This document shows positions 1 through 61,943 of a stretch of 61,943 bases of DNA, piece by piece (the stretch's first letter is position 1; the number at the start of each line of letters is the position of its first letter). Under the pieces are notes generated by a model that was not told the DNA's origin, made no database searches, and saw only the letters and a program-made list of their open reading frames with translations. A program made the translations under genes and the position numbers. This DNA is from Thermoplasmata archaeon. GTDB lineage: Archaea > Thermoplasmatota > Thermoplasmata > RBG-16-68-12 > JAFNFQ01. The stretch is from positions 1 to 61,943 of the forward strand of contig JBGPQV010000016.1 of assembly GCA_041489255.1 (NCBI GenBank), written 5' to 3'.

Positions 1-9
1 AAGCGGCGC

Positions 10-390
10 ATTGTCCCGCCGCCCGGGACAATTGGGACCGGCTCTCGGACAACCGGAATCGAACGAGGGACAGGAATCGGGGATGCCGCGACAGCACGGC
101 AGGGCGCGGGACAACCGGGACGATGTCGGGGACAATTGCCCCATGCCTTCGGACAACGGGGACGCATACCGGGGCAATTGGGACGTGTCCGGGGACAACC
201 GCCCCCAATCCGGGGACAACGGGGACCGTCTCCGGGACAACCGCTCCATGTGCGCGGGCACGGGGATCGACCCTCGGACAATCGGGACGGATCCCGGGAC
301 AATGCTCCCATACACGGGACAATTGGGACCGATACCGGGACAATTGAGAAGGCTACGGGGGCAATTGGCCCCAGGTCGCGGACAATTGCC
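10..390. repeat. Phased array of a (C)GGGACAA core, 18 units at 21-bp (occasionally 20-bp) spacing
   Basis: GGACAA-like cores at 26,47,68,89,109,130,151,172,193,214,235,256,276,297,317,338,359,380. Inverted copy ATTGTCCCG (10-18) is the exact reverse complement of CGGGACAAT (24-32). Confidence 0.85.
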
Positions 391-514
391 CCGGATACGG
401 TTCCGATTGGGGAGAATCGGGTCCCGTATGGAGTGGACTTGGTCCTGATCCGATAAAGACTACTTCGCCCTGGCTACATATCGACATGGTATCTTCCCCG
501 CCAAGTCTCATTTC

Positions 515-1000
515 GAATCGATTCCATCCACGTCAGCCTTCCCGCCAAGGACAGCCGCACTCGTGTCGGCGCCATGCGAACTCACCTGCCGTCCACCGTC
601 GCTGACCCTCTCTACCCTTGAAACACATCCTCCACCATCCGAATCGATGTCGTCCACGCGTGCGCGGGACTGCTCTCCATGTGAATCGAATCGGTCCACG
701 CCGGGACTGACTTGTTCCCCATTGGAGTTGCCCTGTTTCGAGGCTGAATTGCATTCCTCAACGTTGGACGGCTGTGTGCTACAGTCGGGAACAGGTCCAT
801 TCATATGTAGACGAGGTTGCTCCCGATGTGGATGAGACTGGTCTCGGTGGAGAAACGGTCGATTCAGACGTTCGAGCATAGATGAGAGTGTAGAGCAGAT
901 CGATTCAGGCGTAGATTGCGTTGCTCCAACATGTCGGGACATCAAGGTCCACGGCGGTGAGTTTAGCGCAAACGGAGATATGGAGGGCGAGAGGGTGACT
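515..1000. repeat. Second, degenerate 21-bp-phased tract with inverted halves
   Basis: GAATCGA at 515, 641, 683 (offsets 126 and 42); reverse complement TCGATTC at 859, 900. TCYAC/TCYCC-like motifs at 527,611,653,674,695,716,758; mirror G(T/G)RGA at 807,828,849,890,911,974. Confidence 0.55.
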
Positions 1001-1046
1001 ACAGTCAACGAGCAAGTAGCGCACTAAGAAGCGCGCCAATCAGTGC

Positions 1047-1424
1047 ATGCAGTCGGGAAGGGGTGCGGACACGGAATCAGGATGCGCCATGGTTCCATCA
1101 GACGAGGGGCTCGGGGGCTTGGCGGCGATCGCTTTCTTGGCGGGAATGAATATCACGTTTACCGCCGCCGTCATCGACCCGGAGAGCGACCACCTGACAT
1201 TCATCTGGGACAGGGGGGACGATACTCCCGCCACCGCCACGACGTACCATACTAACGGAGCTAGCCCTGACACGTATCCGAGTCCTGGCGGAACATTCCC
1301 GTTCACCGCCACGGATACGAAGATTCACGCGTACTCGATGGCGGGAGGACATATGGTGACATTGAGGATTGGCGATGACGACGGCGGGACCGCATCGTAC
1401 ACGTTCACGCTTGGCATTTGGTAG
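1047..1424 (+). pseudogene. Orphan, degenerate PKD domain; likely remnant of a surface-protein gene
   Basis: ITFTAAVIDPESDHLTFIWDRGDD...HAYS...VTLRIGDDDGG resembles the PKD pattern (WDWGDG...H.Y...VTL.V.DDDGG) with substitutions. No signal peptide or anchor. Confidence 0.5.
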
Positions 1425-1533
1425 CAGCTAAGCGATGAACTGGTCGATTCAACCGGGTTCTGATATCGTCCAATCCTGCCTACCAGCTACGCGGCAACAT
1501 AAACGTTAAGTGTCGGACCATGATGATTCCCTG

Positions 1534-2052
1534 ATGAGACCGATGGCTTCATCGAAGGATGAGAAGAGGACCTCCGGGCGACGCGGGGGAAGGAGGGGCC
1601 CGGCCAAGAGAGTCAAGCTCACAATCAGAGGCGATGTCCAAGACGTAGGCTTCAGGCTCCGTCTCCTCAGCGAGGCGCAGAGGCTCTCCCTGTCTGAGTT
1701 CTTCGCCGACAACCTGCCAGACAAGGAGACTGTCGTCGTCTATGTCGGTGGGATGGCCACTGCTGTGGACGAATTCATCAATTCCGTCAGGAAGATGAAG
1801 ACGGTCAATCCCGGTGTTGTCAGTGTGGTCATCGAGCGGCACAAGGGGGACATCAGGGCCATCAGGGACTATATCGACTATCTCCACACGGAGCAGCTCT
1901 CGAAGGGCGTCGAGGCGGTCCAGACGTTGGGCGAGACGCTGAAGGAGGCCGCCCGGGGTTTCGCGGAAAGCGTGGCCAGCGGTTTCAGTCACATGGACGA
2001 GCAGTTCGACAGGATCCCGCGGCGGGTTGCCGACGAGATGCGCCGAGGGTAA
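1534..2052 (+). CDS. Acylphosphatase-family protein with C-terminal helical extension
   Basis: IRGDVQDVGFR motif followed by NLPD; helical C-terminus. Start uncertain (1510/1534/1543). Confidence 0.75.
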   Translation: MRPMASSKDEKRTSGRRGGRRGPAKRVKLTIRGDVQDVGFRLRLLSEAQRLSLSEFFADNLPDKETVVVYVGGMATAVDEFINSVRKMKTVNPGVVSVVIERHKGDIRAIRDYIDYLHTEQLSKGVEAVQTLGETLKEAARGFAESVASGFSHMDEQFDRIPRRVADEMRRG

Positions 2053-2270
2053 GCAGTCGGAGCGGAGGGATGACGGAGCATTTCCCAGTCGAAAAGGTAA
2101 TTGGCAGGTAATTGGATGGGAGAGAAGGCGAGGAGAAGGCGAAGAGATCGCGTCGTTGCATTGCCGCAAGACCCTTGAAGAAGCCTGGGAGTGGCCTCCT
2201 GCTTCCGATGGCGGGATGAAATCACGAGAGGCACGAAAAACGCTAATAGTCTCCCCTTCGATGGCGGGCC

Positions 2271-3428
2271 GTGGAATCCGTCAACGGCTCCGTGCTATCT
2301 GTCAATGGCTTCATTGATGGAAGCGTCGGCATCGAGGACGGAGTGATAGTCGAACTGTCGAAGAAGAAGTCCGCAGACCCGATGGCCACAGGCATCGTCC
2401 TCCCCGCCTTCTGCAACGCTCACACGCACCTCGGCGACGCCTTCATACGCATGAAACTGGAGGGCACGGTCGAGAAGCTCTTCGGCCCGCCGAGCGGCCT
2501 GAAGCACCGCATGCTCGCGAAGGCCACTGAGGAGGAGGTCGTCTCCGGGATCCAAGGTGCGGTCAAGTCGATGGTGCATGGCGGCACAGGATCATTCCTG
2601 GACTTCCGGGAGACGGGTGTCGACGGGGCGAGAATGCTCTTCAAGGGCTGTCTCGGCAGCGGCATCGAGCCCGTCTGCATGGGGCGTCCCAAGGCGATGA
2701 AGTACAGCAAGGCGGAAGTCGCCGCCCTCTTGCGGATCTGCGACGGACTCGGCATCAGCAGCATGCGGGACTGGCCCTACTCGGAGGTCCAGAAGCTCTC
2801 TCTCGACGCCAGAAGGGCGGGAAAGGCTTTCGCCATCCATTGCAGCGAGGTCAACCGCGAGGACATCGACAAGGCTCTGGACCTCAAACCGGCGTTCCTG
2901 GTCCACATGATCTACGCATCAGAAAGCGACTTGGAGCGATGCGCGAACTCCAAAACACCAATCGCTATCTGTCCAAGATCGAACGCGTTCTTCGGGAAGT
3001 TGCCGAACATACCGATGATGCTGTCCAAGGGCGTCACCCTCATGCTCGGCACCGACAACGCGATGCTCAACACTCCGTCGATGCTCCGCGAGATCGACTT
3101 CGCATTCAGAGCGGCGAAGCTGCAAGGGGACGTCTCGCCCGCCGACATCGTGCGCATGGCGATAAGGGGGCGAAAAGGTTTAAGTGCGCCGGATAATAGC
3201 GGGTTTCAAATCGGTGACAGGGCTCGCTTGGCCGTGCTGGATGTACCGGCCGGCAAGGATCCGTACAGCGATGTCCTGAGAGCGACGGACGCCGACGTCG
3301 CGCTAGTCTGGTTGGGCGAAGAGAGATGGCAAAGGCAAGAAAAGGAGTCGCGAAGGGAGAAGCCCCGAAAGAGCGAATCAGGCCGCCCGAGAGGAAGTCA
3401 CCGAAATACGCGCCGGAGAAGGCGCTGA
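2271..3428 (+). CDS. Metal-dependent amidohydrolase (deaminase-like)
   Basis: NAHTHLGD, IHCSE, LVHM, ICPRSN and LGTDN motifs. Confidence 0.85.
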   Translation: MESVNGSVLSVNGFIDGSVGIEDGVIVELSKKKSADPMATGIVLPAFCNAHTHLGDAFIRMKLEGTVEKLFGPPSGLKHRMLAKATEEEVVSGIQGAVKSMVHGGTGSFLDFRETGVDGARMLFKGCLGSGIEPVCMGRPKAMKYSKAEVAALLRICDGLGISSMRDWPYSEVQKLSLDARRAGKAFAIHCSEVNREDIDKALDLKPAFLVHMIYASESDLERCANSKTPIAICPRSNAFFGKLPNIPMMLSKGVTLMLGTDNAMLNTPSMLREIDFAFRAAKLQGDVSPADIVRMAIRGRKGLSAPDNSGFQIGDRARLAVLDVPAGKDPYSDVLRATDADVALVWLGEERWQRQEKESRREKPRKSESGRPRGSHRNTRRRRR

Positions 3429-4261
3429 CCGCAAAAGACCTGATGACGAAGAACCCGATTGTGGCGGTCCTTCCCGGGAGCAGGACCGAGGTCCTGAGAC
3501 TCTTAGTCACTCACACGCTCACCGGCGTCCCCGTTGTCAAGAAGGACGGCACGCTGGCGGGATTCGTCGCGAGGAAGCACATCTTCGCGAAGCCCGAGGA
3601 GGAACAGCTCGCCCTAATCATGGTCAGGGACTACCCGTCCGTCGAGTCGACGCTGGACATCAAGTCGGTCGCTCGGACATTCATCAAGGAGGACCTGCAC
3701 CACCTGCCTGTCGTGCAGAAGGGCAGACTTGTCGGCATCATCACGCCTGCAGATTTCCTCGGCTACATAGGCGGGCTGGGCCTCGACAAGCCGGTCGAGG
3801 AAATCCTGCGGAGCCCCTGCGTCGCGATCCACGAGTCCACCCCTCTCAACATAGCATCCGAGATAATGCGCCTCGGCAAAGTGTTCGCGCTGCCCGTGCT
3901 CGACAACGATGGGAAGCTCGCCGGCCTGATCTCGGACAGGGACGTCTTCAACCTCAGCATCATCAACGGCAGCGTCGCGATCCACGACCTCGGGCTGGCG
4001 GGGGACGAGGACGCGTGGACGTGGGAGGGGCTGCGCAACGTCATGAGGCTCTACTACGAGGAGAAGAAGATCAGCCTGCCGAAGATAGCGGTGCGGGATA
4101 TCATGATCCGCAAGCCCGTGACCGTATTCAGGAAGACCGGGACGAGCGAAGCGGCGACCCTCATGTACAGATACGACTTCGGGCAGCTCCCCGTCGTCGA
4201 CTCGAACGACAGGCTCTTCGCAATGCTATATGAGCTGGACATCGTTGCGGCTTTGGAGTGA
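3326..4261 (+). CDS. Multi-CBS-domain protein
   Basis: Four CBS-like units (GVPVV, HHLPVV..GIIT..D, ALPVL..GLISDRD, GQLPVV). Start could be the ATG at 3443. Confidence 0.85.
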   Translation: MAKARKGVAKGEAPKERIRPPERKSPKYAPEKALTAKDLMTKNPIVAVLPGSRTEVLRLLVTHTLTGVPVVKKDGTLAGFVARKHIFAKPEEEQLALIMVRDYPSVESTLDIKSVARTFIKEDLHHLPVVQKGRLVGIITPADFLGYIGGLGLDKPVEEILRSPCVAIHESTPLNIASEIMRLGKVFALPVLDNDGKLAGLISDRDVFNLSIINGSVAIHDLGLAGDEDAWTWEGLRNVMRLYYEEKKISLPKIAVRDIMIRKPVTVFRKTGTSEAATLMYRYDFGQLPVVDSNDRLFAMLYELDIVAALE

Positions 4262-5772
4262 AACGCATGGACAGGTACGACGAGCTGATGTCCCTGTCAG
4301 TCAGAAAGGGATTCATCTGGCCGACCGCGGACCTCTATGGCGGGTTCGCAGGGTTCTATGATTACGGGCACAACGGTGCGCTGATGAAGAGGCGGCTGGA
4401 AGACCTCTGGATAGACTACTTCCTGCACCTGGGCGAGGACTACTACCTGATCGACACGACAGGCATACTGCCCGAGGCGAGCCTCAAGGCATCGGGTCAC
4501 GTTGAGCACTTCACGGACATCCTGGTCACCTGCACGAAGTGCGGGGAGAACTGCCGCGCGGACCACCTCCTCGAGGAGGCCACCAAGAAGAGCTACGAGG
4601 GCATCCCGCCGCAGGAGATAGACAACCTCCTCGCCGAGCACAAGATGAGGTGCCCCAAGTGCAAGGGCGCGTTCGGCCCCTCGAAGCCGTTCCACATGAT
4701 GTTCCCGCTCATGGTCGGCCCGATGGGCAAGGACCCCGCGTACCTGAGGCCGGAGACTGCGCAGGGCGTCTACATCAATTTCAAGCGGGAGTTCGAGGCG
4801 CTCAGGAGGCACCTGCCGCTCGGCCTCGCGATCGTCGGGCGGGCCTTCCGCAACGAGATCTCGCCCCGCCAGGGGACGTACAGGATGCGGGAGTTCATCC
4901 AGGCTGAGCTGCAGATATTCTTCAACCCAAAGACGTTCGACAGCTCCATCGCTTTCGATGATGTGCAATCGTCCGAACTCCTCGTCGCCCGTGCGGACAA
5001 GAAGGACCAGGGTGGAGCCGACAGGGTGACCTGCTCCGAGCTGGTGAAGTCGGGGCTCCCCCTGTTCTACGTCTATCACCTCGCGAAGGTCCAGGACTTC
5101 TTCCTGAAGGAGCTGGCGGTGCCCGCGGACAGGTTCAGGTTCGCGGAGCTCGGCGAGGGCGAGCGCGCTTTCTACAACAGGATACACTTCGACATGGAGG
5201 TCAAGCAGGACTCGCTCGGCGGGTTCAAGGAGATCGGGGGCGTGCACTACAGGGGGGACCACGACCTTTCCGGTCACCAGAACACCTCGAAGGTCTCGCA
5301 GACGGTGACGATCGACGGAGAGACGTTCATCCCCCACGTCCTCGAGCTGAGCTTCGGCATCGACAGGATGTTCTGGGCGCTCCTCGATGCGAAGTATGAG
5401 AAGGTGAAGACGGAGAAGGGCGAGAGGTACGTGCTGCATCTTCCGCCAAAGATCGCGCCGACGCAGGTGGCGGTCCTCCCCCTCCTGGGCAAGGACGGAC
5501 TCCCGGAGAAGGCGATGCCGATCTACGAACAGCTCGCGAAGGAGTTCAAATGCTTCTACGATGAAGGCGGGAGCATCGGGCGTCGATACGCGAGGATGGA
5601 CGAGATAGGGACGCCGTACTGCGTCACGATCGACCACCAGACCCTGCAGGACGGGACTGTGACGATCAGGGAGCGGGACACCGCCGCACAGAAGAGGCCC
5701 GCCACCTCAGAGCTGAAGTCGATTATCGGCAAGCTGCTCTCCGGAGAGACGAAGTTCGAGAGCCTGCCTTGA
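4258..5772 (+). CDS. glyS: Glycine--tRNA ligase (homodimeric class II type)
   Basis: YGGFAGFYDYG, LRPETAQG, FRNEISPRQG, ELSFGIDR and SIGRRYARMDEIGTPYCVTID motifs. Confidence 0.97.
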   Translation: MKRMDRYDELMSLSVRKGFIWPTADLYGGFAGFYDYGHNGALMKRRLEDLWIDYFLHLGEDYYLIDTTGILPEASLKASGHVEHFTDILVTCTKCGENCRADHLLEEATKKSYEGIPPQEIDNLLAEHKMRCPKCKGAFGPSKPFHMMFPLMVGPMGKDPAYLRPETAQGVYINFKREFEALRRHLPLGLAIVGRAFRNEISPRQGTYRMREFIQAELQIFFNPKTFDSSIAFDDVQSSELLVARADKKDQGGADRVTCSELVKSGLPLFYVYHLAKVQDFFLKELAVPADRFRFAELGEGERAFYNRIHFDMEVKQDSLGGFKEIGGVHYRGDHDLSGHQNTSKVSQTVTIDGETFIPHVLELSFGIDRMFWALLDAKYEKVKTEKGERYVLHLPPKIAPTQVAVLPLLGKDGLPEKAMPIYEQLAKEFKCFYDEGGSIGRRYARMDEIGTPYCVTIDHQTLQDGTVTIRERDTAAQKRPATSELKSIIGKLLSGETKFESLP

Positions 5773-5815
5773 ACGCCTTCCCGCCGCAATGACTTTCTGT
5801 GGCTGACGCATTGCG

Positions 5816-6211
5816 GTGGCCGTGCGACGCAAGAAATCCCAAGAGAAGAGGATCGCCCAGGAACGGATCGAGACCCTGTTTGAGATGGCGGAGAAGGAAG
5901 CCATGAAGAAGAACTGGACGAGGGCGAACAGGTACGTCGATCTCGCGAGGACGATAGGCATGAGGTACAACGTCACCCCGGGGCCGGACCTGCGCCGGAG
6001 GTTCTGCCGCGGATGCGGCACGTTCCTCTTGCCGTCTGCCACCGCACGGATCAGAGTCGGCGGCGGGAAGGTCGTCTGCACGTGCCTCAAGTGCGGGCGC
6101 GTCACGAGATATCCTCACGTGCGAGAGCGGCGGGAGAGGAGGCGGGGGAGAGAAAGGGGGAGTACGGGCGTGCGCAAGACGCCTGAAGAGGCGGGCGTGG
6201 AAGACCTCTAG
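5816..6211 (+). CDS. rnp4: Ribonuclease P protein component 4 (Rpp21)
   Basis: IAQERIETLF, RYVDLARTIG, FCRGC...CTCLKCG zinc motif. Confidence 0.9.
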   Translation: MAVRRKKSQEKRIAQERIETLFEMAEKEAMKKNWTRANRYVDLARTIGMRYNVTPGPDLRRRFCRGCGTFLLPSATARIRVGGGKVVCTCLKCGRVTRYPHVRERRERRRGRERGSTGVRKTPEEAGVEDL

Positions 6212-6213
6212 GG

Positions 6214-6483
6214 TCACTTGGTCGAGACGATGCTGCGCACGGTCTCGGTGCAAAGCTCCGCCATCTTCTTGTTGCCGACTATGCGGTAGAGCATCGCTTT
6301 GGCGTTCCATGCCTGGAGATAGTCGGGCTTGGCCTTGGTGACCTCGTGCAGCGCATCGATAGCCTTATCGAAGTTGCCGACCGCCGCCTGCTCGATTGCC
6401 TTCAGGAACAATCTGTCCGGATCCCCGCCAAAGGGTTTCTGCCTGGGAGCGCCTCGGCCGAGGGCTCCTGCATCGAATGACAT
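6214..6483 (-). CDS. Small TPR protein
   Basis: GNFDKAIDALHEVTKAKPDYLQAWNAKA fits the TPR consensus. Confidence 0.7.
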   Translation of the reverse strand: MSFDAGALGRGAPRQKPFGGDPDRLFLKAIEQAAVGNFDKAIDALHEVTKAKPDYLQAWNAKAMLYRIVGNKKMAELCTETVRSIVSTK

Positions 6484-6564
6484 TGCGGCGGGGAAAGGAC
6501 CGGGAAAACGCCAATAAGCTTGCGACCCCGTTATCACGGCGGAGAATTTGAGCTACGTCGGTCC

Positions 6565-7419
6565 TCAGTAGTTCGTCGTCATGTCGATTATGCCGGCCTT
6601 TCTCGCGAGGTACTCGGTCATCCGGAACAACAGTATCGACAGTAGGAAGAAGAAGGCGGTCGACACGAGGAGGAGTATTATTATTCCCGCTAGGTCCGTC
6701 TGCTCAAGCCCGGTCGTCACCTGAGCGATCTGAGAGCTAGGGAGGATGAGGCGCCTTATCGCCTCGAGCCAGTAGGTTATCGGTAGCGCCCTCCCGACGG
6801 ACTGCCCCCAGCCAGGCAGCACGGAGAGCGGGAAGATGACCCCGCAGAAGAGATAGAACATGCCGGGGATGCCCTCCGCAAGTCCGTGCGTGTGCTTCGC
6901 GGTCAGGAAGGAAAGCCCCGCGAGGCAGAGCCCGATGGCCACGACGCACAGCAGTCCGATCACCATGACCGCGAGGAACAGAGGGATGTCCCAGAGCGAC
7001 ATCGAGAGGTCGATGTGGAGCGCGAAGACACCGAACGCGAGCGTGACCGTCGTCGCAATTGTCGCTAAAAGGACCTTCGAGGCGGCCCTGCCGACGATGT
7101 AGGTGTAGAAGTTGATCGGCGACATGTAGACGTAGCGGATCGTCTGGTACCATTCCCTGTCGGACTGGATCACTTGGAAGCATCCGAACAGGACGCTGGC
7201 GACGTAGATGAAGAACGCGTTCCCCACGAACAGGTACGCGAACATCGCCGATTTGCCGAGGTCCGGATTTCCCGTTCCGATGAAGAGCGCAACGAACGAC
7301 ATGAGCACGAGGATGAACGCCCCCGCCACGGGCTTGATGATCGAGTAGATGAGGAACAGCCCCGGCTCGGTCCAGTTGCTATCCATCTCCCAGCCGAGCC
7401 ACGCGGCCTGCTTGAACAC
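6565..7419 (-). CDS. ABC-2 type transporter permease
   Basis: Polytopic; GVIFPLSVLP and LPITYWLEAIRRL signatures. Start uncertain. Confidence 0.85.
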   Translation of the reverse strand: MFKQAAWLGWEMDSNWTEPGLFLIYSIIKPVAGAFILVLMSFVALFIGTGNPDLGKSAMFAYLFVGNAFFIYVASVLFGCFQVIQSDREWYQTIRYVYMSPINFYTYIVGRAASKVLLATIATTVTLAFGVFALHIDLSMSLWDIPLFLAVMVIGLLCVVAIGLCLAGLSFLTAKHTHGLAEGIPGMFYLFCGVIFPLSVLPGWGQSVGRALPITYWLEAIRRLILPSSQIAQVTTGLEQTDLAGIIILLLVSTAFFFLLSILLFRMTEYLARKAGIIDMTTNY

Positions 7420-7433
7420 CCGCCACTCGTCCG

Positions 7434-8297
7434 CTACTGATGTCGTGTCGTCAGCTTCCCCTCCCTCTTCGCGAGGGTCTCCAGGTAACCGAGGCTCAGC
7501 TTCGCGAGCACGAGGAACACCGCCGCCAGGACGCAGAGCACTGCGAGTTCGAGCTCCGGCGAGAAGAAGTAGAACTGCGTCCCGAAGCCGCTGACGGGAA
7601 ACATCAGCTGCCTGAGAGCGTCGAGGCCGAGCGTGGCGGGGATTACCGATGCGCCGATTGCCACCGTCTGCCCGAGCGCCTTGACGGGGAAGTAGAACCC
7701 GGACAGGAGGAATATCGGTTCTTCCATCAGCGCCGAGAGGTTCCACGCCTCCCTGCCGTAGAGTAGGTAGAGGGAAGCGAACATCATGCCCATGCCGTAG
7801 AGCGCGATGAGCGTGACGAAGAACACCGCGAGTATGAGCAGCGGGTTGCCGATGGTGATGACGACGCCGAAGATGAAGACGCCGACGACGAGGGTGGTCA
7901 CCGCCCTGGTCGACGTCATGAACATCCCGCCCACCGCCATCCCGCCGAGCAGGGCCATGCGGGACATCGGCGCCATCATGTACAGCTGGAGGTTGCCGAC
8001 CTCCTTCTCCCAGTAGAGCTGCGACGCCATCGACCACAGGACGTTGAGCCAGAAGGCCGTCATCGTCCCGCCGATGACAACGTACCCGACGAGGGAGTTC
8101 ACCTTGTCGAGCATCGTCTGGTCCGGGTTAGGCGGGAGGAACGCCTTGTAGATGAACACGTAGGCCGCGATGGAGAGGATGGGGAGGACGGTCTCGAAGA
8201 AGATCCAGCTCAGCTCGCGCGTCCCGCCGATCACCCTCGGGTACGAACGGCCGAACAGCGCGCGGACGTTGAGCCGGATGAAGCCTGGCTCGGTCAC
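7434..8297 (-). CDS. ABC-2 type transporter permease
   Basis: EKEVGNL, LSGFYFPV and TLGLDALRQL; GTGA overlap with the ATPase stop. Confidence 0.85.
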   Translation of the reverse strand: MTEPGFIRLNVRALFGRSYPRVIGGTRELSWIFFETVLPILSIAAYVFIYKAFLPPNPDQTMLDKVNSLVGYVVIGGTMTAFWLNVLWSMASQLYWEKEVGNLQLYMMAPMSRMALLGGMAVGGMFMTSTRAVTTLVVGVFIFGVVITIGNPLLILAVFFVTLIALYGMGMMFASLYLLYGREAWNLSALMEEPIFLLSGFYFPVKALGQTVAIGASVIPATLGLDALRQLMFPVSGFGTQFYFFSPELELAVLCVLAAVFLVLAKLSLGYLETLAKREGKLTTRHQ

Positions 8298-9316
8298 TCC
8301 TCCAACCCCTTCCCCACCATGCTGATGAACACGTCCTCGAGGGTGGGGTCTGTCTTGCGCATCGAGCGTATCCTCGACCCCTGCGCGGTGATCGCGCTCA
8401 TGATGTCCGATATCGCGCTCTCGTCCTCGACGATTATCGTGAGGTTCGTCGTGCCGTGGGCGATGTCGTCCTTGGAGCTGAAGTTCCCGATGCCCTTTAT
8501 CCCGCCTATGGGGGCCGTGCTCTTCAGCGTGTCCACTTCGAGCTGGACGGTCGATTCCTTGCGGATCATCCTCTTCAGGTTCGCCGGAGTGTCGAGGGCG
8601 AGTATGCGGCCCCGGTCGATGATCGCGACGCGGTCGCACATCATCTCGGCTTCCATCATGTAGTGAGTCGTGAGGAGGACGGTCTTATGTTCCCTTTTCC
8701 TCACCCAGTTCATGATGTACTCCCTGATCGTCCTGCTGGCGTTCACGTCGAGCCCCAGGGTCGGTTCGTCGAGGAACAGGATCTCGGGGTCCGTCACGAA
8801 GCCCCTTATCATGTTCATCTTCTGCCTTTCCCCCGTGGAAAGCGTCCGCACCTTGACGTTCTTCTTGTCATAGAGGCCGAAAGTGTGCATCAGTTCGTCG
8901 ATGCGCTCCTTCGCGACCTTCGATGGTATGCCGTAGAACTGCGAGAACATCCAGATGTTCTCCCTCGTGGTGAGGAGGCCGTATCCGGAGGTCTCGCCGC
9001 CCGAGACCATGTTTATCTTCCTGCGGATCTGGTTGACTTCCTTGGAGACGTCGAAGCCGGCGACGTACGCGGATCCGCTCGTGGGCAGCAGGAGCGTGCA
9101 GAGCACCTTGATCAGCGTCGTCTTACCCGCGCCGTTCGGCCCGAGCAGGCCGAAAAGCTCTCCCTCCTTGATCGTGAGGTTCACGTGGTCCAGCGCTGTC
9201 ACTGGCCCGCCGTTCTCCTTCTCGTTCTTCTTGGCGCTCTTGCGCCTGAGGCGGTGCCGCTTTGGCTTCCGTTTGAAGATCCTCGTGAGGTCACGAGTCT
9301 CCGTAGCATACGTCAT
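8294..9316 (-). CDS. ABC exporter ATP-binding protein (DrrA/NodI-like)
   Basis: Walker A GPNGAGKTT, signature LSTGE, Walker B LFLDEPT, C-terminal PTLEDVF. Confidence 0.93.
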   Translation of the reverse strand: MTYATETRDLTRIFKRKPKRHRLRRKSAKKNEKENGGPVTALDHVNLTIKEGELFGLLGPNGAGKTTLIKVLCTLLLPTSGSAYVAGFDVSKEVNQIRRKINMVSGGETSGYGLLTTRENIWMFSQFYGIPSKVAKERIDELMHTFGLYDKKNVKVRTLSTGERQKMNMIRGFVTDPEILFLDEPTLGLDVNASRTIREYIMNWVRKREHKTVLLTTHYMMEAEMMCDRVAIIDRGRILALDTPANLKRMIRKESTVQLEVDTLKSTAPIGGIKGIGNFSSKDDIAHGTTNLTIIVEDESAISDIMSAITAQGSRIRSMRKTDPTLEDVFISMVGKGLEE

Positions 9317-9369
9317 GGCTCTCAAGGAAACCGCGCTGCGGGGCGGACCCCGCAGGAAAAATCTGGGGA

Positions 9370-9561
9370 TTACGCCTCGACGTGTTTCCTATACCGCGTC
9401 ACGTAGCCGGCGATCCTGTTCCTCATCATCGTGCTGCTCACGTCGGTCAGTTCCGCGACTTTCTGCTTGTTGTGCTCGAAGTCGTCGGTGAATTGCTCCG
9501 GGTATCTCCGGACCAACTCCTTTGCCACCCTTTTGATGTAGGTCGGTCGGACGTTACCCAA
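9370..9561 (-). CDS. rps17e: 30S ribosomal protein S17e
   Basis: [10 protein letters not shown]...FTDDFEHNK...RNRIAGYVT; TTG start. Confidence 0.95.
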
Positions 9562-9810
9562 TCTTCACTCTCCGGCTTGTGTGCGGTAGAAAGCTCCACA
9601 AGAACGGCCCCTAGATAAACATTGCTGGAGGGTCAGGGAGACGCTCACGAGGACTATCAGCCGAAGCAACTTAGGATTGTGCCCAGCATTTCGATGAGGC
9701 GAGCACCGGAGTCCAAGGGAGCCTGCACAGGGTCGTTATCAACCGTAGGAGTATCCGGAATAAGCTTATATGCACCTACACCCCGTCCCATCCCAAGACA
9801 GGTGAAACCC

Positions 9811-10281
9811 GTGCCAATAAGCTCGAGACTAGACGCCAAGTACTGTACGGGGTGCGGATCCCCGATCGAGGCACTCGTCCGCCAGAGTTACTGCCCCTAT
9901 TGCGGCTGCAGGGATGAGGGCAAGAAGTTCTGCGCGGAATGCGGCACCTCGCTCGTCGACCTGCCGCAGAAGATGTCTGCCCAGCAGCCAGCCGCCACGA
10001 TGGCGGTCCAGGCAGCCATGAGTACACCGGCAGTCACCGCGCAGCCGACGATGATGGGTCCGCAGCCGACTCTGACCATACCGGAAACCACGCAGCAACC
10101 GCAGTGGGGCGGCGCTCAGCAGCCCACCACGGCGAGGCTCGCGAAGGCCTACTGCCCCGATTGCGGCAACGAGGCCACGTGGGTCACCCAGTACAACCAG
10201 TGGTACTGCTACGTGGACCAGAAGTACGTCGCGACCCCCTCGTACACGGAGCCGAAGAAAGGGCTGTTCAGGAAGCACTAG
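9811..10281 (+). CDS. Multi-zinc-ribbon protein with Q/P/T-rich linker
   Basis: CTGCG, CPYCG, CAECG and C-terminal CPDCG..WVTQYNQWYCY; GGTGA RBS before GTG 9811. Confidence 0.65.
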   Translation: MPISSRLDAKYCTGCGSPIEALVRQSYCPYCGCRDEGKKFCAECGTSLVDLPQKMSAQQPAATMAVQAAMSTPAVTAQPTMMGPQPTLTIPETTQQPQWGGAQQPTTARLAKAYCPDCGNEATWVTQYNQWYCYVDQKYVATPSYTEPKKGLFRKH

Positions 10282-10346
10282 TCCGCCGGCCCTTCCTATC
10301 CTCGGCAAGTCGAACGAGTCAGCCCAGCCAGTTTGCCGGCTGCACC

Positions 10347-11303
10347 CTATTTCCAGAGCCTCGGATATGTCCCCGGCTCCATGAGCACGCGCTTGGCCAT
10401 GGCCGTGACTCCCGTCTTGTCCGTCACCGTCTCCTCCGTACTCTTCTCGGCCTCCATCAGGGCGACGCCCTCACCCTTGCCTGTGTAGATTGCGACAAGG
10501 TCCCCTTTCCTCATGCCCCTATCAAGCTTCGCGACCCCCGGGACCGCAAGGCTGGCTCCGTGGCATATGGCGTCCACAGCCGTGTCCTTGACGATGATCG
10601 CCGGGAGATGCGCCAGCAGCCGTTCCATTGGCTGCACGATCCTCCTGATGTCCTTCTCGTCGCCTTCCTCTTTCCATAGCACGAACGCGTCCTTGAGGTC
10701 GCTAAGGCTCCTCGACTCCTTCTCGTGAAACGAAACCGCCCTCGTCCGCCTGAGGTCCGCGAGGTGCGCGCCGACGCCGAGCGCCTCTCCAAGGTCGTTG
10801 CACAGCGTCCTGATGTAGGTCCCCGATTCGCACCTGACGCGGAGGAGCGCGAGCCTGCCCTCGATCTCCAAGGGTTCCAGCTCGTAAATCGTCCTCGTGC
10901 GCATCTCTCGCTTGACCGCAGAACGAACCGGCGGGGTCTGGTAGACCTCGCCGACGAACTCCGAGAGCATCGTCCTCAGCCTCCCCTCGTCGACGTCCTG
11001 GTGAAGCTGCATCACCCCGACATATTCCTTGTCGCCGACGAGCATGGCGTCGAGGGCCCTCGTCGCGTTCTCGAGCGCGACAGGAAGGACGCCTGTGACG
11101 CGGGGATCCAGGGTGCCAGCGTGACCCGCCTTTGGGACGCCGAGCAGGTCCCTCACCCAGGCAGACACCTGGTGGCTTGTCGGGCCCTGCGGCTTGTCGA
11201 TGTTGATGACTCCCGCCTTGAGCAGCTCGGGGACCGACCGCTCCTCCGGTCTCTTGCCGTGGGGTCCCTCCGGGGTCTCGTGCAGGACGATGAGGTCGCT
11301 CAT
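10347..11303 (-). CDS. cbf5: H/ACA RNA-guided pseudouridine synthase Cbf5 (TruB family)
   Basis: IDKPQGPTSHQV, GHAGTLDP, GTYIRTLC and a PUA domain. Confidence 0.96.
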   Translation of the reverse strand: MSDLIVLHETPEGPHGKRPEERSVPELLKAGVINIDKPQGPTSHQVSAWVRDLLGVPKAGHAGTLDPRVTGVLPVALENATRALDAMLVGDKEYVGVMQLHQDVDEGRLRTMLSEFVGEVYQTPPVRSAVKREMRTRTIYELEPLEIEGRLALLRVRCESGTYIRTLCNDLGEALGVGAHLADLRRTRAVSFHEKESRSLSDLKDAFVLWKEEGDEKDIRRIVQPMERLLAHLPAIIVKDTAVDAICHGASLAVPGVAKLDRGMRKGDLVAIYTGKGEGVALMEAEKSTEETVTDKTGVTAMAKRVLMEPGTYPRLWK

Positions 11304-11836
11304 CCTTGCACCTTGGACCAGATGAGCTCTGAGACTTCCTCGGCTGTCTTCTCTCCGGAATCGATCGTGATGTCGTAAACGCTGAGGTCGGTTATGTCTA
11401 TCTTATAGATATCGAGGTACCTGGTCCTCTCGCTCCTCTCTCGCTCTTTTATCTCCCTCAGCGCCTGGCTGGCGGTCTTCGCTTCCCTTTCCGCCACGCG
11501 CTTCGCCCTGACATTGACCGGTGCGTCGATGTGAGCACCAAAGAATGTCGCGCCTTCCCTCTGCAGCAGGTATGCCTGCAGGCGGCTGTCGACGATGAGG
11601 CTTTCCTTCTGCCCCCGCTCGAGGACCTCCTTCGTGACCTTCCCGTCCAGCTCCTGGTCGACCTCGTGATGCTTCTGAGCGAAGGCGCCGCACTCCTCGA
11701 GGGTCATGCCCCTGCGCACCGCCTCGTCGCGGAACATCGAGCCGGAGGAAACCACCGCCAGCCCATGTCTCTCTGAAAGAAGACCGACGACCGTGCTCTT
11801 CCCGCTCCCCGGCGTCCCGCCAATCACGACGATCAT
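11300..11836 (-). CDS. cmk: Archaeal cytidylate kinase
   Basis: GGTPGSGKST, SGSMFR, REIKERERSE..RY, DLSVYD. Confidence 0.9.
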   Translation of the reverse strand: MIVVIGGTPGSGKSTVVGLLSERHGLAVVSSGSMFRDEAVRRGMTLEECGAFAQKHHEVDQELDGKVTKEVLERGQKESLIVDSRLQAYLLQREGATFFGAHIDAPVNVRAKRVAEREAKTASQALREIKERERSERTRYLDIYKIDITDLSVYDITIDSGEKTAEEVSELIWSKVQG

Positions 11837-11844
11837 GGGGACAC

Positions 11845-12528
11845 CTAGCTGGCCTCGGCGGCGGGGCTCATTGCGGCCAGTTTCTTCCTGAAGCTGAGGA
11901 ACTTGAGGAGCCTGGCGAACAGCTGGCCGAGGAAGATGTTGAACAGCATGTAGAGCAGGAGCCAGGACGCGAAGACGTAGGAGGCGGTCATGCTGGTCTG
12001 GAAAGACCACGGCACGGCGAAGAGCGTGGTCCCCTTCCCCATCGCCGTCGTGTTCACGAAGTTGTTCAGCCAGAAGTAGACCAGGATGAACATGAGGAAG
12101 GTGAAGGCCATGTACTTCATCATCGAGCCGGTCATGCCGAGGTTGTCGGCCCTCATCTTGTTCGTCTGCTCCCTGAGCTTCTCGACCTTGGCCGTATTCC
12201 CCCGGCGCAGGGCCTCCATCGTGGCCTTGCTGAGGGCGCTGGTCTGCTTCTGCGTCTTCGCCATCTTGACCCAGTCGGTGAAGATATGCCTGATGATCGT
12301 CGAGACCCCCGTGGTCAGAGTTGCCGCGAAGAACAGCGTGACGACGGGATAGCGACCGCCAAAGCCGAATAGGGGGTCGAGGATCGCCGACGCCCCCATC
12401 CCGAGCGCGTTCGAGAGAGACGGGTCGATCATCACCATGAAGGTCAGCAGAAGGAGGAATATCGAGACCTTGGAGGAGGTGCTGAGACCTGGCCTAGGAG
12501 GCGGCCGGGTCGGTGTTCCCTGAGCCAT
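11845..12528 (-). CDS. DUF106 / EMC3-TMCO1 (Oxa1 superfamily) membrane protein
   Basis: TM, then coiled coil (TDWVKMAKTQK), then TMs ending WLLLY; canonical position upstream of cmk. Confidence 0.8.
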   Translation of the reverse strand: MAQGTPTRPPPRPGLSTSSKVSIFLLLLTFMVMIDPSLSNALGMGASAILDPLFGFGGRYPVVTLFFAATLTTGVSTIIRHIFTDWVKMAKTQKQTSALSKATMEALRRGNTAKVEKLREQTNKMRADNLGMTGSMMKYMAFTFLMFILVYFWLNNFVNTTAMGKGTTLFAVPWSFQTSMTASYVFASWLLLYMLFNIFLGQLFARLLKFLSFRKKLAAMSPAAEAS

Positions 12529-12601
12529 CTGTCAGTCTAATGCCCTGTGAATATAAGGATTTGGGGGGCGCGCTCAATGCTGCCCCGGGATGGCCGCGGT
12601 C

Positions 12602-12973
12602 CTAGCTCTCCTTGCCTTCCCCTTCGCTTCCCACGCCGAGCGCCTCGGAGATCCTCTGCTGGAGCTGCTCGAACCTCTCGCCCAGGGACGTCTCCTGCTT
12701 CTGGATCGCCCTGACGCGGATCGAGACGGTCTCCTTGTGCTCCTCCAGCTCCTTCTTGACGGACTCGTGGTCGTCCGCGCGGACCAGCAGCGTGCCTATC
12801 GACTTGTAGACGACTGCCTCGGGGCCGATCTTGGCCAGCTCTTGGAGTGAGCCGCCGATCTCCCTGGCCTTCGCCTCCAGCTGCATGCGCTGCGAAGCGA
12901 GCACCTGCAACTGCTGCTGCAACTGCTGATACTGCGCAATCTGGTTCTGCATCTGCGGAGAAATCTCCTTCAT
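12602..12973 (-). CDS. pfdB: Prefoldin beta subunit
   Basis: QYQQLQQQLQ...VYKSIGTLLV coiled-coil/beta-hairpin. Confidence 0.92.
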   Translation of the reverse strand: MKEISPQMQNQIAQYQQLQQQLQVLASQRMQLEAKAREIGGSLQELAKIGPEAVVYKSIGTLLVRADDHESVKKELEEHKETVSIRVRAIQKQETSLGERFEQLQQRISEALGVGSEGEGKES

Positions 12974-13209
12974 CCTCGCACCTCTTTCGCGACCTTTGCC
13001 GCAACGTCGGCCCAGCGCAGGTAGGAGTTCAGCGCGGCCCTGATCCCCGCCACGTCGCCCGCTTCGATGGTTATCGTCGCCTCGCCCGGCATGCTTTCCA
13101 CATTGATCGACGTGCCCGGTATGTCCCTGCCGGCCTCTGGAGAAAGCGACCTCGCCACGATCTCTGCCTCCTCCCCCTTGAAAGAGACGACCGCCCTGTT
13201 CCGGTTCAG
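12970..13209 (-). CDS. pcc1: KEOPS complex subunit Pcc1
   Basis: SLSPE...IEAGDVAGIRAALNSYLRW; lies between rpoP and pfdB. Start inferred at a CTG. Confidence 0.85.
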   Translation of the reverse strand: MNRNRAVVSFKGEEAEIVARSLSPEAGRDIPGTSINVESMPGEATITIEAGDVAGIRAALNSYLRWADVAAKVAKEVRG

Positions 13210-13340
13210 CGGGACTTCACCACCTTCTTGACGTTCGGCCTCTCCTTGTAAAAGATCTTCGAGCCGCATCGCTCGCACTGAATGCCGACGGTGTTGATGT
13301 TGGCGTGGATCGGTTCCTTGCAGACGGCGCACTTGTACAT
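13206..13340 (-). CDS. rpoP: RNA polymerase subunit P (Rpo12)
   Basis: Hand translation MYKCAVCKEPIHANINTVGIQCERCGSKIFYKERPNVKKVVKSR* (below the ORF-track length cutoff). Confidence 0.92.
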   Translation of the reverse strand: MYKCAVCKEPIHANINTVGIQCERCGSKIFYKERPNVKKVVKSR

Positions 13341-13341
13341 C

Positions 13342-13641
13342 TCAGCTCTTGATCTCCTCTTCCTCTTTCTCCGCCGCCGCTTCCTCGGCAGTTGGCGGGA
13401 GCTCTCTCTTGATCGAGGTGGTGACGACAGGCCTGTAAGCCCCGCCGGCGAAGGCGAGCCCGCACCGCCGGCACTTCCAGACGCCTGAGGCGACCCGCTT
13501 CACGTTCCTCGCGAGGCATCTCGGGCAGGGGTGACGCTGCTTCTGCAGCTCCTCGACCTCCTGCACCCTGCGCCTTATCCTCACCCCGTACCGGGGACCG
13601 AGCCTGCCGGCGATGCCGGCCTTGAGCGTCCTGCGAGCCAT
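13342..13641 (-). CDS. rpl37ae: 50S ribosomal protein L37Ae
   Basis: GRLGPRYG...CPRC...GVWKCRRCG..FAGGAY. Confidence 0.95.
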   Translation of the reverse strand: MARRTLKAGIAGRLGPRYGVRIRRRVQEVEELQKQRHPCPRCLARNVKRVASGVWKCRRCGLAFAGGAYRPVVTTSIKRELPPTAEEAAAEKEEEEIKS

Positions 13642-13646
13642 GTTCT

Positions 13647-14417
13647 TCAAGCCTTTATCTTCGTGCGAATCACTTCACTGGCCTTGAGGGCCAGCCCTAT
13701 CACACGGCTGATCTCTTCGTAACTGAAGCTTCCTCTTAACCCTTTCTGCATCGCCCTGATGTCGCCGTTCTCGTCGGTCGCGATCGTCAGCCTGGCGTCG
13801 GCTATCTGCTCCTCCTGCCGGTTCGGGTCGATGACGATCACGTCCCTGATCTTCGCGGCGGTGACGCTTACCGGGTAATGCTGGATGGGGAGCGGGTAGT
13901 CCTCCTTCCCTATCTTCGATGCGGGCACCTTCGTGCAGGTGAGGGCGGACATGGCCCCGTATGAGGCCGCGTCGAAGAGGTTCCCGTCGTAGTCCAGGAC
14001 GTGCATGTCGACGAAGCAGATCCAGACCTTCTCCTTCGGCGTGACGCAGAGCTTCTTGAAGTCTATCGTGTGCGCCTCGCGTATTCCCCTGTCCACGACC
14101 CTCGCGATCTCTATCGCGTCGGGGCGCGGCGGGCCCGACTCGAAGTTGGGGCTCGCCATCGGTATCAGTTCCACGCCCGTGCTGAGCACGCCCGAGTCTG
14201 GCGTGTCGGGGTAGGGCACGCCCAGCTCGACCTTGACGCCGACGAGGACGTCGGTGTTTCCGAGCTTCACCCTTGCCGAGCCCTCGGCGTTCTTGATGTA
14301 GTTCTTCTCGATGGTCAGGGGCCGGACCTCTTCCGGGGTCCTGCCGTCCGACCTGGTCCCGCTGGCAGCGAGCCTGTAGACGCGCTCTCTCTGCAGCTCG
14401 GATATCAGCTCGGTCAT
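13647..14417 (-). CDS. rrp42: Exosome complex component Rrp42
   Basis: [32 protein letters not shown]. Confidence 0.95.
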
Positions 14418-15265
14418 TGCGGTCCCTCCATGTCCTCTGGTGGCATTTCGGGCGGTGCTTGCCTCTCCAGGGGCGCCTGTCTCTCCGGGGGTGCCTGCTC
14501 AGGCTGGTCCGAGAACTCCTCGGCGGTGACCGCGTAGCGCTTCCTCAGGGCCTCCTTCTGCATCTCGTAGATCCCGCCTATCGCGTCCTTGACCATGCCG
14601 AACGCCTTGTCGAATTCGTCGAGCGTGAGGTGCCCGTCCATCTGGAGGAGAAGTACCTCGCCGGTCCTGGGGATCATCGCAACTGGCATGTCCGCGTCTC
14701 CATAGTTGTCCTCCTCCTTGCGGAGGTCGAGGCAGACGACGCCGTCTATCTTCCCGACGGCGCAAGAGGCGACAAGGTCCCTCATCGGGATGCCCGCGTC
14801 GGCGAGCGCGATGGAGGCGGCGGTGAGGCCGGCGCACCTCGTCCCCGCATCCGCCTGAAGAATCTCGATGTAGATGTCCACGCTCGCGCGCGGGAACTGC
14901 TCTGAGAAGACGACTGAGTCGAACGCCTCGGAGATTACCTTGCTTATCTCCACGGACCTGCGGTCAGGTCCCGGCCTCTTCCTCTCAGTCACGGAGAAAG
15001 GCGCCATGTTGTACCTGCACTGCACGAGCGCCTTCGTCGGGTCCTGCAGGTGCCTGGGGTGTGCCTCGCGCGGCCCGTAGACGGCGGCGAGGACCTTGTT
15101 CCCTCCCCACTCGATGTACGCGCTCCCGTCAGCCCTCTTCAGCACCCCGACCTCCATCCTGATTGGCCTCATGTCCTCGGGCTTCCGGCCATCCAGTCTC
15201 AAGCCATTCTCGTCGATCAGCTTCATTTTCTTCTCTATGTGTTCCACGTCTTCCATCGTCATCAC
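14414..15265 (-). CDS. rrp41: Exosome complex exonuclease Rrp41
   Basis: [35 protein letters not shown]. Confidence 0.96.
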
Positions 15266-15960
15266 CTCGGCCTGGGGCCGGCCCTCATACCATACTCGGT
15301 CTCCAGAAACGCCCTCACGGACTCAGTCAGCCCCATCATGTGGGCGCGTTCCTCGATCATCTCCACGGCCCTGGAGACCACGGCCATGTCCTTCGGTTCG
15401 CCGTCAATCCACGCGCGGCCGTTCTGGCCCACCAGCAGTCGGCAGCGGGTGAAGTCCATCAGCATTGCTATCATGCTGCCCCTCGCGCCGATCAGGCGCG
15501 CGACCTTCGACGGTGATATGTCGACCAGCTGCCCCTCGGTCAACCGCCTCGAGTCCATGTCCTGCATCGTGAGCTCGATGTGCTTGATCTCGTCCACGGT
15601 GAGCACGTTGGCGATTATCGTGTCCCCGATCTCGAGATACCTGCCCGTGTCGCCGAAGTCTATGCGCCACGGGGTCTCCGCGGGATGCAGGGCAGCGGGG
15701 TAGGGTGCTTTGATGTTCACGAGCCAGTGAGAAGGCCCCCTGTCGGTGATTATGCCGATGACGAGGTCATCCGGGTACGGCATGTACCTGCCGCTGAGGC
15801 GTATCACGCCGACGCGGCCGTACCTCTCCGTCCTTATGCCGAGCAGGGACGAGAAGACCTCCTCTCGCTCGGCGAATGTGCCTCGACCAGGCTTTACGTT
15901 CCTGCCACCTAGCAGCTCGCCAGGGATTACAATTTCCCTTCTTGCGGGCCCACTGTCCAT
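15262..15960 (-). CDS. rrp4: Exosome RNA-binding protein Rrp4
   Basis: VIPGE, S1 domain, KH motif [20 protein letters not shown]. Confidence 0.93.
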
Positions 15961-16209
15961 CGGGTCACCCTTCACGGGAAAGGAAAAGGGTCAGTGCACT
16001 TCCGTGGTGCCCGGACTCAGCCTTCCTTTTTCTCTCTCTCGTTCAGCCGGTGCAACTGGGGGATGGTATTTTAGTCTTGTGTATTAGGGGGTATCAGGCC
16101 AGATCGGCGTCCTCTCCATGCAATCGAGAAGCAGCGCGGGCGGCGGGTCTTGAGGCGGGGCTCGAGGCCCAAAAAGGATAAATGTGCGTACAGACAGTGG
16201 CGCAGGCTG

Positions 16210-16698
16210 ATGAAGATTCGCGAGATCATGGCGAAGACACTCACCACAGTAGAGGCGGGCGAGACGCTCGAGGCGGCCGCGAAGAGGATGACCGAGAACG
16301 GCGTGAGCGGCGCCCCGGTCGTGGACAGAGAAGGGAACCTGGTGGGGATTCTGAGCGAGTCGGATATCCTGAAGCACATGAAGACGCTGGTGGATGACGA
16401 GGTCGGGATGCGCTATCTCTCAGACACGACGCACTCACTTTCGCTCTTCGTCATGCTCGCGGAGAGGGACCACGAGGTCAGGGAGGCAGTCTTCAGGCGT
16501 CTGCGCGCGGCGAAGGTGGGGAAGGCGATGACGAAGGACGTCTTCACCGCCAAGCCGAACGACACGATAGAGTCGGTCGCTGCTCAGATGATCGAGCACA
16601 ACGTCAACAGGATCCCGATAGTCGAAGGCGCGAAGGTCGTCGGGATAGTGACCAAGGCGGACTTCGCCAGGCTTGTCGCGACAGGCCAGCCGCGCTAA
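16210..16698 (+). CDS. CBS-pair protein
   Basis: SGAPVVD..GILSESD and NRIPIV..GIVTKAD. Confidence 0.88.
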   Translation: MKIREIMAKTLTTVEAGETLEAAAKRMTENGVSGAPVVDREGNLVGILSESDILKHMKTLVDDEVGMRYLSDTTHSLSLFVMLAERDHEVREAVFRRLRAAKVGKAMTKDVFTAKPNDTIESVAAQMIEHNVNRIPIVEGAKVVGIVTKADFARLVATGQPR

Positions 16699-17234
16699 AG
16701 CCACTTGATCGAGCAGCCAACTGCGGCGGTCTCCTTTGTTCGCACAGGCTTTCCCGCCAGTAGGTCGTCCAGCGCCTCGCGCATGTACTTCCTCTTGACC
16801 TTGGCGGGGTCTTGGTAGTTGTCGTCTATTGCTCCGTGGTATCTGAGCAAGAGGTCCTGGTCGAACAGGAAGACCTCGGGAGTCTTGTTAGGGCCGTAGG
16901 CCTTCGCGACGCTCTGGTCCTCGTCTCTGAGATAGGGGAAGTTGAACTTCTTGTCCTTCGCTCTCTTTATCATGTGCGCGAAGTCGTCCTCCGGGAAGTT
17001 CTTCGTCTCGTTGCTGTTGATCGCGATGAGCTGCACGCCTTTGGAGGCGTAGTCCCTCTGCAGCTCGACGATGCGATCCTCGTACGCCTGGGCGTAGGGG
17101 CAATGGTTGCACGAGAAGATCACCGCAACCGCCTTCTTGTCCTTGAACGCGTCAAGACTGTGTTTCTTGCCGTCGACACCGGGGAGATCGAACGCGGGGG
17201 CTTTGGAGCCAACCTTCAGGGTCTGGAGATTCAT
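16695..17234 (-). CDS. Thioredoxin-fold AhpC/TSA-family redoxin
   Basis: CNHCPY, FPYLRD, TPEVF, YHGAIDD, GCSIKW. Confidence 0.9.
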   Translation of the reverse strand: MNLQTLKVGSKAPAFDLPGVDGKKHSLDAFKDKKAVAVIFSCNHCPYAQAYEDRIVELQRDYASKGVQLIAINSNETKNFPEDDFAHMIKRAKDKKFNFPYLRDEDQSVAKAYGPNKTPEVFLFDQDLLLRYHGAIDDNYQDPAKVKRKYMREALDDLLAGKPVRTKETAAVGCSIKWL

Positions 17235-17431
17235 TGCGACACCGGAATCAGAAGAACACCGACTCTACTTAGCCTTTCTCGATTCCCGAAGAGTGATTTC
17301 ACCACCAGCTCCAATTGGACTGACTCACAATCTCTTGGACTATCGCGGTACGACAAGCATCATATTCTGTGTTGCCTTCCGTGTAACGGGTTATATATGG
17401 CAGACGGCCTGATGAGGACGCGGACGTGCTC

Positions 17432-20400
17432 ATGAGGCGAGGGTACATTGCTTGGGGAAGCATATCACTGCTGCTGGTATCTTCACTCGTCATCACAACG
17501 GTTCCTGAAGGGGTTCAAGCCGTAACGTATGTCGGCGGGAATATCTGGACTGACACGACTTGGGACTTGGCAGGAAGCCCTTGGATGGTCATCTCTTCCA
17601 TAACCATAGCGCCAGGCGCCTCTCTAACAATTGAAGCTGGGGTCGAAGTCCGATTCAACAGCCTGACCGGTGTCGACGTGTATGGGAATCTCACGATTCT
17701 AGGTACTGCAGGGGCAACTGTATGGCTCCGCCTGAACGGCACACTTCCTCCTGGCTGGATGGGGATAGCCGCCCACGAGGATGCCCATCTCCAGATATCT
17801 CACTCTCTCTTCGAGGATGTAGAAATCGGCTTTGACAACCCAGTGGTCAGTGCTTTGAAAACAGCGAATCTCCTCATCACCAACGTGACGATTGTCGGGG
17901 GGAATCAATGCATCAAACTGCATCAGACAGTCAACGCCACGCTCAGGGACATCTCCTGCGCATCGTCGGACCTTGGAATGAATAGCGTGAACACTCAGGG
18001 GACGATGGTCAACAATGTTACGTTTCAATTCGGCGAAGGCCGGGGTCTCGGGATTCAGGCGTCTGGCGACCACGGCCTCGTGCTGGACTCCATCGTCATC
18101 CGAACGCCGACATCCGGCATATCGATACAAGATGCTACCGGGCTATCCTTGCGGAATTCCACGGTGCACATATGCGACTATGTTTCGAATGCATACAGTC
18201 TTCGACTACAAAATGCGACGGACATCTCTCTGCTTGGCAATGTGCTTGAATTCTGCGACGGGCCGACTCAAGATGTCAAGTGGTGGCCGCTCAACCTGAC
18301 AGGAGTGGACAATCTCACTGTTGATGGCAATGCCTTTCTCTCTGCATCTAGCGGACCATCAGTCAGCTATAGATTCGATTTCGATCATAGTCCCTTGGTG
18401 ATCAGGAATCGATTCGAGCAATCAGTTGGAGAGATGATTCTCAGCGGTGCCGTCCTATGGAACGACACTTGTTCTGGCAACTACTGGCACGATTACACGG
18501 GCACTGACTGGAATGAAGATGGCATAGGAGATGTGCCCTTCATGATCATGAACGGCACTTGGGACTGGCTTCCGATGATGCGAGAGGGGGGCTGCTATAG
18601 CCCTTCCGCACCTCCCTTGCGTGTGCCGCCAGGGATTACGCGAATCACCTACGAGACCATGGACCAGACATCCCCTCAGATCTACCATAACCTTGTGATG
18701 TGGCGGGATAGCGGAAAGGACGAGGAGCACTCGTATGATATCGGGACGGAAAGCTATGGCGAGCTGCCCCACGGTGGGTTCCTGTTTAAGGATCGCATCG
18801 TCGACGCAGTCGGAAGCGCTATCACGGAATATCAGCGAAGCACGAATCGAAGTGTTGAACGATATCGTCCTCTTGGTGCAGGTGAGGGTGCTCCTCAGAT
18901 CTCGGATCGCTATATGATTTGGAGCTACAACGACATACTCTCAGAGGCATATCTATCCTACAAGGACTTGCTGACTGGCGCAACCCATAGAAACTCCTTC
19001 TGGGCTGGTTGGCCTGACTATGATATCGACGGGGAGCTTGTGGCTTACTCTGCATGGACTGGCCATTTCACCTACCCTCCTTCTTGCGATGAGGTCCGTC
19101 TCTCAAGCCTCCGGGACGGATGGACCCACCAGGTGACCTATTTCAACGAAGTGGGGGGAGACTCGTGTCCGCCCGGCGCTCACTACCAAATCTCTCACGT
19201 CCATATGGCAGGCGGTTCGATTGTCTTCCAGGTCGACTACTGGACATCATGGACGGAGCCGCCGACATGGTTCTCCCAAGAGGTATATCTGTATTCGATC
19301 CCTGACGATACATTAACCCAGATCAGCCCTGAAGGTGCGTGGGCGTATTCACCTGATGTCTCGGATGGGTGGGCGGTATGGCTCGACAACTCCACCGGCG
19401 ACTCCGACATCGTGCTCCTCAATCTGACCAATTGGAAAACATACCGTATTCCCAGACCAGGAGAGCAAATGTACCCTCGAATCTACGAGAACATTATCAC
19501 GTGGCAGGATCAGATCAACGGAACCTGGCAGATATTCGTCGCGAACCTGAGCTTCATCGTCGTCGATATCGATGCGATCCCAAATCCCCAGATTACGTCG
19601 GCACCGCTATCCATACGAGCCACCGTCTTGAACGTCAGGCCGACGGTCGGTGTCTGGGTTGAAATCAGGAAGCCTGGTGGGGGAATCCTGGAGAACGCCT
19701 CCATGGTGGATGATGGCGGTGGAGCTTGCCACTACACGGGGACGTACTCCGAAACAGGGACTTACACATTCAAAGTCAGCGCGGTCGATGATCGCGGCAG
19801 TTGGGTGTCCGAGAACGGAACGTTCGATATCCGTGACACCTCAGGACCGAGAATTTCCTCCTACGGCGCAAATCCTGCTGTTCAGGAAGCAGGTGGAAGC
19901 GTCAACGTTACCGCGATAGTCACGGATGAATCCGCAGTCGCAGGCGTCTGGCTGAATGTCAGCGATCCATCCGGTGGAACCTCCAACAACACAATGACAT
20001 CGAGCCCTGGCGACGAGTACTACGTGAACTCCTCATATGTTCAGCTCGGGACCTACGTCTACACCATAGCCGCGAAGGACCCGTTCGACAATTGGAACTC
20101 CGTGGCAGGGACGTTCAGGATCGTGGACTCGTCCCCGCCAGAAATTATTTCCGTGAACATCGATCCAAATCCTGGAGAATTACACATCCCGGTCAACATC
20201 TCGGCGACTGTGACGGACAACCTGAGGGTCAAGTCCGTCACCCTTTACGTCGCCGGTCCAGGAGTAAATGGCAATTGGCCGATGGTCAAGGGCCTTGGCG
20301 ACGGATGGTTCCTCTCCCAGAGCTATGATTCCGTTGGCCTCCACGACTACCGGATAGTTGCACAGGACTCATCGGGGAATACGAAGGAGTCGAGTGGGAG

Positions 20401-22321
20401 CTTCTCAATTGTGGACTCAGATCCTCCAGTCATTTTTTCTCTCGTTGTCCTGCCTGACCCAGTCAGAGTCTTCTCTTCAGTCGAGATCGGCGTCTCTGTC
20501 ACAGATGATGACTCTGTCCGCGACGTCACGGCAGAGGTGCTGTTGCCGGACAGCTCGACAGCATCTTTCCCGTTGACGTGGGTCTCAGGTGACTCATACC
20601 ACGCGTATTTCGCAACCTCCTTGATCGGGCGGCATACAGTGACGATTAAGGCTCTTGACCCTTCGCTGAACGAAGCGACATCCTCGCAACAGTTCTATGT
20701 GGTTGACGATCTCCCGCCAGTCGTCAGCATGGCGGTCGCGAGACCGGACGTACAGGAGGTATACGAATTCGTCAACATCACCGCCACGGTCACTGACAAC
20801 TACAGGCTTGCCGCGGTTCTTCTCAACGTCACAGACCCAAGCGGCACATGGACGAACGCGACTATGTTGGCGGCAGGATCAAACGACTATTACCTGGCCA
20901 GAGCCAATGTCATGCTTGGGGCGTACAACTACGTCGTGTCTGCGTGCGATTCCTCTGGGCATTGGGCATTTGAATCTGGTACGTTCAGGGTGGTCGACAC
21001 TACTCCCCCCGAAGCCGAAGCAGGCTTGGATGTCGTCGTCGAGAGTGGCATGACCGTGCTATTCAACGCAAGCCAGTCCACAGACAATTACCTGATTAGT
21101 GAGTACAGATGGAGCTTCGACTATGGCGGATCGCAGGTGACTCTTTTCGGCGAGACGGCGATGTGGACGTTCGGCAACGAGGGCGTGTACACCGTCGATC
21201 TGAGGGTGACGGACACGAGCAGCAACAATGGGACGGATGACATGCAAGTCACCGTCCAGCCGCAAAACAGACGTCCATGGATAGTGACTATCGGCGTCGA
21301 CCCTCGGAGCCCTGAGTTCCGTCAGGTCGCCAACTTCACCGCTCGTGTCGTTGACACAGATGTCGACAAGGTCTGGCTCGAAGTGTGGAATCCAGACGGA
21401 TCGCCGCTCTTCAACAGGACGATGAACTGGGATCCCGCATCGGGCCTAGCCTCAAACTCGTCATCGTTCACAACACTGGGGCAATTCGCATACCGTGTGT
21501 CTGTCGTCGACCTGGCGGGCCTCTGGGATGCCATGGATGGCTCCTTCTTGGTGGTGGACACCACTCCGCCCGACGCCTTGGCGGGTGCGGACCGCACAGC
21601 CGAGAGAGGTCAACCAATCGAGCTGAATGCAGGTGCTTCGACGGACAACGTGCTCATCATCGACTACGAATGGCGGTGGTCCGTGGATGGACGTCCATTC
21701 TTTGCCGAGGGCCCCGTGGTGAATGTCGTCTTCACCAAGCCGGGCGTCTACCAGATAACGCTGGCGGTGGAAGACTCCTCGCATAACGTTGGACACAGCT
21801 CAGTCATCATCACCGTCGAGGACACAATACCGGCAAGCACGCCGACGGGTCTCACGGGTTTCGTGGTCAGCGGCGGGGTGCTGCTGCTGTGGACCCCGAA
21901 CACGGAAGACGACCTTGCAGGGTATCATCTATACAGGGAGAACGCCAGCGGCGTTCCGAAGTTGTTGGCTTCATTCGGCCCTCCTCAGACGCAGTACATT
22001 GACTCAGACGTGGTCAACGGCACGACCTACAACTACACCCTCCGCGCCCTCGACCTCTACGGCCATCCGTCGGCACCGTCGGAAAAGGCATCTGTCAACG
22101 TCCCCTTACCGCCATCTGGGAGACCGCCGGTTCAGACTGAAGGATTCGACTACGCGTGGCTGTTACTCATCCCACTTGCTCTCTTGGCGGCAGCCTTCAC
22201 GATCCTCTACTTGCGACGTAGGGGCCGCGAACCTCAGTCGAAAGGAAATCGCGAAGAGAAGACGCGGAAAGGGGAACCGCCAGAAAACAAGCAAGAGCCG
22301 GATGAATCAAGCCCTACCTGA
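17432..22321 (+). CDS. Large membrane-anchored surface protein (beta-helix, beta-propeller, Ig-like repeats, PKD, FN3, TM)
   Basis: Signal peptide; NosD-type GNYWHDY..DGIGD; repeated VNITATVTDN units; two PKD-like units; FN3; C-terminal TM followed by RRRGR. Confidence 0.85.
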   Translation: MRRGYIAWGSISLLLVSSLVITTVPEGVQAVTYVGGNIWTDTTWDLAGSPWMVISSITIAPGASLTIEAGVEVRFNSLTGVDVYGNLTILGTAGATVWLRLNGTLPPGWMGIAAHEDAHLQISHSLFEDVEIGFDNPVVSALKTANLLITNVTIVGGNQCIKLHQTVNATLRDISCASSDLGMNSVNTQGTMVNNVTFQFGEGRGLGIQASGDHGLVLDSIVIRTPTSGISIQDATGLSLRNSTVHICDYVSNAYSLRLQNATDISLLGNVLEFCDGPTQDVKWWPLNLTGVDNLTVDGNAFLSASSGPSVSYRFDFDHSPLVIRNRFEQSVGEMILSGAVLWNDTCSGNYWHDYTGTDWNEDGIGDVPFMIMNGTWDWLPMMREGGCYSPSAPPLRVPPGITRITYETMDQTSPQIYHNLVMWRDSGKDEEHSYDIGTESYGELPHGGFLFKDRIVDAVGSAITEYQRSTNRSVERYRPLGAGEGAPQISDRYMIWSYNDILSEAYLSYKDLLTGATHRNSFWAGWPDYDIDGELVAYSAWTGHFTYPPSCDEVRLSSLRDGWTHQVTYFNEVGGDSCPPGAHYQISHVHMAGGSIVFQVDYWTSWTEPPTWFSQEVYLYSIPDDTLTQISPEGAWAYSPDVSDGWAVWLDNSTGDSDIVLLNLTNWKTYRIPRPGEQMYPRIYENIITWQDQINGTWQIFVANLSFIVVDIDAIPNPQITSAPLSIRATVLNVRPTVGVWVEIRKPGGGILENASMVDDGGGACHYTGTYSETGTYTFKVSAVDDRGSWVSENGTFDIRDTSGPRISSYGANPAVQEAGGSVNVTAIVTDESAVAGVWLNVSDPSGGTSNNTMTSSPGDEYYVNSSYVQLGTYVYTIAAKDPFDNWNSVAGTFRIVDSSPPEIISVNIDPNPGELHIPVNISATVTDNLRVKSVTLYVAGPGVNGNWPMVKGLGDGWFLSQSYDSVGLHDYRIVAQDSSGNTKESSGSFSIVDSDPPVIFSLVVLPDPVRVFSSVEIGVSVTDDDSVRDVTAEVLLPDSSTASFPLTWVSGDSYHAYFATSLIGRHTVTIKALDPSLNEATSSQQFYVVDDLPPVVSMAVARPDVQEVYEFVNITATVTDNYRLAAVLLNVTDPSGTWTNATMLAAGSNDYYLARANVMLGAYNYVVSACDSSGHWAFESGTFRVVDTTPPEAEAGLDVVVESGMTVLFNASQSTDNYLISEYRWSFDYGGSQVTLFGETAMWTFGNEGVYTVDLRVTDTSSNNGTDDMQVTVQPQNRRPWIVTIGVDPRSPEFRQVANFTARVVDTDVDKVWLEVWNPDGSPLFNRTMNWDPASGLASNSSSFTTLGQFAYRVSVVDLAGLWDAMDGSFLVVDTTPPDALAGADRTAERGQPIELNAGASTDNVLIIDYEWRWSVDGRPFFAEGPVVNVVFTKPGVYQITLAVEDSSHNVGHSSVIITVEDTIPASTPTGLTGFVVSGGVLLLWTPNTEDDLAGYHLYRENASGVPKLLASFGPPQTQYIDSDVVNGTTYNYTLRALDLYGHPSAPSEKASVNVPLPPSGRPPVQTEGFDYAWLLLIPLALLAAAFTILYLRRRGREPQSKGNREEKTRKGEPPENKQEPDESSPT

Positions 22322-24626
22322 TTTTATGCATCTTGACGAGGTCCGCCTCGAAAGGCTTCAGGTTCTCCGGGATGATCACGCCTTGAAGAGGTTCATTGAG
22401 GCTCAGTCCCTTGTCCTTCTTGTCCTTCCAGACCTTTGAGTTGAACTCGATCAGCCCCTGCGTCAGCCCGCGCATGCCGGTCTCCCAATCAGCCCGCGCT
22501 TCCGGCATCGGCTGATCGTGCACGCTCCCGCCATAGACCTCCCGCCACATCTTCTCCGTCGAGAACGGGGTGATCGGCGCGAGGATCCGGAGCAGCGCCT
22601 TCATCACCTCGTTCAGGGTGAAGCGCGCGCCCGTGTCCCCCTCGTACGCCCTGCCCTTGACCATCTCGAGGTAGTGAGGCGCGAAGACATTCCAGAGGAA
22701 CTCCCGGCACCTGTTTGCGGGTACGAAGAAGTTGTAGTCATCGTAGCCCTCGCGGCTGACCCTGACAAGTTCGTTGAGCTCGGAGAGGATCCAGCGGTCC
22801 GTTGCCTGGAGATTCCCCGCGGGGGGCTGCTCGAACATCGACACGAACCGCATCGTGTTCCAGAGCTTGTTGATGAACTTCCTCCCGCCGGCGATCCTGT
22901 CCTCGGAGATCCTGAAGTCGTCGCCGGGCATCGTCTCCGCGGCGGACCAGAAGCGGAAGGCGTCCGCGCCGTGCTTCGCGATCACAGGCTCGGTGTCGAC
23001 CACATTGCCCTGGGACTTGTGCATGGCCCGGCCGTGCTCATCCAACCCGAGGCCGTGCACGAAGACGTGGTGGAACGGCTTCTCATGCATCACGTACCAG
23101 CTCTTCAGCGTCGTGTAGTATAGCCAGTTGCGGACTATGTCCCGGCCCTGAGGCCTCAGGGTCGTGGGGAAGTGCTTCCTGAAGAAGTCGTCGTCCCGCA
23201 TGAAGAGAGTCGCGACGAGGTTGGTGTTGCTGCTGTCCATCCAGGTGTCGAAGACCCTGTCCTCGCCGCGGAGCCTCTTGCCGCCGCAGTGCGGGCAGGC
23301 GTCGAAGGGCGGCGGGTCTATCCATGGGCGGTAGTATTTGCCCGGCGGCGGGACTATCGGCGCGAAGCAGTCCTCGCAGTACCAGAGCGGGATCTCCGTG
23401 TGATAGTACCTGCGGCGGCTGATTGGCCAGTCTATCGTTATCGAGTCAATCCAGTCAAGGAGGAGCTGGCGATGGCGGTCTGGGTGGAATTCCATCGACC
23501 TCGCTGACCTTCTCAGGTCCTCGAGGGCGGGCAGCTGCTTGAGGTACCAGTCCTTCATCTGGATGAACTCGATCGGGGTCTTCGAGCGCTCGCACATCGG
23601 GGTCTTGTGCACAACATCTTCCTGCTTGCGCACGAGGCCCAACGCTTTCAGGTCCTCGATTATCTTCGCCCTCGCCGCCTCGACGGTCATCCCCTTGTAG
23701 GGCCCGGCGGCCTCGGTCATGCGCCCGTCCTCGCCGATCGCGCTGATGGGCTCCAGGCTCAGTTCGCGGAACAGCTGGATGTCCATCTGGTCGCCGTAGG
23801 CGCAGATCATCGCCGCCCCTGTGCCGAACTCCGGCTTGGCGTTGGGGTGCGGGTGGATCGGGACCTCCCTCTCGAAGATGGGGACTATGGCCCTGTGGTG
23901 GCGGAGCTTGTGGAACCTCTCGTCGTCCGGGTGGACGATGATCGCCCTGCAGGCGGAAATGAGCTCCGGTCTGGTCGTCGCTATGACGAGTTCCCCACCG
24001 CCGTCGTGAAGCCCGAAGGCGACGTAGGTGAGCTTCGACGGCCTCTCCTGATACTCGATGTCCGCCTCCGCTATCGTCGTCCCGCACTTCGTGCAGTAGT
24101 AGCTCGGCCTGAGCCCCTCGTAGACGAGGCCTTTCTTGAAGAGGTCGATGAAGACCGCCTGCGTGACTCTCCTGTATTCCGGCGAATCCGTCTCGAAGTA
24201 GTAGTTGTCGAAGTCGCAGCTCATGCCGATGCGGCGCGCGAGGACGTGTATCTGGTCGCAGTACTTCTGGATCTCCTGCCTGCAGAGATCGATGAACTCC
24301 TCGCGGTCGAAGTCGTGCAGGCGCTTTCCGTGCTTCCTCTCGACGGTCAGCTCGATGTTGATGCCGTTGCGGTCGAGGCCGAAGGGGAAGAGCACCTCGA
24401 AGCCGAGCATCCTCTGAGCGCGCGCGCACATGTCGATTAGAGAGTAGCCGGCGACGGCCCCGATGTGCCACTGGCCCGAGGGGTAAGGCGGCGGTGTGTC
24501 GATCACGTAGAACGGCTTCTTCGATGCGGGATTGAAGGCGTATCGCTTCTCCTCCCGCCAGAGCTTGAGGAGGTCCTCCTCGAACCTCTGTTCCCACTGC
24601 TTGTCCTTCAGTTTCGGCTCGGGCAT
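22314..24626 (-). CDS. valS: Valine--tRNA ligase
   Basis: DTPPPYPSG.WHIG, ATTRPE, DWPISR, DTWMDSS and the KMSKS variant AMHKS. Confidence 0.95.
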   Translation of the reverse strand: MPEPKLKDKQWEQRFEEDLLKLWREEKRYAFNPASKKPFYVIDTPPPYPSGQWHIGAVAGYSLIDMCARAQRMLGFEVLFPFGLDRNGINIELTVERKHGKRLHDFDREEFIDLCRQEIQKYCDQIHVLARRIGMSCDFDNYYFETDSPEYRRVTQAVFIDLFKKGLVYEGLRPSYYCTKCGTTIAEADIEYQERPSKLTYVAFGLHDGGGELVIATTRPELISACRAIIVHPDDERFHKLRHHRAIVPIFEREVPIHPHPNAKPEFGTGAAMICAYGDQMDIQLFRELSLEPISAIGEDGRMTEAAGPYKGMTVEAARAKIIEDLKALGLVRKQEDVVHKTPMCERSKTPIEFIQMKDWYLKQLPALEDLRRSARSMEFHPDRHRQLLLDWIDSITIDWPISRRRYYHTEIPLWYCEDCFAPIVPPPGKYYRPWIDPPPFDACPHCGGKRLRGEDRVFDTWMDSSNTNLVATLFMRDDDFFRKHFPTTLRPQGRDIVRNWLYYTTLKSWYVMHEKPFHHVFVHGLGLDEHGRAMHKSQGNVVDTEPVIAKHGADAFRFWSAAETMPGDDFRISEDRIAGGRKFINKLWNTMRFVSMFEQPPAGNLQATDRWILSELNELVRVSREGYDDYNFFVPANRCREFLWNVFAPHYLEMVKGRAYEGDTGARFTLNEVMKALLRILAPITPFSTEKMWREVYGGSVHDQPMPEARADWETGMRGLTQGLIEFNSKVWKDKKDKGLSLNEPLQGVIIPENLKPFEADLVKMHKIR

Positions 24627-24803
24627 CTGAACGTCTGTGCGCAAAGGGCGCGGAGATAAAAAGGGTTGCGTGGCGGCGGTTGAGATGCCCATGGCGGTGG
24701 CTCGCACCGGCATTCTCGCGGTGAGCAAGATTATCAAAACCGATTTCCAAGGGACAACTGCTTTGACCCCTCCCCCGGCATCAGACTGGCGGGAGCGTGC
24801 AAC

Positions 24804-25412
24804 TTGCCCGAAGAGGAGTATGTGGAAAGCGACGAGGAATGGACAAGCAAGCCGAGAGTCAGGGCGAAGGTCTGCCTTGTCGGGGACGCGGGCGTCGGCA
24901 AGACCTCACTCATCAGGCGTTTCGTCCTGAACCAGTTCGACGACAAGTACATCAAGACGATAGGGACCAAGGTCAGCAAGAAGTCGACCTGCCTCTACGA
25001 CGGTTTCCGAGAGAGGGAGACGGAAGTCGTGATGACCATCTGGGACATCATGGGTCAGGAGGGTTTCAGGGAGCTGCTCAAGGACGCGTACTTCTGCGGG
25101 GCGAACGGCATCATCGCCGTGTGCGACGTCACGAACCAGGAGACGATGAACCGCCTCGACGGCTGGCTCGACAGGACCTACAAGATCGCCGGAGAGGTGC
25201 CGGTCGCGATCCTGATCAACAAGGTCGACCTCGGGGACAGGGGGAAGATTGAAGAGAGGAACATGGCCCAGTTCGGCAAGGCGTACGAGAGCCCGTTCTT
25301 CTTCACCAGCGCGAAGACCGGGGAGGGCGTGGAGAAGGCGTTCGCGGACATCTCGTCGCGGATACTGCGCAGGGAGACGAGCGAGAGGAAGGAAGAGCTC
25401 GCTTTCGCCTAA
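24804..25412 (+). CDS. Rab-like small GTPase
   Basis: G1 GDAGVGKTS, G2 TIG, G3 WDIMGQ, G4 NKVD, G5 TSAKTG. Confidence 0.92.
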   Translation: MPEEEYVESDEEWTSKPRVRAKVCLVGDAGVGKTSLIRRFVLNQFDDKYIKTIGTKVSKKSTCLYDGFRERETEVVMTIWDIMGQEGFRELLKDAYFCGANGIIAVCDVTNQETMNRLDGWLDRTYKIAGEVPVAILINKVDLGDRGKIEERNMAQFGKAYESPFFFTSAKTGEGVEKAFADISSRILRRETSERKEELAFA

Positions 25413-25522
25413 TCGCAGAATGATGATGCGAGGGCCATGAGCTGTATTCTCGGTTCAAATCGCATCCATCATTCCACAGGCAATTTGCTGGGCCAATGAT
25501 GACCGGTATCATGCCCATCTTT

Positions 25523-26086
25523 TCAAAATTTCGGGGTGTCCCTTCGACGGACACCTGTTCTTGCTCGTTCTAGGAGCACGGAGAACATTCTGAACGTTCT
25601 CGGGAGATACTGCTCCTCCTCGTTGACAGTTTTCACACTCTCATCCGCCTTACTAGACACTAGCTCATCCCGTACTTCGAGGCGAAATTCCACGTTCCGG
25701 GCACCTTTCCTCGCGGATTCGAAAACCGTTTCTGAACTGTCTCTAAACTGACCTTCGTCGCAAGATACATCGTACTCCTTTGAATGAAGAGATTCGCCAC
25801 TCTGTGCATTGCTTGACTTTATGCACAGCTTCCTGACAGTCGACCGACCAATTTTGAGTCTCAGAGAAATCTCCGACCACGAGAGACCCATCGCCCTGAG
25901 TCTCTCCGCCTTTTGTGTAAGCATCGGATCTCCCGTTTGTTCTTCTATCGTCGGGCGTCCTCCCCTTGGTCTTCGGACGTGAATTCCTCCTCCTCCTCCT
26001 CCTCCTCCTCCTCCTCCTTCTGAAGAAGAGCCGATTGAAGAGGCGGAACCGTTCTTCGTCTTCTTCATCTTCACCGAGGGGCGCAT
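25523..26086 (-). CDS. Resolvase-type HTH protein with a poly-Gly tract
   Basis: GGRP followed by LRAMGLSWSEISLRLKIGRSTVRK; no recombinase catalytic domain. Confidence 0.55.
   Translation of the reverse strand: MRPSVKMKKTKNGSASSIGSSSEGGGGGGGGGGGIHVRRPRGGRPTIEEQTGDPMLTQKAERLRAMGLSWSEISLRLKIGRSTVRKLCIKSSNAQSGESLHSKEYDVSCDEGQFRDSSETVFESARKGARNVEFRLEVRDELVSSKADESVKTVNEEEQYLPRTFRMFSVLLERARTGVRRRDTPKF
25985..26017. repeat. Perfect (TCC)11 trinucleotide microsatellite
   Basis: Eleven consecutive TCC units counted directly. Confidence 0.95.
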
Positions 26087-26127
26087 GCTTTAAAGGGTCT
26101 TGTGTGATTATAGACAAAAGTGCGTCC

Positions 26128-26496
26128 ATGGGATACATCTCAGAGCGCGTGACGAGAGACGTGTTCGAGTCTGCGAGGCACCTGATCATCGCCGGGCATT
26201 TCACGAGCGAGTACCAGCTCTATAAAGTGGCACTCCTACAAGCCGCGTCAACACGCAGTATTCTCACGCCAGGCACCTTGAATCGACTCCCGCCGTCCAA
26301 GGAGCCGAAGGAGTATTACGCGCGAACCTACCTCCCGAAGGAGCAGTACGAATCAGTCAGTCACGAATTGAAGGAGAACATAGGTTCCGCCCTCGGAGCG
26401 TGGGTCCGGCTTGTGGACCAAGGCGTCCCCGCCCCTGGAACGACGGCATTCATGGTCAATCATCTGCACCGAAGACCGTCTCCAAGAGTCTACTGA
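26128..26496 (+). CDS. Small protein, possibly tandem ribbon-helix-helix
   Basis: YISERVTRDVFESARHLIIAGHFTSEYQLYKVAL and YARTYLPKEQYESVSHELKENIGSAL resemble RHH strand-helix-helix units. Confidence 0.5.
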   Translation: MGYISERVTRDVFESARHLIIAGHFTSEYQLYKVALLQAASTRSILTPGTLNRLPPSKEPKEYYARTYLPKEQYESVSHELKENIGSALGAWVRLVDQGVPAPGTTAFMVNHLHRRPSPRVY

Positions 26497-26863
26497 TGGC
26501 GGGTCGCAGCTGTCTATAATTCTCTTTTTCTGTCCTCTTACTTGTTGGGGTCATGACATCCAGACGAATTGACGGACAAATCCCCCGACTAGTGGCATCG
26601 CAAACCGGACGAATGACGGACGGATCACTCCCGTGCGTACGCGGTGCGGGCGACGGCCGCGCCGCGGGGCAGACGGCAGCATGCACGCCACAGACGCCCG
26701 CGAGGCGAGCTATGCAGAACGGGCACCCGGTGGTACCCCCCCTCCAGCCGATGTTCAGGGACGCAGAACCCCCGCGTCACGCCAGCATGCTCACGTGTAC
26801 GCGCACGCGATCCCGCGCGCCACGCCTGACTGCGCGGGATCCGCACACCCGGGAGGCGAGACC

Positions 26864-28873
26864 ATGATGCCTCTCTCTAGGCGGAAGCGGAGGCAGATTC
26901 AGGAGCTTTATTTTGAGGGCCACAGCATGGATTCAATCCGCCAATATGCCAACGTCGGGAAAGGAAGCGTGGAGGACACCATCGCGCGGTTGAAAAATGG
27001 CCAATATGAAGAATTCGCTAATGTTCTGGAGATCGTCGACGAACTCCGCGAGATCTCTGTGTTCGTTCGCAAGCATATGGATGGTGACTTGGAGAGGTGC
27101 TTCATAGGGTCCGCGGTATGGGTGGCCATCAACGAGATGGGACTGGAACCGAGTCAGGTGAAAGAATGGTCACAGCTGTGCGAAGACCTTTCACCACCGG
27201 ATATGCCTAAGAAAGAGTTTGTGGCTGCGATGATTTGGTGCAAGCGCCTCGAGAAAGAACTCGGCGTCGACATCGCCAGCCTGCCCGGACGCATCGAGGC
27301 TCTTCGTGGGGAGGTTGAGACCCTTCACGGGGAAATCGAGGCCCTCAATGCTGAACGGGACAGCTTGCGATCAGACGTGAAGGCGCTGAAGAGTTCCACC
27401 GAGTCGTTGAGGGAGGAACAGGGACTCGTTCAGGACATCAAGGGGATTAAGGAAGCTCAGCACGAGGAGGAATCCAAGCTCGCTGAAATTGAGGGCGGTA
27501 CGAGAGTGGCCTTGGCGACGGCCAACGTCACGCAGGAGACGCTAGAACGGTTCAGGGTGTTCTCGGGCACGGCGAGTGCTAGGAATGTCCCAGTCGACAG
27601 CAAGTCGATGGACACTCTGATCTCGCTGATTGCTGACCTGGGACCTGATGGAATTGATGAGGTCACGAAACTGAGCGCCCAATTGGCGAAAGAGCGCCTG
27701 AAGACGTCTGAAGCAATCTCACTTCTTACCGGTCTATGGCGACGCGGATTCACCCTCCGCAGAGCCACTGCGGTGGTCCACGCTCTGGGCAGCCGGGGTT
27801 CATTCTCCTCCTCTCTGAACCGCATGACTTCCCTCCTTGAACAGTGTGAGACCTTAGACGCTGCCGTTGCAACCCGGGCTCAGCAGAATGAAGAACTCAG
27901 GAGGAAGGAAGCCGCCATACGCGGCATGATTTTGCAGCTGAAGCAAGCCGAGGCGAACCTGAAGTCGAGTGTCGATGATTTGTCTCGTCTGGAACGGGAG
28001 GCTGGCGCAAGCATCGAGAAAAAGCTACGCGAGTCGGATGCAAGTATTGTGTCGCGGCAACAAAAGGCAGATGAACAATACTTGAAGAAGCAACATGAGG
28101 CGGACGAACTATACTTGAAGAGACAACAAGAAGCCGACGGCCGTCTGAAGACGGCCGAGGAGATGCTGAGAGGGATTCAAGAGAACGCCGATAGGCTCGG
28201 AAAGAGGAACAGGGAACTCAGTGCGATAAACATGACGCTGAACGAGCAGATTAGGGCGCTTAAAGAAGAGACGACGGAATCGACCCGCCAGCGAGACGAC
28301 ATCAAGGGACAGCTTCAAGCCGCACTTATCGTGAACGGGGAATGGGATGCGATACAGACTAGGATGCGCACCCTGAAGGAAAAACATGAACTGGAGTTGA
28401 AAGAGCTTGAGACACAAATCGCTGCTTGCCGCGATACATTAGCCCTCGCCGAGCATCTTAAGCGCGCGCTCGGCGGTGATTCCCCCTCTGCGCGCACAGT
28501 CTTTAGTTACTATGCGGTGGAGCCGAGAACTCTTCCTGGAAGGAGCGAGCCTCTACCCGATCCCGAATGGGCCCGCAAGAAGCTTGTCACGACGGTTCTG
28601 GAGCTGGTGAAGAACGAGGCGGTTCCCCGTGAGGAATTTGAGCGGACCAAGAACAAGTATGAGGAAGAGGTGAGCCGACTGCAGAATGTGTCGAATGAAG
28701 CGGCAGGGACCATCGAAGGACTGAAAGCCCAGATGAACGAGCTTCGAGATAAGCTGAATACCAGCGAAGGGGAGAAACGCAGGCTCTCTTCTGAGTTGCA
28801 CGCGACAGAAAAGAATCTAGAATGGTCGGAACAACTCCGGGCTGACCTCCTCGCCGAGCAACGCAAACGATAG
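26864..28873 (+). CDS. N-terminal HTH plus long coiled-coil protein
   Basis: LYFEGHSMDSIRQYANVGKGSVEDTI is HTH-like; extended heptad repeats; GGAGG RBS; no P-loop. Confidence 0.75.
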   Translation: MMPLSRRKRRQIQELYFEGHSMDSIRQYANVGKGSVEDTIARLKNGQYEEFANVLEIVDELREISVFVRKHMDGDLERCFIGSAVWVAINEMGLEPSQVKEWSQLCEDLSPPDMPKKEFVAAMIWCKRLEKELGVDIASLPGRIEALRGEVETLHGEIEALNAERDSLRSDVKALKSSTESLREEQGLVQDIKGIKEAQHEEESKLAEIEGGTRVALATANVTQETLERFRVFSGTASARNVPVDSKSMDTLISLIADLGPDGIDEVTKLSAQLAKERLKTSEAISLLTGLWRRGFTLRRATAVVHALGSRGSFSSSLNRMTSLLEQCETLDAAVATRAQQNEELRRKEAAIRGMILQLKQAEANLKSSVDDLSRLEREAGASIEKKLRESDASIVSRQQKADEQYLKKQHEADELYLKRQQEADGRLKTAEEMLRGIQENADRLGKRNRELSAINMTLNEQIRALKEETTESTRQRDDIKGQLQAALIVNGEWDAIQTRMRTLKEKHELELKELETQIAACRDTLALAEHLKRALGGDSPSARTVFSYYAVEPRTLPGRSEPLPDPEWARKKLVTTVLELVKNEAVPREEFERTKNKYEEEVSRLQNVSNEAAGTIEGLKAQMNELRDKLNTSEGEKRRLSSELHATEKNLEWSEQLRADLLAEQRKR

Positions 28874-29048
28874 CGGCGTTGCCAGATCATACAAGACGCA
28901 CCTCAGATATTGATGCGGCACGGACAATACCGATCGCTGAAGGTCTTGATCGCCGAATTCCTTAGTAAAACGTTACCGGGCGGACACCCGACCGTCTCCG
29001 TTATTCGAGAAATCTTGGTTCACACATTTCGAAGCTCAGAATTGAACG

Positions 29049-30929
29049 TCATTCCTCGGATTGGGGGTGGTCGAGGACCGTGGCGGCCCCATATATGCCC
29101 TCAGGCCAATACCTCCGGCGCGAACTCTGGAATAGCTGGAGGAGAGGTCGTCGTCGATATCGCTTAGGAAGGCGAGGGATGATATCGTTCTCGATCGTCA
29201 GAATTTCGATGTCATTCTTCGTGACTTCAGCGATAATCCTTTTCTTATTTCGAAGCTGGGTCAATGCTTCAGCGCTCGTAATGATCACCTTGTTGAACTT
29301 ATCATACTCAGAGTACTTCGAGCTCTTTCGTACCATATCGAGTTTGTTGTTGATTTCCGAAATGAGGCGCCGAATTCCTTCTATAGGTATCTGCAAGGAG
29401 CATTCCGCCACAATAACCTGTTTGCGAGCTAGACTGGTCGCGAGAAGGTCAATCTCCCATCGATTAGGGAGAACTGCCGCATCATCGAAGTAAATGGTCG
29501 CGTTGAAACCTTGCACTTCATAATACGCCTTGGCCACGAACTCGAGAAGCCGTCCTAGAGATTCGGTGCGAAACCTCTCGAGGTCATCAACCCTGAATCG
29601 GGCGAAATCGGTTTCACTCACCTCTTCCTCTGAGAATCCCAAATGCCCTTTGATCTTCCGGATATAGAAAGCGCGCAGCGTTTTTTCGTCGACTTCGAAA
29701 TTCCTGATGTTGATGGAATTCCGCAAACCCTTCAGCATCGACTCTGCAAATATGTATCCTTCACCTCCGGGAGAACCCACATCTAGGAAGATGAGCCACC
29801 CTGAAGCGTCGTAGATTGTACCGAATCTTTCCATAAGTATCCCGTAGCTAAACCATGGATATCCAGGATGCTTGATTCGAATAACCTGCACCCTCTCCCT
29901 ATTTCCAAAGGTACTTCGCTGGAGTATCTCGCCACGTAGGAGCGACGCAAATGTGGAAGCCCCGCTGAACAACTTCGACTGAGCCGAGTCGATCAACTCG
30001 ATCTGGTAATAGAGCAGAGCTTTGTCTATCCGGTCGTCAAGGCTCAGAACCGGTTCGGGCGATGAAGTGATTAAATCTCCGAAGAGCGTCTTGTTGACCT
30101 TGCCTTGCTTGCGGAAGAACAAGGAGGATCCGAGGCTCAGGCCATAGTCAGACTGGAGGCTTTCTACCGCGACTCTGTGTGCCACACCGTGCACTGCATT
30201 CAGTTCCTCCCATGTCGTGGCCTTGACTATTGGCGCTACTAGCTCCTGACTCTTTTTTCCGAGCAATTCATTCCAAACAAAAGCGAGCGCGAGTTTGTAT
30301 CCTGGGAACTGAAAGTCAAGTTCTTTTCGGTACTTTGCCCCTCTCTCGACCAGTATATCTCCGAAGGGAGCATCTCTAATAGGTACCCATTTCGAAATGT
30401 CATGAGCATGGTACCATAGATTCCCAGCCGCCACAAACCCAAGGAGATCTTCCTTGGAAAACCTCCCTGCCAGAGCTGTATTGGGAATGACGTTGAGTTC
30501 GAAAGCTTGAGACAGTGGCAAGATGAATCTCCGGTTGATTTCGTCAAACTTCTCGGCGAGTAGTCTGAAGCTGTGTGCGTGGTAGGTGCTTTCGAACATC
30601 TCTCTGACGTTCTTGTAAATATTCGCCATTTCAGAGCTGTTTGGGAACTTGTCGAGTTCAACACCAGCGAAAAAGGCACGATCTGTGGTGGTGTCGCGGG
30701 TGAATCGGAAGAATTCACTGACTCGCAGCCATTCAAGATATTGAGGGAACATTATCCGCAAGAATAATCTGAACCCGCTAAGCAGGGGGACATTTTCGAC
30801 ATAGCCGTGTTCCATCGCGAAGGTTCTGAAACGGTCGACATCCTTGATTGCTCGGAATATTGGGATTACCCAGAAGACTATTCGTATGTCTTCATCCCTG
30901 AGACGCGAAGAATGCTTGTCGTTGGTCAT
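29049..30929 (-). CDS. Hypothetical protein with a C-terminal PD-(D/E)XK-like domain
   Basis: GRLLEFVAKAYYEVQG...EIDLLA...VIVAECS. Confidence 0.65.
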   Translation of the reverse strand: MTNDKHSSRLRDEDIRIVFWVIPIFRAIKDVDRFRTFAMEHGYVENVPLLSGFRLFLRIMFPQYLEWLRVSEFFRFTRDTTTDRAFFAGVELDKFPNSSEMANIYKNVREMFESTYHAHSFRLLAEKFDEINRRFILPLSQAFELNVIPNTALAGRFSKEDLLGFVAAGNLWYHAHDISKWVPIRDAPFGDILVERGAKYRKELDFQFPGYKLALAFVWNELLGKKSQELVAPIVKATTWEELNAVHGVAHRVAVESLQSDYGLSLGSSLFFRKQGKVNKTLFGDLITSSPEPVLSLDDRIDKALLYYQIELIDSAQSKLFSGASTFASLLRGEILQRSTFGNRERVQVIRIKHPGYPWFSYGILMERFGTIYDASGWLIFLDVGSPGGEGYIFAESMLKGLRNSINIRNFEVDEKTLRAFYIRKIKGHLGFSEEEVSETDFARFRVDDLERFRTESLGRLLEFVAKAYYEVQGFNATIYFDDAAVLPNRWEIDLLATSLARKQVIVAECSLQIPIEGIRRLISEINNKLDMVRKSSKYSEYDKFNKVIITSAEALTQLRNKKRIIAEVTKNDIEILTIENDIIPRLPKRYRRRPLLQLFQSSRRRYWPEGIYGAATVLDHPQSEE

Positions 30930-31305
30930 TTCCTAGGACTGGGATATTCTCACGGGAAATAAGCCCTTTCACATTGATTACTCGATGGGCGCGTCTCGCG
31001 TGTAGTCTGATGAGAGTCTTGCAGTGATTTGCCCCGCGTTCCATGAAAACAATTCCGCGCCGCGCCCGTCATTTTCGGGCGATTTTTCAGACTTCCATGT
31101 AGTCGCCAAGCCTTTCGATGCCATTCCCCAAGGTATGTTCACATTGGGACATCACGAGCTTCGCTCCTCTTGCTCGTCCTGCAGCACGCGTACTGGAAGT
31201 CGCCCATGGCGACTGATATACACCTCAAGCGACCTCATCGATGACTGATGTCAGGGGGCTGAACGAACGAGCAGGCCTGATTCAATTCGAATCACCGGTG
31301 AGCCA

Positions 31306-31644
31306 ATGGATATCGATTGGGGATCCGGTCGATTGATTCTGTGGGAAGGCTACCAACGCATAGGCTACCTTGATTGGATGACCCTCCCAAGGTCCGAAGG
31401 AGACGATGCAATTCGTATCGCAAACCTTGTCATCGAACAGGAGGAGAGACGAAAGAAGGGGTATGGCCGGATGCTCCTTGAAGGCTTTGAGAAGGCCGCA
31501 CGACGGCAGGGCTTTGCAAGAATCGGTCTCATGCTCGTTAAGGAAGAAGTCTCTGGATTTTGGCAACACATGGGCTACGAATGGGGTGAAGGCGAAAGAA
31601 GGGGATTTTGGAAGAACCTTCCTGGAGAAGAGACTGCAGAATAG
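31306..31644 (+). CDS. GNAT family N-acetyltransferase
   Basis: RRKKGYGRMLL acetyl-CoA motif A; GFWQHMGY. Confidence 0.8.
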   Translation: MDIDWGSGRLILWEGYQRIGYLDWMTLPRSEGDDAIRIANLVIEQEERRKKGYGRMLLEGFEKAARRQGFARIGLMLVKEEVSGFWQHMGYEWGEGERRGFWKNLPGEETAE

Positions 31645-31711
31645 ATTCCGGACCATCACCTGTTGATTAAAACCATGGCCGGGCTCATTGGGATTGGCGG
31701 ATTGTACCTCC

Positions 31712-32707
31712 TCACGAGGTCCACTGGGTGGCGAATTCTTCAAAATACATCTTCGCATCCGTAAACCGCGCGAAGACTTTGGAGTAGGCAATTGGCGCAC
31801 CTCCTGTCCCGCATACCACAGTAATTCGAGGGCGCTTGAATGGGGATTCGATCTCTCGAAAGAGAGACAACGCCTCGTGGTCGCTCTCTGGCAGCGAGTA
31901 GCCGATTGAAATCACTTCTCGGGCACGGCGGAGGGCCTTTCTCGCTGACACCCAGATTGGTTCACGGTAGCGGCTCTCCCCAGCCTTTTCAAGGATTGGT
32001 GGTACAATGCCTGATTCCAGAAACCTCTCGCCACACCGTGGGCAGCTCTTACGACGAATTGGCACATAGGGTGTCTCGAAGGAGGTGACCTGGTCGTTGG
32101 ATTTCTCTGCCTTGCCGCAACCCCGACACACTCCCCAGCTCGCTGACCCGTGAAGTTTGTAGACGTCAAGCTGAGAGCCCGACCGTCGCAACCTCCTCCG
32201 CCGAGTGGCGTCGTCGAACTCAATTGCTCCACCAGCCCCGTACTCATACCTCAGGCCGATGTCGTCGAGGAGTTGCTCGAGCAGCAAGTCATAATTGAAG
32301 GTGATTATAGTGAGTGTACGGCTTTGCTGGAATAACTGCCGGAGGAACGTCGTATAAGTCGTCCAAAGTTGGCCTGCTCTTCGAATCCGAATCCCGCCAC
32401 ACACGGACGCGAGGTGGATTGTTATCGTTGAGAGAAGCGACTGGGCTGGCAATGAAACACCTTCTACCATGAAACTACCGCCCGTCCGCGCTTCGCGCCA
32501 GATTTCTGTGAAGAACTCCTCAAGCGATAGCGTAGTCTCGCTGACAGAGTGCTGCCTTCGTTGAATCAGTTGCACTAGCATATCGAGAACGTCCCTGTCG
32601 GCAGCGCTTCGCTCCAAACAATCCTCTGAAAGCAGATCCTTTAGCAGGGGACCGCCGGCAGGTCTTGAGAAACCCGCTCCGGTGACTAAGACGGTGTGAC
32701 CTGGCAT
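31712..32707 (-). CDS. SIR2-like protein (SIR2_2 type) with a zinc-binding insert
   Basis: TGAGFS, TFNYD, KLHGS, CRGC...CPRC, IGYSLP. Confidence 0.88.
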   Translation of the reverse strand: MPGHTVLVTGAGFSRPAGGPLLKDLLSEDCLERSAADRDVLDMLVQLIQRRQHSVSETTLSLEEFFTEIWREARTGGSFMVEGVSLPAQSLLSTITIHLASVCGGIRIRRAGQLWTTYTTFLRQLFQQSRTLTIITFNYDLLLEQLLDDIGLRYEYGAGGAIEFDDATRRRRLRRSGSQLDVYKLHGSASWGVCRGCGKAEKSNDQVTSFETPYVPIRRKSCPRCGERFLESGIVPPILEKAGESRYREPIWVSARKALRRAREVISIGYSLPESDHEALSLFREIESPFKRPRITVVCGTGGAPIAYSKVFARFTDAKMYFEEFATQWTS

Positions 32708-32800
32708 TCGGTCAAGTGGAACCAATACGACCGTTAAAAACTTCTGCGACCAAGGTCGAGGGCGGTGTCTGTCGGTGTGCCGCCTGTCCTTACTCGAGCC

Positions 32801-32950
32801 GGAACAGCACGGGAAAGATGTCCGACGCCGCGTGCGCACGGAGATTAGAAATACAATGACGCAAGATGAGGTGTTCGCATGCGAGGGGTACGGTGGTCAG
32901 GTTCTCGGAGAAGCGTGCTCGTTTCAGCATTCTTGGTCCTCTCGCTATTT
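32801..32950 (+). repeat. Duplicated promoter plus signal-peptide segment, copy 1 (copy 2 at about 35618-35768)
   Basis: CCGACGCC..GCACGGAGA.TAGAAATACAATGA....AGATG......TCGCATGCGAGGGG...CGGAGAAGCGTGCT is shared by both copies. Confidence 0.85.
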
Positions 32951-35584
32951 ATGTTCATTCCCCCGCTGACCCAGCGGGCAATCGCCCAATATACCTGGGT
33001 CGTGGAGGTGGTGGACTTCGGGAACCTAGGGCCCAACGGCTCCTATGGCCTCAGAGAGCCTTCCTTAACGCTGGACTCCCAAGCTTGGCCACATATCGCT
33101 TACTTCGACGCATGGAATCGCAGCTTGAAGCACGCGTTCAAGGACGCCAGCGGCTGGCACACCGAGATAGTGGACCGTGCCGACTGCTTCCCCCCCGATT
33201 TCGAAGGGCCTTCACTCGTTTTGGATTCTCTGGATCAGGCCTGGATAGCCTATGGTGCGGCAACAACGCCATGCGATGCGTCGTGGGACGTCCGGCTCGC
33301 GCATTGGAACGGGGCGGTTTGGGACGTGCAGACTGTCGATCCCCCGGGGACCGTGGCAGGATGGCAACCGTCCCTCGACCTTGATGCCCTCGACCGCCCC
33401 CGGATTGCGTTCTTCGCGAACATGATGACGGATCCAGAGGTTTGGTACGCGGAGTGGGATGGCGGCTCTTGGCGGTATGAGTCTGTCGTCGCGGGCGATT
33501 TCTTGAGCGTCATGCCCCATCCCAGCGTCATCTCTCTCAAGGTGGACTCTCGGGGAAATCCAGGGCTCGCGTATGCGCAGACCGCGGATTTCAATAACCT
33601 CAGTTACTATTACAGGAACGGCGGAGTGTGGCGCTGGCAACGCGTGGACCTGACAGCGACTGCAGAGGTGGACTATATCTCCCTCGCTCTCGATTCGCGC
33701 GACTTCCCCAGCATAAGCTACGCGCACGCTGCGGGGGAGCAGCTGCGGTACGCCCGCTGGAACGGTTCCCAATGGATCCTGGATTTCCCGACAACGTTCG
33801 GCCTCACGGGCGCTGAATCGTCTCTTGCCGTCGACTCCCAAGATGAGCCTCACATCAGTTATAACCATGCTCCATCGTGGTCGGGTGGTTCGGACGTGCC
33901 GGACTACGCCTACTATGTACGGAAGTCGGGGGGTCTCTGGGTATGGCCGCAGACTCCCGACCCGACGGAGGTGGGCTGGGGGCCCTCACTTGCCCTCGAC
34001 TCGCACGACCTTCCGCACATCGCCTGGCTATTTGGCGCCGTCCGTAACGGGGCCGAACTGCGATACGCCTACGTGCCATGGGTGGACACGGAGCCGCCCG
34101 TTTCCAATGTCCTGCCAATTGCACCCTACTGGAATGGTGGTCCTGTTCAGGCAGTTGCGACGGACGAGAGCGGAGTCGCCAACATCACCCTCTGGTACCG
34201 CCACAGCACGGACAACTCGACGTGGGGACTGTGGACACGGTTCTCCACTCTAGTGTCCCCGCCGTGGACGTGGTCTTTCACATTCCCCCGAGGAGAGGGA
34301 TATTACGAGTACTACTCGACTGCCGTTGACACCATGGGGAATGTCGAACCGCCTCCCGCCACTGCTGACGCGATCGAGGGATACGACATCACCCCGCCAG
34401 TCTCCACCGCTCTCCCGATCTCACCCTACTGGCAGAGGTCCCCGTCGATCGTCGTGACCGCCACCGCCACGGACAGCCTCAGCGGCGTCGCCGATGTCAC
34501 CTTGGTATACTCCTACTCGCAGGACAATTCCACGTGGTCGCCCTGGACTCAGATCGAGACGAATACGTCGCCGCCTTGGCGATGGCCCTTCCAGTTCACG
34601 ATGGGCGAGGGATACTACAGGTTCTTCACCATCGCGAAGGACGTGGCCGGGAACGTTGAGGGGGCCAAGACCTCCCCCGAGGCCATTGCCGCCTACATCA
34701 TCCGAGCGCCGGTCACGTCCCTCTGGATTGGAAGGCCCAACTACACCCACGGGACGACGTTCATCAAGTCGATCACTCCCCTGACGCTCTCGGTCATCGA
34801 CCGGGGCGGAACGGGGATCGCCAACACGAAATACAGGCAAGACAATTCTATCTGGACTGAGTACACCGGACAGTTCTTCCTGTCAGGCGACGGGGACCAT
34901 TACCTGGAGTGGTACTCCGAGGATAATACCGGGAACCTCGAGGAGGTCTCGTGGCGGGTGCTGAGGGTCGACGACACGCCGCCATCCATGTCAATCAGTC
35001 CCGAAGATCCGAAAGTGTCTGCTGGCACATCCTTCACTCTCTTATCCGATGACGGACAGGGATGCGGAGTGGCGGGACTGGAGTACAGGATAGACAACGG
35101 CTCGTGGATTACCTACTACTCGCCGTTCACCCTGTCAGAGGGATGGCACAACATCACATACAGGTCTTGGGACCACCTGAACAACTCAATCGAGAAGACT
35201 CATATGGTTGAGCTGATCCCGCCTGAGGTCCCGCCTGGCGGGAAGGTGGATGTGAACTACAAGCCGATCGTGGCGGTGATATTCGCGATCATCCTCATTC
35301 TCGTCGGGATGTGGTCGTCGAAGAGGAGGCCGTGGAAAGGCGGGAAGGATACAATAGCGGTGGTGAAGGCGTTCATGGTCACACCCCTGCCGTTCGTCCT
35401 CGCAGAGGCGGGAACCGGAATCGTGTCCCTCTTCACGGGACAACTCTCGATACCTCCGCTAATAGGAGTCGGTACGGCTGTCGATCTCGCGATCCTGATG
35501 GCGGGAATCTCAGTTGCACTCCTCAGGGCTTTGAAGCCGGAGACGCCAGGTGCGGAGGAGAGGGAAAATCCGAGGAGCTGTTGA
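32879..35584 (+). CDS. Surface protein A: signal peptide, beta-propeller, 2 Ig-like, 2 OmpL47-like units, NYKP anchor
   Basis: SLALDS..PHI(A/S)Y blades; PP.S..LPI.PYW units; YR.D...W..Y...F.L..G.H units; C-terminal NYKP domain. Confidence 0.85.
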   Translation: MRGVRWSGSRRSVLVSAFLVLSLFMFIPPLTQRAIAQYTWVVEVVDFGNLGPNGSYGLREPSLTLDSQAWPHIAYFDAWNRSLKHAFKDASGWHTEIVDRADCFPPDFEGPSLVLDSLDQAWIAYGAATTPCDASWDVRLAHWNGAVWDVQTVDPPGTVAGWQPSLDLDALDRPRIAFFANMMTDPEVWYAEWDGGSWRYESVVAGDFLSVMPHPSVISLKVDSRGNPGLAYAQTADFNNLSYYYRNGGVWRWQRVDLTATAEVDYISLALDSRDFPSISYAHAAGEQLRYARWNGSQWILDFPTTFGLTGAESSLAVDSQDEPHISYNHAPSWSGGSDVPDYAYYVRKSGGLWVWPQTPDPTEVGWGPSLALDSHDLPHIAWLFGAVRNGAELRYAYVPWVDTEPPVSNVLPIAPYWNGGPVQAVATDESGVANITLWYRHSTDNSTWGLWTRFSTLVSPPWTWSFTFPRGEGYYEYYSTAVDTMGNVEPPPATADAIEGYDITPPVSTALPISPYWQRSPSIVVTATATDSLSGVADVTLVYSYSQDNSTWSPWTQIETNTSPPWRWPFQFTMGEGYYRFFTIAKDVAGNVEGAKTSPEAIAAYIIRAPVTSLWIGRPNYTHGTTFIKSITPLTLSVIDRGGTGIANTKYRQDNSIWTEYTGQFFLSGDGDHYLEWYSEDNTGNLEEVSWRVLRVDDTPPSMSISPEDPKVSAGTSFTLLSDDGQGCGVAGLEYRIDNGSWITYYSPFTLSEGWHNITYRSWDHLNNSIEKTHMVELIPPEVPPGGKVDVNYKPIVAVIFAIILILVGMWSSKRRPWKGGKDTIAVVKAFMVTPLPFVLAEAGTGIVSLFTGQLSIPPLIGVGTAVDLAILMAGISVALLRALKPETPGAEERENPRSC

Positions 35585-35617
35585 TGGTCGGCGAACCGTC
35601 AGTCGCCATGCCAATCT

Positions 35618-35768
35618 GGAACCGCCGCGGCGCGGCTGCCCGACGCCTTCTAAGCACGGAGAATAGAAATACAATGAAGTCAGATGGGACGCTCGCATGC
35701 GAGGGGTTCTGTGCCCGGGGTCACGGAGAAGCGTGCTTGTTTCTGCACTCGTAGTGCTCTCTCTCCTG
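35618..35768 (+). repeat. Duplicated promoter plus signal-peptide segment, copy 2
   Basis: Aligns to 32801-32950. Confidence 0.85.
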
Positions 35769-38700
35769 GCGGTTACTCCTTTAGGGCCAATCCCCTCGGC
35801 CGCGTTGCCTGGAAGAGATTCGTCCGTTCCGTCGATGAGCCAAACCGGACGCGACATCCTCGACATCTTCCATTCCACAGGCGGCTACTTCACCGAGAAT
35901 AGGGGGCAGGTCAACGTTGCGGTGCGCTACTACTCACGAGGGAATCCCGCGGTTGCATTCAGGGACGACGGGGTCATGTTCGTCATGACCAAGTGGTCGG
36001 GAGTCGATGATGCGGCATTAATGCGATCGCCCTTCGGGCGCAATCGGCCTTTCGGTTCATCCGGGCAACTCATCCCGAGTGAGTCGCTGGCTTACATGAT
36101 GCGCTTCGATGGTTCGAACATTGTCCGACCCATCGGTTTGGAGAGACTTCACTTTGACAGCAACTTCTTCATCGGGAGCGATTCCTCGAAGTGGGCGACG
36201 GACGTCCCCAACTATGCTGAGATCGTATATCGCGACCTCTACCAAGGCATCGATCTCTCTTTCCGCATGACAGCCTCAGGACCGAAGTACGAGTTCACGA
36301 TCCAGCCCGGGGCGGACATCAGTGCGATCAGAATTGCACCTGACGGTGTCGAGTCGGTGTCGGTCGACGCCGATGGTGTCGCTATGAGCACGCTGCTTGG
36401 CAGCGTCCGCGATCTCCCGCCATATTCCTTCCAGGAATCAGGCGATCCGATCGCATGCAGCTTCATCCCCCGAGGAAAGGAAGCATACGGATTCGACTGC
36501 GCCTCCTGGGACAGGTCCCGTCGATTGACCATCGACCCGCTGATATACTCGACTTTCCTCGGCGGGAGTTCATCTCGGGAGTACGCGGATTCTATCGCTG
36601 TTGATGATGCTGGTAGTGCCTACGTCACCGGGATGACCTACTCCGCGGATTTCCCTGTCACAGTTGGCGTCATCTACACCAGCTTGAATGGTACGTCGGA
36701 TGCATTCGTGTCGAAGTTGTCTCCAGACGGCAGCACGCTTGAGTATTCCACGTACCTGGGCGGCGGATCAGACGAGTGGACGGCTTCGATCGCCCTCGAT
36801 TCATCTGGTGGCGCTTACGTCGTTGGCGTGACGGATTCTACAGATTACCCCACCACGCCCGGCGCCTACGACACCTCGTACAACGGCGGCTATAACGACA
36901 TATTCGTGACGGAATTGAACCCTACGGGAAGCTCTCTTCTCTATTCCACATACATAGGCGCCTATCTTGAGGAGGTTGGGTACTCCATCGTCCTAGACAG
37001 TTCGCGTCACGCGTACATCACGGGCAAGACATGGTCGGACACCGGTTTCCCGACCACTACCGGTGCCTACGACACGACATTCAACGACAGACCCTCCTAC
37101 AATGATGGTGACGTAATCGTCATCAAGCTCACCCCTGCGGGGGACGATCTTGTCTATTCCACATTCATTGGCGGGGCAGGTTGGGAAGTGGGAATGGCGA
37201 TCGCCTTGGACTCCTCAGGCAACGCTTTCGTGACAGGGGACACTGAGTCGGTCGATTTCCCGGTAAGTCCGGGGGCCATGAACACCACTAGCCTATACCC
37301 CGGAGGCCAAACCTTCGTCGCGAAATTAAACGCCGCCGGGAGTTCCCTGGTCTACTCCGCCTTGATAGGCAGGGCTCAATCGCCTCACGATGGAGGACGT
37401 GCGATCATTGCAGACTCGTTCGGAGCGGTGTATGTGGCTGGGACTACATCGGGTTTCTCGGCGACCGCAGGCGCCTATCAAACGTCGTTCGCAGGTGACA
37501 ACAACGACGGGTTCCTGGCGAAGCTGGATTCCATCGGATCCGCGTTTGCCTATGGCACATATCTCGGCGGCAGCGATGACGACTATATCTATGCTCTCGC
37601 CTTGGACTCTGGCGGAAACGCCTATGTCTCGGGTAGGACGTTTTCTGCAGATTACCCTGTCACCGCTGATGCGTTCGACACAATGCTCGATGGCACGGAT
37701 GCGTTCCTGACTGAGGTGAATCCGACCGGGAGTGCTCTGGTCAACTCGACTTTCTTGGGAGGCAACGATTCTGAATACGGCTATGGCTTGGCTCTTGATT
37801 CATTTGGCAGCGTATATGTCGTCGGACCCACATCTTCCCCGGACTTCCCCGTCACCGCGGATTCGTTCGACGAGACCTACAACGGCTTCGATGATGCGTT
37901 CGTCACCAAACTCGGCCTCGGAGGGGGCGCCAACAAGCCGGATCTTGAGGTCCTTCCCGGTTACATTGTGTTCAGCCCGCCAAGTCCGATCGGCATGGGC
38001 GCCACGGTCAACATCAATGTGATGGTTCACAACGTGGGATTCCGCAACGCGTACAACATCGTCGTCAGGTTCTACGACGGGGCACCAGTTGCGGGAAACC
38101 AGATAGACGGCGATAAGGTCATACCGGTCATCGACATTCATCTCCCGGTCGGCGGAGCCTCTGTCATTTGGCTCGCTGTGCCTCCTAGGTTCCACGACAT
38201 CTGCATCGTTGCGGACCCCGATAATTCCATAGATGAAGTGAACGAGACCAACAACGAAGCCTGCGCGCAGTTAGAGGTGATCATCCCGCCAGTGCCCGAT
38301 CTGACGATTCTTCAGCAGGATGTCCTCTTGTTCCCCGCACCCCCCATCGTCGAGGGGTCGATCGTGCGCATCAACGCAACCGTGCGCAACATCGGAGGGG
38401 TTGCGTCAGGGGCCACGGCTGCAAGGTTCCATGACGGTCTCCCGCCTTCACCGCAGATAGACGTTGACCAGTCACTTGCCACGATGCCTTCCGGGGGGTC
38501 GCAGACCGTTTCCGTTGTCTGGATCGCACTCCCTCCGGGGAGCCACAACCTGTGCGCCATCGCGGACCCGGACAACCTCGTGAGCGAACTGGACGAGGGG
38601 AATAATATGGCTTGCTTCGCGGTAGAGGTGTTACCGGTGACAAAGCCTGACTACCTGCCATTCCAACCGGAGCCGCCATCACCTAGCAGTATCGGTCTCT

Positions 38701-40196
38701 CTCTTCCCATCGTCTTCTCCGTAGTCGTGCACAACCAAGGCAATGCGACCACAGTCAACGAATCGACCCTCGCATTTTGCGACGAGCAGAATCCCGGCAT
38801 TCCATTTGCCGAGTTCAGGGTGAGTCCGCTCCTTCCTGGCAGCGATTCCTCGCGGTATACAGCCACGTGGACATCTCCCGCCATACCCGGGACTTACCTC
38901 GTGTCCGTTGACGTGGACTACTACGATAATGTGAGTGAGTGGGACGAGACGAACAACGTGTACACATGGACGATTGATGTCGCGTCTGCGCCTGTCACCT
39001 TGGCTGACTACGTTCCGACTCAGACCGAGCCGCCCACGCCGCTCAAAATCGGCACCTCTTCCACCGTCCTCCTCTCGTTGCGAGTGCTCAACAAGGGAAA
39101 CGCCACCGCGCAGGCGAACGCCACGATCCTCGCGTTCTACAGCGAACCACCGCCCACTCTGCCTTTTGCAGAGTTCGTGGTTTTCCCTCTTCCTCCCGAT
39201 GGGGTGTCCCCGCGCTACACCGCCGAATGGAGGTCTCCCGCCGTCCCTGGCGTGTACAGCGTGACTGCGGACGTGGACTACTTTGACGACGAGATCGAGT
39301 GGAACGAGACTGACAACCTGCACATATGGATTGTCGAGGTGGTCATCGGTCCTGTCACATCTCTCGTCGTCGGCGCTCCGAACTATACTTCCACCGCGAC
39401 GTACGTGAGGTCTTCCACCGCCCTCGGTCTCTCGGTATCGGACCGTGGCGGGACTGGGATAAACTTCACGAGATATCGGATAGACGGCGGCCAGTGGATA
39501 GACTACGGAGATCAGTTCTTCCTGGCGGGAGAAGGGGAGCACTCCATTGAGTGGTATTCCGAGGACAACGCCGGGAACAGGGAGGACGTAGTTCACAGGG
39601 CACTGCGGGTCGATGACACTCCCCCCTCCACGTCGATATCTCCCGCCAACTGTCCATGCACTGCCGACACATTGTTCACCCTCACTGGCACGGACAGTGG
39701 AAGCGGCGTGAACGTCACCAGGTACAGGATAGACGGCGGCGAATGGACAGTCTACACAAATGGATTCACCGTCCCGGAGGGTGAGCACAACATCTCATTC
39801 TACTCGGTGGACAACCTGAACAACACCGAGCCGGAGAGATGGCTGGTGGTCAAGCCACCGCCCGAGGTGGCAGTGAACTACAAGCCGATCGTGGCTCTCA
39901 CATTCGCAATCATCCTGCTCGTGGCGGGAGTTTGGTCGTCGAAGAAGAGACCGTGGAAGGGCGGGAAGGAGAGGAGGGCGGTGGTAAAGGCGTTCATGCT
40001 CACTTCGATGCCATTTGTGCTCGCAGAGGCGGCAACTGGCGTGGTGTCTTTCCTCACCGGGCAGCTGTCGATACCGCCCCTGGTTGGAGCGGGGACTGCC
40101 GTTGACCTGGCTATTCTCTTGGCCGGAATAGTTGCCGCAATCCTCCGGATAGTGAGGACAAAACCATCAGGAGCAGGGGAAACGGGTACGCCGTAG
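35697..40196 (+). CDS. Surface protein B: SBBP beta-propeller, CARDB repeats, OmpL47-like units, NYKP anchor
   Basis: FTENRGQ N-domain; YST(F/Y)LGG..IA.D..G.AYV.G.T.S.DFP repeats; E..E.NN CARDB ends; C-terminal NYKP domain. Confidence 0.88.
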   Translation: MRGVLCPGSRRSVLVSALVVLSLLAVTPLGPIPSAALPGRDSSVPSMSQTGRDILDIFHSTGGYFTENRGQVNVAVRYYSRGNPAVAFRDDGVMFVMTKWSGVDDAALMRSPFGRNRPFGSSGQLIPSESLAYMMRFDGSNIVRPIGLERLHFDSNFFIGSDSSKWATDVPNYAEIVYRDLYQGIDLSFRMTASGPKYEFTIQPGADISAIRIAPDGVESVSVDADGVAMSTLLGSVRDLPPYSFQESGDPIACSFIPRGKEAYGFDCASWDRSRRLTIDPLIYSTFLGGSSSREYADSIAVDDAGSAYVTGMTYSADFPVTVGVIYTSLNGTSDAFVSKLSPDGSTLEYSTYLGGGSDEWTASIALDSSGGAYVVGVTDSTDYPTTPGAYDTSYNGGYNDIFVTELNPTGSSLLYSTYIGAYLEEVGYSIVLDSSRHAYITGKTWSDTGFPTTTGAYDTTFNDRPSYNDGDVIVIKLTPAGDDLVYSTFIGGAGWEVGMAIALDSSGNAFVTGDTESVDFPVSPGAMNTTSLYPGGQTFVAKLNAAGSSLVYSALIGRAQSPHDGGRAIIADSFGAVYVAGTTSGFSATAGAYQTSFAGDNNDGFLAKLDSIGSAFAYGTYLGGSDDDYIYALALDSGGNAYVSGRTFSADYPVTADAFDTMLDGTDAFLTEVNPTGSALVNSTFLGGNDSEYGYGLALDSFGSVYVVGPTSSPDFPVTADSFDETYNGFDDAFVTKLGLGGGANKPDLEVLPGYIVFSPPSPIGMGATVNINVMVHNVGFRNAYNIVVRFYDGAPVAGNQIDGDKVIPVIDIHLPVGGASVIWLAVPPRFHDICIVADPDNSIDEVNETNNEACAQLEVIIPPVPDLTILQQDVLLFPAPPIVEGSIVRINATVRNIGGVASGATAARFHDGLPPSPQIDVDQSLATMPSGGSQTVSVVWIALPPGSHNLCAIADPDNLVSELDEGNNMACFAVEVLPVTKPDYLPFQPEPPSPSSIGLSLPIVFSVVVHNQGNATTVNESTLAFCDEQNPGIPFAEFRVSPLLPGSDSSRYTATWTSPAIPGTYLVSVDVDYYDNVSEWDETNNVYTWTIDVASAPVTLADYVPTQTEPPTPLKIGTSSTVLLSLRVLNKGNATAQANATILAFYSEPPPTLPFAEFVVFPLPPDGVSPRYTAEWRSPAVPGVYSVTADVDYFDDEIEWNETDNLHIWIVEVVIGPVTSLVVGAPNYTSTATYVRSSTALGLSVSDRGGTGINFTRYRIDGGQWIDYGDQFFLAGEGEHSIEWYSEDNAGNREDVVHRALRVDDTPPSTSISPANCPCTADTLFTLTGTDSGSGVNVTRYRIDGGEWTVYTNGFTVPEGEHNISFYSVDNLNNTEPERWLVVKPPPEVAVNYKPIVALTFAIILLVAGVWSSKKRPWKGGKERRAVVKAFMLTSMPFVLAEAATGVVSFLTGQLSIPPLVGAGTAVDLAILLAGIVAAILRIVRTKPSGAGETGTP

Positions 40197-40445
40197 AAAC
40201 GGTGACAGTCGGGAGGCCGACGATAGACGACTTTGGTTAGATGAACCTCATCAAGGACTGCACGAGGCGCCCGCCCCTTTGAAGACGCGGAGGATTGCAC
40301 CGGAGGCGTGAACCGGCTTCTTCAGGCTTTCCCTTCTCTGGTTGTGTATTTCTTCGCCGTCCATGCTAGATCTCAGAACAGAAAAATATAGGTATGCATG
40401 CAGGGCGTTATCTGAGAATGTCATCATAACAGACATACATACCGA

Positions 40446-41270
40446 TTAGACATCTTTCACCTTGCTCGACCAAAGCGGGACATTGGGCAATCCGACGGCA
40501 ACTGCATCGCCTCCGCGAATGATGAATGGCGTGCCATCAGCTAACCAAACCAAATAACCGCTGCCGGAGTAGTGAGTCGAGATGCGTTCCACTGTGTTTA
40601 TCTGGTCAATAGGAATTTTCTTCGTCTTCCTTCTCGAGCTAGTCCTTATGGCCTTCGCGAAAACCATTGTTTCGTTCTCGAGTCTGCTCGGTCTCGCGAC
40701 CGTGAATCCGTAATGCTTGCCCACAAGGAGGGGTCTCTTGACGCCCTCCCGGTAGGATTCGCCGAAGGCGGCGCAAATTCGTTCAAGTATCTCGAGGCCA
40801 CGACTCCCAAAACCTTTTTGATCGAGATAGATTCTTGGGCCATCGCGGAGTCTGAGGACTACCCCAAAGGAACCTCTTGGATTATCTTTGAATTCCACTT
40901 CAACGACTTCGGCAAGCGAGATCTCCCAAGTCCATCCTCTCCCCATCCTTCTGAATGGGAACTCCAAGCCCAGGACCCCGTCCCTGATTACTCGCGAGCG
41001 CTCTGAAACTACGAAGAAGACAACAACCATTGCAAAACCAGTTACAATCAGCATCAGCAGTATCCGGGGGATATAACCCACGACGTCATTTATTCCGGAA
41101 AGAAGGGACTGTACAACCAAGTAATCCGACCCAACAACCGCTGCTATGATCGTTCCAGCGACAACGGTTTGTCTAATAGCACGAAGCCGCCTCTGAGCCT
41201 TCGTAGGAACGAATTTCAGGTTGGACAGTTCGGAAACTGGCTTTTTGTCGTCTTGTATTGCTTCAACCAT
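40446..41270 (-). CDS. 2-TM protein with PH-like beta domains; candidate immunity protein
   Basis: Two TM helices, then EISLAEVVEVEF..VVLRLRDG and KIPIDQINTVE..LVWLADG units; GGAGGG RBS; 8-nt overlap with the upstream giant gene. Confidence 0.7.
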   Translation of the reverse strand: MVEAIQDDKKPVSELSNLKFVPTKAQRRLRAIRQTVVAGTIIAAVVGSDYLVVQSLLSGINDVVGYIPRILLMLIVTGFAMVVVFFVVSERSRVIRDGVLGLEFPFRRMGRGWTWEISLAEVVEVEFKDNPRGSFGVVLRLRDGPRIYLDQKGFGSRGLEILERICAAFGESYREGVKRPLLVGKHYGFTVARPSRLENETMVFAKAIRTSSRRKTKKIPIDQINTVERISTHYSGSGYLVWLADGTPFIIRGGDAVAVGLPNVPLWSSKVKDV

Positions 41271-44200
41271 TGTACCCTCCCGTGGCCCAACGAACACCAA
41301 TCAAGGCCAATATGACAAAAGGGGACGAGAAAGTGATAATCTTCTCAAGCATTTTCGCTATATCACTGAGCCAATCCATTGTCTCCATCGCATCCGACTG
41401 AGACCACTTGACATAGTAGAAAAGACCAAAGATAGATACCGCCAATGTGGCAAAATCAACACACATTTTGGCAGGGCCTTTTTGTGGCATCAAGGCAGAT
41501 TGCATCAGGAGCAAAAGCGCAACTACCGAGATTCCGAATCCTATCCATCTTTTCATGAATTCATTCGCAGTCGACATGCTCGATGAAAGTCCTCCGAGCG
41601 AATAGGCGATCATACTGCCAGCGCGCGCCATCATTGATGAGGCAATGCCAAGGCCACTCAGCAATCCCAGGGTTGCGTTCGTCATCCAACTCACTGTCGT
41701 GAGTATCTCCACGGTGATCATGGATAGCGAGCATGCAAGAGTGATACCAGCCAGGAATTGTATCACAAAATCGAGGAATGTCTGTGTAGCTATCTTCGAC
41801 ACGAGCCATGCGAATCCGAGCGTCACAGCTTTGAAGACTATCTCCGCCGCGCGCACGATAAGCGGTAATGCGGCCAAAGCGACCGCCAAGGAGAAGATCG
41901 CCGCAGATACTGCGATAGCCGCTACGAGGAAATCTGCATTATTCTCAAAGCTCTCATACATTCGAATGAGACCGCCAGATATGCTGCTGAGTGCTTCTTT
42001 GAGGATATTCGTTATGGATTCGAGTAAGAATCTCACGGCGGCGGTCAGTACGGCCATCACAAAGTCGATGATCCACTTCACGAACGCCAATATCGCATCC
42101 ACGAACGGCTTCACCACCGTGTCGTAGATGTATTCCAGCCCCTTCCCCTCGGCAATCGCCATCGCCAGCCCTATGCCCCACTTGACCACCGCCGCTACCA
42201 CGTTTGCGATGAACGTGCACACCGCCACGACGGCGTTCCAGACCGCAGACACGAGCCCCGTGAAGGAATTCCACAGCAGCTCCCAGTACGAGGGCTTGCG
42301 GATCGGCGGTGGCGGGACCGAGTGATTCCCGCTGTTCTCCACGGTCATGTTCGGCAGTACGTTCATCAGTGCCTGGTCGAACCCGATGGTGTAGATCTCG
42401 TCCGTGACGACGAGGGGGAAGGAGGTGTCCATGCCCGTGCTGTTCCTCTGCAGCTTGAGTATCCAAGTCCACGCCTCTGCGAGCGTCAGGTTGGCGGCGA
42501 CGAGCTGCTGCACCACCCTAGCGTTCAGCTCGCGCGGGTTGTCGTTGCCCATGATGGTCGAGCCGAGGAGCGGGTTGCCCGGGTGGAACGCCGAGCCGTC
42601 GGAGGAGTTCATCGACGCGAAGAACTCGGACTGCATGAACAGCCCTCTCGGCACGACGATGCCGTTCAGGCCCCTGTCGAGGTAGTTGAGGGCGCGTATC
42701 TCGCCCTGGCTGAGTGAGCGGTTCCAGAGCGTGAGGTCGTCGAAGAAGCCATTGAACAGGGCATCGGAGGCGCACCGCGCGATGCACAGCCTCGTGCTGT
42801 CGAAGGTGGCCAGGCTCGCTGGACTTCCCCAATCGTACGTGTGCATCTTCTCCCCGTCGATGTAGAAGATGGAATACTGGCCGTCGTACGTCAGAGTAGC
42901 GACGTGCCATTCGTTCGGCGGGAGCTTCACATTCGGGGGGTAGATCGTGGTTAATGCTCCGCTTTCCCTCCTCAAAGCGTAGCGCACGGTCCCGGCGGGT
43001 CCGGCCACGCTCATCGAGTACAAGCCCACCCATAGGCCATTCTGCAAGCCCTCAGCATACGCCACGGTCTGGATGACGTTTCCTCCGAGCCACTGAAGTC
43101 TGACCGACAGCGTGAGCTTGGTGACGCCGACGCCGGCACCTTCACTGACCATCAATCGAGCGTCGTTCAGTACCTGGACCGCCAATCCTCGCTGCCCCTC
43201 GACTGGCCTGACATCCGTTACAACCGACGCACCTTCCGCCCTCGCGTAATTGCCGTGGCCCGAGAGATCCTCATACCCCAGGATACCGGCTGCATCCACA
43301 TCGTTGTTTTTCAATCTGGTGTCCATGTCAAGGTCCACTATCTTTGTGTTGACGATTCCGACTTCCCCGTTGCTCAGCGCCCTTCCGTACAACGCGACCT
43401 CGTCAACGACGCCGTCGAAGCAGCTGCCGTCCCAATCCCTGCCTATCTGCACCGGTTCGCTGTTCTCGCCTATCCAGAAGGCGCCTTTCATCTGGGAGAC
43501 CAGCACGCTGTTGCCGAGGTAGATCGTCATATTCATGCCGTCGTACTCGGCGGTGATGTGATACCAAGAACCTTGATCCAGCGGGACGACCGTGGGTGAA
43601 TCGACGATGTAGTCTTGCGAGCCGTTCTTGATTTCGAAACGCAGTCCGTTGGTGCTGCCGAGCCAGCCGATCCGCCAGGCGTCCTTCTTCCCCACCGCCC
43701 AATACCACTTGGCGGAGTCGCCTGTATGGTAGTCGACGTGCGGCATCACCCAGAACGAGATGGTCATTTCGTCCTTGAAATGCAGTTTCGGATTGTCGCT
43801 CGTCTCCAGCCAGTTGTTGCCGTCCTCCAGGTGCACCCCGTATCCCCAGTAGCCTTGCACCTGCGGGAGGGTGCCCCAGCCGGCCCTGTGACCATGGCCT
43901 GTCAGGTCTTTGTAGTACACGGTAGTGCCTATCGTTTCCTTCTGCTCCATGTTCCAGTACGCCTCCGCCCCGCCCGCGTCCATCGTGTTGATGTTGATGA
44001 CCGCGAACCTCTGCTCGCCTACGAATCGATGCGCCCCGGTCGATCCATTCTGGACTGTCGACCAGTCTGTCGGGGTCATGAGGACAGTATTCACCTTGCC
44101 GAACTTGACCGTGCGGATCTCGTAGTACAAGGTCGCGGTCGGCGCGGGCGGTGTGTCCGTACCATAGGAGTATCCCCAGAGTTTGTTGTCGCCTACCGTG

Positions 44201-47200
44201 AAGTTGACGATGACTGACCTGCTCGCGTCGCGCGTCAGGTCAATCTGCACCTGACCGTTCGGGTCATTGCGGAAGGCGCTGATGACTACCATGGCCCATT
44301 TCCTGTCGTCCGGCACATTGACGGCGAGGTAATGGGCGGGTCTCTCTCTGAGGCTGTTGATTGGCGCCTCTGAGCCAATTGTGTACTTGCCGTTAACACC
44401 GACCTCGCTCCACGCCGTGCATGTGTACTGCTCCGGGCAATCGTCCACTCCATAGAGCTGCTTCACCGTCACTTGAACGATGAGGTCGTGCAACGGGTCC
44501 AGGTCGACGCCGTCGTTGAAACCGTCCCCGTCGGTGTCCTTCTTCGTCGGATCGGTGCGAAGGACCTTGGTCTCGTTTCCATCCGGCACTTTGTCTCCAT
44601 CGGTGTCCGCAATCGTCGGACTCGTGTAAAAACCGGTCAGGCCCTTCACTTCTCCCCCGTCGGAAAGGCCGTCTTTGTCCGTGTCGGGATAGAGGGGGGA
44701 AGTGATTTCGACACGATCCACCTCCGCCTCGAACACCCAGACCTTTCCCAAGCCACTCCCCCTCTGTATCTGCAGACTGTGCATCCCCTTCGCCATCGAC
44801 GAAACGAAGTTGAAGGACTGATTGCTCCAGCCGTTGCTCGTGTTTTTCGTCACCTTCTGCTGCCCGTCGACGTAGACCTGGGCAGACACGCTGCCACCCT
44901 GCGCAAGGGCGGTCGTCCTGATGGAAAAGGAGTATCGCGCGAACGCGTTCACGGTGATGTTCATCGTGACATTGGCTAGGTAGCCGGGGGCGGAGTTGTT
45001 CCTGTACTGGAAGCTGTAGAGCTCGTCGTAGTCGGTCAGCCCGTCACGGTCCGTGTCCGGGTCGTTGACCGCGGTATGGTAGACGCACGCCTCGTCGTAG
45101 TCCGAGAGGCCGTCCCCGTCCGTGTCGTTTGACTTGGTCCACGACTCTATCCTGGTGTACTGCCAGTAGGCTATCTCGGAGGGGAGGCCGGTCCGCTCCA
45201 CCTTCATCGTCTTCGGGCCGGAGCAGAAGCTGACGTCGAACGAGAAGTCCCGCTGCCAGCCAGGCGGGACCGACGTCTTGTTTATCCAGACATCCTCCTC
45301 CAGGTGCCCGATCTTGTGGTTCTGCTCGAAAGCGCCAATCACAACTTGGACCAAGGTGTTGTTCACGTAGAAATCCTGTTCAGAGAACTGGTACCCGGAG
45401 TTGCTCTGGTCAAAGTCCCCGCGAGACCTGCCCTCGAACCTGTACGTGCCCGACGTGTAGGCGGGGAAGTTGAAACTTATCGGCGGGGTGCCGTTGGGGA
45501 GCGTCTGGGAGGGGTAACTCTGCGTCTCCCCATACTCAGTCTGGTGGTCACCGTCCTGGTCCGGCTCGGCCCACATCCTGTCGACGAACAGCTGTACTGT
45601 GAAGTGCAGCATCACGTTCAGCTGCGCGCTGCCGTAGTAGTCCCGGTAAAATGAGGCGTTCGTCCTGTAGGTGCCGGTGTGCCACTGGCTGTCGCCCAGG
45701 GTGTCCCCCAGGATCTCGTAAGCGCCGTCGTGCCACTGCTCCACGTGTCCGGTGGCCATCGCCTTGTAGGTCAGATAGACTACGTATCCGGAATCGATGA
45801 GGGGCGCGCTCAGGTAGACCTCGGCGCCGGGCTGGGCCTGCCTCACGAGCCTCCCGTCCAGAATCGTGATGGGATCCCACTGCCCGTTCGGGTAAAGGCT
45901 CATCCCGGGGTCGTGGAGCCAGAGGAAGTTGTCCCCCGTCACCCCGACCTCGTCGAACCAGCGAACTATGTGCATCGAGGCGTAGGAGAACTCGTTCACC
46001 GCATACGCGACGAACCTCACCAGCACGTTCATGCCGGGAACGAACGGATAGGCGTCGTAGTAGGCAGACTGGTTCGTGTTGAAGTGGTTGTCCGTGCTGA
46101 ACGAGACCAGCCTGGCGATCTCAACCCAGGCGGTGCCCGTGTACTGCTCGACGCTCAGGCTGGTCACGTCTCCCTTGAAGCGGAAATCGACGTTGTAGGT
46201 CGCGCCCGTGTCCGGTATGTTGAGGATCAGCTCGCTGTGGTTCAGCCCGTTCTTGTATCCGTTTCCAGTGTCCGCCCATCCAGGTCCCGTGAGAATCCCG
46301 GGCGAGTGGAATAGCGCGTCACTGTCGTCGCTGCCGTGGCCGACGTACGTCGAATAGCCGTAGGCCACCGCCGAGATGTTGTCCACCTTGACGGGCGAGC
46401 TGAAGCGCATGGCGACGTTTATGCCGAACGTGGAGGGAAGTTTGTCGTAGAACATCGTGTGGTCGAGGACGAAGCTCCATGTCCACCAGTTGGCCTTCCC
46501 GGGCAGGGTGGTCACGTTCACCCACCCAGCGCCGTTGTACACGGAGAGGTTCGAGTCGGCCGACGCGTAGTATTGGAACGTCAGGAGGTAGTCGGTGTAC
46601 TTCTCATGGGAATTGCGGTACAGGTTGAGGTAGAAGACGGCGTTGGCTGACGCGTTCCGGTACCACGGGTTGTTGTTCATGTTCCAGAAGGTTCCCCGTG
46701 ACTGCCCGTTCCAGCGCGCGGGCTGTCCCCATCCCGTGGTCGAATCGATCGAAAGACCGGGCAGGTTACCCAGAAGGATTGCGTCTCCCTGTGAACCCGC
46801 CTGGGCCCCCACGTCGCGGACGAGCCTGTCCGGCCCGCCTCCGGTGACGTTGAACGTGAGCCCGTAGTAGCCGAACAGCGGGCCATTCGTTGCGAAATAA
46901 CGGACCTCGAGGTACCAGAGGCCGGGCGTGGTGGCGGTGAAGACGATGGTCTCCTTCAGCCCGAACCCGCGCATCTGCGAGGACGCCATCATCTGGCTGT
47001 TCGGCCCGTACAGGTAGAGGTCGAGGTCCATATATGGCGGGGGGACCAGCTGAGCCCGTATCGTCTGGTTCCCGAAGGCGATGAACCTGTAGAAGTCGTA
47101 GGGGTCGGCGGGCGGGGGCGGTGGCGGCGGAGGCGCGAGTCCCTGGATGCGTCCGGTGTAGGCGCCAGGCTCTATCGGGAGCGCGAAGGGAATCGAGTTG

Positions 47201-50200
47201 CCCGCGTCCTGACCGCTCCCCGCGTCGTTGGGCGCGTAGGCGGTCAGGAAGATGTTCATCAAGGAGACATTCGTGTCGTTCAGGTTTGTCACCGTGGACG
47301 ACTCCGCCCTGCACTTGTAGACTGTGTCAGGCAGGAGGCCCGCCAGGTTGACCGAGTGTGAGGTGCCATTGGCGCCGGTCGCCGTGTACTCCCAAATCGA
47401 GTTCTTGCCGTACCTCACGACGCTTGTGCCGGCGATGTTCGTGTTCCACGTGATCGTGGCGGTGGTCTGACCGATGCTGGGGATCTGGACGTTCGACACT
47501 AGGATCCCCTTGGTGGTGAACGTTCTGTCGAGACCTGTGGCGGTGTCGTTCGCGTTCGCGAGGGCCGTCGACTCGACTCGGAAGTGGTAGGTGGTGTTGG
47601 AGAGGAGGTTCGAGATCGCTATCGAGTGCAACGTGCCGCTGGAGCCGGTCACGTTGTTCGTGTAGTTCGATGTCGACCCGCAGCGGACGACCGAGGTGCC
47701 GTTGTAGTTGCTCTCCCACGAGATCGTCGCCGAGCTTGTGGTTGCGTTCACGGTGATGTTGTAGACGCTGATGGGGGGCGTTCCGAAGGGCACTCCCGCC
47801 ACCGCATCGGTGTCGTTAGCGTTCGCGAGACCGACCGACCTGGCCTGGAAGAAGTAGGTGGTGGCGCTCTTCAGGTTCCACAGCGTGACGTTGTGCGTCT
47901 TCCCGGAAGTGCCGTTCACCTGGGAGCCGTACAGCGTCGTGTTGCCGAATCGTACCTCGGAAGTCGCGTTGCGCGTGGTGTTCCACGACATCTTGACGTA
48001 GTAGGAGCCGCCCGCGAACGCCGCCTTGGCCTGCGTGAAGTTCTTGATGAAGAGGTGGCTTGTGAAGTTCATGTCTCCGCTCCTAATCCACAGTGCGGAA
48101 TCGGAGATGGCGGCAGACTCCATCTGGACGTGGTAGGTGTTCCTCGGGTCGAGTCCCGTCAGGTTCACCTCGTGGAACGTGCCGTTCGCTCCCGTGGCGG
48201 TCAGGCCGTAGTCCTCCGTCGTGTTGTACCTGACCAGCGAGGTCGAGGGGAGGTTCGTCTCCCACCAGACGGTCACGTTGCTTGCCGAGGTCGCGTAGTA
48301 GTCCATGTCCTTGATGACCACCCCGGTGTAGAAGCTGTCGTAACACTGCCACATCGGAGGCGGGGGCGTCGTGAACAGGACGGCCTGGACGCCGTAGTAG
48401 TATGTGGTGTTCGCAGTCAATCCCGAGATGGTCACGTTGTACGGGGGGCCGTATGCGAGGATCTGGTTCCCCATGGTGACGTTGGGACCCCAGTTGAGCC
48501 AGGTGGCGTACGCGTTGGGCGGGTCTGTCTCCCAGTCGACCCTGGCTGTCGTCGAGGTGATGTCTGATACCGTTATGTTGAACACCGGGGCGTAGGCGGA
48601 GTACTGGAAACCGGTGTCGGGAGGGAGAGGCTCGTCTGCCGTAATCCCCCATCCGCCACCGCTCCTCGTCCCATCGCTTTGCGAGGGCGGGTCCAGCTCG
48701 CGCAGCATGAGGTGGAACGACCATGCGAGGTGACGCTGCGCCTCCGGCTCGACGAGGAGGTCGTCGCTCCCGCTTCCGCCGAGGCTCCCGTCCATCCTGG
48801 GAATGATATCGTTCCGGATCTTCATCGCGGCCGCCTGCTCCTCGCTCATGGCGATCAGCGGATACATGTCCCTGAGAAGTTGGAGGAAGGACGCCCGGCT
48901 CGTCTCCTGCGGTGTGGCGAAGGAGGAGAGCGGAAGTCTACCGGCATAGACGAGGATGCTCCCGATAAGCGGTCTGTGCAACGCCAGATCCCCGTCCATG
49001 TAGACCTCGGAACGAGCGTTCCTCCTGTCCTGCCAGAAGAGGTATGCATGGCCCGCGCTGTCGACCGCTGCCGCAGGCAGGACCGCGTCAGACTTGCTGT
49101 AGGAGAGCCTCACTGCCGTTCGCACCGGGATTCCCAAATCCATGAGCACGCTGCCGTACAGCTGCCATGGCCCGAGCCCGTCGTCCTGCCACACAAAGAA
49201 CAGGCGGCCCGTGGCGTTTGCCGCCAGCTCCGGATGGCGGGCGTTGCTCTTACCGTCGGTCAGGGCGACGGAGGAAGTCCAGCTGACACCGCCGTCCGCG
49301 CTCTTCGCCGCGAAGACCCGCGCCACCCCGCTCCTCGTCTCGCTCCACGCGGCCACGATCCGCCCCCTGAAGGATGCGAAGGCGATGGAGTCGGGCGTGA
49401 GCGTGCCCGTCACGAGTGAGACCAGGTGCGCCCCATCCACGCGGCCGGAGGACAGATCGACGGAGGAATGGAGGATCGTCATGCGTCCCTGAATCAGTTC
49501 GTTCCAGAGGACGTGCAGCGACACGCCGCTGACGATGATGGAGAACGCGGAGCCCGAAGTGACGAACGACAGCAGGTCGCCCACAGGTCCCTGGGTGACA
49601 GTGGAGTATGAGAGCCTCAGGACCCTCAGGTACGTCGCGCCGTTGACCCAGTCGTCCTGGAGGAAGGCGAGAATCATGTCATCGCCCTGGAAAGCGACCC
49701 TTGGCTGGCTCCCGAACTCCACGAATGTCGTCCTCTCCCACTTCACACCGCCATCCGCCGAGTGGCGGAATACGACGGCCCTGCCCGTGTGGTTGTTCAC
49801 GTTCACGATGGAGTCCCATGACACGACCACGTGAACCCCATCGGATGATGCTGCGACCGATGGTCGTCCCGGTCTGACTCCTGCGTCCGAGAGGCGCCTG
49901 TCCCCAGTGAACGAATCGCCCCCGTCATCGCTCCTCTTGTAATACACCGCATTGGAGCCGGTCCTCGAGTCGATCCAAGCGAGGTGAAGGACGCCGTCCC
50001 CGGCCGCCGCGGCAGAGGGGGCGAGCGAATCGCCCTCGCCAAATGCAACGGGCCTCGACGACTCCCAGTCCTCCCCGATCGCGCCGTTCCCGGCGCCCCC
50101 AGCAACGTCGGCAGGCGCGCCCGCGCGCTGCACTTGCTGGAACACCACGATCACCATCACCGCGACACAAAACAAGCTACCCAGCTTGACGCTCAATGGA

Positions 50201-50205
50201 CGCAT
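41263..50205 (-). CDS. Giant (~2980 aa) secreted multidomain protein with a hydrophobic C-terminal domain; candidate toxin or adhesin
   Basis: Signal peptide, Asp-box SxDGG propeller, about 5 FN3, PPC, DTDGDGLSD Ca-binding repeats, 2 LamG, ~340-aa amphipathic/TM tail. Confidence 0.85.
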   Translation of the reverse strand: MRPLSVKLGSLFCVAVMVIVVFQQVQRAGAPADVAGGAGNGAIGEDWESSRPVAFGEGDSLAPSAAAAGDGVLHLAWIDSRTGSNAVYYKRSDDGGDSFTGDRRLSDAGVRPGRPSVAASSDGVHVVVSWDSIVNVNNHTGRAVVFRHSADGGVKWERTTFVEFGSQPRVAFQGDDMILAFLQDDWVNGATYLRVLRLSYSTVTQGPVGDLLSFVTSGSAFSIIVSGVSLHVLWNELIQGRMTILHSSVDLSSGRVDGAHLVSLVTGTLTPDSIAFASFRGRIVAAWSETRSGVARVFAAKSADGGVSWTSSVALTDGKSNARHPELAANATGRLFFVWQDDGLGPWQLYGSVLMDLGIPVRTAVRLSYSKSDAVLPAAAVDSAGHAYLFWQDRRNARSEVYMDGDLALHRPLIGSILVYAGRLPLSSFATPQETSRASFLQLLRDMYPLIAMSEEQAAAMKIRNDIIPRMDGSLGGSGSDDLLVEPEAQRHLAWSFHLMLRELDPPSQSDGTRSGGGWGITADEPLPPDTGFQYSAYAPVFNITVSDITSTTARVDWETDPPNAYATWLNWGPNVTMGNQILAYGPPYNVTISGLTANTTYYYGVQAVLFTTPPPPMWQCYDSFYTGVVIKDMDYYATSASNVTVWWETNLPSTSLVRYNTTEDYGLTATGANGTFHEVNLTGLDPRNTYHVQMESAAISDSALWIRSGDMNFTSHLFIKNFTQAKAAFAGGSYYVKMSWNTTRNATSEVRFGNTTLYGSQVNGTSGKTHNVTLWNLKSATTYFFQARSVGLANANDTDAVAGVPFGTPPISVYNITVNATTSSATISWESNYNGTSVVRCGSTSNYTNNVTGSSGTLHSIAISNLLSNTTYHFRVESTALANANDTATGLDRTFTTKGILVSNVQIPSIGQTTATITWNTNIAGTSVVRYGKNSIWEYTATGANGTSHSVNLAGLLPDTVYKCRAESSTVTNLNDTNVSLMNIFLTAYAPNDAGSGQDAGNSIPFALPIEPGAYTGRIQGLAPPPPPPPPADPYDFYRFIAFGNQTIRAQLVPPPYMDLDLYLYGPNSQMMASSQMRGFGLKETIVFTATTPGLWYLEVRYFATNGPLFGYYGLTFNVTGGGPDRLVRDVGAQAGSQGDAILLGNLPGLSIDSTTGWGQPARWNGQSRGTFWNMNNNPWYRNASANAVFYLNLYRNSHEKYTDYLLTFQYYASADSNLSVYNGAGWVNVTTLPGKANWWTWSFVLDHTMFYDKLPSTFGINVAMRFSSPVKVDNISAVAYGYSTYVGHGSDDSDALFHSPGILTGPGWADTGNGYKNGLNHSELILNIPDTGATYNVDFRFKGDVTSLSVEQYTGTAWVEIARLVSFSTDNHFNTNQSAYYDAYPFVPGMNVLVRFVAYAVNEFSYASMHIVRWFDEVGVTGDNFLWLHDPGMSLYPNGQWDPITILDGRLVRQAQPGAEVYLSAPLIDSGYVVYLTYKAMATGHVEQWHDGAYEILGDTLGDSQWHTGTYRTNASFYRDYYGSAQLNVMLHFTVQLFVDRMWAEPDQDGDHQTEYGETQSYPSQTLPNGTPPISFNFPAYTSGTYRFEGRSRGDFDQSNSGYQFSEQDFYVNNTLVQVVIGAFEQNHKIGHLEEDVWINKTSVPPGWQRDFSFDVSFCSGPKTMKVERTGLPSEIAYWQYTRIESWTKSNDTDGDGLSDYDEACVYHTAVNDPDTDRDGLTDYDELYSFQYRNNSAPGYLANVTMNITVNAFARYSFSIRTTALAQGGSVSAQVYVDGQQKVTKNTSNGWSNQSFNFVSSMAKGMHSLQIQRGSGLGKVWVFEAEVDRVEITSPLYPDTDKDGLSDGGEVKGLTGFYTSPTIADTDGDKVPDGNETKVLRTDPTKKDTDGDGFNDGVDLDPLHDLIVQVTVKQLYGVDDCPEQYTCTAWSEVGVNGKYTIGSEAPINSLRERPAHYLAVNVPDDRKWAMVVISAFRNDPNGQVQIDLTRDASRSVIVNFTVGDNKLWGYSYGTDTPPAPTATLYYEIRTVKFGKVNTVLMTPTDWSTVQNGSTGAHRFVGEQRFAVININTMDAGGAEAYWNMEQKETIGTTVYYKDLTGHGHRAGWGTLPQVQGYWGYGVHLEDGNNWLETSDNPKLHFKDEMTISFWVMPHVDYHTGDSAKWYWAVGKKDAWRIGWLGSTNGLRFEIKNGSQDYIVDSPTVVPLDQGSWYHITAEYDGMNMTIYLGNSVLVSQMKGAFWIGENSEPVQIGRDWDGSCFDGVVDEVALYGRALSNGEVGIVNTKIVDLDMDTRLKNNDVDAAGILGYEDLSGHGNYARAEGASVVTDVRPVEGQRGLAVQVLNDARLMVSEGAGVGVTKLTLSVRLQWLGGNVIQTVAYAEGLQNGLWVGLYSMSVAGPAGTVRYALRRESGALTTIYPPNVKLPPNEWHVATLTYDGQYSIFYIDGEKMHTYDWGSPASLATFDSTRLCIARCASDALFNGFFDDLTLWNRSLSQGEIRALNYLDRGLNGIVVPRGLFMQSEFFASMNSSDGSAFHPGNPLLGSTIMGNDNPRELNARVVQQLVAANLTLAEAWTWILKLQRNSTGMDTSFPLVVTDEIYTIGFDQALMNVLPNMTVENSGNHSVPPPPIRKPSYWELLWNSFTGLVSAVWNAVVAVCTFIANVVAAVVKWGIGLAMAIAEGKGLEYIYDTVVKPFVDAILAFVKWIIDFVMAVLTAAVRFLLESITNILKEALSSISGGLIRMYESFENNADFLVAAIAVSAAIFSLAVALAALPLIVRAAEIVFKAVTLGFAWLVSKIATQTFLDFVIQFLAGITLACSLSMITVEILTTVSWMTNATLGLLSGLGIASSMMARAGSMIAYSLGGLSSSMSTANEFMKRWIGFGISVVALLLLMQSALMPQKGPAKMCVDFATLAVSIFGLFYYVKWSQSDAMETMDWLSDIAKMLEKIITFSSPFVILALIGVRWATGGYNG

Positions 50206-51303
50206 TCTTCCTCCTCTCCATTGCGGCGGCCCACTCCGCATTTTGCCGCGGGGGGCACAAGAGCCACGCGGTTTATAATGCTTTGCCCGACAAGTTCCGC
50301 AAGAGCCCTGAAACCGATTCTCATGAAGGCGCCTGGAGTACCGGTGAAGAAGGCCACGCCCCTCGCTGCGGCTAACGCCTTTAAATCCTTATCAGACAAG
50401 GCAATCGCGTTGCCATTGCGCTACGGCTGGCAACGGGAGTTGCGTTCCTCCTATACGCTGGCGCATTCCTCTTCCAGGAAGTGATTGCACGCGTGACGGG
50501 TTGGACCATGGAGAGAACCCCTGGCAGGGCGAAACGTAGGAGGAAGCGCTGAGGGAGTCAAAGAACGCCCTTCAATCGAAAGGGACATTCCTAGCAATGG
50601 TGGCGGCCCACCTACAGCGACGCACATCACGGAAGGCCTTTGAGACTGAGAACGAACTGGCATTGAAAGGTGGTAAATGGCCCGAAACAGACCTGTGCAG
50701 TGTATCATGACGGCCTCCCGATTGTCACCGCATGCATTCTCTTGCCTAGTCAGCACCGCTGAAAACCACCCCAGCGATCGAGATATTGGATTTCCGAGAC
50801 ATCCGGAGGAATCCAAGTCCTTTCAACTTACTCTCGGCGGTTTCATTTAACGATTGTCAATGCGACAGTAGGTTCAGACCGCCCGGCTTCTGCAAAACGA
50901 CCCAGCTCATCTGCGCCCACTGTGTGCATCCGATGCGGTGAGTCAAGGGAGAACATCGTCCGCAACGCTATCATCGCCGATAGCCTTGCCGAAAACAACC
51001 TCAATCTTCCCCAGTTCGCTTTTTCGGGATGACGTACACGATCTCCATCGTGGGGGCTGCAAAGTTCTCGTACGTCACCATGGCGACTCCTCAAAGGGAA
51101 TTTTCCTTGCAGCCGAATTCTCCCTCAGCCATCTTCTCTACCCCGTGACGGTCCACTTTTGGGATGCAGCGACGCTCAAGACCGCCCGAGATGAAGACGG
51201 AGTCTCCCTGCGGCGATTACTGAATTGTGAGAGGGGTGAGCCGATCTGGAGTATCACGAACCCTCCGCAAGGATTATGACCGAGTCCGTGGTGGCATGCT
51301 GCG

Positions 51304-52137
51304 ATGCCGTCCCGCGCGGTCAAGGAACACTACGACATCAAGGGCGAGGAGGAGTGGGAGCGCCTCGAAAAGGATGCCTACCACCGCTTGGAGTGGCTGA
51401 CGACCGTCCGTTTCCTCGAGAGGTATCTGCCCGGTAGCGGGACGGTTCTAGACGCTGGCGGCGGACCGGGACGCTACGCGATCTTCCTGGCGAAGCGGGG
51501 CTTGCGGGTTGTTCTCCTCGACCTTTCCGGGGTGCAGCTTGGGATTGCACGGCGGAAGGTGGCCGAGGCAGGCGTCGCTCCGGGAGCTGTCGACTACGTC
51601 GAAGGCGCCCTACCCGACCTTTCGAGATTTCCCGAGCAGCACTTCGATGCCGTGCTCTGTCTGGGCCCCCTGTCCCATCTAGTCGAGGAAGCGGATCGCG
51701 CCGCAGCGGTCGAGGAACTCGTGCGAGTCACCAAGAAAGGAGGACCCCTATTCGTGTCCGTCATCGGCCGGTACGCCGTGCACAGGACTGTCCTGCAAGA
51801 TCCCGCGAAACACTCGGAACTCCTAGCGGCGGACCACCGGGACACGTTCGAAAAAGGCATCCACCGCGACCATCCCCCGCGACCGACTCATCGCCTCGTC
51901 GAAGGCTACTACTTCCTCCCGGACGAGCTTCGAAAGTCATTCGAGGGTTGCGGGGTCGAAACCCTCGCCGTCGCCTCGTGTGAGGGCTTGGCCGACCACC
52001 TCCAAGAGCCGTTGGCCCGGCTGGCCCAAAATGAGCAGCTGTGGGCCCGATGGTTGGAACTCCACTGGCAGACCTGCACGGACCCTTCCATCCTGGGGGC
52101 GGGTGAGCACATCCTCTTCGTTGGTCGGAAGCGATAG
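51304..52137 (+). CDS. Class I SAM-dependent methyltransferase
   Basis: VLDAGGGPGRY, LLDLS, FDAVLCLGPL. Confidence 0.9.
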   Translation: MPSRAVKEHYDIKGEEEWERLEKDAYHRLEWLTTVRFLERYLPGSGTVLDAGGGPGRYAIFLAKRGLRVVLLDLSGVQLGIARRKVAEAGVAPGAVDYVEGALPDLSRFPEQHFDAVLCLGPLSHLVEEADRAAAVEELVRVTKKGGPLFVSVIGRYAVHRTVLQDPAKHSELLAADHRDTFEKGIHRDHPPRPTHRLVEGYYFLPDELRKSFEGCGVETLAVASCEGLADHLQEPLARLAQNEQLWARWLELHWQTCTDPSILGAGEHILFVGRKR

Positions 52138-52256
52138 GGACAACGGCCGGGGGATTCGTGTGGACGTTCCTTGGCGGTTCACCGCCAGTCCCCTTGCTGG
52201 AGCGTATGGGGTCTGAATGGCAATGTCGATTCTGCATCAACTTCGCCCTGAAAACG

Positions 52257-55200
52257 CTAGACAGCGGACTTCTCCTTGTCTCCGAGAGACTTCCTCGTCG
52301 TCCTCAGGAGCGAGAACAGCAGTCCGACTGCTAGGATGGCGCTGTCCACGCCAGTCCCCCATCCGACGAGGGGAGGTATCCTGAGAGGCTCGAAGTAGAT
52401 GGAGATGAGGCCTGTGGCCGCCTCCGCCGAAATGAACGGCAAGGCCAGAACGGCCCAGGAAAGGAGGAACCTCTTTCTCTGGCCATTGCCCCAGGGCAGT
52501 GGGCGCTTTCTCGCTGAGTATGCTGCCGCAAAGATCAGGATGACGGAAAAGAGCAGGGCGACCAAAGGCTTGTAGTTGAACTCCACACGTCCCTCCGGAG
52601 GCGTCTCAGATCCGACCACTTCCACCGGGAGGCTCTTCTCGACCGAGTTGTTCAGGTTGTCCGATGACCTGTACTCTATCAGGTGATGCCCTATGCCCAA
52701 GGTGAACGAGGAGGAGTATGGAGTCCAATCTCCGCCGTCTGTCCTGTACTCCACTGATGCGACACCGCTTCCTTGTCCGTCGTCTGCGGAGATGGTGAAG
52801 TGAGTGTTCACAAGGACGGTCGACTCCTCTGGATCGATCGAGAGGGATGGGGCAGCGTTGTCCAAGACGAGGGTGACGTTCTGGACTGCTTCCCTGTTCC
52901 CGAGGAAGTCGAACGAGAGAAATTCGACGAACCACATCCCGTCTCTTCCTACTAGGCTGAAGGAGGAAGTGTACTCCCGCCACTGAGACCAAGTCCCGTT
53001 CCAGAGGCGGTAGAATGTCGAGTTGGTGCCGACAGGCATCAATCCGCCATCATCTGCATGAAGAGTCAGGGGAGTGGATGACTTGGTGAAGTTACCGCCG
53101 ACCAGGTACTTCGGGTCGCCGATTGATAAGGTTGTGGCGGGAGGAGTGTTATCGACCCTCAGCACCCGCCACGAGATGTCCTCGACGTTGCCGACATTGT
53201 CCTCGGAGTAGTACTCGACGTAGTGATTGCCCTCGCCGGAGAGGAAGAACGAGAATGAGTGTTCAATCCACGTGACGTTGTCTATCCTGTACCAGGTGTG
53301 GTTGATGCCCGAGCTGCTTTGGTCCAAGGCGGAGAGGTCGAGGGGGGTGGAGGACCTGACGTATGCTGTTGCGGCGATGTAGTTGGGCTGACCGATGACG
53401 AGTGAGGTGACCGGGCCGGGCACGACGTTGAATGTCCAAGTATAGTTGTTGTTTGTCTCGTTCGACTCGGTCATGTTGTCATAGTAGTCGACGTTCGCAA
53501 CGACGCGACAGGTGCAGGGTGTGGCGGGAGATGTCCAGTTAGCGGTGAAGGGGCCTGAGATGATTCCGGCAGGGATGGACGGTATCTCCGCCGTGAAGAA
53601 CGGGGAGGAGGGCCGCGATTCGTTGTAGAAAGCAAGGGTGGAGGTGACGTTTTCGAAGCCTCCTGCGTTCAGCACCTCGATGGACATCTGGAGGGGCAGA
53701 GAGAGGCCGATGGTGGCGGGCGAAGACGGGAGTAGACTAACGGGCGCATAGTCCGGCGGGACCCGATAGCCTGCAATCGCCTCCGCGTAGTCCTTCCTTC
53801 CCTCGACGTTCCTCGCCACGTCACGGGCAATCGTGTGGAACTTGTAGTGGCCCTCGCCATCGGGGAATGGGAACGTCCAGGACCAAGGTCCCGCCGTCTT
53901 CGTTTCAAGGGGGGTCCACAGAGTCCACGATGAGTTGTCAAGAGGAGCATATGAATAGAGCATGGTTACTTCCGCGACTCCGCTCAGGCTGTCTGTGGCG
54001 GTGGCGTTGACGACCATGGGAGGGGAGCTGTACCAGTATGGTGATGTCGGCAGTGCCGCGGAGACTGGCGGTGTGATGTCGTAGCCCGCGATTGAGTCAG
54101 CGGACAGAGGAGGAGGTTCGGTGTTGCCTACGTTGTCCACAGAGGTAGTGTAGAACTCGTAGTATCCCTCTCCATCTGGAAATGTGAATGACCATGACCA
54201 AGGAGCCGAAGCAAGAGTGGAGTACTGTGTCCACAATCCCCAGGTCGAGTTGTCAACGCTTTGGCGGTACCATAGTGTGACGCTGGCGACGCCGGAGCAG
54301 GAGTCCGACGCCGATGCGTCCACGACCAACGGGGACGAGTTGCGCCAGTACATGCCCGTCAGTGTGGCGGACGACGAGGGCGGCGTGGCGTCAAGACCCC
54401 CACGGTAGGCGTATCGCAGTTCAGATGCCGTGGCGTTTATCCACTCGTAGGCGATGTGCACGCCGTCGCACCCGTCCACTGCGATTGAAAGAGGATACCA
54501 AGTGCCTTCCTGGGTGTCGACTGTCGCCAGAACCCAACTCATGCCGTTCCACTCCGCATAGTACAGGAGGGGAGGAGGAGTGTTGTGTTCTCCGGCAGTG
54601 TATGCGATGTGTGGCCGATTCAGGGTATCGACGGCTATGCTCGAATACGTTCCACGCCACGGGTAATCCACCGATTGAGCCATCCACCCCAAGAGTCCGC
54701 GGGTTGCATACTCGAGCCGATCGTCCGGTGTCACCCTCCTGAAGGATACGTGTGGTGTCTGGGTGGAGTCCAGAACCATCGAGGGTAAGTCCCCAGTTTC
54801 TCCGCCGCCGATGATGTGCTCAACAACCTCGTCCACCCATGAGGACCCGCTCCAATAGGCAAAATGCAGAGCATAGTTTGAATACGCGATTCGCGGGCGA
54901 TCCGAGGAGTCCAAGGCCAGCGAGAGACCGAATTGACCAGTGTAAGATCCGAACGTATCGAGAGAACTCAATGTCGAGATATCCCACCCAGTCCCGTTGT
55001 GAATCGCGTACCTAATCGACCAGTTTACCGCCAAAGGAGCGACCCACTGGTACGCTATGTGAGGCCTGTCAAGCGAGTCTATCGCCAGGCTTGGCTGGTA
55101 GCCCACGTTGCCCTGATTGTCAACTACCTCGTAGTACCAAATCCCGCCCTCCTTGTGCGAGTACTTCAGGACTTGGTTCACTTCATCCCTGTACGCGACG

Positions 55201-55574
55201 TGCGGCTGGTCTTGCGAGTCGAGCGCCAAGGAGACCTTCTCGCCCAGGATCACCGACGGGTCCGCGGTCTCAAACTGCCAGGTGGATCCGGTCCACGAGG
55301 CGTAACGCAGCTCGTAACCTCCAGGCTTTGCGGCACCGAACGCGATATGGGGCCTGCCCAAGCTGTCCAGCTTGAGCGAGGGGAAGAATCCTGCAGCTTG
55401 GTCGCCGCTCCCACCAGCCAATACCTGTATGTTCCATCCCGCAGCGCTGACGTTTGGCGACACGATGGAGAACATCACAAACACGCTGGATGAGACCATG
55501 ATCAATGCGATCACAAACGCCCCGAAAAGCGAGTGAACCCTCCTGCGTTCCCTTCGATTCGCCAAACCACCCAT
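52257..55574 (-). CDS. Surface protein C: beta-propeller, 2 Ig-like, CARDB-like, 3 OmpL47-like units, NYKP anchor
   Basis: Same module types as proteins A and B; C-terminal FNYKPLVALLF...AEAATG...IPPLVGWGTGVD. Confidence 0.85.
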   Translation of the reverse strand: MGGLANRRERRRVHSLFGAFVIALIMVSSSVFVMFSIVSPNVSAAGWNIQVLAGGSGDQAAGFFPSLKLDSLGRPHIAFGAAKPGGYELRYASWTGSTWQFETADPSVILGEKVSLALDSQDQPHVAYRDEVNQVLKYSHKEGGIWYYEVVDNQGNVGYQPSLAIDSLDRPHIAYQWVAPLAVNWSIRYAIHNGTGWDISTLSSLDTFGSYTGQFGLSLALDSSDRPRIAYSNYALHFAYWSGSSWVDEVVEHIIGGGETGDLPSMVLDSTQTPHVSFRRVTPDDRLEYATRGLLGWMAQSVDYPWRGTYSSIAVDTLNRPHIAYTAGEHNTPPPLLYYAEWNGMSWVLATVDTQEGTWYPLSIAVDGCDGVHIAYEWINATASELRYAYRGGLDATPPSSSATLTGMYWRNSSPLVVDASASDSCSGVASVTLWYRQSVDNSTWGLWTQYSTLASAPWSWSFTFPDGEGYYEFYTTSVDNVGNTEPPPLSADSIAGYDITPPVSAALPTSPYWYSSPPMVVNATATDSLSGVAEVTMLYSYAPLDNSSWTLWTPLETKTAGPWSWTFPFPDGEGHYKFHTIARDVARNVEGRKDYAEAIAGYRVPPDYAPVSLLPSSPATIGLSLPLQMSIEVLNAGGFENVTSTLAFYNESRPSSPFFTAEIPSIPAGIISGPFTANWTSPATPCTCRVVANVDYYDNMTESNETNNNYTWTFNVVPGPVTSLVIGQPNYIAATAYVRSSTPLDLSALDQSSSGINHTWYRIDNVTWIEHSFSFFLSGEGNHYVEYYSEDNVGNVEDISWRVLRVDNTPPATTLSIGDPKYLVGGNFTKSSTPLTLHADDGGLMPVGTNSTFYRLWNGTWSQWREYTSSFSLVGRDGMWFVEFLSFDFLGNREAVQNVTLVLDNAAPSLSIDPEESTVLVNTHFTISADDGQGSGVASVEYRTDGGDWTPYSSSFTLGIGHHLIEYRSSDNLNNSVEKSLPVEVVGSETPPEGRVEFNYKPLVALLFSVILIFAAAYSARKRPLPWGNGQRKRFLLSWAVLALPFISAEAATGLISIYFEPLRIPPLVGWGTGVDSAILAVGLLFSLLRTTRKSLGDKEKSAV

Positions 55575-55654
55575 TCCTCTCTGGTTTATTGTCACGCCTT
55601 CTTAGACGATAAAAGTATTGGCGGGAGGCAGTGAAAACCGCCCCCCGGGGCAGG

Positions 55655-56995
55655 CTAGGTGTGCCAGACCCTCAGCTCGCCTCTGTCGTTCCCGCCATCG
55701 TATGCCCGACCACCCGAGACTATCTCGATGGCGCTACCGGAATCGGCGTTCGCAGCGAAGACCGAATTGACACGCGTGTGGCTTGTGGTGTACCAGTGCG
55801 CGGAATCTAGGAGCGTAATGGTGTCGCTAGGTTGAGTCCAGTTCAGGACCAGAATCTCCCCGTTGTATGTTCCCCTCGTCGTCGTGTTCCAGCCCCCCGT
55901 CACCATCTCGGTGTAAGTGTCACCGTTCACATCCTTCGCGTAGACGGACCTACAGACTGTTTCGACGCCACTGTCCCACCAATATTGCTTCTCTTGGGTC
56001 AGACCACCGATGCCCTTGCTGTAGACCCACACTTTTCCTCTGTTTTCGTTGATACCTCCGCTTGAATAGTAGTAGTACCCGCAGACGACTATCTCTGGGG
56101 CCGAGGTTGCCCCGCCCACGTCCGCATCATAGACTCCGTACCACACCGCGTCTTGGTTCGGATTCTCGTACCACGGGTCGCTTGCTTCAGTGACGAGGCC
56201 CGCTCCCGTATAGTTCCACACTCTCAGCTCGGCCACCTTTGGACTTGCCGTGGAGTCACGAGTGTATCCTGCGGTCATGATCTCCACGACGTTGTCCGCG
56301 TCCACATCCAGCGCGTGCACGGAGTAGGCGATGACATCATCTCCAGAAGTCCATGTGACTTCAGCGCCCCTCCCTAGCGTCGTGTTGTCATACCCGTAGA
56401 ACAGGAGGTATCCCTGATGGACGCCTGTGGCGGAATTGTACTGGTCCCCAGCCACCACGACCTCTGGATCTGAGTCCCCAATAAGGTTCACGGTATACAC
56501 TGACCGGAATGCACCGGTGACAGCTTCAGTCACGTTGCTCACGCCGGTGAGACTGCTTCCATCATAGTGCCAGATCGAGATCAATGGCTCTATTATGGTC
56601 GTGTTTCCGGAGTATCCGACAGCCAAGATCTCGATGCTTCCGTTCGAGTCCAGGTCGGCCGCATAGACGGCCAGGTACACGTTGACCGTAGCAGTCCCCC
56701 AGGCGCACAGCTCGCTGTCTCTCAAGTTCAAGGCGCTTCCGTTGAACTCGTAGACCCGTATCTGGGCCTTGACAATTGCCGGACTTCCGGAAACCGCTTC
56801 TCCAACGGTCACTATTTCCGGACCGCTCGTCCCGCCGACATTCCCCACGAATGTCCCGTGCACTATTGTGTCTCCGCTCTCTTCCCAGGTCGTGGAGGCC
56901 TGCAGGGAGAGGGCGCTCACTGGGAGCGCGGCCATCACAAGGATGGCAGCAACCCCCAGGCTCACGAACAACCCTATCCTCTTCCTGTCGTACAT
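55655..56995 (-). CDS. Secreted FG-GAP/VCBS-like beta-propeller protein
   Basis: Signal peptide; about 7 repeats of V.A.D.D....EI...G....E(L/I)RVW; no anchor. Confidence 0.8.
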   Translation of the reverse strand: MYDRKRIGLFVSLGVAAILVMAALPVSALSLQASTTWEESGDTIVHGTFVGNVGGTSGPEIVTVGEAVSGSPAIVKAQIRVYEFNGSALNLRDSELCAWGTATVNVYLAVYAADLDSNGSIEILAVGYSGNTTIIEPLISIWHYDGSSLTGVSNVTEAVTGAFRSVYTVNLIGDSDPEVVVAGDQYNSATGVHQGYLLFYGYDNTTLGRGAEVTWTSGDDVIAYSVHALDVDADNVVEIMTAGYTRDSTASPKVAELRVWNYTGAGLVTEASDPWYENPNQDAVWYGVYDADVGGATSAPEIVVCGYYYYSSGGINENRGKVWVYSKGIGGLTQEKQYWWDSGVETVCRSVYAKDVNGDTYTEMVTGGWNTTTRGTYNGEILVLNWTQPSDTITLLDSAHWYTTSHTRVNSVFAANADSGSAIEIVSGGRAYDGGNDRGELRVWHT

Positions 56996-57005
56996 GTTTT
57001 TCACC

Positions 57006-57025
57006 GCCGAGTCGAAAGGCTCGGC
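57006..57025. promoter_or_regulatory. Stem-loop next to the RBS of the propeller gene
   Basis: GCCGAGTC-GAAA-GGCTCGGC, adjacent to the minus-strand GGTGA at 57001-57005. Confidence 0.5.
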
Positions 57026-57058
57026 TGATACGCATCATGTACCTTCTATATGTGCGCA

Positions 57059-57101
57059 CGTTTGTACAGAATCTCCGACAGTGAGCGAATCAGTACAAAC
57101 G
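57059..57101. promoter_or_regulatory. Dyad operator candidate between divergent TATA-like boxes
   Basis: CGTTTGTAC (57059-57067) and GTACAAACG (57093-57101) are a perfect 9-bp inverted repeat that extends imperfectly inward; flanked by CTATATG and CATATAC. Confidence 0.6.
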
Positions 57102-57136
57102 CAAGCTCATATACTCGGACCATTCGTGGCGAGTAC

Positions 57137-58483
57137 ATGGCAGTCCTGCCGTTGGAGACGCTGCAGTCGCCTGCAGGAGTGATGGATGTCATCGTCTACC
57201 TGGCAGGCCGCGAATGCGAATACGCCACGAAGGCCAGTTCAGAAATGAAGATGCATCGCACGAGGTTCTACGCCTGCATAAAGAAGCTCCTCCACCTCCG
57301 GCTTGCCTTCGAGAGGAAGGAGAAGGGCTTCCCGCCTCGAACCTATTACGGCTTGACAAGCAAAGGGAGGGAATGGGCGGAACGACTTCAGAAGCTGGTG
57401 CCGCTGGTGAAGGAGAGCGTGGAGAAGCTCAGGAAGGAATTGGAGGAGCTGGAGAGAGCCGAGATGTCAAAGAAGAACGTCAAAAGGCAAATTGAGATTA
57501 TCGAGATGTTTCTCGAGGAGAGTTACCACAGAGGCGAATGGGACGAGGCTCTGAAGCTTGCCGAGAGGATCGGGCTCTTGGCGTCTGAAATCAGGGACAA
57601 GGCTAGGGCACCTTCGTCAGAGCTCTGGATCGGGAAGGTGCTTCAGAAGAAGAACGACGACGCCTGCATGGCCCATCTCGACGCGGCGTATCGAGATGGG
57701 CTGAGCACCGGCCAACTGGATGTGGCGGCAGAAGCGGCCTACATGCGCGGCTGTTATCTGGAACGCAGGACTTCGTTTGGGAAGGCGGAAAAGGAATTCC
57801 GTGTCTGTGAGGATTTGGCCAAGAAAGCGAAATCCAATCTGAATCTTGGGCGGGCCCGACTGGGGAGGGGCAGAGTGCTTGTAGAGAAGGGGCTGCATAG
57901 CAGGGCGAAGGAGAAGCTCCGCGAGGCGCTGAGCTTGTTGGAGGGTGAGGGCGATGTCGAGGAGCTTCAGTCCGTGTATGCGAATATGGGCGCGGCGTCA
58001 TTCAACGAGGACGCGAAGGAAGCGCTCGAATGGCATGAGAAAGCGGTCCGGGCTTGCGAGCTCGGAGGGTTCATTCGCCTCCTTTCATTCGAGCTGCTGA
58101 ATGCAGCCGGATGCCTTCAGAAACTCGGCGACTCGAGGCAAGCAAAGCGGTTCATGAAGAGGGCGGAGGACCTTGCGGAGGAGATCGACGACCCCAAGCT
58201 GAGCGCTAGCGTCTTCATACAGTCTGCCTACATCAAGTCAGGAATAGGGGAGCTTGACGATGCTGAGGAAGTTGTCCGCAAGGCGATCGAAGTTGCCAAG
58301 AAGAACAAGATGATGCGCGAGCTGGCCAACGCATACTACCTGCTCGGAGACATACTGCGCGAACTGAGGCGGGAGAAGGAGGCAACGCGTGCTCTTGAGG
58401 ATGCCCTCGCCCTCTTCAGGCGGTTGAAGGACGAAGGAATGACCCAGCGCCTCGTCTCAGAGCTGGCAAATCTCAGGAAATGA
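57137..58483 (+). CDS. Winged-HTH plus TPR transcriptional regulator
   Basis: HxlR-like wing PPRTYYGLTSKGRE, followed by about 8 MalT/RRNPP-like TPR helix pairs. Confidence 0.85.
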   Translation: MAVLPLETLQSPAGVMDVIVYLAGRECEYATKASSEMKMHRTRFYACIKKLLHLRLAFERKEKGFPPRTYYGLTSKGREWAERLQKLVPLVKESVEKLRKELEELERAEMSKKNVKRQIEIIEMFLEESYHRGEWDEALKLAERIGLLASEIRDKARAPSSELWIGKVLQKKNDDACMAHLDAAYRDGLSTGQLDVAAEAAYMRGCYLERRTSFGKAEKEFRVCEDLAKKAKSNLNLGRARLGRGRVLVEKGLHSRAKEKLREALSLLEGEGDVEELQSVYANMGAASFNEDAKEALEWHEKAVRACELGGFIRLLSFELLNAAGCLQKLGDSRQAKRFMKRAEDLAEEIDDPKLSASVFIQSAYIKSGIGELDDAEEVVRKAIEVAKKNKMMRELANAYYLLGDILRELRREKEATRALEDALALFRRLKDEGMTQRLVSELANLRK

Positions 58484-58796
58484 ACCAGAAGACGACTCCG
58501 TCCGGTGTTGCCTGGAAACCGGGGAACTTGAAGACTATCTCGTCCCCCGATGACGGAAACATCGGGAACACAGCAGACTCTCCTGATGCACCGCTTCCCT
58601 GAGGGATGATCACGAGCCCGCGAGGATAGTCGGAGCGGCGGATTACTATGTCGCCCTCTACTGCCCGGTGTTCAAGAGGGAGATTCCTCGTGCTCCTGTC
58701 GTCGAACGGAGGCTCGGGCGTCACATTCGCAGTCCCGTTCTCTGTCCATGCTTGATCTGGCGTCACTCTCGCTCTGTAATCCGTCATTTCGCTCAT
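58473..58796 (-). CDS. Hypothetical protein
   Basis: 107-aa ORF of plausible composition; no recognisable motif. Confidence 0.3.
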   Translation of the reverse strand: MSEMTDYRARVTPDQAWTENGTANVTPEPPFDDRSTRNLPLEHRAVEGDIVIRRSDYPRGLVIIPQGSGASGESAVFPMFPSSGDEIVFKFPGFQATPDGVVFWFIS

Positions 58797-59046
58797 CTGT
58801 TGTCTTGACTGCCGCGGTCATATTTGTAGGCTGTGGTGCGATTGTCCACGAATCTGTACAATCGTGCCAGGCACGAACTCCCATGGGGGACAACAAGGAG
58901 GCGCTCACCTGCGCCCCTCGGGAAACGAGAGGACAAAAGGGACGTCGGCAATCGAGGTGAAACCGCCTGCGACTGTTTCTTCCACAGTTTTCGAGAACAG
59001 CCCAGACGCAACGATTTCACGATGACCGACGCCACTCCGAACGTCC

Positions 59047-61605
59047 TCAGCACTGCCCTTCGGGGACGACCAAGGCCGAAGAGTGTCCCGACACCGACTC
59101 TAGGATGAACGCTTGTTCCCCTTCCGAGAAAGCCCATTGGAGAATGTCTGCCGGGACGAAGTCGATCTGGACGTACTCGCCGCCTCGAGACGGGTAGTAC
59201 ATATAATCGACTTCGCGGATCGAGCCGGAAACGGAGTCCAGGAAGAGGGTCCACCGCCACACGAGCGCGGTACTGGTCATGGAGAGTTGACCAACGTCGG
59301 TACCCCAGTCGGGAAATCCTTGCACGGTGCTATTGCGGGCTTGTCCAAACAGGTCCACGCCCCGGTACGGGTAGCTCGCTGAGACGGAGATTGGCGACGG
59401 CAACAAGGGAGGACGGATGGGAGCATCACTCATCACGAGGCTGCATCTGTTGTGGAGGAGCCCCAGCGCGTGCCCGAATTCGTGCCAAAGGACATACAGA
59501 ATCCAGAGCGGATTCGTCGGCAGCTGGACCGGGATAAAGATGACGGCGCCGAAATCGCTAACACCGCCGAAGCCCAGGCCCTTTCCCGATCGGAAGATGA
59601 TATGAAATGACTCAGGGAACCCCTGCCCCATGAGAAAGGTGTCGTGCGCGCGGGGGCCCGGCGGCGCCCAATCGCGGGGATCGCCTCTTTCGTACTCGTC
59701 GCGGCCGTCATCGGGCATCGCGTGATACACGATCTTGCTCGGGTGGAATCCGACCAGCTTCTCGGCCTGAAACAGGAATAGCGGGATCGACCCACGTACA
59801 ATGGGCTCGGGCACGCCTTCCTCGTACCAGATGTGGAGGTTGACCGGATGTCGCGCATAGTAGTACCCGACTGGTCTCCCGTCCAAGAGTCCACTGGCGG
59901 TCGAGCCCACGAGGAGCATGCCTAGGAGCAGTGCTATGATCTTCGGTTCCACTGCGTGCGATGCGCGGTCCTTTCCTGAGGCGTCCTCCCCAGAAGATTT
60001 CCCTGGGATGGCAACAATCCGGAAGACGAGGGTCAACCCAATGGCCCATATCGTCGCGAAGACGGTCAGCCGGGTGGACTCCGGCTCGACGAGCCAAGTC
60101 TCCGAGGTGGCGGGAAGGACGGGGCCAGGGAACTCCCCGCCGGTCGAAATCAGCTTGGCCCCCTCCGCCTCCAAGTGCACGGGAAACGGCACCGACGGAC
60201 CTCGGTAGGAGAAATCGGTAGAGGACCAGCGATAGGTCAGCAACGTGGCTTCCAGGACAGCTAAGTCGCCCCCGACCTGGCTGTCGACGCCGCCTCGCGA
60301 AACCTCGGAACTCTCCTCCACGTGAACCCGTGAACTCGCTTGCCGGAAGGCGATTGAAGCGGGACCATAGAGGGAGATTGAGGAACCATAGGAAAGGTAC
60401 ATCGACATCTCGACGATCCCGAATTCGTGGAGCTGGATAATCACGCTTTCGTTGAACCAACGCTCGAGCCCTCCAACGTAGAACGCGACGTGGGAGCAGG
60501 CCAAGTAGACGGTTGACCGGGGACCCGCGGAGGAAAATGAGAAGGATCCGGTTAGCAGAGAGCCCTGCGTCGCATCGAACGTCACGTTGACTCCCATGCT
60601 CCGACCCGCGCGCAAAAGTGATGACAGGTTCGCTGCTTCCACATCCCCCTGATAAGACGAAGCCGAGGTCCCGACTCGTGTGCAGCTCGGAAGGGAAGCG
60701 TAGGCGAAATAGAACTGACTCGTGGCTGCCGAAAAGGCGAGGGACGTCTGATTCCAGACCGTCACGTTCACCATGCCGCCGCGCGGATCGACGTTGAAGC
60801 CCGACAGCGTTCCCTCCCCCGCATACCAATTAAGTACCGAAGGGTCAAGGTCCGAGGCGAGGTCGACCGGGTTCGCAACGTGCACCCCGCGTCCGAAGAC
60901 GCGTCCCTCGAAGGGGTCTGGGACGGCGAGGGAGCTGGAGTAGTCAGCGCTCAACCAGGTCTTTTCGGAGGCAAGCACGGTCGGTGACAGGACAGCCGTA
61001 ATCGTGATGATGCACACTGCCAAGAGAAGCTTCGCCGAGGCAGGCACACTCGGATGCTTCTTGTCGCGCTCTTTGCCTTCTTCCGGCTTGTCGGGAGCCC
61101 GATTGAACAGTAGGACGAGTCCGACATACGCGGCGGCGGCGAGCAACAGCAGTGATTGAATCAAGGCGAACAGCACGAAGCCGATGAAGAGGGCGAGGAA
61201 GAACGCGTGCAGCACGACCGCCCGCTGCCAGTCCTTGCGTGGGGGACCTTCACTGGCCCGGGGCACGCCTGCTGACACGGTTGCGAGGAGGAAGTGAGCT
61301 CCGCAAGTGAGAAGCACGCCGACGAGCGAACTCCCCAAGAGTCCATCTCTCAGATAGGGGTAGACTTCCCACAGCGACTGGTTTTCGGCCATCGACAGCA
61401 GAGCGAAGTAGAGTGCTCCCACGGCGACTCCGATCAAGATTTTCACGGCGAGCAGGATGCTGTGGTGTTTCTCGCGCCTCAACAGCCTCGCGAGCAGAGT
61501 AAACTCCCGCGTTCCGGGTCCAAGCTGCCGCAGATGGCGAATCCCAAGGTAGTCGGCGAGCTGTACTCCCACGGCGCTGGTGAAGACAACAACTGTGGTG
61601 TCCAC
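59047..61605 (-). CDS. Polytopic membrane protein with a C-terminal metzincin protease domain
   Basis: Many TM segments; HEFGHALGLLH (HEXXHXXGXXH) followed by a Met-turn (LVMS). Confidence 0.7.
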   Translation of the reverse strand: MDTTVVVFTSAVGVQLADYLGIRHLRQLGPGTREFTLLARLLRREKHHSILLAVKILIGVAVGALYFALLSMAENQSLWEVYPYLRDGLLGSSLVGVLLTCGAHFLLATVSAGVPRASEGPPRKDWQRAVVLHAFFLALFIGFVLFALIQSLLLLAAAAYVGLVLLFNRAPDKPEEGKERDKKHPSVPASAKLLLAVCIITITAVLSPTVLASEKTWLSADYSSSLAVPDPFEGRVFGRGVHVANPVDLASDLDPSVLNWYAGEGTLSGFNVDPRGGMVNVTVWNQTSLAFSAATSQFYFAYASLPSCTRVGTSASSYQGDVEAANLSSLLRAGRSMGVNVTFDATQGSLLTGSFSFSSAGPRSTVYLACSHVAFYVGGLERWFNESVIIQLHEFGIVEMSMYLSYGSSISLYGPASIAFRQASSRVHVEESSEVSRGGVDSQVGGDLAVLEATLLTYRWSSTDFSYRGPSVPFPVHLEAEGAKLISTGGEFPGPVLPATSETWLVEPESTRLTVFATIWAIGLTLVFRIVAIPGKSSGEDASGKDRASHAVEPKIIALLLGMLLVGSTASGLLDGRPVGYYYARHPVNLHIWYEEGVPEPIVRGSIPLFLFQAEKLVGFHPSKIVYHAMPDDGRDEYERGDPRDWAPPGPRAHDTFLMGQGFPESFHIIFRSGKGLGFGGVSDFGAVIFIPVQLPTNPLWILYVLWHEFGHALGLLHNRCSLVMSDAPIRPPLLPSPISVSASYPYRGVDLFGQARNSTVQGFPDWGTDVGQLSMTSTALVWRWTLFLDSVSGSIREVDYMYYPSRGGEYVQIDFVPADILQWAFSEGEQAFILESVSGHSSALVVPEGQC

Positions 61606-61850
61606 GCACCCGGCAGGGCTGCAGCACCCTCTTAAGCCTAAGTACCGGGGGGATGTATGTGTTCAGTCTGGGCGAGACAGGCGTCCATTCACGCCGCAAT
61701 CACGATTCGAGCTGGTTCGTGAGCTGGGCGAATCGCTGCTGTCGCATCCCGCGACTGCCGCAGAAACTTCCAGACAAACCGGGGACCCTCGGCTGACCCC
61801 GTGTGTAGCGTTTCATGCGACTTAATCGCCATTTTTGCGACAGGGATTCG

Positions 61851-61943
61851 TTAATATCTAACAGGGTGCGAGCTTATGTCCTCTCGCGTACCCCTTGCGA
61901 GCTCGTTCAGGTAGATCGTCGTCATCTTCATTGAGCGGTATCC
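61851..61943 (-). CDS. Partial CDS, possible tyrosine recombinase C-terminus
   Basis: Hand translation GYRSMKMTTIYLNELARGTREDISSHPVRY* resembles box II G(H/W)xSxxxTxxY. Confidence 0.4.
   Translation of the reverse strand, partial: GYRSMKMTTIYLNELARGTREDISSHPVRY

What the first reader, a model, noticed from the sequence alone, without database searches (positions are those of the whole stretch)
32879..55574. Shared C-terminal 'NYKP' three-helix anchor on three surface proteins: possible new archaeal sorting signal
Seen: proteins A (anchor 35255-35584), B (39876-40196) and C (52577-52257) all end in NYKP.VA..F..IL......S..(K/R)RP...(L/M)PF..AEA.TG..S.....L.IPPL.G.GT.VD.AIL..G. This includes invariant Glu and Asp in hydrophobic helices and an IPP loop. 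Many A/B differences are synonymous, which suggests protein-level selection. Established: PGF-CTERM, PEF-CTERM and LPXTG are short motifs followed by a single TM helix. The 17.4-kb protein in this window uses such a plain single-TM tail. Inference: a dedicated recognition, processing or oligomerisation module for surface display. I do not recognise a named family for it.
Basis: partly seen in the sequence, partly recalled or inferred. Interest (0 to 1): 0.8.

Follow-up and report, generated by a model that had tools for sequence, protein, structure and literature searches.

The report
Three-helix membrane anchor on archaeal proteins
Three large surface proteins of an uncultured archaeon end in the same undescribed 100-residue, three-helix membrane tail, which is also found on hundreds of otherwise unrelated surface proteins in related archaea and most likely fastens them permanently to the cell membrane.

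Summary
Genes A (32879-35584), B (35697-40196) and C (52257-55595, minus strand) each have a signal peptide, glycoprotein-like passenger domains and a ~105-aa tail. The tail reads N[YW]KP-TM1, a basic loop (RRPWKG), TM2 (PF..AE..TG..S), an IPP turn, then TM3 (G.G..VD..IL..G).

It is a real, modular domain family. A profile of the three tails finds 352 cluster representatives, and in 146 of the best 150 the match ends within 40 aa of the C-terminus. The passengers are unrelated (CARDB, PKD, fn3, beta-helix, VWA, propellers). The Glu and Asp are 99-100% conserved, and synonymous sites are saturated. All 23 genomic loci come from Thermoplasmata-type archaeal MAGs, with 11 complete copies in one MAG.

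No Pfam, NCBIfam or PDB sequence match was found, and none of my literature searches turned up a description.

The first ~40 residues look like a classical tripartite sorting signal, and one tail-rich MAG encodes archaeosortase A. Other evidence favours a permanent N-out/C-in three-helix anchor. The hairpin is obligate (25 of 25). Specific residues are conserved inside every helix. Some members carry cytoplasmic zinc-ribbon or HTH extensions. No processing gene is conserved nearby.

The parts
32879..35584 (+). Gene A, 901 aa. Signal peptide, BNR-like propeller repeats, Ig-like domains, OmpL47-type barrels, NYKP tail.
   Evidence: The database gene call starts 24 codons later (877 aa).
32836..32859 (+). 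24-base block upstream of A (contains TTAGAAATA, promoter-like). Repeated upstream of B; part of a ~130-nt 5' block shared with B that runs through the signal peptide.
   Evidence: 2 matches in the window, 0 in 100 shuffles; 0 matches in 23 loci
34772..34951 (+). Best-scoring OmpL47-type beta-barrel domain of A, part of the stalk before the tail
   Evidence: NF047446, 100.7 bits, cut-off 40
35255..35584 (+). Tail of A, from the N of NYKP to the stop codon
35261..35314 (+). A tail, helix 1 (KPIVAV...GMW), out-to-in
35369..35440 (+). A tail, helix 2, with PF..AE..TG..S. The Glu codon is at 35405-35407.
35450..35458 (+). A tail, IPP turn (outside loop)
35459..35524 (+). A tail, helix 3, with G.G..VD..IL..G. 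The Asp codon is at 35483-35485.
35697..40196 (+). Gene B, 1499 aa. Signal peptide, DUF7948, SBBP propeller, CARDB x3, OmpL47-type barrels, NYKP tail.
35654..35677 (+). Second copy of the 24-base upstream block, before B
39663..39845 (+). Best-scoring OmpL47-type barrel of B
39876..40196 (+). Tail of B. Helix 1 at 39882-39935, helix 2 at 39990-40061 (Glu 40026-40028), IPP at 40071-40079, helix 3 at 40080-40145 (Asp 40104-40106).
52257..55595 (-). Gene C, 1112 aa. Signal peptide, BNR-like propeller, Ig-like domains, CARDB, OmpL47-type barrels x4, NYKP tail of the FEPLRIPP..GWG subtype.
52623..52805 (-). Best-scoring OmpL47-type barrel of C
52257..52577 (-). Tail of C. Helix 1 at 52518-52571, helix 2 at 52389-52460 (Glu 52422-52424), IPP at 52371-52379, helix 3 at 52305-52370 (Asp 52344-52346).

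Best explanation
The NYKP tail is one self-contained, permanent membrane-anchor domain of three transmembrane helices. The signal peptide takes the protein through the membrane. Helix 1 stops transfer, the basic RRPWKG loop stays in the cytoplasm, helices 2 and 3 insert as a hairpin joined outside by the IPP turn, and the short basic C-terminus ends in the cytoplasm. The three helices pack through one conserved face each (small residues plus Glu, Thr, Ser and Asp), so the domain holds large glycosylated passengers on the cell surface without being cut off. Shown: the domain exists, is modular, is under strong purifying selection, obeys the positive-inside rule, and can carry cytoplasmic domains behind it. 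Inferred: the helix packing, permanence (no cleavage), and that the two buried carboxylates sit in helix-helix interfaces where they lock the bundle and probably mediate lateral contacts (self or partner).
For: Family and position: 352 representatives at E<=1e-3, 280 at <=1e-10. In 146 of the best 150, the match ends within 40 aa of the C-terminus.

Modularity: 41 of 82 full-length hits were scanned. They carry CARDB, DUF7948+SBBP, PKD, fn3, NosD/beta-helix, FG-GAP or BNR+LTD+VWA passengers, and none has a family over the tail. 3044 of 8911 pairs among 134 full-length members share no passenger similarity. A and P0155 share 60% identity over stalk+tail but have different heads.

Topology: mean K/R content is 5.4 in loop 1, 0.2 in loop 2 and 4.6 after helix 3. 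Zinc-ribbon domains follow the tail in P0098 and P0152. In P0109/L022 the tail is followed by a further signal-like helix, two barrels, a helix and wHTH domains, which fits a C-in topology.

One unit: all 25 N[YW]KP+helix 1 occurrences in the window and the 23 loci are followed by the hairpin.

Specific residues, not just hydrophobicity, are conserved inside every helix: A20, F23, L27, G31; P59, F60, E64, T67, G68, S71; G84, G86, D90, L94, G97, all at 94-100% of 143 tails. Conservation is helically periodic: moments 0.67, 0.54 and 0.47, with permutation p of 0, 0.001 and 0.016.

Selection: dN 0.14 and dS 1.2 for A/B. All synonymous codons are in use at invariant sites in 25 tails.

No conserved neighbouring gene among 329 ORFs of the 23 loci plus the window. 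Passengers are sequon-enriched about 2-fold, as expected for surface glycoproteins.
Against: There is no experiment, and no structure model could be made. A plain anchor does not need an invariant Glu and Asp in the membrane, nor an invariant N-x-K-P, so something beyond anchoring is likely. N[YW]KP + helix 1 + basic cluster meets most of Haft's criteria for a cleavable tripartite signal. Archaeosortase A is present in the tail-richest MAG and is common in Thermoplasmata, and ArtA is reported to cut an internal signal (review passage). My covariation test of the helix register was not significant (top 20 inter-helix couplings, p=0.16). Only 58 of 84 or 93 of 134 full-length members show an N-terminal hydrophobic segment. 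The rest may be mis-started gene calls, but that is not shown.
Confidence: 0.5

Rival explanations
1. Cleavable sorting signal with an appended handle. N[YW]KP + helix 1 + the basic cluster would be recognised and cut by a membrane enzyme (the lineage's archaeosortase A or an unknown one), and the passenger would be re-anchored to a lipid. The conserved hairpin would recruit or position the enzyme, or would stay behind as a small membrane protein.
For: The tail meets Haft's criteria 2, 3, 4, 6, 7 and 8 (text read). There are several copies per genome: 3 in the window and 11 complete in MAG JAFNFQ01. N, K and P are 98-99% conserved and abut the helix without a spacer. There is a basic cluster after helix 1. 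Most members have a signal peptide. Passengers are unrelated. Passenger homologues in other lineages have other C-terminal signals or none. L007 of the same MAG encodes archaeosortase A (TIGR04125, 131 bits, cut-off 75), with conserved Cys184, Arg225 and His244. ArtA homologues are frequent in Thermoplasmata MAGs. A review passage reports ArtA cutting a PGF signal in the middle of a fusion protein.
Against: There is no PGF motif, and no NCBIfam sorting-signal model hits the tails. The tripartite part ends 65-70 residues before the C-terminus in every member, and the hairpin is never missing. Conservation inside helix 1 is residue-specific. Zinc-ribbon or HTH domains behind the tail would be discarded. 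The ArtA gene sits beside the ATP synthase operon, in 1 of 23 loci, next to decayed tail remnants only. No peptidase is conserved near tail genes.
Confidence: 0.15
2. Docking or oligomerisation module. The tail is permanent, but its real job is to plug many different surface proteins into a common membrane partner, or into homo-oligomers, through the membrane-embedded Glu and Asp. This would resemble receptor assemblies held by charged transmembrane residues, or proteolipid-like hairpin rings that bind an ion.
For: Glu64 is conserved in 100% and Asp90 in 99% of 143 tails, on the conserved helix faces together with Thr67, Gly68, Ser71, Gly84, Gly86 and Gly97. A conserved cytoplasmic RRPWKG loop goes beyond a mere basic cluster. 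Two tail subtypes coexist in one genome and predate the split from MAG JAFNFQ01 (W_C+L023 clade, support 100/99).
Against: No partner gene is conserved nearby. hhalign against the A-type ATPase c subunit of L007 gives probability 1%, so any likeness to proteolipids is an analogy only. Most members have only 5-20 cytoplasmic residues after helix 3, which is little to signal with.
Confidence: 0.25

Closest known systems
Tripartite C-terminal sorting signals (LPXTG, PEP-CTERM, PGF-CTERM, GlyGly-CTERM, MYXO-CTERM) with their sortase-type enzymes
   Same: They sit at the C-terminal end of signal-peptide proteins, in many copies per genome, on unrelated passengers. A short, nearly invariant motif abuts a hydrophobic helix followed by basic residues (definition read; tail data).
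   Different: Known signals are about 20-35 residues long, with one helix and the basic cluster at the very end. Here 65-70 further conserved residues follow, forming two more helices with an invariant Glu and Asp and an IPP turn. No cognate enzyme has been identified and no cleavage has been shown.
Plain single-helix C-terminal anchors of archaeal surface proteins (Sulfolobus SlaB, oligopeptide-binding proteins; passages of PMC3387779 and PMC6098224). The window's own 17426-22321 protein is of this kind.
   Same: Signal peptide, extracellular passenger, Pro-rich or stalk linker, membrane-spanning C-terminus with positive charges inside.
   Different: Those anchors are one helix without sequence conservation. 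The NYKP tail is a three-helix homology domain that a profile recognises at E<=1e-30 in 54 cluster representatives.
Archaeosortase A / PGF-CTERM system
   Same: An ArtA gene (TIGR04125 above cut-off) lies in the tail-richest MAG, and ArtA is annotated in many Thermoplasmata MAGs.
   Different: The tail has N[YW]KP, not PGF. No PGF-CTERM protein was seen among 329 ORFs around tail genes. No ArtA lies in the window or in 22 of 23 loci. Co-occurrence across genomes could not be tested.
Autotransporter (type V) architecture, and small three-helix anchor subunits such as the reductive-dehalogenase anchor RdhB (both recalled; RdhB-like clusters appeared only as a weak Atlas lead, score 0.82)
   Same: Architecture only: a variable passenger with a conserved C-terminal membrane-embedded domain shared by many paralogues; or a ~100-aa three-helix unit whose job is to hold an extracytoplasmic protein at the membrane.
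   Different: There is no sequence relationship. Autotransporter domains are outer-membrane beta-barrels that also translocate. RdhB is a separate polypeptide.

Membership tests
Tripartite C-terminal sorting signal (criteria of Haft, bioRxiv 10.1101/2023.06.07.544157) | 1. [quoted passage not shown] | tested here: not met
   The whole homology domain is C-terminal (146 of 150). The motif+helix+basic unit, however, ends 65-70 residues before the end in all 25 genomic copies.
Tripartite C-terminal sorting signal | 2. Multiple occurrences in one genome | tested here: met
   3 in the window. 11 complete copies plus 3 remnants on 12 loci of MAG JAFNFQ01, and 6 in DATEUK01. These are lower bounds from two search patterns.
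Tripartite C-terminal sorting signal | 3. [quoted passage not shown] | tested here: met
   N 99%, K 99% and P 98% of 143 tails. The second residue is Y in 116 and W in 55 of 193.
Tripartite C-terminal sorting signal | 4-5. One hydrophobic helix, then a terminal cluster of 2-5 basic residues | tested here: inconclusive
   Helix 1 and a basic cluster (K/R fraction 0.7-0.9 at three columns) are present. They are followed by two further conserved helices rather than by the C-terminus.
Tripartite C-terminal sorting signal | 6. N-terminal signal peptide on most members | tested here: met
   58 of 84 and 93 of 134 full-length members have an N-terminal hydrophobic segment. A, B and C all do.
Tripartite C-terminal sorting signal | 7-8. 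Members unrelated outside the signal; homologues elsewhere lacking it or carrying another signal | tested here: met
   3044 of 8911 pairs have no passenger similarity. Of the best 120 homologues of B's passenger, 0 have the tail, 7 have single-helix C-terminal signals and 113 have none.
Tripartite C-terminal sorting signal | Cognate processing enzyme co-occurring across genomes; cleavage of the signal | not testable with these tools
   No whole genomes or proteomes were on hand. The only lead is ArtA in 1 of 23 loci.
PGF-CTERM (ArtA substrates) | PGF motif and a match to the NCBIfam PGF-CTERM model | tested here: not met
   The sequence reads N[YW]KP. No sorting-signal model was listed for 3 tails at E<=10 or for 44 tails at E<=0.01.
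Pfam DUF2162 (predicted transporter) | Score at or above the gathering threshold (34.4 bits) | tested here: not met
   The best score is 19.5 bits, E 7e-4, for tail A only. 2 of 44 tails match at E<=0.01.
A/V-type ATPase proteolipid (c subunit) hairpin | Profile-level homology | tested here: not met
   hhalign of tail alignment A3 against the c subunit of L007 gives probability 1%.

The most novel reading that the evidence does not exclude
The tail is the first polytopic sorting device. In this reading, a classical-looking signal (N[YW]KP, helix, basic cluster) is cut by a membrane transpeptidase such as the lineage's archaeosortase A. The obligate Glu/Asp hairpin behind it is the handle that recruits the enzyme, or survives as a functional small membrane protein. 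That would make it a two-part signal unlike any described one.
Probability: 0.15. Interest if true: 0.8.

Novelty: new variant of a known kind. Interest (0 to 1): 0.55.

Why it matters
The tail gives a profile-definable marker for the surface proteome of uncultured, mostly soil-derived Thermoplasmata. One model picks out dozens of adhesin-like, enzyme-like and propeller proteins per genome that databases now call 'hypothetical protein' or mislabel as 'subtilase'.

It also extends the known ways archaea attach proteins to their surface, which are lipobox anchors, a single C-terminal helix and archaeosortase signals. The addition is a conserved three-helix domain with two invariant membrane carboxylates whose chemistry is unexplained.

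If the tail is cleaved or docks to a partner, it points to an unknown piece of envelope machinery. If it is a plain anchor, it is a ready-made module for surface display in archaea.

Tried and rejected
- **Structure prediction.** Asked five times and never accepted, so there is no model and no fold search.
- **ESM Atlas.** The window tail is not held. For the stored homologue P0007, no hit reached 0.9 and the Atlas's own model is poor (pLDDT 0.48).
- **PDB sequence search with tail profiles.** Best E values were 0.99 and 2, for NuoJ and TMEM175. I treated these as noise.
- **DUF2162, TauE, FetB and similar families.** Isolated sub-threshold hits to hydrophobic families; rejected.
- **Covariation (mean-field DCA; 193 tails, Neff 178).** Some top pairs looked compatible with an antiparallel bundle. 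A formal depth-register test was not significant: top 20 p=0.16, and no signal for the top 40 or 60. I draw no structural conclusion from it.
- **Proteolipid homology.** Rejected.
- **Stand-alone tail proteins.** The short database hits are fragments or mis-started calls. The hairpin-only ORFs in L007 and L004 are decayed remnants, one with an in-frame stop.
- **Short-form signal** (motif + helix + stop): 0 of 25.
- **Tat export as a family trait.** Rejected: RR motifs occur in 26 of 93 signal regions only.
- **First genome scan with alignment A2.** Failed for lack of a conserved stretch and was repeated with A3.
Full report
**What is in the window**

Three long ORFs, A (32879-35584, +, 901 aa), B (35697-40196, +, 1499 aa) and C (52257-55595, -, 1112 aa), each begin with a signal-peptide-like segment and end in a ~105-residue tail that starts with NYKP. 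A profile of them finds only these three places in the six-frame translation of the window (E 7e-60 to 1e-53; next best E 2.9).

Each tail has the following parts:
- helix 1, directly after N-Y-K-P;
- a basic loop (SSKRRPWKGGK);
- helix 2, with PF..AE..TG..S;
- a short loop ending in IPP;
- helix 3, with G.G..VD..IL..G;
- a short basic end.

Before the tail, all three proteins carry OmpL47-type beta-barrel domains (NF047446, 100-136 bits). Further upstream the heads differ: BNR-like propeller and Ig-like domains in A and C; DUF7948, an SBBP propeller and CARDB in B. N-glycosylation sequons are about twice as frequent as composition predicts in A, B, C and the other surface proteins of the window, and nearly absent from its cytoplasmic proteins.

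The window is archaeal. It encodes exosome subunits, Cbf5 and an EMC3-like insertase.

**Selection, not recent copying**

Over 100 aligned A/B tail codons, 37 are identical, 33 differ synonymously and 30 change the residue. By Nei-Gojobori, dN is 0.14 and dS is 1.2 for the A/B tail core. A/C and B/C have dN of about 0.5 with synonymous sites at or near saturation. In 25 tails with DNA in hand (the window plus fetched loci), the invariant residues use all their synonymous codons. For example, Pro, Ala, Thr, Gly and Ser sites use four codons each, Glu is GAG 21 / GAA 4 and Asp is GAC 17 / GAT 8.

**A real, modular family**

A profile search of 1.84 billion cluster representatives with the three tails gave 352 proteins at E<=1e-3, 280 at <=1e-10 and 54 at <=1e-30. 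Of the best 150, 146 have the match ending within 40 residues of the C-terminus.

I scanned 41 of the 82 full-length hits against Pfam. They fall into these groups:
- 10 with DUF7948+SBBP;
- 13 with CARDB but without DUF7948;
- 5 with NosD/beta-helix;
- 3 with PKD only;
- 2 with BNR+LTD+VWA;
- 1 each with fn3, SBBP+Big_7, FG-GAP and Ig-only;
- 4 with no family at all.

None has a family whose best stretch lies in the tail.

After the tails are removed, 3044 of 8911 pairs among 134 full-length members share no similarity at E<=1e-3. A locally iterated profile of the OmpL47-type barrel finds a barrel within 40 residues upstream of the tail in 137 of 181 members and none at all in 38 (the profile may have drifted towards Ig-like domains in general). 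The barrel stalk is therefore usual but not obligatory.

The mosaic structure is visible in the window itself. A's head matches C (37% over ~790 aa), but its last 290 residues match B better (57.5%) than C (43.6%). A and the database protein P0155 share 60% identity over stalk and tail but have a propeller head and a beta-helix head respectively. A and B also share a ~130-nt 5' block with a promoter-like TTAGAAATA and the signal peptide. An exact 24-mer occurs at 32836 and at 35654 and nowhere else in the window or loci.

**Conservation inside the tail**

Positions below are numbered with the N of NYKP as 14. Over 143 representatives, the following are 94-100% conserved:
- N14, K16, P17;
- A20, F23, L27, G31;
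- P59, F60, E64 (100%), T67, G68, S71 (100%);
- L77, P80, P81;
- G84, G86, D90 (99%), L94, G97.

In A, the Glu is residue 843 and the Asp is residue 869. Conservation is helically periodic in all three helices, with moments of 0.67, 0.54 and 0.47 and permutation p of 0, 0.001 and 0.016. Each helix therefore has one conserved face, and that face carries the small and polar residues.

The second motif residue is Y in 116 and W in 55 of 193 unique tails. A subtype with R before IPP and GWG after it (C's type) makes up 23 of 193. C's tail and a tail of MAG JAFNFQ01 (L023) form the only well-supported clade of the tail tree (100/99), so the two subtypes are older than the split of these genomes.

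**Topology**

Mean K/R counts are 5.4 in loop 1, 0.2 in loop 2 and 4.6 after helix 3. With an exported N-terminal passenger, this gives N-out, three spans, C-in.

Three further observations fit that topology:
- P0098 and P0152 carry a zinc ribbon 40-110 residues behind the tail.
- P0153 carries a long Pro-rich end.
- In P0109/L022 the same ORF continues with a signal-like fourth helix, two more barrels, a fifth helix and two winged-helix DNA-binding domains. This is a real fusion or a read-through into the next gene.

**Who has it**

A scan of one genome per GTDB species with two tail peptide patterns gave 23 loci, all from archaeal MAGs. The MAGs are titled:
- Thermoplasmata archaeon (DATEUK01, 5 loci; DATBXC01, 2);
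- uncultured Methanomassiliicoccales archaeon (CAYNEM01, 2);
- Methanobacteriota archaeon, i.e. unclassified (JAFNFQ01, 12 loci; CP070767, 1; VBML01, 1; taxonomy).

The best identity to the window was 68%, so the window's own genome is not among them.

JAFNFQ01 has 11 complete tails plus three decayed hairpin-only remnants. DATEUK01 has six complete tails. These are lower bounds. The only organism names attached to tail proteins in the protein collection are Thermoplasmata archaeon and Methanobacteriota archaeon. Sources call them 'hypothetical protein', 'subtilase family serine protease', 'PKD repeat protein', 'VWA domain-containing protein' or 'parallel beta-helix repeat protein', always after the passenger.

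**Is it already described?**

- Pfam: nothing above threshold. DUF2162 scores 19.5 bits against a cut-off of 34.4, and 2 of 44 tails match at E<=0.01.
- NCBIfam: nothing for 44 tails.
- Precomputed Pfam lists of 80 tail proteins contain no shared family, and 4 of the 80 have none at all.
- PDB sequences: best E 0.99.
- ESM Atlas: no hit at 0.9 or above.
- Literature: 'NYKP' as a whole word gives 0 papers. Searches combining archaea or Thermoplasmata terms with anchor, surface protein, three transmembrane helices, polytopic and archaeosortase listed nothing on such a domain. For these I saw titles and abstract starts only.
- The reviews I read in passages list lipobox anchors, a single C-terminal transmembrane segment and archaeosortase-dependent anchoring as the archaeal options (PMC3387779; PMC6098224).

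Other InterPro member databases, AlphaFold DB and the closed metagenome and viral contig collections stayed unchecked.

**Anchor or sorting signal?**

Haft's criteria for tripartite sorting signals (passages) are largely met by the first ~40 residues. These residues provide several copies per genome, three near-invariant residues abutting a helix, a basic cluster, signal peptides, unrelated passengers, and passenger homologues elsewhere with other signals. On the last point, 7 of the best 120 homologues of B's passenger have single-helix signals and none has the tail.

While scanning polytopic ORFs near tail genes, I found an archaeosortase A in L007 of JAFNFQ01 (TIGR04125, 131 bits, cut-off 75; conserved Cys184/Arg225/His244). 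Its homologues are common in Thermoplasmata MAGs. A review passage reports that ArtA can cut a PGF signal lying in the middle of a fusion protein. An internal position alone therefore does not exclude processing.

Several points weigh against a cleaved signal:
- There is no PGF motif.
- The unit is never terminal, and the hairpin is never absent (25 of 25).
- Residue-specific conservation runs through helix 1 as well.
- Cytoplasmic domains sit behind some tails.
- The ArtA gene lies beside the ATP synthase operon in 1 of 23 loci, next to remnants only. No ArtA lies in the window.
- No gene family other than surface proteins recurs among 329 ORFs around tail genes. The one exception is a SAM methyltransferase next to C and next to the tail gene of L013.
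- No PGF-type tails were seen in those ORFs. Other surface proteins there use one helix plus poly-Arg.

**Verdict**

I favour a permanent three-helix anchor domain that folds as one unit (0.5).

The invariant Glu and Asp remain unexplained.

The finding is real and, as far as these checks reach, undescribed. It is a new variant of a known kind, the C-terminal attachment module of surface proteins.

Noticed in passing
window 24804-25412 (+): A 202-aa Ras/Rab-family small GTPase in an archaeal window. Pfam Ras scores E 4.6e-35. The best PDB matches are Rab1A (6e-26) and a Thorarchaeota Rab (6.7e-25).
   Followed up: partly
window 26633-32839: A low-GC block (0.51-0.52 against ~0.59) directly upstream of gene A. 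It holds a 746-aa coiled-coil/SMC-like protein, a 626-aa protein with no family, a 172-aa ORF and a SIR2_2-domain protein (31712-32839; weak PDB match to a SIR2-like protein, 8w9l). It may be a defence island.
   Followed up: partly
window 41263-50241 (-): A giant 2992-aa surface protein (Laminin_G_3, fn3, PPC, BNR-like). Its last ~330 residues hold about seven hydrophobic segments with no Pfam or PDB match. This is a second, different polytopic C-terminal membrane region in the same island.
   Followed up: partly
window 32836-32950 and 35654-35770: A and B share a ~130-nt 5' block (a promoter-like TTAGAAATA plus the signal peptide) as well as their 3' stalk and tail, with unrelated heads between. 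This is a cassette-like layout that would favour head swapping by recombination.
   Followed up: partly
L022 5537-11593 (and protein P0109); protein P0315: One ORF continues behind the tail with a signal-like helix, two OmpL47-type barrels, another helix and two winged-helix domains (HVO_0163_N, MarR/ArsR type). This is either a fusion or a read-through into a membrane-tethered transcription regulator. P0315 joins a DUF7948-SBBP-CARDB passenger to the same HTH domains.
   Followed up: partly
L007 3399-3827, 4855-5295 and 13751-14695; L004 11288-11596: Three decayed tail remnants in MAG JAFNFQ01. They keep only loop 1 to helix 3, and one has an in-frame stop at the conserved Gly. The same MAG has an archaeosortase A gene just after the A-type ATP synthase operon.
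   Followed up: yes
window 32879-32950: The database gene call for A starts at Met25 (877 aa) and cuts the signal peptide. The upstream ATG gives a signal peptide nearly identical to B's, with an SRRSVLV stretch that resembles a twin-arginine motif. RR motifs are not a family trait: 26 of 93.
   Followed up: partly
window 51304-52137 (+) and L013 6226-7041: A SAM-dependent methyltransferase lies next to tail gene C and, in MAG JAFNFQ01, next to another tail gene. It is the only non-surface gene shared between tail neighbourhoods and the window's island.
   Followed up: no

Follow-up and report, generated by a model that had tools for sequence, protein, structure and literature searches.

A giant archaeal surface protein with a conserved junction and a swappable polytopic tip: a candidate polymorphic C-terminal cassette system

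The window, which is the whole stretch of 61,943 bases that was analysed, encodes a giant surface protein in which a constant carrier, a conserved junction and a swappable polytopic C-terminal tip can be distinguished, and the tip is followed directly by a coupled gene for a protein with two TM helices. The division into constant and swappable parts is well supported by sequence comparison, and we consider the cassette architecture highly probable because homologues diverge after the motif KWIIDFV and GC3 breaks at the same codon. The reading that we prefer is an archaeal polymorphic C-terminal cassette system in which the tip is a membrane effector and the two-TM gene its neutraliser, a proposal to which we give close to an even chance; a toxin/immunity function of the pair is put forward tentatively. 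The window is archaeal, with an exosome operon and Cbf5, and contains no Rfam matches and no tRNA genes that could be found.

The giant gene lies on the minus strand at 41263..50241 and encodes 2992 residues from the ATG at 50241 to the stop codon at 41263-41265. There are two candidate starts, as an alternative in-frame ATG at 50205, after GGAGAGGAGG, gives a protein of 2980 residues, and this shorter form is the secreted adhesion-type protein of about 2980 residues described in an earlier sequence-only reading of the locus. The signal peptide is present, and a TATA-like element, ATTATAAA, is seen for the gene at 50279-50272 on the same strand. The N-terminal signal/anchor segment (residues 13-41; 50119..50205, minus strand) is a hydrophobic stretch comprised of a basic start, a hydrophobic core and the ending ...RAGA, and is likely to be cleaved. 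The carrier ectodomain spans residues 42-2529 (42655..50118, minus strand), has domain matches and a GC3 of about 0.84, as core genes do, and contains BNR-like, PPC-like and four fn3/Pur_ac_phosph_N regions, Asp-rich Ca-type repeats and two LamG domains. In the Pfam/NCBIfam scan the strongest evidence came from Laminin_G_3 (2.3e-30, two stretches), Pur_ac_phosph_N (5.9e-19, four stretches) and fn3 (4.1e-11). Repeats of the Asp-rich Ca-binding type (DTDGDG...) are visible in the sequence, and such repeats at residues 1824-1914 give a local match to CglD with an E of 8.8e-9. The FN3, LamG and Ca-binding repeats of the earlier domain list are thereby confirmed, whereas its "Asp-box propeller" and "PPC" calls are sub-threshold only, since BNR_2 reached 24.1 bits against a cut-off of 31.4 and PPC 22.1 bits against 25.9. 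In most 50-residue windows the carrier shares 40-80% identity with the orthologues P0057 and P0058, and those of its relatives that have names, all weakly similar, bear the labels Thermoplasmata or Methanomassiliicoccales. Only adhesion-type domains were found, and Pfam and NCBIfam gave no match to Rhs, haemagglutinin or another known toxin scaffold, in line with the earlier claim that such a scaffold is missing. The same two databases gave no trafficking, repeat or pre-toxin domain (Rhs/YD, FHA, LXG, PT-VENN, PT-TG and others), and domain scans of the giant protein and of the family junctions found no cleavage or release domain. The carrier is a Sec-exported giant surface protein.

The conserved junction, or pre-tip module, occupies residues 2530-2736 (about 210 residues; 42034..42654, minus strand) and is shared with 39-40 relatives. 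It begins with a soluble part (PRGLF...TVENSGN), continues with a PPPP hinge at residues 2643-2646, as the sequence-only reading had noted, and closes with two long Trp-marked hydrophobic helices ending in ...VKWIIDFV. The stretch after the hinge had also been described as Trp-periodic, and its tryptophans are widely kept in the aligned relatives (Trp-2653 in 38/39, Trp-2657 in 32/39 and Trp-2668 in 37/40). The variable polytopic tip follows at residues 2737-2992 (41266..42033, minus strand), with a GC3 of 0.55 and five hydrophobic stretches, and falls into tip cluster 2 together with six homologues (P0005, P0012, P0014, P0020, P0022 and P0023), a class in which polar residues (R, E, K, D) are held at fixed positions. 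As the tip has these six homologues, a reading of it as an out-of-frame translation was ruled out. Merged Kyte-Doolittle analysis gives seven hydrophobic stretches between residues 2659 and 2986, where the sequence-only reading had about 6-7 hydrophobic helices following the Trp-periodic stretch. The AlphaFold2 model of residues 2520-2992, computed from 40 rows, is all helical (pLDDT 69.4, pTM 0.43), with the junction helices at model residues 133-179 and 182-244. No Pfam or NCBIfam family was found over the junction in any of the 40 family members scanned, and junction, tip and downstream protein gave no family in Pfam (to E 10), NCBIfam (to E 1), PADLOC or PHROGs, the only rows being two sub-threshold ones that cover the TM hairpin, DUF2975 (E 0.015) and a GPH symporter (E 0.03). 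The best score of the tip in the ESM Atlas was 0.79, below the usable level, and Foldseek of the junction/tip model against the PDB returned no match at E <= 0.001 (best E 0.95). The best Foldseek matches, designed helical bundles and TolQ/MotA, were dismissed as generic helix matches, and the single match of the PDB profile search (E 0.041) was rejected.

The boundary between junction and tip coincides with an abrupt change in base composition. GC is 0.58-0.64 at 42150-43200 as compared with 0.46-0.52 at 41100-42150, and GC3 in 30-codon windows stays at 0.87-0.97 through codon 2730 and then lies at 0.43-0.63. Overall GC3 falls from 0.84 to 0.55, with the best single change point after codon 2736 (about 42034; 2-lnL interval, codons 2725-2742), in good agreement with a GC drop that had been placed near 42050. 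A GC3 breakpoint had been proposed as a check on the swapped C-terminus, and the break is sharp, with an LLR of 53.1, where 200 shuffles averaged 2.5 and did not exceed 6.7. The change-point interval coincides with the end of homology to close relatives and marks the recombination junction at 42016..42069 on the minus strand. Hydrophobic coding alone was ruled out as the cause of the drop because the conserved and equally hydrophobic junction helices just upstream of the break keep a GC3 of 0.87-0.90. The downstream gene, at 0.55, matches the tip, and the two overlap by 8 nt and behave as one cassette against a carrier at about 0.84 and the ValRS core gene at 0.89. The tip and the coupled two-TM gene carry a foreign, lower-GC3 composition and meet the native carrier near codon 2736.

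The break falls precisely where a sequence repeated within the family stops, which is also what an assembly artefact would produce, the carrier having been joined at the conserved junction to the tip of another locus or strain, and the window, whose length matches that of the longest contig recorded for the downstream protein, may itself correspond to an assembled contig. We regard this as very improbable. High-GC3 core genes stand on either side of the join (ValRS on one side, the carrier on the other), the reading frame is continuous into a tip with homologues of its own, and a comparison of P0057 with P0058, both from other assemblies, shows the same break. The paralogous junctions, at 47-77% protein identity, are probably too different for an assembler to collapse, and the 274-residue downstream protein is recorded on two contigs.

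The homologues place the boundary independently of composition. Two full-length orthologues, P0057 (57% identity, 99% coverage) and P0058 (55%, 97%), are 0.62-0.80 identical to the query per 50-residue window at residues 2503-2720 and only 0.08-0.26 thereafter, the collapse beginning at about residue 2722-2745, and the two orthologues compared with each other show a matching drop there, from 0.84 to 0.14-0.28. Similarity among relatives thus extends to about the KWIIDFV helix and is lost after it, as the sequence-only reading had proposed to check, and this divergence together with the GC3 break at the same codon bears out its constant carrier with a swapped C-terminus. The 50 family members with complete tips fall into 15 BLAST clusters. 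All 18 members whose junction is at least 60% identical to that of the query (60-76%) carry a tip of another cluster, and all six members with the tip cluster of the query have junctions only 23-40% identical to it. One fast-diverging tip family describes these data only in part: some classes are related in profile comparison (B1-B2-B3 at 93-98% probability, G-H at 82%), and the class of the query matches none of nine other classes (0.2-9.5%). The junction-plus-tip module also occurs on carriers with TSP3 only, Big_7 and TSP3, LamG only or no domains, and on short proteins of 350-560 residues, which have their own start codon and a conserved Cys-x2-Cys...His...Cys leader that is zinc-knuckle-like. 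Some short forms are recorded on contigs of the same size as that of a giant (24,314 for P0057, P0151 and P0153; 201,245 for P0055, P0059, P0041 and P0005), the equal sizes being the sole indication of co-location. The match of P0151 to P0057, at 76% identity, ends at P0057 residue 2737. Within the window, tblastn with the tip and with the short-form leaders found no orphan cassettes, the gene itself being the sole match (best other E 1.0 for the tip and 0.1 for the leaders), and the cassette showed no meaningful flanking repeats and no terminator-like site. The initial, broader family alignment was too diverse to yield a search pattern. Two pattern scans of genome contigs, one with [ML]NVL[PA]N[MV]TV and WN[ST]FTG[LM][LV][SE] and the other with WNA[VA]VAV[AC][TMQ], gave 53 and 13 raw matches, respectively, among which tblastn confirmed no homologue DNA.

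The uniformity of the tips raises the question of whether they are membrane anchors. All 50 are 224-277 residues long with 3-5 hydrophobic stretches and a GRAVY of 0.60-1.17, and three further surface proteins of the window have a C-terminal module in common that contains three hydrophobic stretches. These observations weaken the earlier argument that the helices are far more than an anchor needs, because multi-TM ends are shared by proteins of the window and the 50 tips are alike. Uniformly polytopic tips also fit a modular anchor or an identity determinant. The tip could accordingly belong to an adhesin or receptor as its polytopic anchor or membrane-signalling end, modular and recombined and having no role in conflict, with the 274-residue protein as its membrane partner. 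The strong hydrophobicity of the tips, as in integral membrane domains, the multi-TM ends of the neighbouring surface proteins, the failure of the domain scans to find a release domain and the polar positions held in class-2 tips, as a working membrane protein would hold them, all point in this direction. However, an anchor under purifying selection should follow its carrier, and the 18 of 18 close junctions with other tip clusters do not; in a simple C-terminally anchored adhesin the anchor would be conserved with the carrier among orthologues, which is not observed. The foreign composition of the tip and the next gene also speaks against an anchor, as do the several paralogues and short forms that appear to share a contig in the manner of a toxin arsenal, and we consider it a rather unlikely explanation.

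The coupled downstream gene (40446..41270, minus strand; GC3 0.55) starts with an ATG at 41270 that overlaps the stop of the giant ORF by 8 nt, and a ribosome-binding-like GGAGGG (41275..41280, minus strand) lies 5 nt before this ATG, inside the end of the giant ORF. Its product of 274 residues has two TM helices, with hydrophobic stretches at residues 35-54 and 62-92, and a beta-rich domain of about 180 residues; both the overlap and the two-TM prediction had been described correctly. Basic residues flank both TM helices, which suggests that the soluble domain is cytoplasmic, and its strand-then-helix pattern might, as a guess from the predicted structure, be PH-like. A word-indexed search found no relatives: of 1819 candidates a single one matched, the protein itself. 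The ESM Atlas gave scores of 0.93-0.94 to unnamed clusters and to one DUF6585 ("RDD") cluster, a lead for which an HMM search gave no confirmation. The AlphaFold2 model of the protein alone (pLDDT 50.4) is too poor for a structure search. A prediction of the complex between the tip and the 274-residue protein scored 0.44, compared with 0.00 for the best of three controls, with runs agreeing in at least 49% of contacts and a partner pLDDT of at least 61. The mark was reached by 58/80 solved complexes and 2/110 mismatched pairs, and passes at 0.60 or below comprise only 7 of those 80 solved complexes and both passing mismatches. The tip-partner complex that the sequence-only reading wished to see predicted is therefore weakly favored over the controls, but falls in a range shared with both passing mismatches, and passes of this kind, going by the method's own benchmark counts, are more often wrong than right when there is no strong prior.

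A predicted tip-partner contact could also serve recognition, the tip and the two-TM protein forming a membrane-embedded identity pair that involves no toxin and reports self versus non-self upon contact or membrane mixing. Such a pair would resemble IdsD/IdsE of Proteus. The tips are uniform in length and topology and still form many sequence clusters, the variation sits inside membrane helices, the adhesion-type ectodomain could make the contact, and the complex score above the three controls agrees weakly with a pair. Nevertheless, the tip classes look unrelated rather than allelic, there is no known transfer route, and the search found no partner relatives in which co-variation could be compared, which leaves the identity pair improbable.

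In the effector-and-neutraliser reading, which we prefer, the conserved junction would be where homologous recombination takes hold to exchange cassettes of tip and partner. The tip would be an effector that acts within a membrane, most probably an ionophore or pore-like, comparable to the CDI ionophore toxins and pore-forming colicins, and the two-TM protein would bind and neutralise it inside the membrane of the producer, which would give strain-specific competition or kin discrimination between cells in contact. A more specific version, which we consider possible though doubtful, is a contact weapon or identity system particular to archaea that uses no bacterial scaffold, in which a polytopic ionophore encoded by the cassette is presented by the Sec-exported giant adhesin and passed from membrane to membrane, the two-TM protein neutralises it in the bilayer and arrays of the short forms with their zinc-knuckle-like leader supply new tip-partner cassettes. 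The cells in contact would plausibly be wall-less relatives of Thermoplasmata. Several observations argue against a toxin: the 5-7 strongly hydrophobic stretches would enter the producer's own membrane during Sec export, the domain scans gave no cleavage or release domain, the window holds no orphan cassette, other surface proteins of the window share a multi-TM end, and uniform tips are what a structural membrane domain would show, whereas classical polymorphic toxins have mixed tips. The size of the 274-residue protein, which with its soluble domain of about 180 residues exceeds CdiI-type proteins, argues against an immunity role.

To our knowledge, existing predictions of archaeal polymorphic toxins lean on bacterial-type scaffolds. 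Archaeal polymorphic toxins are reportedly treated by Makarova et al. 2019 (mBio), a paper outside the coverage of our literature search, which found no description of such a family. Archaeal polymorphic toxin systems are described as predicted and, as of 2021, without experimental characterisation (PMC8416519). The family described here, which has no match in Pfam, NCBIfam, PADLOC, PHROGs or the PDB, bears the evolutionary signature of polymorphic toxins with an integral membrane domain as its variable part. Should it prove to be a weapon, this would be a first archaeal membrane-acting polymorphic toxin, and one would have to ask how a polytopic domain gets from one cell to another. Otherwise it stands as a clear example of cassettes being exchanged within the membrane portion of a surface protein, which needs an explanation of its own.

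Pore-forming colicins have helical membrane-active C-terminal domains of fixed size and specific small membrane immunity proteins, and in their pore domains a single hydrophobic hairpin is buried within a soluble bundle. In contrast, the archaeal tips are hydrophobic throughout, and the colicin pore-forming domain gave no Pfam match up to E 10, the best PDB profile E being 0.041 and the best Foldseek E 0.95. Like the VARTIG module of Thermococcales (PMC8416519), the system has a large archaeal surface protein with a recombining hypervariable C-terminal region whose function is likewise unknown; in VARTIG this region is followed by variable genes that include membrane proteins, and here by the two-TM gene. 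The variable part of VARTIG is an Ig domain, and its authors saw no counterpart outside Thermococcales (PMC8416519), whereas the variable part here is a polytopic membrane domain on a carrier with LamG, fn3 and TSP3-type domains; it is helical and hydrophobic, and no C-terminal Ig domain of the hypervariable arCOG07710 type was found. In common with the polymorphic toxin systems of Zhang et al. 2012 (PMC3482391), the family shows a C-terminus diversified by recombination, a gene that follows directly and what appear to be stand-alone cassettes with the same conserved pre-tip region. It differs from these in that the archaeal tips are of one physical type (polytopic, 224-277 residues) rather than diverse enzymes, that the known trafficking, repeat and pre-toxin domains are all missing, and that the short forms have their own Cys/His leader and start. 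Two-TM immunity families exist (Imm-CdiI and Imm17; PMC3482391), CdiI-type proteins consisting of two TM helices only (PMC3482391), while the 274-residue protein adds a soluble domain of about 180 residues to such a partner. The CDI ionophore toxins are presented by E. coli, whereas this host is an archaeon with a single membrane. There is no sequence or fold match to CDI proteins, the archaeal giant lacks FHA repeats, a PT-VENN domain and CdiB, and Pfam gave no match to CdiA haemagglutinin repeats, the VENN pre-toxin domain or the CdiB transporter, the local TVENSGN being a mere resemblance. CDI ionophore tips are membrane-spanning helical bundles, and the CdiI proteins encoded directly downstream of them are hydrophobic, polymorphic and cognate-specific (PMC11630599), and the archaeal tip of about 245 residues with 5-7 hydrophobic stretches differs from their five-helix bundle. 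Like CdiA-CT/CdiI of E. coli (PMC11630599), however, the archaeal system combines a large surface-presented carrier, a conserved motif before the variable C-terminal region, a helical tip capable of spanning the membrane, a hydrophobic protein encoded directly downstream and many mutually exclusive sequence types.

The giant ORF (41263..50241, minus strand) encodes a protein of 2992 aa, numbered here from the ATG at 50241; the 2980 aa of the sequence-only reading are counted from the second in-frame ATG at 50205, which is preceded by GGAGAGGAGG. A TATA-like ATTATAAA lies near the ORF start at 50279-50272, and the N-terminal segment at residues 13-41 is basic and hydrophobic; for this protein the start codon, the cleavage of a signal peptide and the membrane topology are predictions. 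Upstream, the roughly 1 kb of 50242-51303 (GC 0.52–0.59) holds no convincing gene and no Rfam match, its sole ORFs being 50451-50816 and 50843-51094 (GC3 ~0.50). Pfam assigns Laminin_G_3 (2.3e-30, two stretches), Pur_ac_phosph_N (5.9e-19, four stretches) and fn3 (4.1e-11) to the giant protein, with BNR_2 (24.1 bits, cut-off 31.4) and PPC (22.1 bits, cut-off 25.9) below threshold, and Ca-type Asp-rich repeats are legible in the sequence, with a local match to CglD. The PPPP at residues 2643-2646 is followed by seven hydrophobic stretches within residues 2659-2986. Residues 2530-2736 are referred to as the junction and residues 2737-2992 as the tip.

The composition of the gene changes abruptly near this end. 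GC3 is 0.73–0.93 in 100-codon windows starting at or before codon 2651, with one exception of 0.69 (start codon 2301), and 0.54–0.59 in windows starting from codon 2751. A single-change-point model places the break after codon 2736 (position ~42034; 2-lnL interval codons 2725-2742), with GC3 of 0.84 upstream and 0.55 beyond. The log-likelihood ratio of 53.1, compared with 2.5 on average and at most 6.7 across 200 shuffles, indicates that the break is real and sharp, as the sequence-only reading had anticipated. The gene directly downstream also has a GC3 of 0.55, whereas the core genes of the window have values of 0.82–0.91 (0.89 for ValRS). The coding of membrane helices does not explain the drop, since GC3 remains at 0.87–0.90 in the conserved hydrophobic helices of residues 2641-2730. 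Near codon 2736 the carrier gene, native and high in GC3, meets a block of ~1.6 kb with lower GC3 (42033-40446), which comprises the tip and the coupled two-TM gene.

An exhaustive search with residues 2641-2992 returned 53 proteins of 71 to 2774 aa at E ≤ 0.001, including 23 at ≤ 1e-10 and six at ≤ 1e-30; BLASTP alignments were obtained for 52 of them, the exception (P0053; P numbers denote database relatives) being a repeat protein. For many relatives the alignment begins near residue 2520, runs at 35–70% identity and ends somewhere in residues 2743-2768, P0009 for instance being 70% identical up to residue 2744; others align at 21–32% all the way to residue 2991. Column conservation is high to about residue 2743 and collapses beyond. 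A whole-length search recovered two carrier orthologues, P0057 (2949 aa, 57% identity, 99% coverage) and P0058 (2961 aa, 55%, 97%), and the more distant giants P0055, P0039, P0059, P0041 and P0060-P0062; named giants with weak similarity are labelled Thermoplasmata or Methanomassiliicoccales. Per 50 residues, identity to P0057 is 0.38–0.78 along the carrier and 0.62–0.72 at residues 2523-2720, and then 0.16, 0.12, 0.08, 0.08 and 0.22 in successive windows after residue 2720. With P0058 it runs at 0.64–0.80 over residues 2503-2700, the 2703 window has 0.44, and those after it have 0.14–0.26; P0057 and P0058 themselves share 0.84 at residue 2660 and 0.14–0.28 afterwards. The predicted pattern of homologues that align and then diverge is thus borne out, with identities of 0.62–0.80 near the junction and 0.08–0.26 beyond, and the homology and GC3 breaks coincide within the same few codons. 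An assembly chimera could also join unlike sequences at this point; it is unlikely, because high-GC3 core genes flank both sides and the same break separates relatives from other assemblies. The window is archaeal, with an exosome operon of the Rrp4/Rrp41/Rrp42 type, a pseudouridine synthase of the Cbf5 type that carries DKCLD and PUA domains, and an insertase resembling EMC3/TMCO1.

Tips were compared among the 50 members, including ours, in which the conserved end of the junction is followed by 200 aa or more. The first 43 tips fell into 18 clusters, and single-linkage BLAST clustering of all 50 gave 15 (sizes 20, 7, 6, 3, 2, 2, 2 and eight singletons). Eighteen members match our junction at 60% identity or more, and every one of them carries a tip from a cluster other than ours. 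The six cluster mates of our tip (P0005, P0012, P0014, P0020, P0022 and P0023) have junctions only 23–40% and tips 25–31% identical to ours, and our tip therefore originates in a remote part of the family, in keeping with its foreign composition. In profile-profile comparison of ten tip classes, ours showed no relation to the nine others (probability 0.2–9.5%); other classes are interrelated (B1-B2-B3 93–98%, G-H 82%, B2-D and B3-G 69%). These sequence comparisons show that across the family the type of tip is independent of the junction and carrier to which it is attached, and the architecture is very probably that of a constant carrier, a junction and a swapped tip. The tips are nevertheless of many sequence types and one physical type: lengths are 224–277 aa (median 245), and each has 3–5 hydrophobic stretches, an estimated 4–6 TM helices and a GRAVY of 0.60–1.17. 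In our class, polar residues (R, E, K and D) occupy constant positions. Such uniformity of size and hydrophobicity across the tips is equally compatible with two alternatives, namely that tip and downstream protein form an in-membrane identity pair, or that the tip is a modular anchor or signaling end.

The module is found on several kinds of carrier. Junction plus tip occurs on giants sharing our domain set (P0057, P0058 and P0055), on proteins of 760–1675 aa with TSP3 only, Big_7 and TSP3, LamG only or no Pfam domain, and on proteins of 350–560 aa that are little beyond the module itself. Several short forms start with a conserved Cys-x2-Cys...His-Glu...Cys leader, and some ORF calls extend it further upstream via a conserved stretch. 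Leader-bearing short members of ~450–590 aa (P0004, P0006, P0009, P0011, P0013, P0035, P0037 and P0152-P0156) all lie outside the window; in several, a nearly invariant stretch (...GYGWPATLELLSPP...) precedes the leader and may represent conserved non-coding DNA that was read as protein. Neither leader nor GYGWPATLELLSPP stretch is present in the window or in the giants. Equal recorded contig sizes, for P0057, P0151 and P0153 (24,314), for P0055, P0059, P0041 and P0005 (201,245) and for P0152 and P0010 (119,771), suggest that short forms share contigs with giants. P0151 matches P0057 at 76% identity across 319 aa, up to residue 2737 of P0057, and the junction of P0005 is 72% identical to P0041. 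The short forms resemble the stand-alone cassettes of polymorphic toxin loci, although those lack a leader and start codon of their own such as the short forms have. No stand-alone cassette was found in the window.

The downstream gene (40446..41270, minus strand) begins with the ATG at 41270 and overlaps the last 8 nt of the giant ORF; a GGAGG precedes this ATG by 5 nt. Its 274-aa product has hydrophobic stretches at residues 35-54 and 62-92, and both ends probably face the cytoplasm because basic residues flank both TM helices. A word-indexed search gave no relatives (one of 1819 candidates, the protein itself), and no family was found in Pfam, NCBIfam, PADLOC or PHROGs. The single-sequence model is poor (pLDDT 50.4), with a long helical region at 24-100, strands then a helix at 107-174 and strands at 224-252. 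The predicted complex with the tip scored 0.44 (runs 0.47, 0.44 and 0.44; best of three controls 0.00; at least 49% of contacts shared between runs, partner pLDDT at least 61), which raises the odds of an association slightly and is not evidence of binding. Of 80 solved complexes 58 reach the mark, as do 2 of 110 mismatched pairs; scores of 0.60 or below account for only seven of those 80 and for both passing mismatches.

None of 40 members scanned had a Pfam family over junction or tip; four had LamG_3 further upstream. The AlphaFold2 model of residues 2520-2992 (pLDDT 69.4, pTM 0.43) is all helical, with three long helices of 47–63 residues and five to seven shorter ones. Foldseek gave no PDB match to it at E ≤ 0.001 (best E 0.95), and a PDB profile search gave a single match at E 0.041. 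A literature search found no description of the family; a 2019 survey of archaeal polymorphic toxins, possibly listing it, was outside its coverage.

Large surface proteins are unusually abundant in the window. Three secreted proteins of 901, 1499 and 1112 aa (32879-35584, plus; 35697-40196, plus; 52257-55595, minus) contain BNR, CARDB, SBBP and Big domains and have a common C-terminal module with about three hydrophobic stretches and the motif ...LSIPPLVGAGTAVDLAIL..., which looks like a second, conserved multi-TM surface-protein ending in this genome. A 1631-aa secreted protein (17426-22321, plus; GC3 an intermediate 0.65) has PKD, NosD/beta-helix and Big_3_3 domains and a single C-terminal TM anchor. 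The stretch 25523-32839 has a lower GC3 (genes 0.51–0.65, core 0.82–0.91) and may be a defense island adjoining the cassette; it contains a SIR2_2-domain gene (31712-32839; Pfam 2.2e-7, PADLOC SIR2 models down to 7.1e-9) and two large family-less genes, 29049-30929 and 26633-28873, the latter with weak LmuB/JetC-like matches. A Ras-family small GTPase (24804-25412, plus; Pfam Ras 4.6e-35, Roc 8.3e-28) adjoins ValRS.

In the best functional model, by analogy with CDI ionophore toxins, the tip would be a membrane-acting effector and the downstream product its cognate protector, serving competition or kin discrimination. The conserved junction of ~210 aa would be the recombination handle, tip and next gene would move as a single cassette, and the tip would act within the membrane with the two-TM protein as its partner there. 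A toxin/immunity function is put forward tentatively. Delivery is the main weakness of the effector model, because a domain of such hydrophobicity should insert into the membrane of the producing cell as it is exported, and the searches revealed no release domain.

The locus is like polymorphic toxin systems in evolutionary layout; their domain-based membership features (Rhs, FHA, VENN, LXG and colicin pore domain) are all missing at the locus. CDI ionophore tips are membrane-spanning helical bundles, and their CdiI proteins are hydrophobic, highly polymorphic, encoded directly downstream and protective against the cognate toxin only (PMC11630599). Polymorphic toxin listings include two-TM immunity families, with which the effector and protector model would agree (PMC3482391). 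The nearest archaeal parallel is VARTIG of Thermococcales, a module of unknown function whose large surface protein has a variable C-terminus that undergoes recombination, with variable genes after it, and for which its authors found no counterpart in other archaea; the variable part there is an Ig domain, whereas here it is a polytopic membrane tip (PMC8416519).
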